A stretch of DNA of 64,000 nt from Pristiophorus japonicus (lineage: Eukaryota). Below are positions 1 to 64,000 of the stretch, one piece after another. The stretch's first letter is position 1; the number at the start of each line of letters is the position of its first letter. The stretch lies in the NCBI RefSeq assembly GCF_044704955.1, contig NC_091987.1, positions 154,194,001 to 154,258,000 on the forward strand, in the 5' to 3' direction. Under the pieces are notes generated by a model. It searched no databases. It was not told the DNA's origin and saw only the letters and a program-made list of their open reading frames with translations. The translations under genes and the position numbers were made by a program.

Positions 1-3000
1 GTGCGGCGTTCCCTCAGTACTGCCCCTCCGACAGTGCGGCGTTCCCTCAGTAATGCCCCTCCGACACTGCGGTGCTCCCTCAGTACTGCCCTTCCGACAG
101 TGCAGCACTCCTTCAGTACTGCCCCTCCGACAGTGCAGTGCTCCCTCAGTACTGCCCCTCCGACAGTGCAGCGCCCCTTCACTACTACCCCTCCAACACT
201 GCAACGCTCCCTCAGTACTGCCCCTCCGACAGTGCGGCGCTCCCTCAGTACTGCTCCTCCGACAGTGCAGCACTCCCTCAGTACTGCCCCTCCGACAGTG
301 CAGTGCTCCCTCAGTACTGCCCCTCTGACAGTGCAGCGCTCCCTCAGTACTGTCCCTCTGACAGTAGACCATTCCCTCAGTACTGCCCCTCCGACAGTGC
401 TGCGCTCCCTCAGTACTGCCCCTCAGACAGTGCACCGCTCCCTCAGTACTGCCCCTCAGACAGTGCGGCACTCCCGCAGTACATGCCCCTCAGACAGTGC
501 GGCACTCCCTCAGTACTGCCCCTCAGACACTGCAGCGCTCCCTCAGTACTGCCCCTCAGACAGTGCAGCGCTCCCTCAGTACTGCTCCTCAGACAGTGCG
601 CCACTCCCTCAGTACTGCCCCTCAGAGAGTGAACCATTCCCTCAGTACTGCCCCTCCGACAGTGCAGTTCTCCCTCAGTACTGCCCCTCCGACAGTGCGG
701 TGCTCCCTCAGTACTGCCCTTCAGACAGTGCAGCGCTCCCTCAGTACTGCCCCTCCGACAGAGCAGCACTCCCTCAGTACTGCCCCTCCGACAATGCGGC
801 GCTCACCCAGTACTGCCCCTCCAACACTGCAGCACTTCCTCAGTACTGCCCCTCCGTCAGTGCGGCGCTCCCTCAGTACTGCCCCTCCAACAGTGCAGCA
901 GTCCCTCAGTACTGCCCCTCCGACAGTGCAGCACTCTCTCAGTACTGCCCCTCAGACAGTGAACCATTCCCTCAGTACTGCCCCTCCGACAGTGCAGCGC
1001 TCCCTCAGTACTGCTCCTCAGACAGTGCGCCACTCCCTCAGTACTGCCCCTCCGTCAGTGCGGCGCTCCCTCAGTACTGCCCCTCCAACAGTGCAGCAGT
1101 CCCTCAGTACTGCCCCTCCGACAGTGCGGCGTTCCCTCAGTACTGCCCCTCCGACAGTGCAGTGCTCCCTCAGTACTGCCCCTCAGACAGTGCAGCACTC
1201 TCTCAGTACTGCCCCTCAGACAGTGAACCATTCACTCAGTACTGCCCCTCAGACAATGCAGCGCTCCCTCAGTACTGCTCCTCAGACAGTGCGCCACTCC
1301 CTCAGTACTGCCCCTCCGACAGTGCGGCGTTCCCTCAGTACTGCCCCTCCGACAGTGCAGTGCTCCCTCAGTACTGCCCCTCCGACAGTGCAGCACTCTC
1401 TCAGTATGCCCCTCAGACAGTGAACCATTCCCTCAGTACTGCCCCTCCGACAGTGCAGTTCTCCCTCAGTACTGCCCCTCCGACAGTGCGGTGCTCCCTC
1501 AGTACTGCCCTTCAGACAGTGCAGCGCTCCCTCAGTACTGCCCCTCCGACAGAGCAGCACTCCCTCAGTACTGCCCCTCCGACAGTGCGGCGCTCCCTCA
1601 GTGCTGCCACTCCGACAGTGCGGCGCTCACCCAGTACTGCCCCTCCAACACTGCAGCGCTTCCTCAGGACTGCCCCTACGTCAGTGCGGCGCTCCCTCAG
1701 TACTGCCCCTCCAACAGTGCAGCAGTCCCTCAGTACTGCCCCTCCGACAGTGCGGGGCTCCCTCAGTCCTGCCCCTCCGACAGTGCAACGCTCCCTCAGT
1801 ACTGCCCCTCCGACAGTACGATGCTCCCTCAGTACTGCCCCTCCGACACTGCAGTGCTCCCTCAGTACTGCCCCTCCAACAGTGCGGCGCTCCCTCAGTA
1901 CTGCCCCTCCTACAGTGCAGCGCTCCCTCAGTACTGCCCCTCCAACAGTGCAGCACTCCCTCAGTACTGCCCCTCTGACAGTGCTGCGCTTCCTCAGTAC
2001 TGCCCCTCCGACAGTGCGGCGTTCCCTCAGTACTGCCCCTCCGACAGTGCAGCGCTCCCTCAGCATTGCCCCTCAGACAGTGAATCATTCCCTCAGTACT
2101 GCCCCTCCGACAGTGCGGTGCTCCCTCAGTATTGCCCCTCCGACAGTGCAGCGCTCCCTCAGTACTGCCCCTCCGACAGTGCCGCACTCCCTCATTCCTG
2201 CCCCTCTGACAGTGCGGTGCTCCCTCAGTACTGCCCCTCCGACAGTGAAGTGCTCCCTCAGTACTGCCCCTCTGACAGTGCGGTGCTCCCTCAGTCCTGC
2301 CCCTCCGACAGTGCAACGCTCACTCAGTACTGCCCCTCCGACAGTGCAGCAGTCCCTCAGTACTGCCCCTCCGACAGTACGATGCTCCCTCAGTACTGCC
2401 CCTCCGACACTGCAGTGCTCCCTCAGTACTGCCCCCCCGACAGTGCAGTGCTCCCTCAGTACTGCCCCTCCGACAGTGCAGCACTCCCTCAGTACTGCCC
2501 CTCCGGCAGTGCAGTGCTCCCTCAGTACTGCCCCTCCGACAGTGCAGTGCTCCCTCAGTACTGCCCGTCTGACAGTGCTGCGCTCCCTCACTACTGTCCC
2601 TCTGACTGTAGGCCATTCCCTCAGTACTGCCCCTCCAACAGTGCGGCGCACCCTCAGTACTGCCCCTCAGACAGTGCGGCACTCCCTCAGTACTGCTCCT
2701 CAGACAGTGCGCCACTCCCTCAGTACTGCTCCTCCGACAGTGAACCATTCCCTCAGTACTGCCCCTCAGACAGTGAACCATTCCCTCAGTACTGCCCCTC
2801 CGACAGTGCAGTGCTCCCTCAGTACTGCCCCTCCGACAGTGCAGCACTCCCTCAGTACTGCCCCTCAGACAGTGAACCATTCCCTCAGTACTGCCCCTCC
2901 GACAGTGCAGTGCTCCCTCAGTACTGTCCTTCCGACAGTGCAGCACTCTCTCAGTACTGCACCTCAGACAGTGAACCATTCCCTCAGTACTGCCCCTCCG

Positions 3001-6000
3001 ACAGTGCAGTTCTCCCTCAGTACTGCCCCTCCGACAGTGCAGTGCGGTGCTCCCTCAGTACTGCCCTTCAGATAGTGCTGCGCTCCCTCAGTACTGCCCC
3101 TACGACAGTGCGGCGCTCCCTCAGTACTGCCCCTCAGACAGTGCGGCACTCCCTCAGTACTGTCCCTCAGACAGTGCGGCGCTCCCTCAGTACTGCCCCT
3201 CCGACAATGCGGCGCTCACCCAGTACTGCCCCTCCGACAGTGCAGTGCTCCGTCAGTATTGCCCCTCCGACAGTGCAGTGCCCCCTCAGTACTGCCCCTC
3301 CGACAGTGCAGCACTCCCTCAGTACTGCCCCTCTGGCAGTGCAGTGCTCCCTCAGTACTGCCCTTCCGACAGTGCAGTGCTCCCTCAGTACTGCCCCTCT
3401 GACAATGCTGCGCTCCCTCACTACTGTCCCTCTGACAGTAGGCCATTCCCTCAGTACTGCCCCTCCAACAGTGCGGCGCACCCTCAGTACTGCCCCTCAG
3501 ACAGTGTGGCACTCCCTCAGTACTGCTCCTCAGACAGTGCGCCACTCCCTCAGTACTGCCCCTCCGACAGTGCGGCGTTCCCTCAGTAATGCCCCTCCGA
3601 CAGTGCGGCACTCCCTCAATACTGCCCCTCCGACAGTGCGGTGCTCCCTCAGTACTGCCCCTCCGACAGTGCAGCACTCCCTCAGTACTGCCCCTCCGAC
3701 AGTGCAGTGCTCCCTCAGTACTGCCCCTCTGACAGTGCAGCGCTCCCTCAGTACTGTCCCTCTGACAGTAGACTATTCCCTCAGTATTGCCCCTCCGACA
3801 GTGCTGCGCTCCCTCAGTACTGCCCCTCAGACAGTGAACCATTCCCTCAGTACTGCCCCTCCAACAGTGCAGTGCTCCCTCAGTACTGCCCTTCCGACAG
3901 TGCAGCACTCTCTCAGTACTGCCCCTCAGACAGTGAACCATTCCCTCAGTACTGCCCCTCCGACAGTGCGGTTCTCCCTCAGTACTGCCCCTCCGACAGT
4001 GCGGTGCTCCCTCAGTACTGCCCTTCAGACAGTGCGGCGCTCCCTCAGTACTGCCCCTCCGACAGTGCGGCGCTCCCTCAGTACTGCCCCTCAGACAGTG
4101 CGGCACTCCCTCAGTACTGCCCCTCAGACAGTGCGGCGCTCCCTCAGTACTGCCCCTCCGACAATGCGGCACTCACCCAGTACTGCCCCTCCGAGAGTGC
4201 AGTGCTCCCTCAGTACTGCCCCTCCGACAGTGCAGTGCTCCCTCAGCTCTGCCCCTCCGACAGTGCAGCGCTCCCTCAGTACTGCCCCTCTGGCAGTGCA
4301 GTGCTCCATCAGTACTGCCCCTCCGACAGTGCGGCACTCCCTCAGTACTGCCCCTCCGACAGTGCGGCGTTCCCTCAGTAATGCCCCTCCGACAGTGCGG
4401 CACTCCCTCAGTACTGCCTCTCCGACACTGCGGTGCTCCCTCAGTACTGCCCCTCCGACAGTGGAGCACTCCCTCAGTACTGCCCCTCCGACAGTGCGGT
4501 GCTCCCTCAGTACTGCCCCTCCGACAGTGCAGTGCTCCCTCAGTACTGCCCTTCCGACAGTGCAGTGCTCCCTCAGTACTGCCCCTCTGACAGTGCTGCG
4601 CTCCCTCACTACTGTCCCTCTGACAGTAGACCATTCCCTCAGTACTGCCCCTCCAACAGTGCGGCGCACCCTCAGTACTGCCCCTCAGACAGTGTGGCAC
4701 TCCCTCAGTACTGCTCCTCAGACAGTGCGCCACTCCCTCAGTACTGCCCCTCCGACAGTGCGGCGTTCCCTCAGTAATGCCCCTCCGACAGTGCGGCACT
4801 CCCTCAATACTGCCCCTCCGACAGTGCGGTGCTCCCTCAGTACTGCCCCTCCGACAGTGCAGCACTCCCTCAGTACTGCCCCTCCGACAGTGCAGTGCTC
4901 CCTCAGTACTGCCCCTCTGACAGTGCAGCGCTCCCTCAGTACTGTCCCTCTGACAGTAGACCATTCCCTCAGTATTGCCCCTCCGACAGTTCTGCACTCC
5001 CTCAGTACTGCCCCTCAGACAGTGCGCCGCTCCCTCAGTACTGCCCCTCAGACAGTGCGGCACTCCCGCAGTACATGCCCCTCAGACAGTGCGGCACTCC
5101 CTCAGTACTGCCCCTCAGACACTGCAGCGCTCCCTCAGTACTGCCCCTCAGACAGTGCAGCGCTCCCTCAGTACTGCTCCTCAGACAGTGCGCCACTCCC
5201 TCAGTACTGCCCCTCCGACAGTGCGGCGTTCCCTCAGTACTGCCCCTCCGACAGTGCAGTGCTCCCTCAGTACTGCCCCTCCGACAGTGCAGCACTCCCT
5301 CAGTACTTCCCCTCAGACAGTGAACCATTCCCTCAGTACTGCCCCTCCGACAGTGCAGTGCTCCCTCAGTACTGCCCTTCCGACAGTGCAGCACTCTCTC
5401 AGTACTGCCCCTCAGACAGTGAACCTTTCCCTCAGTACTGCCCCTCCGACAGTGCAGTTCTCCCTCAGTACTGCCCCTCCGACAGTGCGGTGCTCCCTCA
5501 GTACTGCCCTTCAGACAGTGCAGCGCTCCCTCAGTACTGCCCCTCCGACAGAGCAGCACTCCCTCAGTACTGCCCCTCCGACAGTGCGGCGCTCCCTCAG
5601 TGCTGCCACTCTGACAATGCGGCGCTCACCCAGTACTGCCCCTCCGACAGTGCAGCACTCCCTCAGTACTACCCCTCCGACAGTGCGGCGCTCCCTCAGT
5701 ACTGCCCCTCCAACAGTGCAGCAGTCCCTCAGTACTGCCCCTCCGACAGTGCAGTGCTTCCTCAGTACTGCCCCTCCAACAGTGCGGCGCTCCCTCAGTC
5801 CTGCCCCTCCAACAGTGCAGCACTCCCTCAGTACTGCCCTTCTGACAGTGCTGCGCTTCCTCAGTACTGCCCCTCCGACAGTGCGGCGTTCCCTCAGTAC
5901 TGCCCCTCCGACAGTGAACCATTCCCTCAGTACTGCCCCTCCGACAATGCGACGCTCACCTAGTACTGCCCCTCCGACAATGCGGCGCTCACCCAGTACT

Positions 6001-9000
6001 GCCCCTCCAACACTGCAGCGCTTCCTCAGTACTGCCCCTCCGACAGTGCGGTGCTCCCTCAGTATTGCCCCTCCGACAGTGCCGCACTCCCTCATTCCTG
6101 CCCCTCCGACAGTGCGGTGCTCCCTCAGGACTGCCCCTCCGACAGTGCAGCAGTCTCTCAGTACTGCCCTTCCGACAGTGCGGGGCTCCCTCAGTCCTGC
6201 CTCTCCGATAGTGCAACGCTCCCTCAGTACTGCCCCTCCGACAGTGCAGCAGTCCCTCAGTACTGCCCCTCCGACAGTACGATGCTCCCTCAGTACTGCC
6301 CCTCCGACACTGCAGTGCTCCCTCAGTACTGCCCCTCCGACAGTGCAGCACTCCCTCAGTACTGCCCCTCCGGCAGTGCAGTGCTCCCTCAGTACTGCCC
6401 CTCCGACAGTGCAGTGCTCCCTCAGTACTGCCCCTCAGACAGTGTGGCACTCCCTCAGTACTGCTCCTCAGACAGTGCGCCACTCCCTCAGTACTGCCCC
6501 TCCGACAGTGCGGCACTCCCTCAATACTGCCCCTCCGACAGTGCGGTGCTCCCTCAGTACTGCCCCTCCGACAGTGCAGCACTCCCTCAGTACTGCCCCT
6601 CCGACAGTGCAGTGCTCCCTCAGTTCTGCCCCTCAGACAGTGCGGCACTCCCTCAGTACTGCCCCTCAGACAGTGCGGCGCTCCCTCAGTACTGCCCCTC
6701 ACACAGTGCGGCACACCCTCAGTACTGCTCCTCCGACAGTGCGGCACTCCCTCAGTACTGCCCCTCCGACACTGCGGTGCTCCCTCAGTACTGCCCTTCC
6801 GACAGTGCAGCACTCCTTCAGTACTGCCCCTCCGACAGTGTAGTGATCCCTCAGTACTGCCCCTCCGACAGTGCAGTGCCCCTTTACTACTACCCCTCCA
6901 ACACTGCAACGCTCCCTCAGTACTGCCCCTCCGACAGTGCGGCGCACCCTCAGTACTGCTCCTCCGACAGTGAACCATTCCCTCAGTACTGCCCCTCAGA
7001 CAGTGAACCATTCCCTCAGTACTGCCCCTCCGACAGTGCAGTGCTCCCTCAGTACTGCCCGTCCGACAGTGCAGCACTCTCTCAGTACTGCCCCTCAGAC
7101 AGTGAACCATTCCCTCAGTACTGCCCCTCCGACAGTGCAGTTCTCCCTCAGTACTGCCCCTCCGACAGTGCGGTGCTCCCTCAGTACTGCCCTTCAGACA
7201 GTGCGGCGCTCCCTCAGTACTGCCCCTCCGACAGTGCGGCGCTCCCTCAGTACTGCCCCTCAGACAGTGCGGCACTCCCTCAGTACTGCCCCTCAGACAG
7301 TGCGGCGCTCCCTCAGTACTGCCCCTCCGCCAATGCGGCGCTCACCCAGTACTGCCCCTCCGAGAGTGCAGTGCTCCCTCAGTACTGCCCCTCCGACAGT
7401 GCAGTGCTCCCTCAGCTCTGCCCCTCCGACAGTGCAGCGCTCCCTCAGTACTGCCCCTCTGACAGTGCAGTGCTGCATCAGTACTGCCCCTCCGACAGTG
7501 CAGTGCTCCCTCAGTACTGCCCCTCTGACAGTGCTGCGCTCCCTCACGACTGTCCCTCTGACAGTAGGCCATTCCCTCAGTACTGCCCCTCCAACAGTGC
7601 GGCGCACCCTCAGTACTGCCCCTCAGACAGTGTGGCACTCCCTCAGTACTGCTCCTCAGACAGTGCGGCACTCCCTCAATACTGCCCCTCCGACAGTGCG
7701 GTGCTCCCTCAGTACTGCCCCTCCGACAGTGGAGCACTCCCTCAGTACTGCCCCTCCGACAGTGCGGTGCTCCCTCAGTACTGCCCCTCCGACAGTGCGG
7801 CGCTCCCTCAGTACTGCCCCTCAGACAGTGCGGCACTCCCTCAGTACTGCCCCTCCGACAGTGCGGCGTTCCCTCAGTAATGCCCCTCCGACAGTGCGGC
7901 ACTCCCTCAGTACTGCCTCTCCGACACTGCGGCACTCCCTCAATACTGCCCCTCCGACAGTGCGGTGCTCCCTCAGTACTGCCCCTCCGACAGTGCAGCA
8001 CTCCCTCAGTACTGCCCCTCCGACAGTGCAGTGCTCCCTCAGTACTGCCCCTCTGACAGTGCAGCGCTCCCTCAGTACTGTCCCTCTGACAGTAGACCAT
8101 TCCCTCAGTATTGCCCCTCCGACAGTTCTGCACTCCCTCAGTACTGCCCCTCAGACAGTGCGCCGCTCCCTCAGTACTGCCCCTCAGACAGTGCGGCACT
8201 CCCGCAGTACATGCCCCTCAGACAGTGCGGCACTCCCTCAGTACTGCCCCTCAGACACTGCAGCGCTCCCTCAGTACTGCCCCTCAGACAGTGCAGCGCT
8301 TCCTCAGTACTGCTCCTCAGACAGTGCGCCACTCCCTCAGTACTGCCCCTCCGACAGTGCGGCGTTCCCTCAGTACTGCCCCTCCGACAGTGCAGTGCTC
8401 CCTCAGTACTGCCCCTCCGACAGTGCAGCACTCCCTCAGTACTTCCCCTCAGACAGTGAACCATTCCCTCAGTACTGCCCCTCCGACAGTGCAGTGCTCC
8501 CTCAGTACTGCCCTTCCGACAGTGCAGCACTCTCTCAGTACTGCCCCTCAGACAGTGAACCTTTCCCTCAGTACTGCCCCTCCGACAGTGCAGTTCTCCC
8601 TCAGTACTGCCCCTCCGACAGTGCGGTGCTCCCTCAGTACTGCCCTTCAGACAGTGCAGCGCTCCCTCAGTACTGCCCCTCCGACAGAGCAGCGCTCCCT
8701 CAGTACTACCCCTCCGACAGAGCAGCGCTCCCTCAGTACTGCCCCTCCGACAGTGAACCTTTCCCTCAGTACTACCCCTCCGACAGTGCAGCACTCTCTC
8801 AGTACTGCCCCTCAGACAGTGAACCTTTCCCTCAGTACTGCCCCTCCGACAGTGCGGTGCTCCCTCAGTATTGCCCCTCCGACAGTGCAGCGCTCCCTCA
8901 GTACTGCCCCTCCGACAGTGCCGCACTCCCTCATTCCTGCCCCTCTGACAGTGCGGTGCTCCCTCAGTACTGCCCCTCCGACAGTGAAGTGCTCCCTCAG

Positions 9001-12000
9001 TACTGCCCCTCTGACAGTGCGGTGCTCCCTCAGTCCTGCCCCTCCGACAGTGCAACGCTCACTCAGTACTGCCCCTCCGACAGTGCAGCAGTCCCTCAGT
9101 ACTGCCCCTCCGACAGTACGATGCTCCCTCAGTACTGCCCCTCCGACACTGCAGTGCTCCCTCAGTACTGCCCCCCCGACAGTGCAGTGCTCCCTCAGTA
9201 CTGCCCCTCCGACAGTGCAGCACTCCCTCAGTACTGCCCCTCCGGCAGTGCAGTGCTCCCTCAGTACTGCCCCTCCGACAGTGCAGTGCTCCCTCAGTAC
9301 TGCCCGTCTGACAGTGCTGCGCTCCCTCACTACTGTCCCTCTGACTGTAGGCCATTCCCTCAGTACTGCCCCTCCAACAGTGCGGCGCACCCTCAGTACT
9401 GCCCCTCAGACAGTGCGGCACTCCCTCAGTACTGCTCCTCAGACAGTGCGCCACTCCCTCAGTACTGCTCCTCCGACAGTGAACCATTCCCTCAGTACTG
9501 CCCCTCAGACAGTGAACCATTCCCTCAGTACTGCCCCTCCGACAGTGCAGTGCTCCCTCAGTACTGCCCCTCCGACAGTGCAGCACTCCCTCAGTACTGC
9601 CCCTCAGACAGTGAACCATTCCCTCAGTACTGCCCCTCCGACAGTGCAGTGCTCCCTCAGTACTGTCCTTCCGACAGTGCAGCACTCTCTCAGTACTGCA
9701 CCTCAGACAGTGAACCATTCCCTCAGTACTGCCCCTCCGACAGTGCAGTTCTCCCTCAGTACTGCCCCTCCGACAGTGCAGTGCGGTGCTCCCTCAGTAC
9801 TGCCCTTCAGATAGTGCTGCGCTCCCTCAGTACTGCCCCTACGACAGTGCGGCGCTCCCTCAGTACTGCCCCTCAGACAGTGCGGCACTCCCTCAGTACT
9901 GTCCCTCAGACAGTGCGGCGCTCCCTCAGTACTGCCCCTCCGACAATGCGGCGCTCACCCAGTACTGCCCCTCCGACAGTGCAGTGCTCCGTCAGTATTG
10001 CCCCTCCGACAGTGCAGTGCCCCCTCAGTACTGCCCCTCCGACAGTGCAGCACTCCCTCAGTACTGCCCCTCTGGCAGTGCAGTGCTCCCTCAGTACTGC
10101 CCTTCCGACAGTGCAGTGCTCCCTCAGTACTGCCCCTCTGACAATGCTGCGCTCCCTCACTACTGTCCCTCTGACAGTAGGCCATTCCCTCAGTACTGCC
10201 CCTCCAACAGTGCGGCGCACCCTCAGTACTGCCCCTCAGACAGTGTGGCACTCCCTCAGTACTGCTCCTCAGACAGTGCGCCACTCCCTCAGTACTGCCC
10301 CTCCGACAGTGCGGCGTTCCCTCAGTAATGCCCCTCCGACAGTGCGGCACTCCCTCAATACTGCCCCTCCGACAGTGCGGTGCTCCCTCAGTACTGCCCC
10401 TCCGACAGTGCAGCACTCCCTCAGTACTGCCCCTCCGACAGTGCAGTGCTCCCTCAGTACTGCCCCTCTGACAGTGCAGCGCTCCCTCAGTACTGTCCCT
10501 CTGACAGTAGACTATTCCCTCAGTATTGCCCCTCCGACAGTGCTGCGCTCCCTCAGTACTGCCCCTCAGACAGTGAACCATTCCCTCAGTACTGCCCCTC
10601 CAACAGTGCAGTGCTCCCTCAGTACTGCCCTTCCGACAGTGCAGCACTCTCTCAGTACTGCCCCTCAGACAGTGAACCATTCCCTCAGTACTGCCCCTCC
10701 GACAGTGCGGTTCTCCCTCAGTACTGCCCCTCCGACAGTGCGGTGCTCCCTCAGTACTGCCCTTCAGACAGTGCGGCGCTCCCTCAGTACTGCCCCTCCG
10801 ACAGTGCGGCGCTCCCTCAGTACTGCCCCTCAGACAGTGCGGCACTCCCTCAGTACTGCCCCTCAGACAGTGCGGCGCTCCCTCAGTACTGCCCCTCCGA
10901 CAATGCGGCACTCACCCAGTACTGCCCCTCCGAGAGTGCAGTGCTCCCTCAGTACTGCCCCTCCGACAGTGCAGTGCTCCCTCAGCTCTGCCCCTCCGAC
11001 AGTGCAGCGCTCCCTCAGTACTGCCCCTCTGGCAGTGCAGTGCTCCATCAGTACTGCCCCTCCGACAGTGCAGTGCTCCCTCAGTACTGCCCCTCTGACA
11101 GTGCTGCGCTCCCTCACGACTGTCCCTCTGACAGTAGGCCATTTTCTCAGTACTGCCCCTCCAACAGTGCGGCGCACCCTCAGTACTGCCCCTCAGACAG
11201 TGTGGCACTCCCTCAGGACTGCTCCTCAGACAGTGCGGCACTCCCTCAATACTGCCCCTCCGACAGTGCGGTGCTCCCTCAGTACTGCCCCTCCGACAGT
11301 GGAGCACTCCCTCAGTACTGCCCCTCCGACAGTGCGGTGCTCCCTCAGTACTGCCCCTCCGACAGTGCGGCGCTCCCTCAGTACTGCCCCTCAGACAGTG
11401 CGGCACTCCCTCAGTACTGCCCCTCCGACAGTGCGGCGTTCCCTCAGTAATGCCCCTCCGACAGTGCGGCACTCCCTCAGTACTGCCTCTCCGACACTGC
11501 GGTGCTCCCTCAGTACTGCCCTTCCGACAGTGCAGCACTCCTTCAGTACTTCCCCTCTGGCAGTGCAGTGCTCCCTCAGTACTGCCCTTCCGACAGTGCA
11601 GTGCTCCCTCAGTACTGCCCCTCTGACAGTGCTGCGCTCCCTCACTACTGTCCCTCTGACAGTAGACCATTCCCTCAGTACTGCCCCTCCAACAGTGCGG
11701 CGCACCCTCAGTACTGCCCCTCAGACAGTGTGGCACTCCCTCAGTACTGCTCCTCAGACAGTGCGCCACTCCCTCAGTACTGGCCCTCCGACAGTGCGGC
11801 GTTCCCTCAGTAATGCCCCTCCGACAGTGCGGCACTCCCTCAATACTGCCCCTCCGACAGTGCGGTGCTCCCTCAGTACTGCCCCTCCGACAGTGCAGCA
11901 CTCCCTCAGTACTGCCCCTCCGACAGTGCAGTGCTCCCTCAGTACTGCCCCTCTGACAGTGCAGCGCTCCCTCAGTACTGTCCCTCTGACAGTAGACCAT

Positions 12001-15000
12001 TCCCTCAGTATTGCCCCTCCGACAGTTCTGCACTCCCTCAGTACTGCCCCTCAGACAGTGCGCCGCTCCCTCAGTACTGCCCCTCAGACAGTGCGGCACT
12101 CCCGCAGTACATGCCCCTCAGACAGTGCGGCACTCCCTCAGTACTGCCCCTCAGACACTGCAGCGCTCCCTCAGTACTGCCCCTCAGACAGTGCAGCGCT
12201 CCCTCAGTACTGCTCCTCAGACAGTGCGCCACTCCCTCAGTACTGCCCCTCCGACAGTGCGGCGTTCCCTCAGTACTGCCCCTCCGACAGTGCAGTGCTC
12301 CCTCAGTACTGCCCCTCCGACAGTGCAGCACTCCCTCAGTACTTCCCCTCAGACAGTGAACCATTCCCTCAGTACTGCCCCTCCGACAGTGCAGTGCTCC
12401 CTCAGTACTGCCCTTCCGACAGTGCAGCACTCTCTCAGTACTGCCCCTCAGACAGTGAACCTTTCCCTCAGTACTGCCCCTCCGACAGTGCAGTTCTCCC
12501 TCAGTACTGCCCCTCCGACAGTGCGGTGCTCCCTCAGTACTGCCCTTCAGACAGTGCAGCGCTCCCTCAGTACTGCCCCTCCGACAGAGCAGCACTCCCT
12601 CAGTACTGCCCCTCCGACAGTGCGGCGCTCCCTCAGTGCTGCCACTCTGACAATGCGGCGCTCACCCAGTACTGCCCCTCCGACAGTGCAGCACTCCCTC
12701 AGTACTACCCCTCCGACAGTGCGGCGCTCCCTCAGTACTGCCCCTCCAACAGTGCAGCAGTCCCTCAGTACTGCCCCTCCGACAGTGCAGTGCTTCCTCA
12801 GTACTGCCCCTCCAACAGTGCGGCGCTCCCTCAGTCCTGCCCCTCCAACAGTGCAGCACTCCCTCAGTACTGCCCTTCTGACAGTGCTGCGCTTCCTCAG
12901 TACTGCCCCTCCGACAGTGCGGCGTTCCCTCAGTACTGCCCCTCCGACAGTGAACCATTCCCTCAGTACTGCCCCTCCGACAATGCGACGCTCACCTAGT
13001 ACTGCCCCTCCGACAATGCGGCGCTCACCCAGTACTGCCCCTCCAACACTGCAGCGCTTCCTCAGTACTGCCCCTCCGACAGTGCGGTGCTCCCTCAGTA
13101 TTGCCCCTCCGACAGTGCCGCACTCCCTCATTCCTGCCCCTCCGACAGTGCGGTGCTCCCTCAGGACTGCCCCTCCGACAGTGCAGCAGTCTCTCAGTAC
13201 TGCCCTTCCGACAGTGCGGGGCTCCCTCAGTCCTGCCTCTCCGATAGTGCAACGCTCCCTCAGTACTGCCCCTCCGACAGTGCAGCAGTCCCTCAGTACT
13301 GCCCCTCCGACAGTACGATGCTCCCTCAGTACTGCCCCTCCGACACTGCAGTGCTCCCTCAGTACTGCCCCTCCGACAGTGCAGCACTCCCTCAGTACTG
13401 CCCCTCCGGCAGTGCAGTGCTCCCTCAGTACTGCCCCTCCGACAGTGCAGTGCTCCCTCAGTACTGCCCCTCAGACAGTGTGGCACTCCCTCAGTACTGC
13501 TCCTCAGACAGTGCGCCACTCCCTCAGTACTGCCCCTCCGACAGTGCGGCACTCCCTCAATACTGCCCCTCCGACAGTGCGGTGCTCCCTCAGTACTGCC
13601 CCTCCGACAGTGCAGCACTCCCTCAGTACTGCCCCTCCGACAGTGCAGTGCTCCCTCAGTTCTGCCCCTCAGACAGTGCGGCACTCCCTCAGTACTGCCC
13701 CTCAGACAGTGCGGCGCTCCCTCAGTACTGCCCCTCACACAGTGCGGCACACCCTCAGTACTGCTCCTCCGACAGTGCGGCACTCCCTCAGTACTGCCCC
13801 TCCGACACTGCGGTGCTCCCTCAGTACTGCCCTTCCGACAGTGCAGCACTCCTTCAGTACTGCCCCTCCGACAGTGTAGTGATCCCTCAGTACTGCCCCT
13901 CCGACAGTGCAGTGCCCCTTTACTACTACCCCTCCAACACTGCAACGCTCCCTCAGTACTGCCCCTCCGACAGTGCGGCGCACCCTCAGTACTGCTCCTC
14001 CGACAGTGAACCATTCCCTCAGTACTGCCCCTCAGACAGTGAACCATTCCCTCAGTACTGCCCCTCCGACAGTGCAGTGCTCCCTCAGTACTGCCCGTCC
14101 GACAGTGCAGCACTCTCTCAGTACTGCCCCTCAGACAGTGAACCATTCCCTCAGTACTGCCCCTCCGACAGTGCAGTTCTCCCTCAGTACTGCCCCTCCG
14201 ACAGTGCGGTGCTCCCTCAGTACTGCCCTTCAGACAGTGCGGCGCTCCCTCAGTACTGCCCCTCCGACAGTGCGGCGCTCCCTCAGTACTGCCCCTCAGA
14301 CAGTGCGGCACTCCCTCAGTACTGCCCCTCAGACAGTGCGGCGCTCCCTCAGTACTGCCCCTCCGCCAATGCGGCGCTCACCCAGTACTGCCCCTCCGAG
14401 AGTGCAGTGCTCCCTCAGTACTGCCCCTCCGACAGTGCAGTGCTCCCTCAGCTCTGCCCCTCCGACAGTGCAGCGCTGCCTCAGTACTGCCCCTCTGACA
14501 GTGCAGTGCTGCATCAGTACTGCCCCTCCGACAGTGCAGTGCTCCCTCAGTACTGCCCCTCTGACAGTGCTGCGCTCCCTCACGACTGTCCCTCTGACAG
14601 TAGGCCATTCCCTCAGTACTGCCCCTCCAACAGTGCGGCGCACCCTCAGTACTGCCCCTCAGACAGTGTGGCACTCCCTCAGTACTGCTCCTCAGACAGT
14701 GCGGCACTCCCTCAATACTGCCCCTCCGACAGTGCGGTGCTCCCTCAGTACTGCCCCTCCGACAGTGGAGCACTCCCTCAGTACTGCCCCTCCGACAGTG
14801 CGGTGCTCCCTCAGTACTGCCCCTCCGACAGTGCGGCGCTCCCTCAGTACTGCCCCTCAGACAGTGCGGCACTCCCTCAGTACTGCCCCTCCGACAGTGC
14901 GGCGTTCCCTCAGTAATGCCCCTCCGACAGTGCGGCACTCCCTCAGTACTGCCTCTCCGACACTGCGGCACTCCCTCAATACTGCCCCTCCGACAGTGCG

Positions 15001-18000
15001 GTGCTCCCTCAGTACTGCCCCTCCGACAGTGCAGCACTCCCTCAGTACTGCCCCTCCGACAGTGCAGTGCTCCCTCAGTACTGCCCCTCTGACAGTGCAG
15101 CGCTCCCTCAGTACTGTCCCTCTGACAGTAGACCATTCCCTCAGTATTGCCCCTCCGACAGTTCTGCACTCCCTCAGTACTGCCCCTCAGACAGTGCGCC
15201 GCTCCCTCAGTACTGCCCCTCAGACAGTGCGGCACTCCCGCAGTACATGCCCCTCAGACAGTGCGGCACTCCCTCAGTACTGCCCCTCAGACACTGCAGC
15301 GCTCCCTCAGTACTGCCCCTCAGACAGTGCAGCGCTTCCTCAGTACTGCTCCTCAGACAGTGCGCCACTCCCTCAGTACTGCCCCTCCGACAGTGCGGCG
15401 TTCCCTCAGTACTGCCCCTCCGACAGTGCAGTGCTCCCTCAGTACTGCCCCTCCGACAGTGCAGCACTCCCTCAGTACTTCCCCTCAGACAGTGAACCAT
15501 TCCCTCAGTACTGCCCCTCCGACAGTGCAGTGCTCCCTCAGTACTGCCCTTCCGACAGTGCAGCACTCTCTCAGTACTGCCCCTCAGACAGTGAACCTTT
15601 CCCTCAGTACTGCCCCTCCGACAGTGCAGTTCTCCCTCAGTACTGCCCCTCCGACAGTGCGGTGCTCCCTCAGTACTGCCCTTCAGACAGTGCAGCGCTC
15701 CCTCAGTACTGCCCCTCCGACAGAGCAGCGCTCCCTCAGTACTACCCCTCCGACAGAGCAGCGCTCCCTCAGTACTGCCCCTCCGACAGTGAACCTTTCC
15801 CTCAGTACTACCCCTCCGACAGTGCAGCACTCTCTCAGTACTGCCCCTCAGACAGTGAACCTTTCCCTCAGTACTGCCCCTCCGACAGTGCAGTTCTCCC
15901 TCAGTGCTGCCACTCCGACAATGCGGCGCTCACCCAGTACTGCCCCTCCGACAGTGCAGTGCTTCCTCAGTACTGCCCCTCCAACAGTGCAGTGCTTCCT
16001 CAGTACTGCCCCTCCAACAGTGCGGCGCTCCCTCAGTCCTGCCCCTCCAACAGTGCAGCACTCCCTCAGTACTGCCCCTCTGACAGTGCTGCGCTTCCTC
16101 AGTACTGCCCCTCCGACAGTGCGGCGTTCCCTCAGTACTGCCCCTCCGACAGTGAACCATTCCCTCAGTACTGCCCCTCCGACAATGCGGCGCTCACCCA
16201 GTACTGCCCCTCCAACACTGCAGCGCTTCCTCAGTACTGCCCCTCCGACAGTGCGGTGCTCCCTCAGTATTGCCCCTCCGACAGTGCAGCGCTCCCTCAG
16301 TACTGCCCCTCCGACAGTGCCGCACTCCCTCATTCCTGCCCCTCCGACAGTGCGGTGCTCCCTCAGTACAGCCCCTCCAACAGTGCAGCAGTCTCTCAGT
16401 ACTGCCCTTCCGACAGTGCGGGGCTCCCTCAGTCCTGCCCCTCCGATAGTGCAACGCTCCCTCAGTACTGCCCCTCCGACAGTGCAGCAGTCCCTCAGTA
16501 CTGCCCCTCCGACAGTACGATGCTCCCTCAGTACTGCCCCTCCGACACTGCAGCACTCCCTCAGTACTGCCCCTCCGGCAGTGCAGTGCTCCCTCAGTAC
16601 TGCCCCTCCGACAGTGCAGTGCTCCCTCAGTACTGCCCCTCCGACAGTGCGGCACTCCCTCAATACTGCCCCTCCGGCAGTGCGGTGCTCCCTCAGTACT
16701 GCCCCTCCGACAGTGCAGCACTCCCTCAGTACTGCCCCTCCAACAGTGCGGCGCACCCTCAGTACTGCACATCAGACAGTGTGGCACTCCCTCAGTACTG
16801 CTCCTCCGACAGTGCAGCACTCCCTCAGTACTGCCCCTCCGACAGTGCAGTGCTCCCTCAGTACTGCCCCTCTGACAGTGCAGCGCTCCCTCAGTACTGT
16901 CCCTCTGACAGTAGACCATTCCCTCAGTATTGCCCCTCCGACAGTGCTGCACTCCCTCAGTACTGCCCCTCAGACAGTGCACCGCTCCCTCAGTACTGCC
17001 CCTCAGACAGTGCGGCACTCCCGCAGTACATGCCCCTCAGACAGTGCGGCACTCCCTCAGTACTGCCCCTCAGACACTGCAGCGCTCCCTCAGTACTGCC
17101 CCTCAGACAGTGCAGCGCTCCCTCAGTACTGCTCCTCAGACAATGCGCCACTCCCTCAGTACTGCCCCTCCGACAGTGCGGCGTTCCCTCAGTACTGCCG
17201 CTCCGACAGTGCAGTGCTCCCTCAGTACTGCCCCTCCGACAGTGCAGCACTCCCTCAGTACTTCCCCTCAGACAGTGAACCATTCCCTCAGTACTGCCCC
17301 TCCGACAGTGCAGTGCTCCCTCAGTACTGCCCTTCCGACAGTGCAGCACTCTCTCAGTACTGCCCCTCAGACAGTGAACCTTTCCCTCAGTACTGCCCCT
17401 CCGACAGTGCAGTTCTCCCTCAGTACTGCCCCTCCGACAGTGCGGTGCTCCCTCAGTACTGCCCTTCAGACAGTGCAGCGCTCCCTCAGTACTGCCCCTC
17501 CGACAGAGCAGCACTCCCTCAGTACTGCCCCTCCGACAGTGCGGCGCTCCCTCAGTGCTGCCACTCCGACAATGCGGCGCTCACCCAGTACTGCCCCTCC
17601 GACAGTGCGGCGCTCCCTCAGTACTGCCCCTCCAACAGTGCAGCAGTCCCTCAGTACTGCCCCTCCGACAGTGCAGTGCTTCCTCAGTACTGACCCTCCA
17701 ACAGTGCGGCGCTCCCTCAGTACTGCTCCTCCAACAGTGCAGCACTCCCTCAGTACTGCCCCTCTGACAGTGCTGCGCTTCCTCAGTACTGCCCCTCCGA
17801 CAGTGCGGCGTTCCCTCAGTACTGCCCCTCCGACAGTGAACCATTCCCTCAGTACTGCCCCTCCGACAATGCGGCGCTCACCCAGTACTGCCCCTCCAAC
17901 ACTGCAGCGCTTCCTCAGTACTGCCCCTCCGACAGTGCGGTGCTCCCTCAGTATTGCCCCTCCGACAGTGCAGCGCTCCCTCAGTACTGCCCCTCCGACA

Positions 18001-21000
18001 GTGCCGCACTCCCTCATTCCTGCCCCTCCGACATTGCGGCGCTCCCTCAGTATTGCCCCTCCAACAGTGCAGCAGTCCCTCAGTACTGCCCCTCCGACAG
18101 TGCAGTGCTTCCTCAGTACTGCCCCTCTGACAGTGCTGCGCTTCCTCAGTACTGCCCCTCCGACAGTGCGGCGTTCCCTCAGTACTGCCCCTCCGACAGT
18201 GAACCATTCCCTCAGTACTGCCCCTCCGACAATGCGGCGCTCACCCAGTACTGCCCCTCCAACACTGCAGCGCTTCCTCAGTACTGCCCTTCCGACAGTG
18301 CGGCGCTCCCTCAGTACTGCCCCTCCAACAGTGCAGCAGTCCCTCAGTACTGCCCCTCCGACAGTGCAGCAGTCCCTCAGTACTGCCCCTCCGACAGTAC
18401 GATGCTCCCTCAGTACTGCCCCTCCGACACTGCAGTGCTCCCTCAGTGCTGCCCCTCAGACAGTGCGGCACTCCCTCAGTACTGCCCCTCCGACAGTGCG
18501 GCGTTCCCTCAGTAATGCCCCTCCGACAGTGCGGCACTCCCTCAGTACTGCCCCTCCGACACTGCGGTGCTCCCTCAGTACTGCCCTTCCGACAGTGCAG
18601 CACTCCTTCAGCACTGCCCCTCCGACAGTGTAGTGCTCCCTCAGTACTGCCCCTCCGACAGTGCGGCGCACCCTCAGTACTGCTCCTCCGACAGTGAACC
18701 ATTCCCTCAGTACTGCCCCTCAGTCAGTGAACCATTCCCTCAGTACTGCCCCTCCAACAGTGCAGTGCTCCCTCAGTACTGCCCTTCCGACAGTGCAGTG
18801 CTCCCTCAGTACTGCCCGTCCGACAGTGCAGCACTCCCTCAGTACTGCCCCTCAGACAGTGAACCATTCCCTCAGTACTGCCCCTCCAACAGTGCAGTGC
18901 TCCCTCAGTACTGCCCTTCCGACAGTGCAGTGCACCCTCAGTACTGCCCTTCCGACAGTGCAGCACTCTCTCAGTACTGCCCCTCAGACAGTGAACCATT
19001 CCCTCAGTACTGCCCCTCCGACAGTGCAGTTCTCCCTCAGTACTGCCCCTCCAACACTGCGGCGCACCCTCAGTACTGCCCCTCAGACAGTGTGGCACTC
19101 CCTCAGTACTGCTCCTCAGACAGTGTGGCACTCCCTCAATACTGCCCCTCCGACAGTGCGGTGCTCCCTCAGTACTGCCCCTCCGACAGTGCAGCACTCC
19201 CTCAGTACTGCCCCTCCGACAGTGCGGTGCTCCCTCAGTACTGCCCCTCCGACAGTGCGGCGCTCCCTCAGTACTGCCCCTCAGACAGTGCGGCACTCCC
19301 TCAGTACTGCCCCTCCGACAGTGCAGCACTCTCTCAGTACTGCCCCTCAGACAGTGCGGCACTCCCTCAGTACTGCCCCTCCAACACTGCGGCGCACCCT
19401 CAGTACTGCCCCTCAGACAGTGTGGCACTCCCTCAGTACTGCTCCTCAGACAGTGTGGCACTCCCTCAATACTGCCCCTCCGACAGTGCGGTGCTCCCTC
19501 AGTACTGCCCCTCCGACAGTGCAGCACTCCCTCAGTACTGCCCCTCCGACAGTGCGGTGCTCCCTCAGTACTGCCCCTCCGACAGTGCGGCGCTCCCTCA
19601 GTACTGCCCCTCAGACAGTGCGGCACTCCCTCAGTACTGCCCTTCCGACAGTGCAGCACTCTCTCAGTACTGCCCCTCAGACAGTGCGGCACTCCCTCAG
19701 TACTGCCCCTCAGACAGTGCGGCACTCCCTCAGTACTGCCCCTCAGACAGTGCGGCACTCCCTCAGTACTGCCCCTCCGACAGTGCGGCACTCCCTCAGT
19801 ACTGCCCCTCTGACAGTGCGCCACTCCCTCAATACTGCCCCTCCGACACTGCGGTGCTCCCTCAGTACTGCCCTTCCGACAGTGCACCACTCCTTCAGTA
19901 CTACCCCTCCAACACTGCAACGCTCCCTCAGTACTGCCCCTTCGACAGTGCAGTGCTCCCTCAGTATTGCCCCTCTGACAGTGCTGCGCTCCCTCAGTAC
20001 TGTCCCTCTGACAGTAGACCATTCCCTCAGTACTGCCCCTCCAACAGTGCGGCGCACCCTCAGTACTGCCCCTCAGACAGTGTGGCACTCCCTCAGTACT
20101 GCTCCTCAGACAGTGCGCCACTCCCTCAGTACTGCCCCTCCGACAGTGCGGCGTTCCCTCAGTAATGCCCCTCCGACAGTGCGGCATTCCCTCAATACTG
20201 CCCCTCCGACAGTGCGGTGCTCCCTCAGTACTGCCCCTCCGACAGTGCAGCACTCCCTCAGTACTGCCCCTCCGACAGTGCGGTGCTCCCTCAGTACTGC
20301 CCCTCCGACAGTGCGGCGCTCCCTCAGTACTGCCCCTCAGACAGTGCGGCACTCCCTCAGTACTGCCCCTCCGACAGTGCGGCGTTCCCTCAGTAATGCA
20401 CCTCCGACAGTGCGGCACTCCCTCAGTACTGCCCCTCCGACACTGCGGTGCTCCTTCAGTACTGCCCTTCCGACAGTGCAGCACTCCCTCAGTACTGCCC
20501 CTCCGACAGTGCAGCGCCCCTTTACTACTACCCCTCCAACACTGCAACGCTCCCTCAGTACTGCCCCTCCGACAGTGCGGCGCTCCCTCAGTACTGCTCC
20601 TCCGACAGTGCAGCACTCCCTCAGTACTGCCTCTCCGACAGTGCAGTGCTCCCTCAGTACTGCCCCTCCGACAGTGCGGCACTCCCTCAGTACTGCCCCT
20701 CAGACAGTGCGGCACTCCCTCAGTACTGCCCCTCCGACAGTGCGGCACTCCCTCAGTACTGCCCCTCTGACAGTGCGCCACTCCCTCAGTACTGCCCCTC
20801 CGACAGTGCTGCGCTCCCTCAGTACTGCCCCTCCAACACTGCAGCGCTCCCTCAGTACTGCCCCTCCGACAGTGCAGTGCTCCCTCAGTACTGCCCCTCT
20901 GACAGTGCTGCGCTCCCTCAGTACTGCCCCTCCAACAGTGCAGTGCTCCCTCAGTACTGCCCCTCTGACAGTGCTGCGCTCCCTCAGTACTGCCCCTCCG

Positions 21001-24000
21001 ACAGTGCGCCGCTCCCTCAGTACTGTCCCTCAGACAGTGCAGCGCTCCCACAGTACTGCCCCTCCAACACTGCAGCGCTTCCTCAGTACTGCCCCTCCGT
21101 CAGTGCGGCGCTCCCTCAGTACTGCCCCTCCAACACTGCAGCGCTCCCTCAGTACTGCCCCTCCGACAGTGCAGTGCTCCCTCAGTACTGCCCCTCCGAC
21201 AGTGCTGCGCTCCCTCAGTACTGCCCCTCCAACAGTGCAGTGCTCCCTCAGTACTGCCCCTCCGACAGTGCTGCGCTCCCTCAGTACTGTCCCTCAGACA
21301 GTGCAGCGCTCCCACAGTACTGCTCCTCAGACAGTGCGCCACTCCCTCAGTACTGCCCCTCCGACAGTGCAGCAGTCACTCAGTACTGCCCTTCCGACAG
21401 TGCGGGGCTCCCTCAGTTCTGCCCCTCCGACAGTGCAGCACTCCCTCAGTACTGCCCTTCCGACAGTGCAGTGCTCCCTCAGTCCTGCCCCTCCGACAGT
21501 GCAACGCTCCCTCAGTACTGCCCCTCCGACAGTGCAGCAGTCCCTCAGTACTGTCCCTCCGACAGTACGATGCTCCCTCAGTCCTGCCCCTCCGACAGTG
21601 CGGCACTCCCTCAGTACTGCCCTACCAACACTGCAGCGCTCCGTCAATAATGCCCCTATGACAGTGCGGCGCTCCCTCAGTACTGCCCCTCCGACAGTGT
21701 AGCACTCCCTTAGTACTGCCCCTCTGAAAGTGCCGCACTCCCTCAGTACGGCTCCTCCAACAGTGCAGCACTCCCTCAGTACTGCCCCTCCGACAGTGCG
21801 GGGCTCCCTCAGTACTGCCCCTCCGACAGTGCAGCGCTACCTCAGTACTACCCCTCAGACAGTGCGGCGCTCGCTCAGTACTGCCCCTCCGACAGTGCCG
21901 CACTCCCTCATTCCTGCCCCTCCGACAGTGCGGCGCTCCCTCAGTACTGCCCCTCCGACAATGCGACGCTCACCCAGTACTGCCCCTCCGACAGTGCAGT
22001 GCTCCCTCAGTACTGCCCCGACGACAGTGCAGTGCTCCCTCAGTACTGCCCCTCCGATAGTGCAGCACTCCCTCAGTACTGCCCCTCCGGCAGTGCAGTG
22101 CTCCCTCATACTGCCCCTCCGACAGTGCAGTGCTCCCTCAGTACTGCCCCTCTGACAGTGCTGCGCTCCCTCACTACTGTCCCTCTGACAGTAGGCCATT
22201 CCCTCAGTACTGCCCCTCCAACAGTGCGGCGCACCCTCAGTACTGCTCCTCAGACAGTGCGGCACTCCCTCAATACTGCCCCTCCGACAGTGTGGTGCTC
22301 CCTCAGTACTGCCCCTCCGACAGTGCAGCACTCCCTCAGTACTGCCCCTCCGACAGTGCGGTGCTCCCTCAGTACTGCCCCTCCGACAGTGCGGCGCTCC
22401 CTCAGTACTGCCCCTCAGACAGTGCGGCACTCCCTCAGTACTGCCCCTCCGACAGTGCGGCGTTCCTTCAGTAATGCCCCTCCGACAGTGCGGCACTCCC
22501 TCAATACTGCCCCTCCGACACTGCGGTGCTCCCTCAGTACTGCCCTTCCGACAGTGCAGCACTCCTTCAGTACTACCCCTCCAACACTGCAACGCTCCCT
22601 CAGTACTGCCCCTTCGACAGTGCAGTGCTCCCTCAGTATTGCCCCTCTGACAGTGCTGCGCTCCCTCAGTACTGTCCCTCTGACAGTAGACCATTCCCTC
22701 AGTACTGCCCCTCCAACAGTGCGGCGCACCCTCAGTACTGCCCCTCAGACAGTGTGGCACTCCCTCAGTACTGCTCCTCAGACAGTGCGCCACTCCCTCA
22801 GTACTGCCCCTCCGACAGTGCGGCGTTCCCTCAGTAATGCCCCTCCGACAGTGCGGCACTCCCTCAATACTGCCCCTCCGACAGTGCGGTGCTCCCTCAG
22901 TACTGCCCCTCCGACAGTGCAGCACTCCCTCAGTACTGCCCCTCCGACAGTGCGGTGCTCCCTCAGTACTGCCCCTCCGACAGTGCGGCGCTCCCTCAGT
23001 ACTGCCCCTCAGACAGTGCGACACTCCCTCAGTACTGCCCCTCCGACAGTGCGCCGTTCCCTCAGTAATGCACCTCCGACAGTGCGGCACTCCCTCAGTA
23101 CTGCCCCTCCGACACTGCGGTGCTCCCTCAGTACTGCCCTTCCGACAGTGCAGCACTCCCTCAGTACTGCCCCTCCGACAGTGCAGCGCCCCTTTACTAC
23201 TACCCCTCCAACACTGCAACGCTCCCTCAGTACTGCCCCTCCGACAGTGCGGCGCTCCCTCAGTACTGCTCCTCCGACAGTGCAGCACTCCCTCAGTACT
23301 GCCTCTCCGACAGTGCAGTGCTCCCTCAGTACTGCCCCTCTGACAGTGCAGCGCTCCCTCAGTACTGCCCCTCAGACAGTGCGGCACTCCCTCAGTACTG
23401 CCCCTCAGACAGTGCGGCACTCCCTCAGTACTGCCCCTCAGACAGTGCGGCACTCCCTCAGTACTGCCCCTCAGACAGTGCGGCACTCCCTCAGTACTGC
23501 CCCTCCGACAGTGCGGCACTCCCTCAGTACTGCCCCTCTGACAGTGCGCCACTCCCTCAATACTGCCCCTCCGACACTGCGGTGCTCCCTCAGTACTGCC
23601 CTTCCGACAGTGCAGCACTCCTTCAGTACTACCCCTCCAACACTGCAACGCTCCCTCAGTACTGCCCCTTCGACAGTGCAGTGCTCCCTCAGTATTGCCC
23701 CTCTGACAGTGCTGCGCTCCCTCAGTACTGTCCCTCTGACAGTAGACCATTCCCTCAGTACTGCCCCTCCAACAGTGCGGCGCACCCTCAGTACTGCCCC
23801 TCAGACAGTGTGGCACTCCCTCAGTACTGCTCCTCAGACAGTGCGCCACTCCCTCAGTACTGCCCCTCCGACAGTGCGGCGTTCCCTCAGTAATGCCCCT
23901 CCGACAGTGCGGCACTCCCTCAATACTGCCCCTCCGACAGTGCGGTGCTCCCTCAGTACTGCCCCTCCGACACTGCGGTGCTCCCTCAGTACTGCCCCTC

Positions 24001-27000
24001 CGACAGTGCGGTGCTCCCTCAGTACTGCCCCTCCGACAGTGCGGCGCTCCCTCAGTACTGCCCCTCAGACAGTGCGGCACTCCCTCAGTACTGCCCCTCC
24101 GACAGTGCGGCGTTCCCTCAGTAATGCACCTCCGACAGTGCGGCACTCCCTCAGTACTGCCCCTCCGACACTGCGGTGCTCCCTCAGTACTGCCCTTCCG
24201 ACAGTGCAGCACTCCCTCAGTACTGCCCCTCCGACAGTGCAGCGCCTCTTTACTACTACCCCTCCAACACTGCAACGCTCCCTCAGTACTGCCCCTCCGA
24301 CAGTGCGGCGCTCCCTCAGTACTGCTCCTCCGACAGTGCAGCACTCCCTCAGTACTGCCTCTCCGACAGTGCAGTGCTCCCTCAGTACTGCCCCTCCGAC
24401 AGTGCGGCACTCCCTCAGTACTGCCCCTCAGACAATGAGGCACTCCCTCAGTACTGCCCCTCAGACAGTGCGGCACTCCCTCAGTACTGCCCCTCCGACA
24501 GTGCGGCACTCCCTCAGTACTGCCCCTCTGACAGTGCGCCACTCCCTTAGTACTGCCCCTCCGACAGTGCTGCGCTCCCTCAGTACTGCCCCTCCAACAC
24601 TGCAGCGCTCCCTCAGTACTGCCCCTCCGACAGTGCAGTGCTCCCTCAGTACTGCCCCTCTGACAGTGCTGCGCTCCCTCAGTACTGCCCCTCCAACAGT
24701 GCAGTGCTCCCTCAGTACTGCCCCTCTGACAGTGCTGCGCTCCCTCAGTACTGCCCCTCCGACAGTGCGCCGCTCCCTCAGTACTGTCCCTCAGACAGTG
24801 CAGCGCTCCCACAGTACTGCCCCTCCAACACTGCAGCGCTTCCTCAGTACTGCCCCTCCGTCAGTGCGGCGCTCCCTCAGTACTGCCCCTCCAACACTGC
24901 AGCGCTCCCTCAGTACTGCCCCTCCGACAGTGCAGTGCTCCCTCAGTACTGCCCCTCCGACAGTGCTGCGCTCCCTCAGTACTGCCCCTCCAACAGTGCA
25001 GTGCTCCCTCAGTACTGCCCCTCCGACAGTGCTGCGCTCCTTCAGTACTGTCCCTCAGACAGTGCAGCGCTCCCACAGTACTGCTCCTCAGACAGTGCGC
25101 CACTCCCTCAGTACTGCCCCTCCGACAGTGCAGCAGTCACTCAGTACTGCCCTTCCGACAGTGCGGGGCTCCCTCAGTTCTGCCCCTCCGACAGTGCAGC
25201 ACTCCCTCAGTACTGCCCTTCCGACAGTGCAGTGCTCCCTCAGTCCTGCCCCTCCGACAGTGCAACGCTCCCTCAGTACTGCCCCTCCGACAGTGCAGCA
25301 GTCCCTCAGTACTGTCCCTCCGACAGTACGATGCTCCCTCAGTCCTGCCCCTCCGACAGTGCGGCACTCCCTCAGTACTGCCCTACCAACACTGCAGCGC
25401 TCCGTCAATAATGCCCCTATGACAGTGCGGCGCTCCCTCAGTACTGCCCCTCCGACAGTGCTGCGCTCCCTCAGTACTGCCCCTCTGACAGTGCTGCGCT
25501 CCCTCAGTACTGCCCCTCCAACAGTGCAGTGCTCCCTCAGTACTGCCCCTCTGACAGTGCTGCGCTCCCTCAGTACTGCCCCTCCGACAGTGCGCCGCTC
25601 CCTCAGTACTGTCCCTCAGACAGTGCAGCGCTCCCACAGTACTGCCCCTCCAACACTGCAGCGCTTCCTCAGTACTGCCCCTCCGTCAGTGCGGCGCTCC
25701 CTCAGTACTGCCCCTCCAACACTGCAGCGCTCCCTCAGTACTGCCCCTCCGACAGTGCAGTGCTCCCTCAGTACTGCCCCTCTGACAGTGCTGCGCTCCC
25801 TCAGTACTGCCCCTCCAACAGTGCAGTGCTCCCTCAGTACTGCCCCTCTGACAGTGCTGCGCTCCCTCAGAACTGCCCCTCCGACAGTGCGCCGCTCCCT
25901 CAGTACTGTCCCTCAGACAGTGCAGCGCTCCCACAGTACTGCTCCTCAGACAGTGCGCCACTCCCTCAGTACTGCCCCTCCGACAGTGCAGCAGTCACTC
26001 AGTACTGCCCTTCCGACAGTGCGGGGCTCCCTCAGTTCTGCCCCTCCGACAGTGCAGCACTCCCTCAGTACTGCCCTTCCGACAGTGCAGTGCTCCCTCA
26101 GTCCTGCCCCTCCGACAGTGCAACGCTCCCTCAGTACTGCCCCTCCGACAGTGTAGCACTCCCTTAGTACTGCCCCTCTGAAAGTGCCGCACTCCCTCAG
26201 TACGGCTCCTCCAACAGTGCAGCACTCCCTCAGTACTGCCCCTCCGACAGTGCGGGTCTCCCTCAGTACTGCCCCTCCGACAGTGCAGCGCTACCTCAGT
26301 ACTACCCCTCAGACAGTGCGGCGCTCGCTCAGTACTGCCCCTCCGACAGTGCCGCACTCCCTCATTCCTGCCCCTCCGACAGTGCGGCGCTCCCTCAGTA
26401 CTGCCCCTCCGACAATGCGACGCTCACCCAGTACTGCCCCTCCGACAGTGCAGTGCTCCCTCAGTACTGCCCCGACGACAGTGCAGTGCTCCCTCAGTAC
26501 TGCCCCTCCGATAGTGCAGCACTCCCTCAGTACTGCCCCTCCGGCAGTGCAGTGCTCCCTCATACTGCCCCTCCGACAGTGCAGTGCTCCCTCAGTACTG
26601 CCCCTCTGACAGTGCTGCGCTCCCTCACTACTGTCCCTCTGACAGTAGGCCATTCCCTCAGTACTGCCCCTCCAACAGTGCGGCGCACCCTCAGTACTGC
26701 TCCTCAGACAGTGCGGCACTCCCTCAATACTGCCCCTCCGACAGTGTGGTGCTCCCTCAGTACTGCCCCTCCGACAGTGCAGCACTCCCTCAGTACTGCC
26801 CCTCCGACAGTGCGGTGCTCCCTCAGTACTGCCCCTCCGACAGTGCGGCGCTCCCTCAGTACTGCCCCTCAGACAGTGCGGCACTCCCTCAGTACTGCCC
26901 CTCCGACAGTGCGGCGTTCCCTCAGTAATGCCCCTCCGACAGTGCGGCACTCCCTCAATACTGCCCCTCCGACACTGCGGTGCTCCCTCAGTACTGCCCT

Positions 27001-30000
27001 TCCGACAGTGCAGCACTCCTTCAGTACTACCCCTCCAACACTGCAACGCTCCCTCAGTACTGCCCCTTCGACAGTGCAGTGCTCCCTCAGTATTGCCCCT
27101 CTGACAGTGCTGCGCTCCCTCAGTACTGTCCCTATGACAGTAGACCATTCCCTCAGTACTGCCCCTCCAACAGTGCGGCGCACCCTCAGTACTGCCCCTC
27201 AGACAGTGTGGCACTCCCTCAGTACTGCTCCTCAGACAGTGCGCCACTCCCTCAGTACTGCCCCTCCGACAGTGCGGCGTTCCCTCAGTAATGCCCCTCC
27301 GACAGTGCGGCACTCCCTCAATACTGCCCCTCCGACAGTGCGGTGCTCCCTCAGTACTGCCCCTCCGACAGTGCAGCACTCCCTCAGTACTGCCCCTCCG
27401 ACAGTGCTGCGCTCCCTCAGTACTGCTCCTCCAACAGTGCAGTGCTCCCTCAGTACTGCCCCTCTGACAGTGCTGCGGTCCCTCAGTACTGCCCCTCCGA
27501 CAGTGCGCCGCTCCCTCAGTACTGTCCCTCAGACAGTGCAGCGCTCCCACAGTACTGCCCCTCCGACACTGCAGCGCTTCCTCAGTACTGCCCCTCCGTC
27601 AGTGCAGCACTCCCTCAGTACTGCCCCTCCGACAGTGCAGCGCCCCTTTACTACTACCCCTCCAACACTGCAACGCTCCCTCAGTACTGCCCCTCCGACA
27701 GTGCGGCGCTCCCTCAGTACTGCTCCTCCGACAGTGCAGCACTCCCTCAGTACTGCCTCTCCGACAGTGCAGTGCTCCCTCAGTACTGCCCCTCTGACAG
27801 TGCAGCGCTCCCTCAGTACTGCCCCTCAGACAGTGCGGCACTCCCTCAGTACTGCCCCTCAGACAGTGCGGCACTCCCTCAGTACTGCCCCTCAGACAGT
27901 GCGGCACTCCCTCAGTACTGCCCCTCCGACAGTGCGGCACTCCCTCAGTACTGCCCCTCTGACAGTGCGCCACTCCCTCAATACTGCCCCTCCGACACTG
28001 CGGTGCTCCCTCAGTACTGCCCTTCCGACAGTGCAGCACTCCTTCAGTACTACCCCTCCAACACTGCAACGCTCCCTCAGTACTGCCCCTTCGACAGTGC
28101 AGTGCTCCCTCAGTATTGCCCCTCTGACAGTGCTGCGCTCCCTCAGTACTGTCCCTCTGACAGTAGACCATTCCCTCAGTACTGCCCCTCCAACAGTGCG
28201 GCGCACCCTCAGTACTGCCCCTCAGACAGTGTGGCACTCCCTCAGTACTGCTCCTCAGACAGTGCGCCACTCCCTCAGTACTGCCCCTCCGACAGTGCGG
28301 CGTTCCCTCAGTAATGCCCCTCCGACAGTGCGGCACTCCCTCAATACTGCCCCTCCGACAGTGCGGCACTCCCTCAGTACTGCCCCTCCGACAGTGCGGT
28401 GCTCCCTCAGTACTGCCCCTCCGACAGTGCGGCGCTCCCTCAGTACTGCCCCTCAGACAGTGCGGCACTCCCTCAGTACTGCCCCTCCGACAGTGCGGCG
28501 TTCCCTCAGTAATGCACCTCCGACAGTGCGGCACTCCCTCAGTACTGCCCCTCCGACACTGCGGTGCTCCCTCAGTACTGCCCTTCCGACAGTGCAGCAC
28601 TCCCTCAGTACTGCCCCTCCGACAGTGCAGCGCCCCTTTACTACTACCCCTCCAACACTGCAACGCTCCCTCAGTACTGCCCCTCCGACAGTGCGGCGCT
28701 CCCTCAGTACTGCCCCTCCGACAGTGCAGCACTCCCTCAGTACTGCCCCTCCGACAGTGCGGTGCTCCCTCAGTACTGCCCCTCCGACAGTGCGGCGCTC
28801 CCTCAGTACTGCCCCTCAGACAGTGCGGCACTCCCTCAGTACTGCCCCTCCGACAGTGCGGCGTTCCCTCAGTAATGCCCCTCCGACAGTGCGGCACTCC
28901 CTCAATACTGCCCCTCCGACACTGCGGTGCTCCCTCAGTACTGCCCTTCCGACAGTGCAGCACTCCTTCAGTACTACCCCTCCAACACTGCAACGCTCCC
29001 TCAGTACTGCCCCTTCGACAGTGCAGTGCTCCCTCAGTATTGCCCCTCTGACAGTGCTGCGCTCCCTCAGTACTGTCCCTCTGACAGTAGACCATTCCCT
29101 CAGTACTGCCCCTCCAACAGTGCGGCGCACCCTCAGTACTGTCCCCTCAGACAGTGTGGCACTCCCTCAGTACTGCTCCTCAGACAGTGCGCCACTCCCT
29201 CAGTACTGCCCCTCCGACAGTGCGGCGTTCCCTCAGTAATGCCCCTCCGACAGTGCGGCACTCCCTCAATACTGCCCCTCCGACAGTGCGGTGCTCCCTC
29301 AGTACTGCCCCTCCGACAGTGCAGCACTCCCTCAGTACTGCCCCTCCGACAGTGCTGCGCTCCCTCAGTACTGCTCCTCCAACAGTGCAGTGCTCCCTCA
29401 GTACTGCCCCTCTGACAGTGCTGCGCTCCCTCAGTACTGCCCCTCCGACAGTGCGCCGCTCCCTCAGTACTGTCCCTCAGACAGTGCAGCGCTCCCACAG
29501 TACTTCCCCTCCGACACTGCAGCGCTTCCTCAGTACTGCCCCTCCGTCAGTGCAGCACTCCCTCAGTACTGCCCCTCCGACAGTGCAGCGCCCCTTTACT
29601 ACTACCCCTCCAACACTGCAACGCTCCCTCAGTACTGCCCCTCCGACAGTGCGGCGCTCCCTCAGTACTGCTCCTCCGACAGTGCAGCACTCCCTCAGTA
29701 CTGCCTCTCCGACAGTGCAGTGCTCCCTCAGTACTGCCCCTCTGACAGTGCAGCGCTCCCTCAGTACTGCCCCTCAGACAGTGCGGCACTCCCTCAGTAC
29801 TGCCCCTCAGACAGTGCGGCACTCCCTCAGTACTGCCCCTCAGACAGTGCGGCACTCCCTCAGTACTGCCCCTCCGACAGTGCGGCACTCCCTCAGTACT
29901 GCCCCTCTGACAGTGCGCCACTCCCTCAATACTGCCCCTCCGACACTGCGGTGCTCCCTCAGTACTGCCCTTCCGACAGTGCAGCACTCCTTCAGTACTA

Positions 30001-32701
30001 CCCCTCCAACACTGCAACGCTCCCTCAGTACTGCCCCTTCGACAGTGCAGTGCTCCCTCAGTATTGCCCCTCTGACAGTGCTGCGCTCCCTCAGTACTGT
30101 CCCTCTGACAGTAGACCATTCCCTCAGTACTGCCCCTCCAACAGTGCGGCGCACCCTCAGTACTGCCCCTCAGACAGTGTGGCACTCCCTCAGTACTGCT
30201 CCTCAGACAGTGCGCCACTCCCTCAGTACTGCCCCTCCGACAGTGCGGCGTTCCCTCAGTAATGCCCCTCCGACAGTGCGGCACTCCCTCAATACTGCCC
30301 CTCCGACAGTGCGGTGCTCCCTCAGTACTGCCCCTCCGACAGTGCAGCACTCCCTCAGTACTGCCCCTCCGACAGTGCGGTGCTCCCTCAGTACTGCCCC
30401 TCCGACAGTGCGGCGCTCCCTCAGTACTGCCCCTCAGACAGTGCGGCACTCCCTCAGTACTGCCCCTCCGACAGTGCGGCGTTCCCTCAGTAATGCACCT
30501 CCGACAGTGCGGCACTCCCTCAGTACTGCCCCTCCGACACTGCGGTGCTCCCTCAGTACTGCCCTTCCGACAGTGCAGCACTCCCTCAGTACTGCCCCTC
30601 CGACAGTGCAGCGCCCCTTTACTACTACCCCTCCAACACTGCAACGCTCCCTCAGTACTGCCCCTCCGACAGTGCGGCGCTCCCTCAGTACTGCTCCTCC
30701 GACAGTGCAGCACTCCCTCAGTACTGCCTCTCCGACAGTGCAGTGCTCCCTCAGTACTGCCCCTCCGACACTGCAGCGCTCCCTCAGTACTGCCCCTCCG
30801 ACAGTGCAGTGCTCCCTCAGTACTGCCCCTCTGACAGTGCTGCGCTCCCTCAGTACTGCCCCTCCAACAGTGCAGCGCTCCCTCAGTACTGCCCCTCCGA
30901 CAGTGCGCCGCTCCCTCAGTACTGTCCCTCAGACAGTGCAGCGCTCCCACAGTACTGCCCCTCCAACACTGCAGCGCTTCCTCAGTACTGCCCCTCCGTC
31001 AGTGCGGCGCTCCCTCAGTACTGCCCCTCCAACACTGCAGCGCTCCCTCAGTACTGCCCCTCCGACAGTGCAGTGCTCCCTCAGTACTGCCCCTCTGACA
31101 GTGCTGCGCTCCCTCAGTACTGCCCCTCCAACAGTGCAGTGCTCCCTCAGTACTGCCCCTCTGACAGTGCTGCGCTCCCTCAGTACTGCCCCTCCGACAG
31201 TGCGCCGCTCCCTCAGTACTGTCCCTCAGACAGTGCAGCGCTCCCACAGTACTGCCCCTCCGACAGTGCAGCAGTCCCTCAGTACTGTCCCTCCGACAGT
31301 ACGATGCTCCCTCAGTCCTGCCCCTCCGACAGTGCGGTGCTCCCTCAGTACTGCCTTTCCGACAGTGCAGCACTCCCTCAGTTCTGCACCTCCGACAGTG
31401 CAGTGCTCCCTCAGTACTGCCCCTCTGACAGTAGGCCATTCCCTCAGTACTGCCCCTCCGACAGTGCGGCGCTCCCTCAGTACTGCCCTTCCGACAGTGC
31501 AGTGCTCCCTCAGTACAGTCCCTCCGACAGTGCAGCACTCCCTCAGTACTGCCCCTCCGGCATTGCAGTGCTCCCTCAATACTGCCTCTCCGACAGTGCA
31601 GTGCTCCCTCAGTACTGCCCCTCTGACGGTGCGGCGCTCACTCAATACTGCCCCTCCGACAGTGCGGGGCTCCCGCATTACTGCCCTTCCGACAGTGCAG
31701 CGCTCCCTCAGTACTGTCCCTCCGACAGTGCTGCGCTCCCTAGGTACTGCCCCTCCGACAGTGCGGCGCTCCCTCAGTACTGCCCCTCCGACAGTGCGGG
31801 GCTCCCTCAGTACTGCCCCTCCGACAGTGCAGTGCTACCTCAGTACTACCCCTCAGACAGTGCGGCGTTCTCTCAGTACTGCCCCTCCGACAGTGCCGCA
31901 CTCCCTCATTCCTGCCCTTCCGACAGTGCAGCAGTCCCTCAGTACTGCCCCTCCGACAGTACGGTGCTCCCTCAGTCCTGCCCCTCCGACAGAGCAGCGC
32001 TCCCTCAGTACTGCCCCTCCGACGGTGCGGTGCTCCCTCAGTACTGCCCCTCTGACAGTGCAGCGCTCCCTCAGTACTGCCCCTCCGACGGTGCGGCGCT
32101 CCCTCAGTACTGCCCCTCCGACAGAGCAGCGCTCCCTCAGTACTGCCCCTCCGACACTTCGGCGCTCCCTCAGTACTGCCTCTCAGACAGTGTGGCGCTC
32201 CCTCAGTACTGCCCCTCCGACAGAGCAGCGCTCCCTCAGTACTGCCTCTCAGACAGTGTGGTGCTCCCTCTCTACTGCCCCTCCGAAAGTGCCGCACTCC
32301 CTCAGTACGGCCCCTCCAGCAGTGCAGCACTCCCTCAGTACTGCCCCTCCGACAGTGCGGGGCTCCCTCAGTACTGCCCCTCCGACAGTGTGGCACTCCC
32401 TCAGTACTGCCCCTTGGACAGTGCGTCGCTCCCTCAGTACTGCCCCTTAGACAGTGCGTCGCTCCCTCAGTACTGCCCCTTAGACAGTGCGGCGCTCCCT
32501 CAGTACTGCCCCTTAGACAGTGCAGCGCTCCCTCAGTACTGCCCCTTAGACAGTGCAGCGCTCCCTCAGTACTGCCCCTTAGACAGTGCAGCGCTCCCTC
32601 AGCACTCATGCTCCGACATTGCGTCGCTCGCTCAGTACTACCCCTCTGACAGTGCAGCACTCCCTCAGTACTGCCCCTCTGACAGTGGGGCACTCCCTCA
32701 G
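1..32701. repeat. 33-bp tandem satellite/minisatellite array (~990 units; runs off the left window edge)
   Basis: Continuous units of consensus CTCCCTCAGTACTGCCCCTCCGACAGTGCRGYR with no spacers; the 11-aa periodicity in the translated frames reflects the 33-bp period. Confidence 0.99.
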
Positions 32702-32949
32702 TGTCATGTATCTTACATTATTATATATAACTGTATCCTAATATGCTATACATGACTCTAATAAGATTTGACCTGTAACCACCAGCATACCTTACCACCA
32801 AGGGTGCACTTGCAAGAGACAGGTATATCAGGACAGGTCTCAGGCAAGTGCAGCATTCCAGAGCTGTGAAATAAAGGTGCAGGTACAGAGTGACCTTGAC
32901 TTCACTACATGCCTCGTGTGAATCTGTACTGAGGGGACAGGACTTTACA
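32702..32949 (+). repeat. 5' LTR (248 bp)
   Basis: TGTCATG...CTTTACA, contains AATAAA; direct repeat of 34774-35002. Confidence 0.95.
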
Positions 32950-32950
32950 G

Positions 32951-32969
32951 TGGCGATGAGGGTGGGATT
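32951..32969 (+). promoter_or_regulatory. Primer binding site, probably tRNA-Ser(GCU)
   Basis: TGGCGATGAGGGTGGGATT 1 nt after the LTR; near-complementary to the vertebrate tRNA-Ser(GCU) 3' end as recalled (...AATCCCAYCCTCGTCG-CCA). Confidence 0.75.
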
Positions 32970-34746
32970 GGGTGCGTTTTGCAACATGTCAATAGTGCGG
33001 GCAAATTACAACCCATAGCTTATGCCTGCAGGTCACTTTCGTGGGCGGAGCGCGGGTACGGAATGGTAGAGAAGGAGGCGCTCGATTGCGTGTACGGTGT
33101 CAAAAAGATGCTCCAATAGCTTTTCGGGGCCAAGTTCGCGTTAGAAACCGACCACAAGCCCCTCACGTCCCTCCTATCCGAGAACAAGGCAATAAACGCC
33201 AACGCCTCGGCGCGAATTCAACGGTGGGCACTCATGCTGGCTATACCATAAGGCACAGACCAGGCACAGACAACTATGCCGACGCGCTCAGCAGGCTACC
33301 CCTGGCGACCACGGAAGGCTCTGACGAACAGGACTGTGAGATAGTCATGGCAATCAATGCCTTTGAGTCCACAGGTTCGCCCATGGCGGCTCGCCAAATC
33401 AGAGCCTGGACGGCCAGCGACCCCACATTATCCTTAGTAAAAAGATGTGTCCTAACCGGTGACTGGGCAGAGGTTCGCGATGCCTGCCCCGAGGAATTAA
33501 AACCTTTCACAGACGCATGCATGAGCTATCACTACAAGCAGACTGCCTGATGTGGGGCAGCCGAGTAGTCATGCCTCTGCGAGGCAGAGAGGCATTTGTC
33601 CGGGAGCTCCAGCGCGAGCACCCGGGGATCGTTCTCATGAAGGCCATAGCCAGATGCCACGTCTGGTGGCCTGGTATTGAAGCGGACTTGGAGCTCTGCG
33701 TCCAAAGGTGCACCATTTGTGCCCAACTCAGCAATGCCCCCAGGGAGGCTCCACTGAGCCCCTGGCCGACCAAACCGTGGTCGCGGGTGCACGTAGACTA
33801 TGCGGGCCTATTCATGGGCAAAATGTTCCTCGTCGTTGTAGATGCATTTTCAAAGTGGATCGAATGCACCATTTTAAACTCGTGCACAACCTCCACCACT
33901 GTGGAGAGCCTCGCAACCATGTTTGCAACGCACGGAATCCCTGACATATTAGTCAGTGACAATGGTCCGTGCTTCACCAGCGCAGAATTCCAAGACTTTA
34001 TAATTCACCACGGCATAAATCACGTCAAGACGGCACCATTCAAGCCAGACTCCAACGGCCAGGTGGAGAGAGCAGTGCAAATCATTAAACAAGGCATGCT
34101 TAAAATCCAAGGTCCCACGCTGCAGGGTCACCTGTCGCGACTGCTGCTGGCATACAGATCTCGTCCGCACTCACTGACTGGGATCCCCCCCGTGCAACTG
34201 TTGATGAAAAGGACTTTAAAAACAAGACTCTCATTAATCCTCCCAGACATGCACGAAATCGTTGAGGCAAAGCGCCGTAAGCTGACTGAGTACCATGACA
34301 GAAATTCGAGGGGGAGATGGAATGAGATAGTGGACAAAGTATTTGTACTAAACTATGGAAGGGGTCCCAAATGGCTTGCAGGTACAGTAATGGGCAAGGA
34401 AGGAAACAGGCTACTGGTAGTACAAATGGACAATGGCAAAACCTGCCGGAGGCATGTAGACCAAGTCAAAAGCAGATTTACCAACAACACTGCGGAACCA
34501 GAGGCAGACCACAATGTGGAACTCACACCACACCTGGTGGACAGACAGAGGGAACAACCTGAGGAAAGGGCAATTCCAACAGACAACCCAGGCAAGTCAA
34601 CAACAATCACACCATTCGAAACAGACAGCCCAGGCGCGATACCAGCAACCACACCCAAAGAAAAACAGACACCAAGGCAAACAACTGAACCACAACTCAG
34701 ACGCTCCACGCGAGAGCGTAGACCACCTGAGAGACTGAACCTATAA
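32964..34746 (+). pseudogene. pol: Gypsy pol remnant: RNase H (stop, frameshifts) plus integrase ORF 33517-34746
   Basis: GIGCVLQ..PIAYACRSLS.AE..Y...EKEAL..TDHKPL RNase H motifs with TAG at ~33117; integrase HPG/CxxC and D-D-E motifs (HVDYAG, SDNG, VER). gag, protease and RT are absent. Confidence 0.92.
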
Positions 34747-34761
34747 AGACAATAAGACCTT

Positions 34762-34773
34762 GGGGGAGGGTGA
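34762..34773 (+). other. Polypurine tract
   Basis: GGGGGAGGGTGA immediately before the 3' LTR. Confidence 0.85.
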
Positions 34774-35002
34774 TGTCATGTATCTTACATTATTATATAT
34801 AAGTGTATCCTCACATGCTATACATGACTGTAATAAGATATGACTGTAACCACCAGCATACCTTGCAAGAGACAGGTATATAAGGACAGGTCTCAGGCAA
34901 GTGCAGCATTCCAGAGCTGTGAAATAAAGGTGCAGGTCCAGAGTGACCTTGACTTCATTACATGCCTCGTGTGAATCTGTACTGAGGAGACAGGACTTTA
35001 CA
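34774..35002 (+). repeat. 3' LTR (229 bp)
   Basis: Matches the 5' LTR with ~9 substitutions, an 18-bp and a 1-bp deletion (counted by eye). Confidence 0.95.
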
Positions 35003-35389
35003 CTCAGTACTGCCCGTTCGACAATGCAGCACTCCCCCAGTACTGGCCCTTGGACAGTGCGGCACTCCCTCAGTACTGACCTTCCGACAGTGCAGCACTC
35101 CCTCAGTACTGCCTACTGCCCCTCTGACAGTGTGGCGCTCCCTCAGTACTGCCTACTGCCCCTCTGACAGTGGGGCACTCCCTCAATACTGCCCCTTCGA
35201 CAGTGCAGCACTCCCCCAGTACTGGCCCTTGGACAGTGCAGCACTCCCTCAGCACTGACCCTCCGACAGTGTGCCGTTCCCTCAGTGCTGCCTCTCCGAC
35301 AGTGCAGCACTTCCTCAGTACTGCCCCTCCGTCAGTGCAGCGCTCCCTCAGTATTGCCCCTCCAACAGTGCGGCACTCCCTCAGTACTG
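35003..35389. repeat. Degenerate terminal block of the 33-bp array (~12 units)
   Basis: Same unit resumes in phase after the TSD; more diverged, with two CTGCCTACTGCC partial duplications. Confidence 0.97.
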
Positions 35390-35507
35390 ACGCGGGGGCG
35401 TGTCAGTCTAGATTATGAGCTCAGCCTCTGGAGTGGGGACTTGAACCCACAACATTCTGACTCAGATGCGAGAGAGAGAGAGCGCTAAACTCAAGTCGCC
35501 ACGGCTG
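35390..35507 (-). mobile_element. tRNA-derived SINE 5' head (resembles shark DeuSINE/SacSINE1-type) leading directly into the array
   Basis: Minus strand reads CAGCCGTGGC..(CT)n CGCATCTGAGTCAGAATGTTGTGGGTTCAAGTCCC..; Pol III B box GGGTTCAAGTCCC at 35436-35448; homologous to 48854-48962. Family name is from recall, not a search. Confidence 0.82.
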
Positions 35508-35753
35508 TGAAGCCGGGACACCCAGCAAAGGGCCTGATGGAGCAACTAATCGTTTCCTGTTTGCCGTTGGTTTTGGCCATCCCTTCCTGATCTCACCTTC
35601 CTTGGCTTGACGTTGCTGAAACACCTTGGACTGTTTCTCGACCTGAACGGTGCGCTCTAAATGCAAGTTGTTGCTGGTTGATAAAAGAAGAGTCGATCAG
35701 ACTTGGTCAAAGACTTCCTGTTTTTATTTTTACATTTAGGAGAGGAACTGAAG

Positions 35754-35799
35754 ATGGAGGTCCTCAGATTGATGCCAATCTTTCTCAACTTGCTGCCAG
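35754..35799 (+). CDS. Siglec-like gene, signal-peptide exon (MEVLRLMPIFLNLLP-G)
   Basis: AAGATGG start context, hydrophobic 15 codons, phase-1 donor CAG|GTACAT that joins the V-set exon in frame (G|GC = Gly, giving ...LLPGALS-EGW). Confidence 0.75.
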
Positions 35800-35924
35800 G
35801 TACATGTTTCTTTCTGAGCTATATTCGGGGCACTGGACTCATTCTCGCCTTTGGATTGAGTGAGGAGCCATTTAATGAAAGGGAACAGATTCAGCCTTCA
35901 CTCATAGGGTGAATATCGGATCAT

Positions 35925-38900
35925 GGAATGAGTATATGTAAGTGTGCGTGAATGCAAGCATAAGTTTGTGTGTGTGTGTACATGAGTGTGTATGACAGCA
36001 TGTGTTTCTATATGTGTGTGTTAATGAGTGAATGTTTGTGTGTGAATCTGTGGGTACACATGAGTGCGTGTGTGCGTGTGTGTGTGTGTGCATGTGTATC
36101 TGTAAGTATGTATCAGTGAGTGTGTGAAAGTGTGAGTGTATAAGTGTGTGTCTATCAGTGTGTGTATATAAGCATGAGTGTATAAGTGTGGGTGTATACG
36201 TGTGTGTGTATGTGTGAATGTATAAATGTGTGTGTATAAGTGAGTGTGTGTATAAGTGTGAGTGTATAAGTGAGTGTGTGTGTGGAAGTATGTGTGTATA
36301 ACTGAGTGTATAAGCGAGAGTGTGAAAGTGTGTGTGATAGTGTGAGTGTATAAGTGAATGTTTATAAGTATGTGTGTATAAGTGTGAGTGTGTGAGTGAA
36401 GTTGTGAGTGTATAAGTATGTGCGTGTGTATAAGTGAGTGTGTGAAAGTGTGAGTCATACTCACACACGTATACACACTCACTTATACACACTCACTTAT
36501 ACACACTCACTTATACACACACACTCACACTTATACACACGGTCACTTATACACACAACTTATACACACGCTCACTTATACACACTCACTTATACACACT
36601 CATTTTTACACTTACACTTATACATATGCTCACTTATACACACGTTTACACACACTCGCTTATACACATTCACTTATACGCATACACTTATACACACAGA
36701 CTCAATTATACATGCACACTGATACACACACAATTATAAACACTCATTTATACAATCACACTTTCACACACTCACTTATACACATACATTCACAAACTTA
36801 CTTATACACTCGCACTTTCACACACATACTCACTTATACACACTCACTTATACACTCACACTTATACTGTGTGTGTATAAGTGTGTGTGTATAAGTGTGT
36901 GTATGTGAGTGTATAAATGAGTGTGTGCATGAAAGTGTGAGTGGTTAAGTGAGTGTGTGAAAGCGTGAGTGTATAAGTGAGTGTGACAAATGTGAAGGTA
37001 TCAGTGAGTGTGTGAAAGTGTGAGTGCATAATTGGGTGTGTATGTGTGACTGTATAAGTATGAGTGAATAAATGTGTGTTTATAAATGAGTCTGTATAAG
37101 TGAGTGAGTGTGTATAACTGTGTGTTTGTGTGTGTGTATAAGTGTGAGTGTATATGTTTGAGTGTATAAGTGTGTGTGTATAAGTGAGCGTATAAGTGAG
37201 TGTGTGTGTATAAGTGTGAGTATAAGTGAGCATGTGTATAAGTGTGAGTGTGTGCGTATAATTGAATGTGTAAACGTGTGTATAAGTGTCTCTGTATAAG
37301 TCAGTGTGTATAAGTGAGCGTGTATGTATAAGTGTGTGTGTACGTGAGTGTGTGTGTGTATTAGTGTGTGTGCATAACTGTGTGCATAATTGTGAGTGTA
37401 TAAGTGTGAGTGTATAAGTGAGTGCGTGAATGTATAGTTGAGTGTGTGTGTGTGTGAAAGTGTGAGTGTGTGTGTGTATAAGTGTGTGTATAAGTGTGTA
37501 TACGTGAGTGTGTGTGTATTAGTGTGTGTGCATAACTGTGTGCATAATTGTGAGTGTATAAGTGTGAGTGTATAAGTGAGTGTGTGTGTGGAAATGTGAG
37601 TGTATAAGTGAGTGTGTGTGTATTAGTGTGTGTGCATAACTGTGTGCATAATAGTGAGTGTATAAGTGTGAGTGTATCAGTGTGAGTGTGTAAGTGAGTG
37701 AGTGAATAAGTGTGAGTGAATAAGTGTGAGTGTATAAGTGAATGTGTATAAGTGAGTGTGTATAAGTGTGTGTGTATCTGAGTGAATAAATGAGTGTGTG
37801 CATGAAAGTGTGAGTGGTTAAGTAAGTGTGTGAAAGCGTGAATGTATAAGTGAGTGCGTGAAAGTGTGAGTGTATAATTGAGTGTGTATGTGTGACTGTA
37901 TAAGTATGTGTGTATATAAATGAGTGTGTATAAGTGAGTGAGTGTGTATAAGTGTGTGTATGTGTGAGTGTATGTGTGTGTGTAAAAGTGAGTGTGTATA
38001 ATTGTGAGTGTATAAGTGAGTGTGTATGTATAAGTGTGAGTATGTGGGAGTGTATAAGTAAGCATGTGCATAAATGTGTGTGTATAAGTGAGCATGTGTA
38101 TAAATATAAGTGTATAAATGTGAGTGTATAAGTGTGTGCATATAATTGAGTATGTATAAGTGTGTGTATGTGTCTCTGTATAAGTCAGTGTGTATAAGTG
38201 AGCGTATGTGTATAAGTATGAGTATAAGTGTGAGTGTATAAGTGAGTGTGTGTGAAAGTGTGAGCGTATAAGTGTGTGTGTGTATAAATGAGTGTGTATA
38301 AGTGAGCGTGTGTAAGTGTATATGTATAAGTCAATGTATATATGTGTGCGTGTGTATAAGTGAGTGTGTATAGGCGAGTGTGTATAAGTGAGTGTGTATA
38401 AGTGAGTGTGTGTGCACATAAGTGTGAGTACAAGTGAGCATGTGTATAAGTGTGAGTATATAAGTGTGTCTCTATAAGTGTGTATAAGTTTGTGTATAAG
38501 TGTGTGTGTTTCAGTGTATGCATATAAGTGAGTGTGTATATATGTGTGTGTGCATAAGTGTGTGCATAAATATGAGTGTATAAGTGAGCGTGTATAAGTG
38601 AGTGAGTGTGTGGAAGTGTGAGTATATAAGTGAGTGTGTGTGTGGAAGTGTGAGTGTGTATAAGTGAGTATGTGTGTCTAAGTGTGTGTATGTGTGAATG
38701 TATAAGTGAGTGTGTATAAGCGTGTGAGCATAAGTGCGTGTGTATTAGTGGGTGTGCATAAGTGAGTGTGTATAAATGAGTGAGTGTGTGTGTATAAGTG
38801 TGAGTGTATAAGAATGTTTGTATGTGAGTGTGTATAAGTGAGTGTGTATAAGTGTGAGTGTATAACTGTGTGTGCATAAGTGTGTGTATATTAGTGGGTG

Positions 38901-38988
38901 TGCATACGTGAGTCTGTATGTAAAAGAGCATGTGAATAAGTGTGTGTGTATAAGTGTGAGTGATTATATGTGAGTGTGTGAAATTGTG
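35925..38988. repeat. Complex GT-rich simple satellite (GTGTATAAGT/GTGA variants), left part
   Basis: Low-complexity (GT)n/TATAAG repeats; 36456-36867 is in the opposite orientation. Confidence 0.97.
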
Positions 38989-41113
38989 AGAAACATAGAA
39001 ACATAGAACAATAGGTGCAGGAGTAGGTCATTCGGCCCTTCGAGCCTGCACCGCCTTTCAATAAGATCATGGCTGATCATTCCTTCAGTACCCTTTTCCT
39101 GCTTTCTCTCCATACCCCTTGATCACCTTAACCGTAAGGGCCATATCTAACTCCCTCTTGAATATAGCCAGTGAACTGACATCAACAACTCTCTGCGGCA
39201 GGGAATTCCACAGGTTAACAACTCTCTGAGTGAAGAAGTTTCTCCTCATCTCGGTCCTAAATGGCCTACCCCTTATCCTAAGACTATGTTCCCTGGTTCT
39301 GGACTTCCCCAACATTGAGAACATTCTTCCCGCATCTGACCTGTCCAGTCCCGTCAGAATCTTATACGTTTCTATGTGATCCCCTCTCATCCTTCTAAAC
39401 TCCAGTGTATAAAGGCCCAGTTGATCCAGTCTCTCCTCATATGACAGTCCAGCCATCCCGGGAATCAGTCTGGTGAACCTTCGCTGCACTCCCTCAATAG
39501 CAAGAACGTCCTTCCTCAGACTAGGAGACCAAAACTGAACACAATATTCCAGGTGAGGCCTCACTAAGATCCTGTACAACTGCAGTAAGACCTCCCTGCT
39601 TCTATATTCAAATCCCCTAGCTATGAAGGCCAACATATCATTTGCCTTCTTTACTGCCTGCTGTACCTGCGTGCCCCCTTTCAGTGACTGATGAACCATG
39701 ACACCAGGTCTCGTTGCACCTCCCCTTTTCCTAGTCTGCCGCCATTCAGATAATATTCTGCCTTCGTGGTTTTGCCCCCAAAATGGATAACCTCACATTT
39801 ATCCACATTATACTGCATCTGCCATGCATTTGCCCACTCATCTAACCTGTTCAAGTCACCCTGCAGCCTCTTAGCTTCCTCCTCACAGCTCACACCGCCA
39901 CCCAGTTGAGTGTCATCTGCAAACTTGGAGATATTACACTCAATTCCTTCATCCAAATCGTTAATGTATATTGTAAAGAGCTGGAGTCCCAACACTGAGC
40001 CCTGCGGCACTCCACTAGTCACTGTCTGCCATTCTGAAAAGTACCCGTTTATCCCAACTCTCTGCTTCCTGTCTGCCAACCAGTTCTCTATCCACGTCAG
40101 TACATTACCTCCAATACCATGTGCTTTGATTTTGCACAACAATCTCTTGTGCGGGACCTTGTCAAAAGCCTTTTGAAAGTCCAAATACACCACATCCACT
40201 GGTTCTCCCTTGTCCACTCTGCTAGTTACATCCTCAAAAAATTCCAGAAGATTCGTCAAGCATGATTTCCCTTTCATAAATCCATGCTGACTTGATACGA
40301 TCCTGTCACCGCTTTCCAAATGTGCTGCTATTTCGTCCTTCATGATTGATTCCAACATTTTCCCCACTACTAATGTCAGGCTAACCGGTCTATAATTCCC
40401 CGTTTTCTCTCTCCCTCCTTTTTTAAAAAGTGGTGTTACATTAGCTACTCTCCAGTCCATAGGAACTGATCCAGAGTCGATAGACTGTTGGAAAATGATC
40501 ACCAATGCATCCACTATTTCTAGGGTCACTTCCTTGAGCACTCTGGGATGCAGACTATCAGGCCCCCGGGATTTATCGGCCTTCAATCCCATCAATTTCC
40601 CTAACACAATTTCCCGCCTAATAAGGATATCCTTCAGTTCCTTCTTCTCACTGGACCCACTGTCCCCTAGTACCTTCGGAAGGTTATTTGTATCTTCCTT
40701 CGTGAAGACAGAACCAAAGTATTTTGTTCAATTAGTCTGCCATTTCTTTGTTCCCCATTATAATTTCACCTGAATCTGACTGCAAGGGACCTACATTTGT
40801 CTTTACTAATCTTTTTCTCTTCACATATTTGTAGAAGCTTTTGCAGTCAGTTTTTATATTCCCTGCAAGTTTCCTCTCGTACTCTATTTTCCCCCTCTTA
40901 ATTAAACCCTTTGTCCTCCTCTGCTGTATTACAAATTTCTCCCAGTCCTCAGGTTTGTTGCTTTTTCTAGCCAATTTATATGCCTCTTCCTCGGCTTTAA
41001 CACTATCCTTAATTTCCTTTGTTAGCCACCTTCCCTGTTTTATTTTTACTCCAGACAGGGATGTACATTTGCTAAAGTTCATCCACGTGATCTTTAAATG
41101 TTTGCCATTGCTT
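38989..41113 (-). mobile_element. 5'-truncated CR1 LINE, frameshifted ORF2
   Basis: RT motifs (NYRPVSLT, GVPQGSVLG, FADD) split over three frames; (TTCTATGT)n tail at 38989-39010. Confidence 0.95.
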
Positions 41114-44100
41114 ATGTGTGTGGGTATAAGTGTGAGTGTACAAGTGTGTGTGTATAAGTGAGTGAGTATAAGTGAGTGTGTATAAGTGTGAGTGTATAAG
41201 TGTGAGTGTATATGTGTGTATGTATAAGTGTGAGTGTATAAGTGTGTGTGCATAAGTGTGAGTGTATAAGTGTGTGTGTGTAAGTGTGAGTGTATAAGTG
41301 TGTGTGTATAAGTGAATGAGTATAAGTGAGTGTGTATGACTAAGAGTGTGTGCATAAGTGTGTGTGTATAAGTGTGAGTGTATAAGTGAGTGAGTGTGTA
41401 TATGTGAGTGTGTGAAATTATGAGTGTATGTGTGTGGGTATAAGTGTGTATGTATAAGTGAGTGTGTGAAAATGTGAGCGTATAAGAGTGTGTGCATAAG
41501 TGTGTGTATATTAGTGGGTGTGTATACGTGAGTTTGTATGTATAAGAGCATGTGCATAAGTGTATGTGTATAAGTGTGAGTGTGTATATGTGAGTGTGTG
41601 AAATTGTGAGTGTATATGTGTGGGTATAAGTGTGAGTGTATAAGTGTTAGCGTATAAGTGAGTGTGTGTATAAGTGTGTGTGTATAATTGAGTGTGTACA
41701 AGTGAGTGTATATATGTGAGCGTGAGTATAACTGTGTGTGTATAAGTCAGTATGTATAAGTGTGTGTGTATAAGTGTGTGTGTATAAGTGAGTGTGTATA
41801 AGCGAGCATGTGTATATGTTGTGTGTATAAGTGAGTGTGTATCAGTGTGTGTACATAAGTGAGTGTGTTTAAGTGAGTGAGTGTGTATAAGTGAGTGTGT
41901 ATCAGTGTGTGTACATAAGTGAGTGTGTTTAAGTGAGTGAGTGTGTATAAGTGTGTGTGTATAAGTGAGTGTGTATAAGTGTAAGTGCATAAATTTGAGT
42001 GTATAAGTGCGTGCGTACATTTGAGTGTATATAAGTGTGTGTGTATAAGTGTCTGTATAAGTCAGTGTTATAAGTGAGCATATGTGTATAAGTGTGAGTA
42101 TAAGTGTGTGCATAATTGTGAGTGTATAAGTGTGAGAGTATAAGTGAGCATATATATAAGTGTAAGTGTATAAGGGAGTGTGTATAAGTGAGAGTGTATA
42201 AGTGTGTGTGTGTAAGTGTGTGTATATAAGTGAGTGTGTGTAAATGAGTGTGTATAAATGTGAGTGTATGCGTGTATAAATGTGAGTGTATGCGTGTGTG
42301 TATAATTGAGTGTGTAGAAGTGTGTGTGTATAAGTGACGCTGTATAAGTCAGTGTGTATAAGTGAGAGTGTGTGTGAAAAGTTTGAGTATATGTGTATGT
42401 GTATGAGTGTGTATAAGTGAGTGTGTGAGTGTATAAGTGAGTGTGGGAAAGTGTGAGTACATAAGTGAGTTTATAAATGAGTGTGTATAAGTGTGCATGT
42501 ATAAATGTATGTATAAGTGTGTGTGCATGTGTAAGTGTATAAGTGTGTGCGTATAAGTGAGTGTGTGTATAAAAGTGTGAGTGTATAAATGTGTGTACAT
42601 AAGTGAATGTATAAGTGAGCGTGTGTGTGGAAGTGTGTATGCCTAGGTGTGAGTGTATAAGTAAGTGTGTATAAGTGTGTGTGTATAAGTGAGTGTGAAT
42701 AAGTGAGTGAGTATTTATAAGTGTGTGTGTATAAATGAGTTATAAGTGTGAGTATATAAGTGTGAGTGCATGTGTGTGTGTAAAAGTGAATGTGTATAAT
42801 TGTGAGTGTGTAAGTTTGTGTGTATAGGTGTGAGTGTACGTGTGTGTACCAAAGTGAGTGTTTAGAATTGTGAGTGTATAAGTGTGTGTGTGTATAAGTG
42901 TGTGTGCATAAATGTGAATCTATAAGTGAGTGTGTATAAGTGCATGTGTAAAAGTGAGTGTGTGTGTATAAGGGTGCGTGTATAAGTGAGTGTGTATATG
43001 TGAGCGAGTATGTATAAGTGTGTGTATAATTGCGTGTGTATAAGTGTGAGTGTATAAGTGTGAGTGTTCGTGAGTGTTTAAGTGTGTATGTATAAGAGAG
43101 TGTGTATAAGTGAGAGTGAATAAGTGTGTGTGTATAAGTGAGTGTGTATAAGTGAGTGTTTATAAGCGAGCATGTGTATACGTTGTGTGTATAAGTGAGT
43201 ATGTATAAGTGAGCATGCGTATAATGTAAGTGTATAAATGTGACTGTATTAATGTGTTTGTACACGTGTGTGTGTATACATGTGTGTGTAAAAGTAAGCG
43301 GGTGTGTGGAAATGTGGGTGTATAAGTGGGTGTGTATAAGTCAGTGTGTATAAGTCAGTGTGTATAAGTGTGTGTGTGTGTGTATAAGTGTGAGTATAAG
43401 TGTGTGTGTGAATGTGTGTGTATACGTGAGTGTGTATAAGTGAGTGTGTGAAAGTGTGAGTGTATGTGAGTGTGTGAAAGTGTGAATGTGTAAGTGTGTG
43501 TGTATAACTGTGTGCGATAGTGAGTGTCTAAGGGTGTGTGTATAAGTGTGTGTGCATAAGTGTGAGTGCATGTGAGTGTATAAGTATGTATGTATAAGTG
43601 AGTGTGTATAAGTGAGAGTGAATACGTGAGTGTGTGTATATGTGTATGTATAAGTGAGTGTATTTATGTGAGCGTGTGTATAACTGTGTGTGTGTGGTAG
43701 TGTGAGTTTATAACTGTGTGTTTATAAGTGAGTGTGTATAAGTGAGTGTGGATAAATGGGTGTGTGTAAGTGTGATTGTACTAGTATAAGTGTATAAATA
43801 TGAGTGTATAAGTTTGAGTGTATAAATGTGTGTATAAGTGTGTGTGTATGTCAGTGTGTATGTGAGTGTGTATACATGTGTGTGTCTTAGTGAGTGTATA
43901 TATGTGTGAGTGTATAAGTGAGTGTGAGAACGTGTGAGTGTATATGTGAATGTGTGAAAGTGAGTGTATAAATGAGTGTGTGAAAGTGTGAGTATATATG
44001 TGAGTTTGTGAAAGTGTGAGTTTATAGGTGTGAATGTATAAATGAGCGTGTGAAAGTGTTAGTGTGTAAGTGAATGTGTGTGTATAAGTGTGAGTGTATA

Positions 44101-45505
44101 AGTGAGTGTGTGAAGGCGTGAGTTTATAAGTGTGAATGTATAAGTGTGTGTGTATGCATGTGAGTGCATAAGTGTGTGAAAGTGTGAGTGTATGAGTGAG
44201 TGTGTATAAGTGAGTATGTATAAGTGAGTTTGTGAAAGTGTGTGTGTATATGTTTATGTGCATAAGTGTGAGTGTATATGTGAGTGTGTATAAGTGAGTG
44301 TATATAAGTGAATGTGTATAAGTGAACATGTGAAAGTGTGAGTGTATAAATGAGTGTGTATAAGTGAGTGTGTGAAAGTGTGTGTATAAGCGAGTGTGTA
44401 TAAACGTGAGTGTATAATTGAGCATGTATAAGTGAGTTTGTATATGTGAGTGTGTGAAATTGTGTGTATAGGTGTGTGTGTATAAGTGAGTGTTTATAAG
44501 TGAGCGTGTGAAAGTGTGTGTATAAGCGAGTGTGTATAAACGTGAGTGTATAATTGAGCGTGTATAAGTGAGTTTGTATATGTGAGTGTGTGAAATTGTG
44601 TGTATAGGTGTGTGTGTATAAGTGAGTGTTTATAAGTGAGTGTGTGAAAGTGTGAGTATAGAATTGAATGTGTAAAAGTGTGAGTGTGTAAGTGAGTGTG
44701 TATAAGTGAGTTTATATAAGTGAGTGTGTGAAAGTGTGTGTGTATAAGAGAGTGTGTATAAGTGAGTGTGTATAGGTGAGTGTGTGAAAGTGCTAGTGTA
44801 TAAGTGAGTGTGTATGTGTCTGTCTAAGTAAATGTGTATAAGTGTATGTATAAGTGTGTATATAAGTATGTGTGTGTAAGTGTGTGTGTTTAAGTGAGTG
44901 TGTGAAAGTATGAGTGTATAAGTGAGTGTGTGATAGTGTGAGTGTATAAGTGTGTTTGTATATGTGAGCGTGTATTTCTGAGTGTATAAGTGTATGTATA
45001 AGTGAGAGTGTGTGTGAAAGTGTGAGTGTATAAGTGTGTGTGTATATTTGAGCGTGTATAAGTGAATGCGTCTATATGTGTGAGTGTATAAGTGCGAGTG
45101 TATGTGAGCATGTGTATAAGTATGTGTGTATAAGTCAGTGTGTATGAGAGTGTGTATACATGTGTGTATAAGTCAGTGTGTATAAGTGTGTGTGTATAAG
45201 TGTTTGTGTATGTGTGAGTTTGTAAATGTGACTGTATAATTGAGTGTGTGTGAAAGTGAGTGTGTATAAGTGAGTATGTATAAGTGAGTGTGTAAATGAG
45301 TGTGTATAAGTGAGTGTGTATAAGTGAGTGTGTATAAGTGAGTGTGCATAAGTGGGTGTGTATGAGTGAGTGTGTATCCGTGAGTGTGTATGAGTGAGTG
45401 TGTATGAGTGAGTGTGTATCCGTGAGTGTGTATGAGTGAGTGTGTATGAGTGAGTGTGTATGAGTGAGTGTGTATGAGTGAGTGTGTATCCGTGAGTGTG
45501 TTTGA
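41114..45505. repeat. Complex GT-rich simple satellite, right part
   Basis: Same motifs resume after the CR1; ends in a homogeneous 14-bp TATGAGTGAGTGTG sub-array at ~45360-45500. Confidence 0.97.
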
Positions 45506-45554
45506 GCAACTACACAATGTAAGCAAAATAGTTAAATTATGTGTCCAGACATTG

Positions 45555-46045
45555 AGTCACAGAATCTTACAGCACAGAGGGAGGCCATTCAGCCCATCGT
45601 GCGTGTGCTGGCTCTTTGAAAGAGTGATCCCATTAGTCCCAGTCCCTGCTCGTTCCCCACAGCCCTGCAATTTTTTCCTTTTCATATATTTACCCAATTC
45701 CCGGTTTGAAAGTCACTATTGAACCTGCTCCCACCGACCTTTCAGGCAGCGCGTTCCCGATCACAACAACTCGCTGCGCAAACACATTCTCCCCATCTCC
45801 CCCTCTAGTTCTTTTGCCAATTGCCATAAATATGTGCCCTCTGGTTACCGACACCCCTGCCACAGGAAACAGTTTCTCCCGATCCACTCTATCAAAACTT
45901 GTCATGCTTTTGAACACTTCGATCAAATCTCCCCTGAACCTTCTCTGCTCTAAGGAGAACAACCCCAGCTTCTCCAGTCTCTCCATGTAACTGAAGTCCT
46001 TCACCCCTGGGACCATTCTGGTCAATCTCTTTAGCACCCTTTCCA
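45555..46045 (-). mobile_element. CR1 LINE 3' fragment
   Basis: ORF2 C-terminus (ERLEKLGLFSLEQRRFRGDLIEVFK..TRGH) plus 3' UTR. Confidence 0.9.
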
Positions 46046-46169
46046 GTGATGTAGAAATAAACCTTGGGGGTGAAATTGGACTTGCGAGTGGGGGGCTAAC
46101 ATGGATGACCGATTCTCAAATTATCACGTAGAGCAGAGCACCCAGAGAGCTTTCTTTCGATAACAACTT

Positions 46170-46635
46170 TAACATAGTTCCAGAGCGTGGGGCCCAGGCA
46201 ACAGAAGGCACGGCCACCGATGGTGGAGCGATTATAATCAGGGATGCACCAGAGGCCAGCATTGGAGGAGCGCAGACATCTCGGGGGGCTGTAGGGCTGG
46301 AGGAGGTTCCAGAGATAGGGAGGGGGGAGGGCCATGGAGGGATTTGTAAACAAGGATGAGAATTTTAAAATCGAGGTGTTGCTTAACCAGGAGCCAATGT
46401 AGGTCAGCGAGCACAGAGGAGATGGGTGAGTGGGACTTGGTGTGAGTTAGGACACGGGCAGCCGAGTTTGGTTGAAGTTAAGTTTACAGAGGATGGAAGA
46501 AGGTAGTCAGGAGAACAATGTAATAGTCGAGTCTGCAGCTAAAAAAGGCCTGGATGAGCATTTCAGCAGCAGAGGGGCTGACACAGGGGCGAGGATGGGC
46601 AATGTTTACAGAGGTGGACAAAGGTGGTCTTGCTG
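46170..46635 (-). mobile_element. L2-clade LINE ORF2 C-terminal fragment
   Basis: Minus-strand motifs LIQAF..RLDY, AARVLT..SPI..LADLHWL, PPRCLRSS..GRAF..GPTLWN. Confidence 0.82.
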
Positions 46636-46639
46636 GATC

Positions 46640-48304
46640 TCTAACTTAAATAAAGGAGACTATGAAGGTATGAGGGCAGAGTTGGGTAAAGTGGATTGGG
46701 AAAATAGATGAAAGTGTAGGACGGTTGATGAACAGTGGTGTACATTTAAGGAGATATTTCATAACTCTCAAGAAAAATATATTCCAGTGAGGAGGAAAGG
46801 GTGTAAGAGAAAAGATAGCCATCAGGGGATAACTAAAGAAATAAAAGACGGCATCCAATTCAAAACAAGGGCTTACAAAGTGGCCAAAACTAATGGGAGG
46901 ACAGAAGATTGGGAAGCTTTTAAAAGCCAGCAAAGAACGACTAAAAAAATGATTAAGTAAGGGAAGATAGACTATGAGAGTAAACTAGCACAAAATATAA
47001 AAACAGATAGCAAGAGTTTCTATAGGTATATAAAAAGGAAAAGAGTTGCTAAAGTAAATGTTGGTCCCTTAGAGGACGAGACCGGGGAATTAGTAATGGG
47101 GAACATGGAGATGGCAGAATCTCTGAACAAATATTTAGTATCAGTCTTTACGGTAGAGGACACTAACAATATCCCAACAGTGGATAGTCAAGGGGCTATA
47201 GGCGGGGAGGAACTTAACACAATCACAATCACTGAGGAGGTGGTACTCAGTAAGATAATGGGACTAAAGGCAGATAAATCCCCTGGACCTGATGCTTGCA
47301 TCCTAGAGTCTTAAGAGAAGTAGCGGCAGGGATAGTGGATGCATTGGTTGTAATTTACCAAAATTCCCTGGAATCTGGGGAGGTCCCAGCAGATTGGAAA
47401 CTGCAAATGTAACGCCCCTATTTAAAAAAGGAGGCAGAAAAAAAGCAGGAAACTATAGACCAGTTAGCCTAACATCTGTGGTTGGGAAAATGTTGGAGTC
47501 CATTATTAAAGAAGCAGTAGCAGGATATTTGGAAAAGCAAAATTCGGTCAGGCAGAGTCAGCATGGATTTATGAAGGGGAAGTCATGTTTGACAAATTTG
47601 TTGGAATTCTTTGAGGATGTAACGAACAGGGTGGATAAAGGGGAAGCAGTGGATGTGGTGTATTTGGACTTCCAGAAGGTATTTGACAAGGTGCCACATA
47701 AAAGGTTACTGCACAAGATAAAAGTTCATGGGGTTGGGGGTAATATATTAGCATGGACAGAGGATTGGCTAACTAACAGAAAACAGAGAGTCTGGATAAA
47801 TGGTTCATTCTCGGGTTGGCAACCAGTAACTAGTGGGGTGCCGCAGGGATCAGTACTGGGACCCCAACTATTTACAATCTATATTAATGACTTGGATGAA
47901 GGGTCCGAGTGTAATGTAGCCAAATTTGCTGACGATACAAAGATGGGAGGAAAAGCAATGTGTGAGGAGGACACAATAAATCTGCAAAAGGACATAGACA
48001 GACTAAGTGAGTGGGCAAAAATTTGGCAGATGGATTGGAAAGTGTGAGGAATTTCTTCTCTTAGATGGTTGTAAATCTATGGAATTCACTGCCTCAGAGA
48101 CCTGTGGAAGCTGGGACATTGAATAAATTTAAGACAGAAAAAGACAGTTTCTTGAGCAATAAGAGGATAAGGAATTTTGGAGAGTGGGCAGGGAAGTGGA
48201 GCTGAGTCCATGAACAGATCAGCCACAATTGTATTAAATGGCGGAGTAGGCTCGACGGGGCCGTATGGCCTACTCCTGCTCCTATTTCTTATGTTCTTAT
48301 GTTC
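46640..48304 (+). mobile_element. 5'-truncated CR1 LINE with internal deletion near 48040
   Basis: RT ORF piece 47394-48047; jumps from WQM to the NFF..VVNLWNSL region; TTCTTATG tail at 48286-48304. Confidence 0.93.
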
Positions 48305-48460
48305 TGACGTGTAAACGTGGTCAGAATCTCATCTTGTGGTACAACACGACACCAAGGTTGTGAAAAGTCTGGTTCAGCCTGAGACAGGGAGCAAGATAAC
48401 CAGATTCTTTGCTGTGCACTAATTCATTCAATTCTGACCCCCCCCATCTTTCCGTTTCAG

Positions 48461-48817
48461 GCGCGCTGTCGGAGGGATGGACCATCCGAGCTTTGCCCAG
48501 GAGGGCCGTGAGCAGGTCTTGTGTGGTGATACCCTGTACTTTCGACTTTCCTTCACACCGTTACAAAGCCCTGCATGGGGCCTGGTTTAAGTACTGGCAT
48601 TACTGGAAGTATACCGTCGTCTACACAAAGGATCCCAAATATGGGATGTCCACATTCGTGGGACGAGCCAAAATAATTGGTGATTTGGAGCAGAAGAATT
48701 GCACCTTGAGGATCAATAATCTCAGACCCGATGACAGTGATGTGTATTACTTCTACGTGGATTTGGAGGGCTTCACGGATCATACCTTCACAGAACCTGT
48801 CCAGCTACAGGTTGTCC
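48461..48817 (+). CDS. Siglec-like gene, N-terminal V-set Ig exon
   Basis: Acceptor TTTCAG|, donor |GTAAGT, phase 1-1, 357 bp; Siglec V-set signature CVVIPCTF..W..GRA..GDL..NCTLRI..DS..YYF with B- and E-strand Cys and no F-strand Cys. Confidence 0.93.
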
Positions 48818-48853
48818 GTAAGTCTCCACTCCATTCACCCTCAGTCCGTCAAT

Positions 48854-48962
48854 GGCAGCCATGGCTCAGCTCTCTCTCTCTCGCCTCTGAGTTCAAAGGT
48901 CGTGGGAACAAGGCCTGACTCCAGGAGACTTGAGCACAAAATCCAGACTGATAGTCCAGTAT
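48854..48962 (+). mobile_element. tRNA-derived SINE 5' head, second copy
   Basis: GGCAGCCATGGCTCAG(CT)nCGCCTCTGAG..GTGGGAACAAGGCC..ACTCCAGGAGACTTGAGCACAAAATCCAGACTGA; colinear with 35390-35507 minus strand; B box degraded. Confidence 0.8.
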
Positions 48963-49520
48963 CGTACAGAGGGAGTACTGCACTGTCCGAGGGGCAGTAC
49001 TGAGGGAGTGCTGCATTATCCAAGGGGCAGTACTGATGGAGCGCCACACTGTTGGAGGGGTAGTGCTGAGGGAGCGCCGCAATGGCGGAGGGGCAGTACT
49101 GAGGGAGCGCCGCACTGTCGGAGGGGCAGTACTGAGGGAGCACTGCACTGTCGGAGGGTCAGTACTGAAGGAGGTCCGTACTGTCGGAAGGGTAGTATTG
49201 AGGGAGCATTGCACTGTCAGAGGAGCTGTAATGAAGGAGCGCTGCACTGTCAGAGGGGCAGTACTGAGGAAATGCCGCACTGATGGAGGGGCAGAACTGA
49301 AGGAGTTCTGTACTGTGAGAGGGGCAGTACTGAGGGAGCACTGAACTGTCGGAGGGGGGCAGTACTGAGGAAGCACTGCACTGTCGGAGGGGAAGTACTG
49401 AGGGAGTGCTGCACTGTCGTAGTGGCAGTATTGAGGGAGCGCTGCACTGTCGGAGGGGCAGTACTGAGGGAGTGTTGAACTGTCGGAGGGACAGTACTGA
49501 GGGAGCACTGAACTGTCGGA
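48963..49520. repeat. ~17 units of the same 33-bp repeat, opposite orientation to the main array
   Basis: CAGTACTGAGGGAGCGCCGCACTGTCGGAGGGG units. Confidence 0.97.
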
Positions 49521-49588
49521 GTGGAGGCTTGTGTGGAGCATAAACACTGGCATGAACCAGTTGGGCCTGCTGTAGACTCGATGTAATC
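49521..49588 (+). mobile_element. CR1-type 3' tail segment abutting the 33-bp array
   Basis: GGAGCATAAACACTGGCATGAACCAGTTGGGCC resembles GGAGGCATAAACACCGGCACAGACCAGTTGGGCC in the CR1 3' UTR at ~53609-53642. Confidence 0.72.
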
Positions 49589-49689
49589 CTTTCCAAAATT
49601 CGATATCCAACGATGAAATGTGTTTTGTTTGATCAGTGTTGAGGTGTGGATACACTCTACTTGCCCTGAGAAGGTATTAGTGGGACTTG

Positions 49690-50010
49690 TAATAACTAGG
49701 AGCGAGAGTAGGCCATTCGGCTCCTCCATTGACTAAGATCTTGGCTGATCTTCTACCTCAACTCCACTTTCCCACACGTTCTAAATATATCCCTTGGTTC
49801 TATTAGTATCCAAAACTCTATCGATCTCTGTCAGGAATCTACTCCTGAACTGGGGTAGGGAATTCCAAAGATTCACCACCATCTGAGAGAAAAAAATTCT
49901 CCTCATTTCAGTCCTATATGGCTAAGATTATGACCCTTGGTTCTAGACTCCCCAGCCCGGGGAAACGTCCTCCCTGCATCCAACCTGTCAAGTCCTGTAA
50001 GAATTTTGAA
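49690..50010 (-). mobile_element. Degenerate CR1 3' fragment
   Basis: FKILTGLDRLDAGR..ESRTKGH on the minus strand plus 3' UTR motif AGGCCATTCGGC. Confidence 0.8.
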
Positions 50011-50319
50011 TTGTTGACGCAAGTGAGCTGCCTCACCATGTGTGAACCACGCCACCTGGGTCTGGAGTCTCATATTGGCCCAGACCAGGCAGCGATGGTC
50101 GCTCCACTTCATTGAAGGACATTAATGGGTGTTATGGGGGTTTTAGGACAACCTGGCAGATTCCATGGTCATTTCATCTGGTGCCGTTTCACAAATGACC
50201 AGAATTCAACTTGCCCGAGTGGTATTTGAACTCATGACCATGGGGTTCCCACCCCAGTATCAGGACCACTATGTTATCGCATAGGGAAGCATGCATCATG
50301 AAGAGTCATCTGCCTAAGA

Positions 50320-51487
50320 ATTTTGCAGATGATACGAAACTTGGCAAAGTAGTTGTAATGTATACACCTGGTGAGTACGCTCACAGGTTTGTAGAGTTGT
50401 TGAGTGGGAGTGGCTGAGCCAGTCACCTGATGTTCACAAGACGCAATAAAACCCCAGCCCGTTGGGTTCGGGGGATCCACGATGAGGCAGGTGGTTGTGA
50501 GCCTGGTGGATGAACTGTAATGTTTAGTGTGATTGTTAAACCTTTTGCTAATAAACCAACTAGTTCTTAATAGCAATGTGTTGCTATGAATTCTTAAGCA
50601 AAGAACCCTTGAAGCAAATACATTACAGTAGTAGATAGTGCTGAGGATAGTTATAGGCTTCAGGATGGGGAAATGGGCAGAGGCACGGCAGATACAGTTC
50701 AAAGCAGAGAAGTGTGAAGTGAAGCACTTTGGGAGCAGTAATGTGGAAAGACAGTGTACAATAAATGGCACGGCTTTGGAAAGTTCGATGAGACAAGACC
50801 TCGGTGTCCTTATACACAAATCCTTAAAGGTGGCAGGGAAAGCTGATCAGGTGGTTAAAAAGCCAATGTGTTACTAGGGTTTATGAATAGAGGATAGAAT
50901 ATAAAAGCAAAGAATATATGCTGGAACTTTATACATCACTGGTTAGGCCTCAGCTGGAGTAATGTGGCCAATTCTGGGCACCACACCGGGAAAGGTGTAA
51001 AGGCCTTAGAAAGGGCACAGAGGAGGTTTACCGGGATGTTACTGGGGAGGGGGAACTTCAGTTATGAGGAGGTTGGAAAAGTTCGGGCTGTTCTCCTGGG
51101 AACAGAGGGTGAAGAGGTGCCCTAATCCAGGTTCTGAAGCTGATGAGAGGTGGTGATAGAGTAAATCAGGAAACTGTTCCCTCTGGGGACTGGCTCAGTA
51201 ACCAGAGGTCACACATTCAAAATCATTGGTAAAGGATCTTTGGGGAGAGGAGGAGAAATGTTCCCACTGTGAGTTGTGGGGGTCTGGGACGCTCCACCTG
51301 AAAAGCTGGTTCACCAATAATTGTAAAAGGGAGATGGACGGGTTCTGGGGGATGGGGAACTTACAGGGTTACGGACAGAGAGTGGGGATGTGGGACTGAG
51401 CACGACTGCTTTTCAAAGAGCGGGCACAGCACGATGGGCCAAATGGCCTCTTTCTGTGCTGTAGCTTTTTTTAATGATTTGATGATA
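50320..51487 (+). mobile_element. Old degenerate CR1 fragment interrupted by a solo LTR
   Basis: FADDTKLGKV at ~50322-50352, continuing after 50628 (KWAEARQIQFKAEKCEV); 3' UTR near 51430-51487. Confidence 0.85.
50354..50627 (+). mobile_element. Solo LTR (274 bp)
   Basis: TG...CA ends with 10-bp terminal inverted repeat TGTAATGTAT/ATACATTACA, internal AATAAA, 5-bp TSD GTAGT (50349-50353, 50628-50632). Confidence 0.88.
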
Positions 51488-51489
51488 GA

Positions 51490-52765
51490 GCAAAGGTTAT
51501 TACACAAGATAAGGGCTCCTGGGATTGGAGATAATATATTAGCATAGATAGAGGATTGGTTAACGGACAGAAAACAGAGAGTGGGGATAAACGGGTTTTT
51601 CTCAGGTTGGCAGGCTGTAACTAGTGGGGTGCCACAAGGATCAGTGCTGGGGCCTCAGCTATTTACAATCTATATTAATGATCTAGATGAAGGGACTGAG
51701 TGTAATATATCCAAGTTTGCTGACGGTGCAAAGCTAGATGGGACAGTAAGCTGTGAGGAGAACACAAAGTGTCTACAGAGGGATATAGATAGACTGAGTG
51801 AGTGGGCAGTGAGGTGGCAGATGCAGTATAAAGTGGGGAAATGTGAGGTTATTCACATTGGTAGGAAGAATAAAAAAACAGAATCATTTTTAAATAGTGA
51901 TAAACGTTTAAATGTTGATGTTCAGGGAGATTTGGGTGTCCTTGTACAGGAAACACAGAAAGCGAGCATGCAGGTACAGCAAACAATAAGGGAGGCAAAT
52001 GGCATGTTGGCTTTTATTGCAAGGGGGGTTGTAGTATAAGAGTAAGGAAGTCTTGCTACAACTGTACAGGGCCTTGGTGAGACCACATCTGGAGGACTGT
52101 GCACAGTTTGGGTCTCCTTATCTAAGGAAGGATATACTTGCCTGGGAGATGGTACAACGGAGGTTCACTAGATTGACTCCAGTGATGAGAGGGCTGTCCT
52201 TTGATGAGAGATTGTGTAGAATGGGCCGATACTCTCTGGAGTTTAGAAGAATGAGAGGTGATCTCATTGAAGCACACAAGATTCTGAAGGGAATTGACAG
52301 GGTAGCTGCTGAGAGGATGTTTCCCCCGGGCTGGAGTGTTTAGAACCAGGGATCACAGTCTCAGGATAAGGGGAAGACCATTTAAGACCAAGATGAGGAG
52401 GAATTTCTTCACTCAGAGGGTGGTGAATCTCTGGAATTCTCTGCCCCAGAGGGCTGTGGATGCTGAGTCTGAATATATTCAAGGCTGAGATCGATAGATT
52501 ATTGGAGTCTAGTTATGGCGAAAAAGCGGGAATATGGTGCTGAGATAGAGGATCAGCCATGATCATATTGAATGGCGGTGCAGACGCGAAGGGCCGAATG
52601 GCCTACTACTGCTCCGATTTTCTATGTTTCTAGGGGAATCAAGGGATATGGAGATGGGGCGGGAAAGTGGAGTTGAGGTTGATGATCAGCCATGATCTCA
52701 TTGAATGTTGGAGCAGGCTCGAGGGCCGTAGGGCCTACTCCTGCTCCTATTTCTTATGTTCTTAT
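51490..52765 (+). mobile_element. 5'-truncated CR1 with a nested second CR1 3' end (~52513-52632)
   Basis: RT pieces 51581-52343; two successive 3' UTR/tail copies. Confidence 0.9.
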
Positions 52766-52843
52766 GACAAACCCAAGAGAATTATTGGATCGACATCTTT
52801 GTTCTGTTTGACTGCCAACCTCTGTATCTTTCGTGTTGCCCAG

Positions 52844-53131
52844 ATGTTCCGGATAAACCTGAGATATTACTCCATGAGGATATAACCGAAGGGAATCCTG
52901 TGAATATAATCTGCAAATCTCTCTTCGCTTGCCCTGATAATCGTCCCATTCTAACCTGGAGTGAATTGCCTGAGTCCACTGTCAACACTGTCACCAAGAA
53001 CAGTGACGAGGTTTCCACTGTGCTGACCTTTAACCCTTCGTTCAAGCATCACGGACTAACTGTTCTCTGTACGGCCGACTTCCCTGAAACGAGCCATCGA
53101 CTGGTGAACTCTGTCACCTTGAGTGTAAAAT
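52844..53131 (+). CDS. Siglec-like gene, first C2-set Ig exon
   Basis: CCCAG| acceptor, |GTAAGT donor, phase 1-1, 288 bp; VPDKPEI..EG..VNIICKSLFACP..PILTW..LTFNPS..HHG..VLC..VTLSVK, including the extra Cys typical of Siglec domain 2. Confidence 0.93.
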
Positions 53132-53199
53132 GTAAGTATTGGTTCGAAAGTCTTGGTGGTGTTCCAGCTGCAATTGGTCACATATTAAGTGAGGCACTG

Positions 53200-53682
53200 G
53201 GGAAGGTGCAAAAATTGATTTACAAGGAACTGAACTGAGAGCTTAGAACTATCAGGGAAGTCTAAACAGGCTGGGCCTCCTTTCTCTATAAAAGAGAAGG
53301 CTGAGGGGTGACCTGATAGAGGCCTTTAAAATGATGAAGGGGTTTGATAGGGTAGATGTAGAGAAGATGTTTCCACTTGTGGGGGAGACCAGAACTAGGG
53401 GCCATCAATATAAGATAATCACTGATAAATCCAATCAGGAATTCTGGAGAAACTCTTTCCCCAGAGAGTGGTGAGAATGTGGAACTCGCTGCCACAGGGA
53501 GTGGTTGAGGCGAATAGGATAGATACATTTAAGGGGAAGCTGGATAAAGACATGAGGGAGAAGGGAATAGAAGGATATGGTGATAGATTGAGATGAAGAG
53601 GGGTGGGAGGAGGCATAAACACCGGCACAGACCAGTTGGGCCCGAATGGCCTTTTCTGTGCTATACGTCTATGTTATTCTAT
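53200..53682 (+). mobile_element. CR1 3' fragment
   Basis: RRLRGDLIEAFKMMKGFDRVD..TRGH..RVVRMWNSL plus 3' UTR and TCTATG tail. Confidence 0.88.
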
Positions 53683-53819
53683 GGAAAAACTCTCTCTAAT
53701 CAGGAACACTGAGCAGGTTATACACAAGCTAGCGTTGGAGCTGTATCCGATCCAAGCTTGTAACCCGCCCCAGTCCGGGACTCACATGTTAAATCATAAA
53801 CTCTCTCAGGTTCACTCTA

Positions 53820-54030
53820 TCTTTTATTCATTCTCGGGATGTGGGCGTCTCTGGCAAGGCCGGCATTTATTGCCCATCCCCAATTGCCCTTTAAGAAGGT
53901 GGTGGTGAGCCGCCTTGAACCGCTGCAGTCCGTGTGGTGACGGTACTCCCACAATGCTGTTAGGGAGGGAGTTCCATGATTTTGACCCAGCGACGTTGAA
54001 GGAACGGCGATATATTTTTGAGTCAGGATG
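53820..54030 (-). mobile_element. 3' part of a CR1/L2-group LINE, split from 56915-57226 by a younger CR1
   Basis: Minus-strand coding remnant that continues the 56915-57226 piece across the insertion. Confidence 0.65.
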
Positions 54031-56914
54031 GTATACTTCAATGCAAGGAGTACAGCGACTAAGGCAGATGAGCTGAGAGCATAGGTAGATACTTGGGTGT
54101 ATGATATTATAACTATTACAGAGATAAGCCTAAAAGAGGGGCAGGTATGGCAACTCAACATTCCTGGTTACAGGATTTTCAGGCGGCATAGAGAGGGGTG
54201 TAAAAAGGGAGGAGGGGTCGCGGTATTGATTAAAGAAACAATTACAGCGGTGAGGAGGGATGATATGTTAGATGGGTTATCAGACGAGGCCATATGGGTC
54301 GAACTGAACAACAGAAAAGGGCAATCACACTGTTGGGCATGTATTTTGACCACCAAACAGTGAGAGGGAGATAGAAGAGCAAATATGTAGGCACATTTCT
54401 GACAAGTGCAACAACTATAGTGCAGTAATAGTAGGGGATGTCAACTATCCTAATATTAACTGGGACAAAATTAGTGTCAAGGGTATAGAGGGTATAAGGG
54501 TATAAAATGCATTCAATAGAACATTTTTTAGCCAGTATGTAGCAAGCCCAACATGAGAGGGGACGGTTCTAGATTTAGTTTTGGGGAATAAAGAGGGGTA
54601 GGTGGAAGGGGTATCAGTGGAAGAGCATTTAGGTGCTAGTGATCATAATTCAGTTAGATTTAAGGTAGTTATGGAAAAGGACAAGGATAGACCAAGAATA
54701 AAAGTTCTAAATTGGGGAAAAGCCAACTTTGCTAAGCTGAGAGATGATTTAGCCAAAGTGGACTGGAAACAGCTACTTGTGAGTAAATCAGTGTCAGAGC
54801 AGTGGGAGGCAGTCAAGGAGGAGATCTAAAGGGTTCAGACCAAATATGTACACTTAAAGAAAAAGGGTTGGACTAACCAATCTAGAGTCCCCTGTATGTT
54901 GAGGGGCACACAGGGTAGGATAAAGAAAAAAAGAGAAGCTTACGACAGATACTGAGGGCTAAATACTGCAGAGGGGTATAGAAAGTGCAGGGGTGAAATT
55001 AAAAAGGAAATTAGGAAAGCAAAGAGAGAGCATGCAAAAATATTGGCAAATAAAATCAAGGAAAACCCAAAGATGTTTTATAAATATATTAAGAGGAAGA
55101 GGATAACTAGAGAAAGGGTAGGGCCTATTAGAGACCATAAAGGTAAGTCGTGTGTGGAGGTGGAAGACGTGGGTATGATTCTTAATGAATACTTTGCAAC
55201 TGTTTTCACAAAACAGAGGGGTGATACAGACACTGCTATCGAGGAGGAGTGTGAAATATTAGATGAAATAAACAAAGTGAGAGAGGAGGTAGGTATTAAG
55301 GGGTTTCGCAGCTTTGAAAGTGGATAAGTACCCAGGCCCCGATGAAGTGTATCCCAGGCTGTGAAGCGAAGCAAAAGAGGAAATAGCAGAGGCTTTGACC
55401 ATCATTTTTAAATCCTCTCTGGCTTCAGGTGTGGTTCCAGAGGACTGGAGGACTGCTAATGTGGTACTTTTGTTTAAGAAGGGAGAAAGGGATAGACCGA
55501 GTAATTATAGGCCAGTTAGCCTAACCGCAGTGGTAGGAAAATTATTGGAAAAATTCCTGAAGGACAGGATAAATCTTCATTTAGAAAGACATGGATTAAT
55601 CAGGGACAGTCAGCATGGATTTGTTAAGGGAAGGTCATGTCTGAATTGCTTGATTGAATTTTTCAAGGAGGTAACCAGGAGGGTCGATGAGGGCAGTGCA
55701 TATGATACAGTGTATATGGATTTCAGCAAAGCTTTTGATAAGGTCCTACATGGAAGACTGGTCATGAAAGTAAAAGCCCATGGGATCCAGGGCAAAGTGG
55801 TAAGTTGGATCCAAAATTGGCTCAGAGGCAGGAAGCAAAGGATAATGGTTGATGGGTGTTTTTGCGACTGGAAGGATGTTTCCAGTGGGGTTCCGCAGGG
55901 CTCAGTACTGGGTCCCTTGCTTTTTGTGGTATATATCAATGATCTAGACTTGAATATAAGGGATATGATTAAGAAGTTTGCAGATGATACTAAAATAGGC
56001 TGTGTGGTTGATAATGAAGAAGTAATCTTTAGACTGCAGGAAGATATCAATGTACTGGTCAGGTGGACAGAACAGTGGCAAATGGAATTCAATCCGGATA
56101 AGTGTGAGGTAATGCATTTGGGGAGGGCTAACAAGGCAAAGGAATAGACATTAAATGGTAGGACATTGAGAGGTGTAGAGGAACAAAGGGACCTTGGAGT
56201 GCAGGTCCACAGATCCCAGAAGGTAGCAGGCCAGGTAGATAAGGTGGTTGAGAAGGCATACGGAATACTTTCCTTTATTCATCAAGGCATAGAATACAAG
56301 AGCAGGGTGGTTATGCTTAAACTGTATAAAACACTGGTTAGGCCACAGCTGGAGTACTGTGTGCAGTTCTGGTCACCACATTACAGGAAAGATGTGATTG
56401 CACTAGAGAGGGTACAGAGGAGATTTACAAGGATGTTGCCAGGATTGGAGGATTTTAGCTATGAGGAAAGATTGGATAGGCTGGAATTGTTTTCTTTGGA
56501 ACAGAGGAGGCTGAGGGGAGACCTTATTGAGGTGTATAAAATTATGAGGGGCCTAGATAGAGTGGATAGGACGGACCTATTTCCCTTAGCAGAGGGGTCA
56601 ACAACCAGGGGGCACAGATTTAAAGTAATTGGTAGGAGGTTCAGAGGGGATTTGAGGGGAAATGTCTTCACCCAGAGGGTGGTGGGGGTCTGGAACTCAC
56701 TGCCTGAAAGGATGGTAAAGGCAGAAACCCTCACCACATTTAAAAAGTACTTGGATGTGCACCTGAAGTGCCGTAACCTACAGGGCTACAGACCCAGAGC
56801 TGGAAAGTGGGATTAGGCTGGATAGCTCTTGGTCGGTCGGCGCGGACATGATGGGCCGAAATGGCCTCCTTCCGTGCTGTAAATTTCTATGATTCTATGA
56901 TTCTATGATTCTAT
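54031..56914 (+). mobile_element. CR1 LINE covering nearly all of ORF2, multiple stops/frameshifts
   Basis: APE endonuclease motifs (NARS, ITE, GGGVA, SDH), RT 55395-56147, (TTCTATGA)n tail at 56885-56914. Confidence 0.95.
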
Positions 56915-57226
56915 GTGTGTAACTTGGAGGGGAACGTGGAGGTGGTGGTGTTGCCATGTGCCTGCTGCCCTTGTCCTTCTAGGTGGTAGAGATCGTGGGT
57001 TTGGGAGATGCTGCCGAAGAAGCCTTGGCGAGTTGCTGCAGTCCATCTTGTAGATGGTACATACTGCAGCCACGGTGCGCCGGTGGTGGAGGGAGTGAAT
57101 GTTGAAAGTGGTGGATGGGGTGCCAATCAAGCGGGCTGCTTTGTCCTGGATGGTGTCGAGCTTCTTGAGTGTTGTTGGAGCTGCTCTCATCCAGGCAAGT
57201 GGAGAATATTCCATCACACTCCTGAC
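56915..57226 (-). mobile_element. CR1/L2-group LINE ORF2 C-terminal fragment
   Basis: MEYSPLAW..LKKLDTIQDKAARLI..SLHHRRTVAAVCTIYK, typical non-LTR RT C-terminal region. Confidence 0.8.
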
Positions 57227-57271
57227 TTTAGTTCAGCATTTTAATGTGTTGACAATTTTTGTATTTCAAAG

Positions 57272-57526
57272 ATTCCCCTCGAAACACTCTCGTCAGAATG
57301 ACATTCACAGATGGAAATCTGATTTCCCTGCATTGTTCCAGCGAGGGTAATCCAGCAATCCACAGGTTCTCCTGGTCCAAGCTCTCCAATGGGAAAGGTA
57401 CTGATCTGAGCAAGGTTGGTGAAACTATCACTGTCCCCAAAGGCATCGGAGAGGAAAGCTACTCCTGTACGGCCACAAACACCCTGGGCAGCTCACAGTC
57501 TCCACCCGTTAGAATCCCCACTGAAT
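57272..57526 (+). CDS. Siglec-like gene, second C2-set Ig exon
   Basis: TTTCAAAG| acceptor, |GTGAGT donor, phase 1-1, 255 bp; (Y)SPRNT..LHCSSEGNP..FSW..YSCTATNTLG; joins the previous exon as T|AT = Tyr (VKYSP). Confidence 0.92.
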
Positions 57527-57694
57527 GTGAGTACTTTTAAGTTTAATATTCCGAATTTCAGCATTGATCCCCAAAACACCGAATGTCCTAGAAACATAGA
57601 AACATAGAAACATAGAAAATAGGTGCAGGAGTAGGCCATTCGGCCCTTCTAGCCTGCACCGCCATTCAATGAGTTCATGGCTGAACATTCAACT

Positions 57695-60601
57695 TCAGTA
57701 TCCCACTCCTGCTTTCTCGCCATACCCCTTGATCCCCCGAGTAGTAAGGACTACATCTAACTCCTTTTTGAATATATTTAGTGAATTGGCCTCAACAACT
57801 TTCTGTGGTAGAGAATTCCACAGGTTCACCACTTTCTGGGTGAAAAAGTTCCTCCGCATCTCGGTCCTAAATGGCTTACCCCTTATCCTTAGACTGTGAC
57901 CTCTGGTTCTGGACTTCCCCAACATTGGGAACATTCTTCCTGCATCTAACCTGTCGAACCCCGTCAGAATTTTAAATGTTTCTATGAGGTCCCTTCTCAT
58001 TCTTCTGAACTCCAGTGAATACAAGCCCAGTTGATCCAGTCTTTCTTGATAGGTCAGTCCCGCCATCCCGGGAATCAGTCTGGTGAACCTTCGCTGCACT
58101 CCCTCAATAGCAAGAATGTCCTTCCTCAGGTTAGGAGACCAAAACTGTACACAATACTCCAGGTGTGGCCTCACCAATGCCCTGTACAACTGTAGCAACA
58201 CCTCCTTGCCCCTGTACTCAAATCCCCTTGCTATGAAGGCCAACATGCCATTTGCTTTCTTAACCGCCTGCTGCACCTGCATGCCAACCTTCAATGACTG
58301 ATGTACCACGACACCCAGGTCTCTTTGCACCTCCCCTTTTCCTAATCTGTCACCATTCAGATAATAGTCTGTCTCTCTGTTTTTACCACCAAAGTGGATA
58401 ACCTCACATTTATCCACATTATACTTCATCTGCCATGCATTTGCCCACTCACCTAACATATCCAAGTCGCTCTGCAGCCTCACAGCATCCTCCTCGCAGC
58501 TCACACTGCCACCCAACTTAGTGTCATCCGCAAATTTGGAGATACTACATTTAATCCCCTCATCTAAATCATTAATGTACAGTGTAAACAGCTGGGGCCC
58601 CAGCACAGAACCTTGCGGTACCCCACTAGTCACTGCCTGCCATTCTGAAAAGTACCCATTTACTCCTACTCTTTGCTTCCTGTCTGACAACCAGTTCTCA
58701 ATCCATGTCAGCACACTACCCCCAATCCCATGTGCTCTAACTTTGCACATCAATCTCTTGTGTGGGACCTTGTCAAACGCCTTCTGAAAGTCCAAATATA
58801 CCACATCAACTGGTTCTCCCTTGTCCACTCTACTGGAAACATCCTCAAAAAATTCCAGAAGATTTGTCAAGCATGATTTCCCTTTCACAAATCCATGCTG
58901 ACTTGGACCTATCATGTCACCTCTTTCCAAATGCACTGCTATGACATCCTTAATAATTGATTCCATCATTTTACCCACTACCGATGTCAGGCTGACCGGT
59001 CTATAATTCCCTGTTTTCTCTCTCCCTCCTTTTTTAAAAATTGGGGTTACATTGGCTACCCTCCACTCAATAGGAACTGATCCAGAGTCAATGGAATGTT
59101 GGAAAATGACTGTCAATGCATCCACTATTTCCAAGGCCACCTCCTTAAGTACTCTGGGATGCAGTCCATCAGGCCCTGGGGATTTATCGGCCTTCAATCC
59201 CATCAATTTCCCCAACACAATTTCCCGGCTAATAAGGATTTCCCTCAGTTCCTCCTCCTTACTAGACCCCCCGACCCCTTTTATAACCGGAAGGTTGTTT
59301 GTGTCCTCCTTCATGAATACCGAACCAAAGTACTTGTTCAATTGGTCCGCCATTTCTTTCTTCCCTGTTATGACTTCCCCTGATTCTGACTGTAGGGGAC
59401 CTACGTTTGTCTTTACTAACCTTTTTCTCTTTACATATCTATAGAAAGTTTTGCAATCCGTCTTAATGTTCCCTGCAAGCTTCTTCTCATACTCCATTTT
59501 CCCTGCCCTAATCAAACCCTTTGTCCTCCTCTGCTGAGTTCTAAATTTCTCCCAGTCCCCAGGTTCGCTGCTATTTCTGGCCAATTTGTATGCCACTTCC
59601 TTGGCTTTAATACTATTCCTGATTTCCCTTGATAGCCACGGTTGAGCCACCTTCCCTTTTTTATTTTTATGCCAGACAGGAATGTACAATTGTTGTAGTT
59701 CATCCATGCGGTCTCTAAATGTCTGCCATTGCCCATCCACAGTCAACCCCTTAAGTATCATTCGCCAATCCATCCCAGCCAATTCACACCTCATACCTTC
59801 AAAGTTAGCCTTCTTGAAGTTCTGGACCATGGTCTCTGAATTAACGGTTTCATTCTCCATCCTAATGCAGAATTCCACCATATTATGGTCACTCTTCCCC
59901 AAGGGGCCTCGCACAACGAGATTGCTAATTAATCCTCTCTCATTACATAACACCCAGTCTAAGATGGCCTCCCCCCTAGTTGGTTCCTCGACATATTGGT
60001 CTAAAAAACCATCCCTTATGCACTCCAGGAAATCCTCCTCCACCGTATTGCTTCCAGTTTGGTTAGCCCAATCTATGTACATATTAAAGTCACCCATTAT
60101 AACTGCTGCACCTTTATTGCATGCACCCCTAATTTCCTGTTTGATGCCCTCCCGAACATCACTACTACTGTTTGGAGGTCTGTACACAACTCCCACTAAT
60201 GTTTTTTGCCCTTTGGTGTTCTGTAGCTCTACCCATATAGATTCCACATCATCCAAGCTAATGTCCTTCCTAACTATTGCCTTAATCTCCTCCTTAACCA
60301 GCAATGCTACCCCACCTCCTTTTCCTTTTATTCTATCCTTCCTGAATGTTGAATACCCCTGGATGTTGAGTTCCCAGCCCTGATCATCCTGGAGCCACGT
60401 CTCCGTAATCCCAATCACATCATATTTGTTAACATCTATTTGCACAGTTAATTCATCCACCTTATTGCGGATACTCCTTGCATTAAGACACAAAGCCTTT
60501 GGGCTTGTTTTTTTAACACCCTCTGTCCTTTTAGAATTTTGCTGTACAATGGTCCTTTTTGTTCTTTGCCTTGGGTTTCTCTGCCCTCCACTTTTCCTCA
60601 T
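57695..60601 (-). CDS. CR1 ORF2: APE endonuclease + reverse transcriptase (968 aa, uninterrupted)
   Basis: LNARS, ITETW, VYRPP, GDFN, LD, SDH endonuclease motifs; NYRPVSLT, PQGSVLGP, FADD RT motifs. Confidence 0.95.
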   Translation of the reverse strand: MRKSGGQRNPRQRTKRTIVQQNSKRTEGVKKTSPKALCLNARSIRNKVDELTVQIDVNKYDVIGITETWLQDDQGWELNIQGYSTFRKDRIKGKGGGVALLVKEEIKAIVRKDISLDDVESIWVELQNTKGQKTLVGVVYRPPNSSSDVREGIKQEIRGACNKGAAVIMGDFNMYIDWANQTGSNTVEEDFLECIRDGFLDQYVEEPTRGEAILDWVLCNERGLISNLVVRGPLGKSDHNMVEFCIRMENETVNSETMVQNFKKANFEGMRCELAGMDWRMILKGLTVDGQWQTFRDRMDELQQLYIPVWHKNKKGKVAQPWLSREIRNSIKAKEVAYKLARNSSEPGDWEKFRTQQRRTKGLIRAGKMEYEKKLAGNIKTDCKTFYRYVKRKRLVKTNVGPLQSESGEVITGKKEMADQLNKYFGSVFMKEDTNNLPVIKGVGGSSKEEELREILISREIVLGKLMGLKADKSPGPDGLHPRVLKEVALEIVDALTVIFQHSIDSGSVPIEWRVANVTPIFKKGGREKTGNYRPVSLTSVVGKMMESIIKDVIAVHLERGDMIGPSQHGFVKGKSCLTNLLEFFEDVSSRVDKGEPVDVVYLDFQKAFDKVPHKRLMCKVRAHGIGGSVLTWIENWLSDRKQRVGVNGYFSEWQAVTSGVPQGSVLGPQLFTLYINDLDEGIKCSISKFADDTKLGGSVSCEEDAVRLQSDLDMLGEWANAWQMKYNVDKCEVIHFGGKNRETDYYLNGDRLGKGEVQRDLGVVVHQSLKVGMQVQQAVKKANGMLAFIARGFEYRGKEVLLQLYRALVRPHLEYCVQFWSPNLRKDILAIEGVQRRFTRLIPGMAGLTYQERLDQLGLYSLEFRRMRRDLIETFKILTGFDRLDAGRMFPMLGKSRTRGHSLRIRGKPFRTEMRRNFFTQKVVNLWNSLPQKVVEANSLNIFKKELDVVLTTRGIKGYGEKAGVGY

Positions 60602-60678
60602 CTCCTTTCTGTCTTTTGCTTTTGCCTCCTTTTTATTTCCCTCTATCTCCCTGCATTGGTTCCCATCCCCCTGCCATA

Positions 60679-61626
60679 TTAGTTTAACTCCTCCCCAACA
60701 GCACTAGCAAACACTCCCCCGAGGACATTGGTTCCGATTCTGCCCAGGTGCAGACCGTCCGGATTGTACTGGTCCCACCTCCCCCAGAACCGGTTCCAAT
60801 GCCCCAGGAATTTGAATCCCTACCTGCTGCACCATTGCTCAAGCCACGTATTCACCTGCGCTATCCTGCGATTCCTACTCTGACTAGCACGTGGCACTGG
60901 TAGCAATCCCGAGATTACTACTTTTGAGGTCCTACTTTTTAATTTAGCTCCTAGCTCCTTAAATTCATTTCGTAGGACCTCATTCCTTTTTTTACCTATG
61001 TCGTTGGTACCAACGTGCACCACGACAACTGGCTGTTCTCCCTCCCTTTTTAGAATGTCCTGCACCTGCTCCGAGACATCCTTGACCCTTGCACCAGGGA
61101 GGCAACATACCATCCTGGAGTCTCGGTTGCGGCCGCAGAAACGCCTATCTATTCCCCTTACAATTGAATCCCCTATCACTATCGCTCCCCCACTCTTTTT
61201 CCTGCCCTCCTGTGCAGCAGAGCCAGCCACGGTGCCATGAACTTGGCTGCTGCTGCCCTCCCCTGATGAGTCATCCCCCTCAACAGTACTCAAAGCAGTG
61301 TATCTGTTTTGCAGGGGGATGACCACAGGGGACCCCTGCACTACCTTCCTTGCACTACTCTTCCTGCTGGTCTTCCATTCCCTAGCTGGCTGTGGACCCT
61401 TCTCCTGCGGTAAGACCAACTCGCTCCACGTGCTACTCACGTCATTCTCAGCATCGTGGATGCTCCAGAGTGAATCCACCCTCAGCTCCAACTCCGCAAC
61501 GCGGACCGTCAGGAGCTGGAGGTGGATACACTTCCCGCACATGTAGTCGTCAGGGACACTGGTGTTGTCCCCGAGTTCCCACATGGTACAGGAGGAGCAT
61601 ATCACGTGACCGAGCTGTCCTGCCAT
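60679..61626 (-). pseudogene. CR1 ORF1 (CxxC..CxxC finger, coiled coil, SGNH esterase) with one in-frame TAG at 60820-60822
   Basis: CSSC..CGKC, GDS and GTND motifs; reading through the TAG gives GFKFLGHW..DGLH..LN* ending at 60679. Confidence 0.9.
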
Positions 61627-61803
61627 GACTTAACCCTTAGATACACTTAAATTGGCGACAACAATGTTAAAAGTTACTGACTAATAAAGAAAAAGAAAAA
61701 CTACTCACCAATCAGCAGCCAATCACTTACCACGTTGGCTGTGACGTCACCTTTTGATTTCTTTCTACTTCTTTTTTGCCTTCTCTCCCAGCTGGAGCTG
61801 CAC

Positions 61804-62079
61804 CGCTCCCCGGACTGCTGAGCCTTTTATAGGCCGCTGCCTCTCTCGACGCTCCCTGGACTGCTGAGCCTTTTTTCGGCCGCTGCCTCTCTCGACACTC
61901 CCCGGACTGCTGAGCCTTTTATAGGCCGCTGCCTCTCTCGACTCCCGCCTCTCTCGACGCTCCCCGGACTGCTGAGCCTTTTATAGGCCGCTGCCTCTCT
62001 CGACTCCCGCCTCTCTCGACGCTCCCCGGACTGCTGAGCCTTTTATAGGCCGCTGCCTCTCTCGACTCCCGCCTCTCTC
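61804..62079 (-). repeat. Five 46/62-bp tandem repeats at the CR1 5' end
   Basis: CGCTCCCCGGACTGCTGAGCCTTTTATAGGCCGCTGCCTCTCTCGA units; TATAAAAG on the element strand in four of five. Confidence 0.93.
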
Positions 62080-62087
62080 CTATATAA

Positions 62088-62350
62088 TAAAATAAAAACA
62101 GAAAATGCTGGAAATCTCAGCGGGTCAGGCAGCTTCTGTGGAGAGAGAAACAGAGTTAATGTTTCATGTCGGTAACCCTTAGTCAGAACTGGCGAATGTT
62201 CAAAAAGAACTGATTCTTAAGGAGCACTGAAAGGGGGAGGGGAGGAAAGAACAAAAGGGAAGGTTTGTGATAGGGTGAAAGGCAGGAAAAATTAGAGAGA
62301 CAAAAGGGATGATGGGCTGACTTGAGATGTTAATGGTAGAAGTTAGAGCA
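62088..62350 (-). mobile_element. Probable Penelope-like element terminal repeat fragment
   Basis: Contains a decayed minimal hammerhead layout at 62154-62190 (minus); family assignment from recall only. Confidence 0.5.
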
Positions 62351-62351
62351 G

Positions 62352-64000
62352 AAGCCAGAAAAAGTAGCAAACCTGAGGACTGGGAGAAATTTAGAATTCA
62401 GCAGAGGAGGACAAAGGGTTTAATTAGGAGGGGGCAAATAGAGTATGAGAGGAAGTTTGCTGGGAGCATAAAAACTTACTACAAAAGCTTCTATAGATAT
62501 GTGAAGAGAAAAAGATTGGTGAAAACAAACTTAGGTCCCTTGCAGTCAGACTCAGGTGAATTAATAATGGGGAACAGAAAAATGGCAGACCAACTGAACA
62601 AATACTTTGGTTCTGTCTTCACGAAGGAAGTCACAAATGACCTTCCGGATGTACTAGTGGGTCTAGTGAGAAGGAGGAACTGAAGGATATCCTTATTAGC
62701 CGGGAAATTGTGTTGGGGAAATTGATGGGATTGAAGGCCGATAAATCCCCAGGGCCTGATTGTTTGCATCCCAGAGTACTAAAGGAGGTGGCCCTAGAAA
62801 TAGTGAATGCATTGGTAATCATTTTCCAACAGTCTATCGACTCTGGATTAGTTCCTATCTGGAGGTTAGCTAATGTAACACCACTTTTTTAAAAAAGGAG
62901 GGAGAGAGAAAACGGGGAATTATAGACCGGTTAACCTGACATCAGTAGTGGGGAAAATGTTGGAATCTATTATTAAGGATGAAATAGCAGCGCATTTGGA
63001 AAGCGGTGACAGGATCGGTCCAAGTCAGCATGGATTTATGAAAGGGAAATCATACTTGACCAATCTTCTTGAATTTTTTGAGGATGTAACTAGTAGAGTG
63101 GACAAGGGAGAACCAGTGGATGTGGTGTATTTGGACTTTCAAAAGGCCTTTGACAAGGTACCACACAAGAGATTGGTGTGCAAAATCAAGGCAAATGGTA
63201 TTGGAGGTAATGTACTGGCATGGATAGAGAATTGGTTGGCAGGCAGGAAGCAGAGAGTCGGGATAAACGGGTCCTTTTCGGAATGGGAGGCAGTAACTAG
63301 TGGAATACCGCAGGGCTCAGTGCTGGGACCCTAGCTCTTCACAATATACATTAATGATTTGGATGAAGGAATTGAGTGTAATATCTCCAAGTTTGCAGAT
63401 GACACTAAACTGGGTGGCGGTGTGAGCTGTGAGGAGGATGCTAAGAGGCTGCAGGTTAGGAGAGTAGAAAATGCATGGCAGATGCAGTATAATGTGGATA
63501 AAAGTGAGGTTATCCACTTTTGTGGCAAAAACACGAAGGCAGAATATTATGTGAATGGCGGCAGATTAGGAAAAGGGGAGGTGAAACGAGGCCTGGGTGT
63601 CATTGTTCATCAGTCATTGAAAGTTGGCATGCAGGTGCAGCAGGTGGTGAAGAAGGCAAATGGCATGTTGGCCTTCATAGCTAGGGGATTTGAGTATCGG
63701 AGCAGGGAGGTCTTACTGCAGTTGTACAGGGCCTTGGTGAGGCCTCACCTGGAATATTGTGTCAGTTTGGTCTCCTAATCTGAGGAAGGACATTCTGGCT
63801 ATTGAGGGAGTGCAGCGAAGGTTCACCAGACTGATTCCAGGGATGGCTGGACTGACATATGAGGAGAGACTGGATCAACTGGGCCTTTATACACTGGAGT
63901 TTAGAATGATGAGAGGGGATCGCATAGAAACATATAAGATTCTGACGGGACGGGACAGGTTAGATGCGGGAAGAATGTTCCCGATGTTGGGGAAGTCCAG
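62352..64000 (+). mobile_element. 5'-truncated CR1, frameshifted ORF2, runs off the right edge
   Basis: RT pieces 62710-63778 closely similar to those at 38989-41113 and 57695-59590. Confidence 0.95.

What the first reader, a model, noticed from the sequence alone, without database searches (positions are those of the whole stretch)
1..35507. A >35-kb satellite that grows out of the inside of a tRNA-derived SINE
Seen: on the minus strand a SINE head with an intact Pol III B box (35507-35390) reads directly into unit 1 of the 33-bp array, which then runs ~1000 units off the window edge. The same head-to-unit junction recurs independently at 48854-48963. Recalled: the unit resembles the CAGTACTGAGGGAGTGCTGCACTGTCGGAGG segment of shark DeuSINE-type elements. 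Inference: the satellite is a runaway amplification of one internal SINE segment, so SINE insertions seed arrays ranging from ~17 to ~1000 copies.
Basis: partly seen in the sequence, partly recalled or inferred. Interest (0 to 1): 0.75.

Follow-up and report, generated by a model that had tools for sequence, protein, structure and literature searches.

The report
Giant satellite inside one shark SINE
One copy of a short jumping DNA element, in what is likely a shark genome, is about 49 kb long because a 33-base piece of its middle is repeated about 1,400 times between its head and its tail; smaller versions crowd the chromosome ends and were likely copied into existing elements rather than invented afresh in each.

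Summary
The core observation holds, with corrections. The head (35507-35390, minus strand) leads into only 11 units. A 2.3-kb Gypsy-type LTR element with a 5-bp target duplication then splits the array. About 1,389 more units run to 13.15 kb left of the window, where the SINE body and tail resume. The whole 46-kb array therefore sits inside one SINE copy. The unit is the SINE's own hairpin segment, but with a changed junction base (G, where slippage would give T): 178,865 against 2,086 exact matches genome-wide. Independent runaway in each insertion is therefore unlikely. Arrays fill 38 of 51 copies in terminal zones and 0 of 13 further in. Arrayed copies are not one clade (AU p=0.008), and copies whose first unit has one allele mostly carry repeats with the other. 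Best reading: one old origin, spread into resident SINE copies by ectopic gene conversion near chromosome ends, then local growth; this locus grew recently by kilobase block duplications. SINE-derived satellites are known from squamates. The scan found this family twice before elsewhere in this genome and favoured an array-bearing parent element, which stays a serious rival.

The parts
35390..35507 (-). SINE head (Pol III type); B-box motif intact at 35447-35437, A box disrupted, short (CT)n expansion
   Evidence: 90% identity over 77 columns to a consensus built from 30 genomic copies
35003..35389 (-). first 11 units of the 33-bp array, more diverged (79% matches) than the long part (86%)
32702..35002 (+). 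internally deleted Gypsy-type LTR retrotransposon inserted into unit 12, antisense to the SINE; 5-bp target duplication at 35003-35007 and 32697-32701
   Evidence: integrase domains
32702..32949 (+). 5' LTR (TG...CA), followed by a primer-binding-site-like motif (motif recalled)
33463..34746 (+). integrase reading frame (Pfam rve E 9.5e-15, Integrase_H2C2 E 1e-07)
34774..35002 (+). 3' LTR preceded by a purine tract; 9 substitutions in 229 columns and two indels against the 5' LTR
1..32701 (-). main 33-bp array; continues 13,151 bases beyond the left edge (about 1,389 units in all) and ends in the SINE body and tail at G000:C11:154180849-154180578 (in L032)
48853..48960 (+). second SINE head, 80% identical to consensus, A and B boxes both degenerate, in an intron of a Siglec/MAG-like gene
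48961..49521 (+). second array, about 17 units, G junctions; no SINE body after it

Best explanation
This is a single SINE copy whose internal 33-bp segment is repeated about 1,400 times between its head and tail, and the repeat likely arose once, long ago, and likely spread into already-inserted SINE copies by ectopic gene conversion in recombination-rich chromosome zones before growing locally. Shown: the anatomy; the unit overlaps the strongest hairpin of the SINE, with a 4-base microhomology 33 bases apart; all arrays share a junction base that plain copies would not give; arrays are zone-restricted; arrayed copies are not one clade. Inferred: (1) a hairpin-assisted slip plus one T-to-G change made the founder; (2) a break in or near the hairpin of a resident copy is repaired from an array-bearing copy, the head and body serving as homology arms, so the recipient keeps its flanks and the start of unit 1 but gains donor units; (3) arrays then change length by slippage and unequal exchange; (4) here an LTR element inserted after unit 11 and the distal part later grew by duplication of 1-5 kb blocks.
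For: Junction G 178,865 vs T 2,086 exact matches; after head plus an identical first unit G 141, T 2, plain exit 281; 42 of 42 census arrays have majority G, T in 8 of 461 junctions. T-to-G is not a general hotspot: exit G 378 vs T 4,966, and 15 of 20 sampled G-exit copies are arrays. In arrays whose first unit has G at unit position 5, unit 2 has A in 19 of 28 and all later units A in 290 of 334 (30 loci, 2 scored as single); local slippage would copy G. No flank site is fixed in arrayed copies; label changes on the tree 32 vs 35.4 shuffled, 64 of 500 shuffles as low; one clade rejected, p-AU 0.008 (106 of 231 loci with near-full flanks, CpG columns masked). Array heads lie within 10 Mb of a contig end in 36 of 44 listed hits vs 9 of 92 plain. 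SINE-body density is the same in terminal (68 per 400 kb) and sub-terminal (32 per 200 kb) zones, yet arrays are 38 of 51 vs 0 of 11. Plain copies at ends carry an array-type base in 7 of 27 vs 0 of 30 inside. A flank allele 180 bases away shows the same pattern: G 7 of 25 in C1 0-11 Mb vs 3 of 85 in 11-29.5 Mb, at equal total density. Head-body linkage is present in plain copies (mean r2 0.039, 0 of 300 permutations) and weak in arrayed ones (0.021, p=0.07). Locally duplicated paralogs differ in unit number, about 31 vs 7. Hairpin z -2.66 in a plain copy, -0.25 in the array. Block duplications: 4,292 bp with 2 differences, 2,216 bp with 0, against 3.9% between the LTRs.
Against: No conversion event was caught directly; no orthologous plain/array pair was available. 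The tree is star-like (4 of 103 branches starred, bootstrap unsettled), and the AU test assumes no conversion. Arrayed copies are enriched for several flank alleles (H23 49 of 73 vs 4 of 26 interior plain; B180, B307), which also fits a few array-bearing parent lineages. The census does not reject arrays being extra insertions (p=0.14), unit-bearing loci are denser at ends (51 per 400 kb vs 11 per 200 kb), and terminal windows were placed where earlier hits were dense. A-first heads are over-represented among arrays (141:281 vs 157:2,102). A few arrays are all-G at position 5 or have T junctions, as local slippage would give. This locus is 67 Mb from the contig end, in an interstitial array-rich patch. 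Some rows scored 'plain' may be split arrays. Array length is from one assembly and was not checked with reads.
Confidence: 0.55

Rival explanations
1. One or a few parent SINEs already carried the G-junction repeat and were retrotransposed (VNTR carried as cargo, as in SVA); copies then grew near chromosome ends and were rare, or collapsed to one unit, elsewhere.
For: Shared junction and unit alleles; flank alleles enriched in arrayed copies with some linkage (H23-B180 r=0.29); the unit has no T run to stop Pol III (sequence); additive insertion not rejected (p=0.14); the same junction in other organisms; two earlier scan notes favoured it.
Against: One clade rejected; interior and sub-terminal copies are single-unit (0 of 13 arrayed in census, 28 of 30 single, the two arrays lying at 7.6 and 11 Mb); the enriched flank alleles are themselves confined to ends, so carriers did not insert genome-wide; headless arrays (16) are no commoner than bodiless ones (18 of 118), whereas 5' truncation would favour headless.
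Confidence: 0.3
2. One reading: each SINE insertion slips independently at the hairpin and runs away; the shared bases arise convergently through GC-biased conversion and context-dependent mutation in high-recombination zones.
For: A 4-base microhomology supports a 33-base slip, and such T-junction joints exist in 5 of 8 runs laid; zone restriction fits recombination-driven growth; most shared changes are weak-to-strong; a few arrays copy their own first-unit allele.
Against: G 141 vs T 2 at the very first junction; two-unit census arrays already have G; the A at position 5 in G-first arrays is a strong-to-weak change that GC bias cannot drive; no general rise of weak-to-strong changes in arrayed flanks (0.033 vs 0.034).
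Confidence: 0.1
3. The 46-kb length is inflated by mis-assembly of near-identical blocks; the real array is shorter.
For: 711 of 1,375 units lie in runs of 20 units found identically elsewhere in the array; one 2,216-bp repeat is exact.
Against: Most long blocks differ at 2-12 sites and recur at many different lags; no N in 184 kb; head, target duplication and tail are all in register; other arrays of at least 11-17 kb are implied on C3.
Confidence: 0.05

Closest known systems
SINE-derived satellites (sSat1-3) of squamates; Vassetzky et al. 2023, PMC10702118 (read parts 1-4 of 5)
   Same: Tandem unit taken from part of a tRNA-related SINE; loci from a few to about 1,200 units; one dominant unit shared across related species; subtelomeric bias.
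   Different: Unit 33 bp (theirs about 70-290); both SINE ends kept in 27 of 38 census arrays (there an uncommon variant); a shared derived junction base; evidence here on how arrays reach new loci, which the parts I read did not test; different vertebrate class.
Rsp-like satellite invading 1.688 clusters in Drosophila; Sproul et al. 2020, PMC7403614 (abstract and outline only)
   Same: A tandem repeat spreads into pre-existing dispersed repeats through repair, then expands locally by unequal exchange.
   Different: There the host is another satellite and entry is by microhomology; here the host is the SINE the unit came from, with long homology on both sides.
Mouse B1-derived VNTR family and Alu-derived minisatellites (table passages in review PMC9659126; primary papers not read)
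   Same: Tandem repeats grown from a fixed internal site of a SINE.
   Different: Six-base unit in B1; independent origin per copy is the usual reading (recalled), which the shared junction excludes here.
SVA retroposon VNTR (recalled; only passing passages in PMC8327921)
   Same: GC-rich VNTR between retroposon head and tail, variable in length.
   Different: In SVA every copy carries the VNTR (recalled); here most copies are single-unit and arrayed copies are not a clade.
SacSINE1 / DeuSINE family; PMC5499810 (passages; supplements unavailable)
   Same: tRNA-related head, about 465 bp (whale-shark copies up to 463 bp), abundant in cartilaginous fish; body resemblance recalled.
   Different: No alignment to the published consensus was possible; 'tandem' does not occur in that paper's main text.

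Membership tests
SINE-derived satellite (sSat kind) | tandem unit is a part of a SINE and shorter than it | tested here: met
   unit aligns to consensus positions 111-143 of about 465
SINE-derived satellite (sSat kind) | at least four middle monomers, at many loci | tested here: met
   about 1,400 units here; 136 arrays sampled
SINE-derived satellite (sSat kind) | terminal monomer continues into a SINE terminus | tested here: met
   both termini at this locus; 27 of 38 census arrays both, 1 neither
SINE-derived satellite (sSat kind) | subtelomeric preference | tested here: met
   36 of 44 vs 9 of 92 within 10 Mb of an end; this locus itself is interstitial
SINE-derived satellite (sSat kind) | longer loci are more homogeneous | tested here: inconclusive
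   86% matches in the long array vs 79-85% in short ones; 243 unit variants persist
tRNA-derived SINE | Pol III A and B boxes in a tRNA-like head | tested here: inconclusive
   box-like motifs in the consensus (motifs recalled); Rfam gave 0 matches at E<=1 on one plain copy
tRNA-derived SINE | short, non-coding, interspersed, high copy, simple-repeat tail | tested here: met
   14,919 exact matches of one 38-mer; consensus ends in a CT-rich tail
tRNA-derived SINE | 3' end shared with a partner LINE | not tested
   no partner LINE was sought
SacSINE1 / DeuSINE | Deu domain aligning to the published consensus | not testable with these tools
   no Repbase/Dfam; supplement unavailable; defining paper not held; only length agrees
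SVA-like retroposon with inherited VNTR | VNTR-bearing copies form a lineage with diagnostic flank sites | tested here: not met
   no fixed site; p-AU 0.008; low tree resolution
SVA-like retroposon with inherited VNTR | VNTR-bearing copies are dispersed like other copies | tested here: not met
Ty3/Gypsy LTR retrotransposon (the insert) | paired TG...CA LTRs, short target duplication, rve plus H2C2 integrase | tested here: met
Ty3/Gypsy LTR retrotransposon (the insert) | RT-RNaseH-integrase order | tested here: inconclusive
   the 5' internal part is deleted; the upstream frame gave no Pfam match

The most novel reading that the evidence does not exclude
The 33-bp array behaves as a self-spreading allele of the SINE: it homes into resident copies by ectopic, GC-biased gene conversion, has taken over about three quarters of copies in terminal chromosome zones in several related species, and occasionally runs away to tens of kilobases with both SINE ends intact, giving a complete series from 1 to 1,400 units and a built-in map of present and former recombination-rich chromosome ends.
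Probability: 0.45. Interest if true: 0.72.

Novelty: new variant of a known kind. Interest (0 to 1): 0.52.

Why it matters
How a tandem repeat reaches thousands of separate loci is an open step in satellite evolution. Here every array sits at the same site of a known ancestral sequence, both flanks survive, and copies range from 1 to about 1,400 units, so spread, growth and location effects can be separated by comparing orthologous insertions across related genomes. The family may hold about 16 Mb in about 45,000 arrays (rough extrapolation) and may explain part of the tandem-repeat excess reported for small shark chromosomes (PMC10620051, passages). No function is shown.

Tried and rejected
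Rfam scan of a plain copy: nothing. Long open frames across the array follow from a 33-base unit without stops; not genes. Telomere repeats in the 184 kb around the locus: none, so a former chromosome end is not shown. Mutation hotspot at the junction: rejected. Genome-wide insertion of array-bearing parents followed by collapse in interiors: disfavoured because carrier flank alleles are rare inside (B180 G in 2 of 29, 0 of 28, 0 of 9). Transcription: runs listed as RNA held small shares (0.04-0.15) or were guesses; no evidence either way. Raw-read runs X23 and X24 gave 45 and 2 reads: too few. Contig depth was not used as copy number. A transition-zone census (4-10 Mb from ends) was not obtained, so the boundary is placed only by pattern hits. 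Literature: no paper describing this shark array was found in nine searches of the held library (two searches returned 0); subscription journals, Repbase/Dfam and unseen supplements could still describe it.

Full report
Observation. Tandem Repeats Finder gives a 33-bp array at 1-32702 (990.5 copies, 86% matches), a separate one at 35003-35389 (11.3 copies) and a third at 48964-49521 (16.8 copies). The minus-strand head at 35507-35390 reads into the 11-unit piece. Between the pieces lies a 2,301-bp element with LTRs at 32702-32949 and 34774-35002, a 5-bp target duplication taken from the unit, and an integrase frame. The window is G000:C11:154194001-154258000 of a 5.9-Gb genome. In 120 kb fetched to the left the array continues for 13,151 bases, about 1,389 units in all, and then runs in register into the SINE body and tail (77% over 265 columns). 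Head to tail spans about 48.9 kb. That the animal is a shark is inferred from the recalled likeness of the SINE.

The host element. Thirty copies picked by the unit-to-body exit motif gave a consensus of about 465 bp: 110-bp head, 31-bp core, body and CT-rich tail; 28 of the 30 have one unit. The unit overlaps the best-folding 45-base window of the consensus; one plain copy folds with z -2.66 and a piece of the array with z -0.25. A 4-base microhomology flanks the core 33 bases apart; contigs that go back 33 bases with 4 shared letters occur in 5 of 8 runs laid. Rfam found nothing. SacSINE1 membership could not be tested; only the length agrees with PMC5499810 (passages).

The family. One exact 29-base junction occurs 178,865 times; scaling by its 37% share in census arrays gives roughly 480,000 junctions, 16 Mb and 45,000 arrays (rough). 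In four 100-kb terminal windows, placed where hits were dense, 38 of 51 unit-bearing loci are arrays of 2-35 units; in 200 kb of interior 0 of 2; in 200 kb at 14-21 Mb from ends 0 of 11. Of the 38, 32 have the head, 32 the body, 27 both, 1 neither; reversed-flank controls score 0 and 1 of 38. In the pooled set, which includes loci picked by head patterns, the figures are 106 of 132, 103 of 130 and 83 of 126, and the next longest complete array has 79 units. The same G junction appears as loose ends or joints in coded organisms B, D, E and F, so it is older than this genome's lineage if these are distinct species.

One origin, not many. A slip inside a plain copy leaves T at the junction. Exact counts are G 178,865 and T 2,086; after head plus the same first unit, G 141, T 2, plain 281. 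All 42 census arrays are majority G. At the exit, the same context has G only 378 times against 4,966. Arrays that begin with a G5 unit continue with A5 units (unit 2: 19 of 28; all later units 290 of 334; 20 of 30 in an earlier set). Independent slippage fails on both counts, although a few arrays fit it.

How it spread. A parent element carrying the repeat predicts a clade and genome-wide dispersal. No flank site is fixed in arrayed copies and divergence is similar (9.0% vs 9.4%). On a tree of 106 of 231 loci (near-full flanks, CpG columns masked) the label needs 32 changes against 35.4 shuffled, and one clade is rejected (p-AU 0.008); the tree is poorly resolved. Array heads are within 10 Mb of an end in 36 of 44 listed hits on eight contigs, plain copies in 9 of 92 (C7 left out for lack of its length). 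SINE bodies are equally dense in terminal and sub-terminal zones (17 and 16 per 100 kb), which fits replacement in place, but an additive model is not rejected (p=0.14). Several flank alleles rise from interior plain to terminal plain to arrayed copies (H23 0.15, 0.38, 0.67; B180 0.07, 0.27, 0.45) without forming one haplotype. For B180 on C1 the G share is 7 of 25 at 0-11 Mb and 3 of 85 at 11-29.5 Mb, with equal total density where hits occur. Head-body linkage is clear in 88 plain copies and weak in 90 arrayed ones. These patterns point to sequence exchange among copies restricted to terminal zones. I infer ectopic, partly GC-biased gene conversion as the carrier of the array (0.55). A few array-bearing parents with end-biased insertion remain possible (0.30); the enrichment of flank alleles and of A-first heads supports that rival.

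This locus. The 184 kb around it has 6 arrays among 9 loci and GC 0.51, although it lies 67 Mb from the contig end; no telomere repeats were found. Two local paralogs carry about 31 and 7 units, so length changes at the DNA level. The long array has 243 unit variants about 9% from consensus, arranged in repeated blocks: 129 units recur 7,036 bp away with 2 differences, 141 units with 12, 67 units with none; 1,028 of 1,375 units lie in repeated 10-unit runs, while the first 67 units next to the LTR do not. The LTRs differ by 3.9%, and the element is present once, so the big expansion is younger than the insertion and spared the head side (inferred). Unequal exchange or break-induced template switching would produce such blocks; mis-assembly is not excluded.

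Comparison. Squamate sSats reach about 1,200 units, prefer subtelomeres and rarely keep both SINE ends (PMC10702118, parts 1-4 of 5). The kind is therefore known. New here are the vertebrate class, the short unit, both ends as the rule, the size within one copy, and the evidence for spread into resident copies, for which Rsp-like in Drosophila is the nearest analogue (PMC7403614, abstract). Nine library searches found no description of this array. Two earlier notes of this scan describe the same family at other places; I had reached the shared-junction reading before seeing them, and my tests weigh against their inherited-duplication mechanism without excluding it.

Verdict. Real, partly mis-described, a new variant of a known kind; interest 0.52.

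Noticed in passing
window 48463-48816 (+), further exon-like frames near 52846-53130 and 57300-57530: Exons of a Siglec/MAG-like gene: V-set and Ig_CD22 Pfam matches, best structure match myelin-associated glycoprotein E 2e-17; the second array lies in the intron after the V-set exon. The 52846 frame gave no Pfam match; the third was read by eye only.
   Followed up: partly
window 36064-38979 and 41116-45501: Long degenerate 14-bp (TG/TA-rich) arrays with short inverted segments at 36457-36867, split by a LINE fragment.
   Followed up: no
window 49521-49570: The second array ends not in the SINE body but in a short piece matching the ends of LINE-like fragments elsewhere in the region (80-95%); CR1 label recalled.
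   Followed up: partly
window 32932-32942 (LTR end): The LTR end carries an 11-base match to the satellite unit; probably chance, but it lies next to the insertion site.
   Followed up: no
L034 and L033 (about 32.7 kb and 25.1 kb left of the window): A locally duplicated segment holds a headless array-bearing SINE joined back to back with an opposite-strand SINE piece; the two copies have about 31 and 7 units.
   Followed up: partly
G000:C3:3.03-3.04 Mb and C3:125.55-125.57 Mb: Spaced junction hits imply other long arrays of at least 11 and 17 kb, one of them interstitial.
   Followed up: no
G000:C3:229-232 Mb, C12:69-74 Mb, C13:75-87 Mb, C14:105-108 Mb, C17:29-33 Mb: Interstitial clusters of array-bearing SINE heads, possibly former chromosome ends or scaffold joins.
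   Followed up: no
SINE heads, e.g. window 35470-35484, L002, L015: A (CT)n microsatellite expands between the A and B boxes in many copies, including both heads in the window.
   Followed up: no
window 61804-62079: 46/62-bp tandem repeat in the 5' region of a minus-strand LINE.
   Followed up: no
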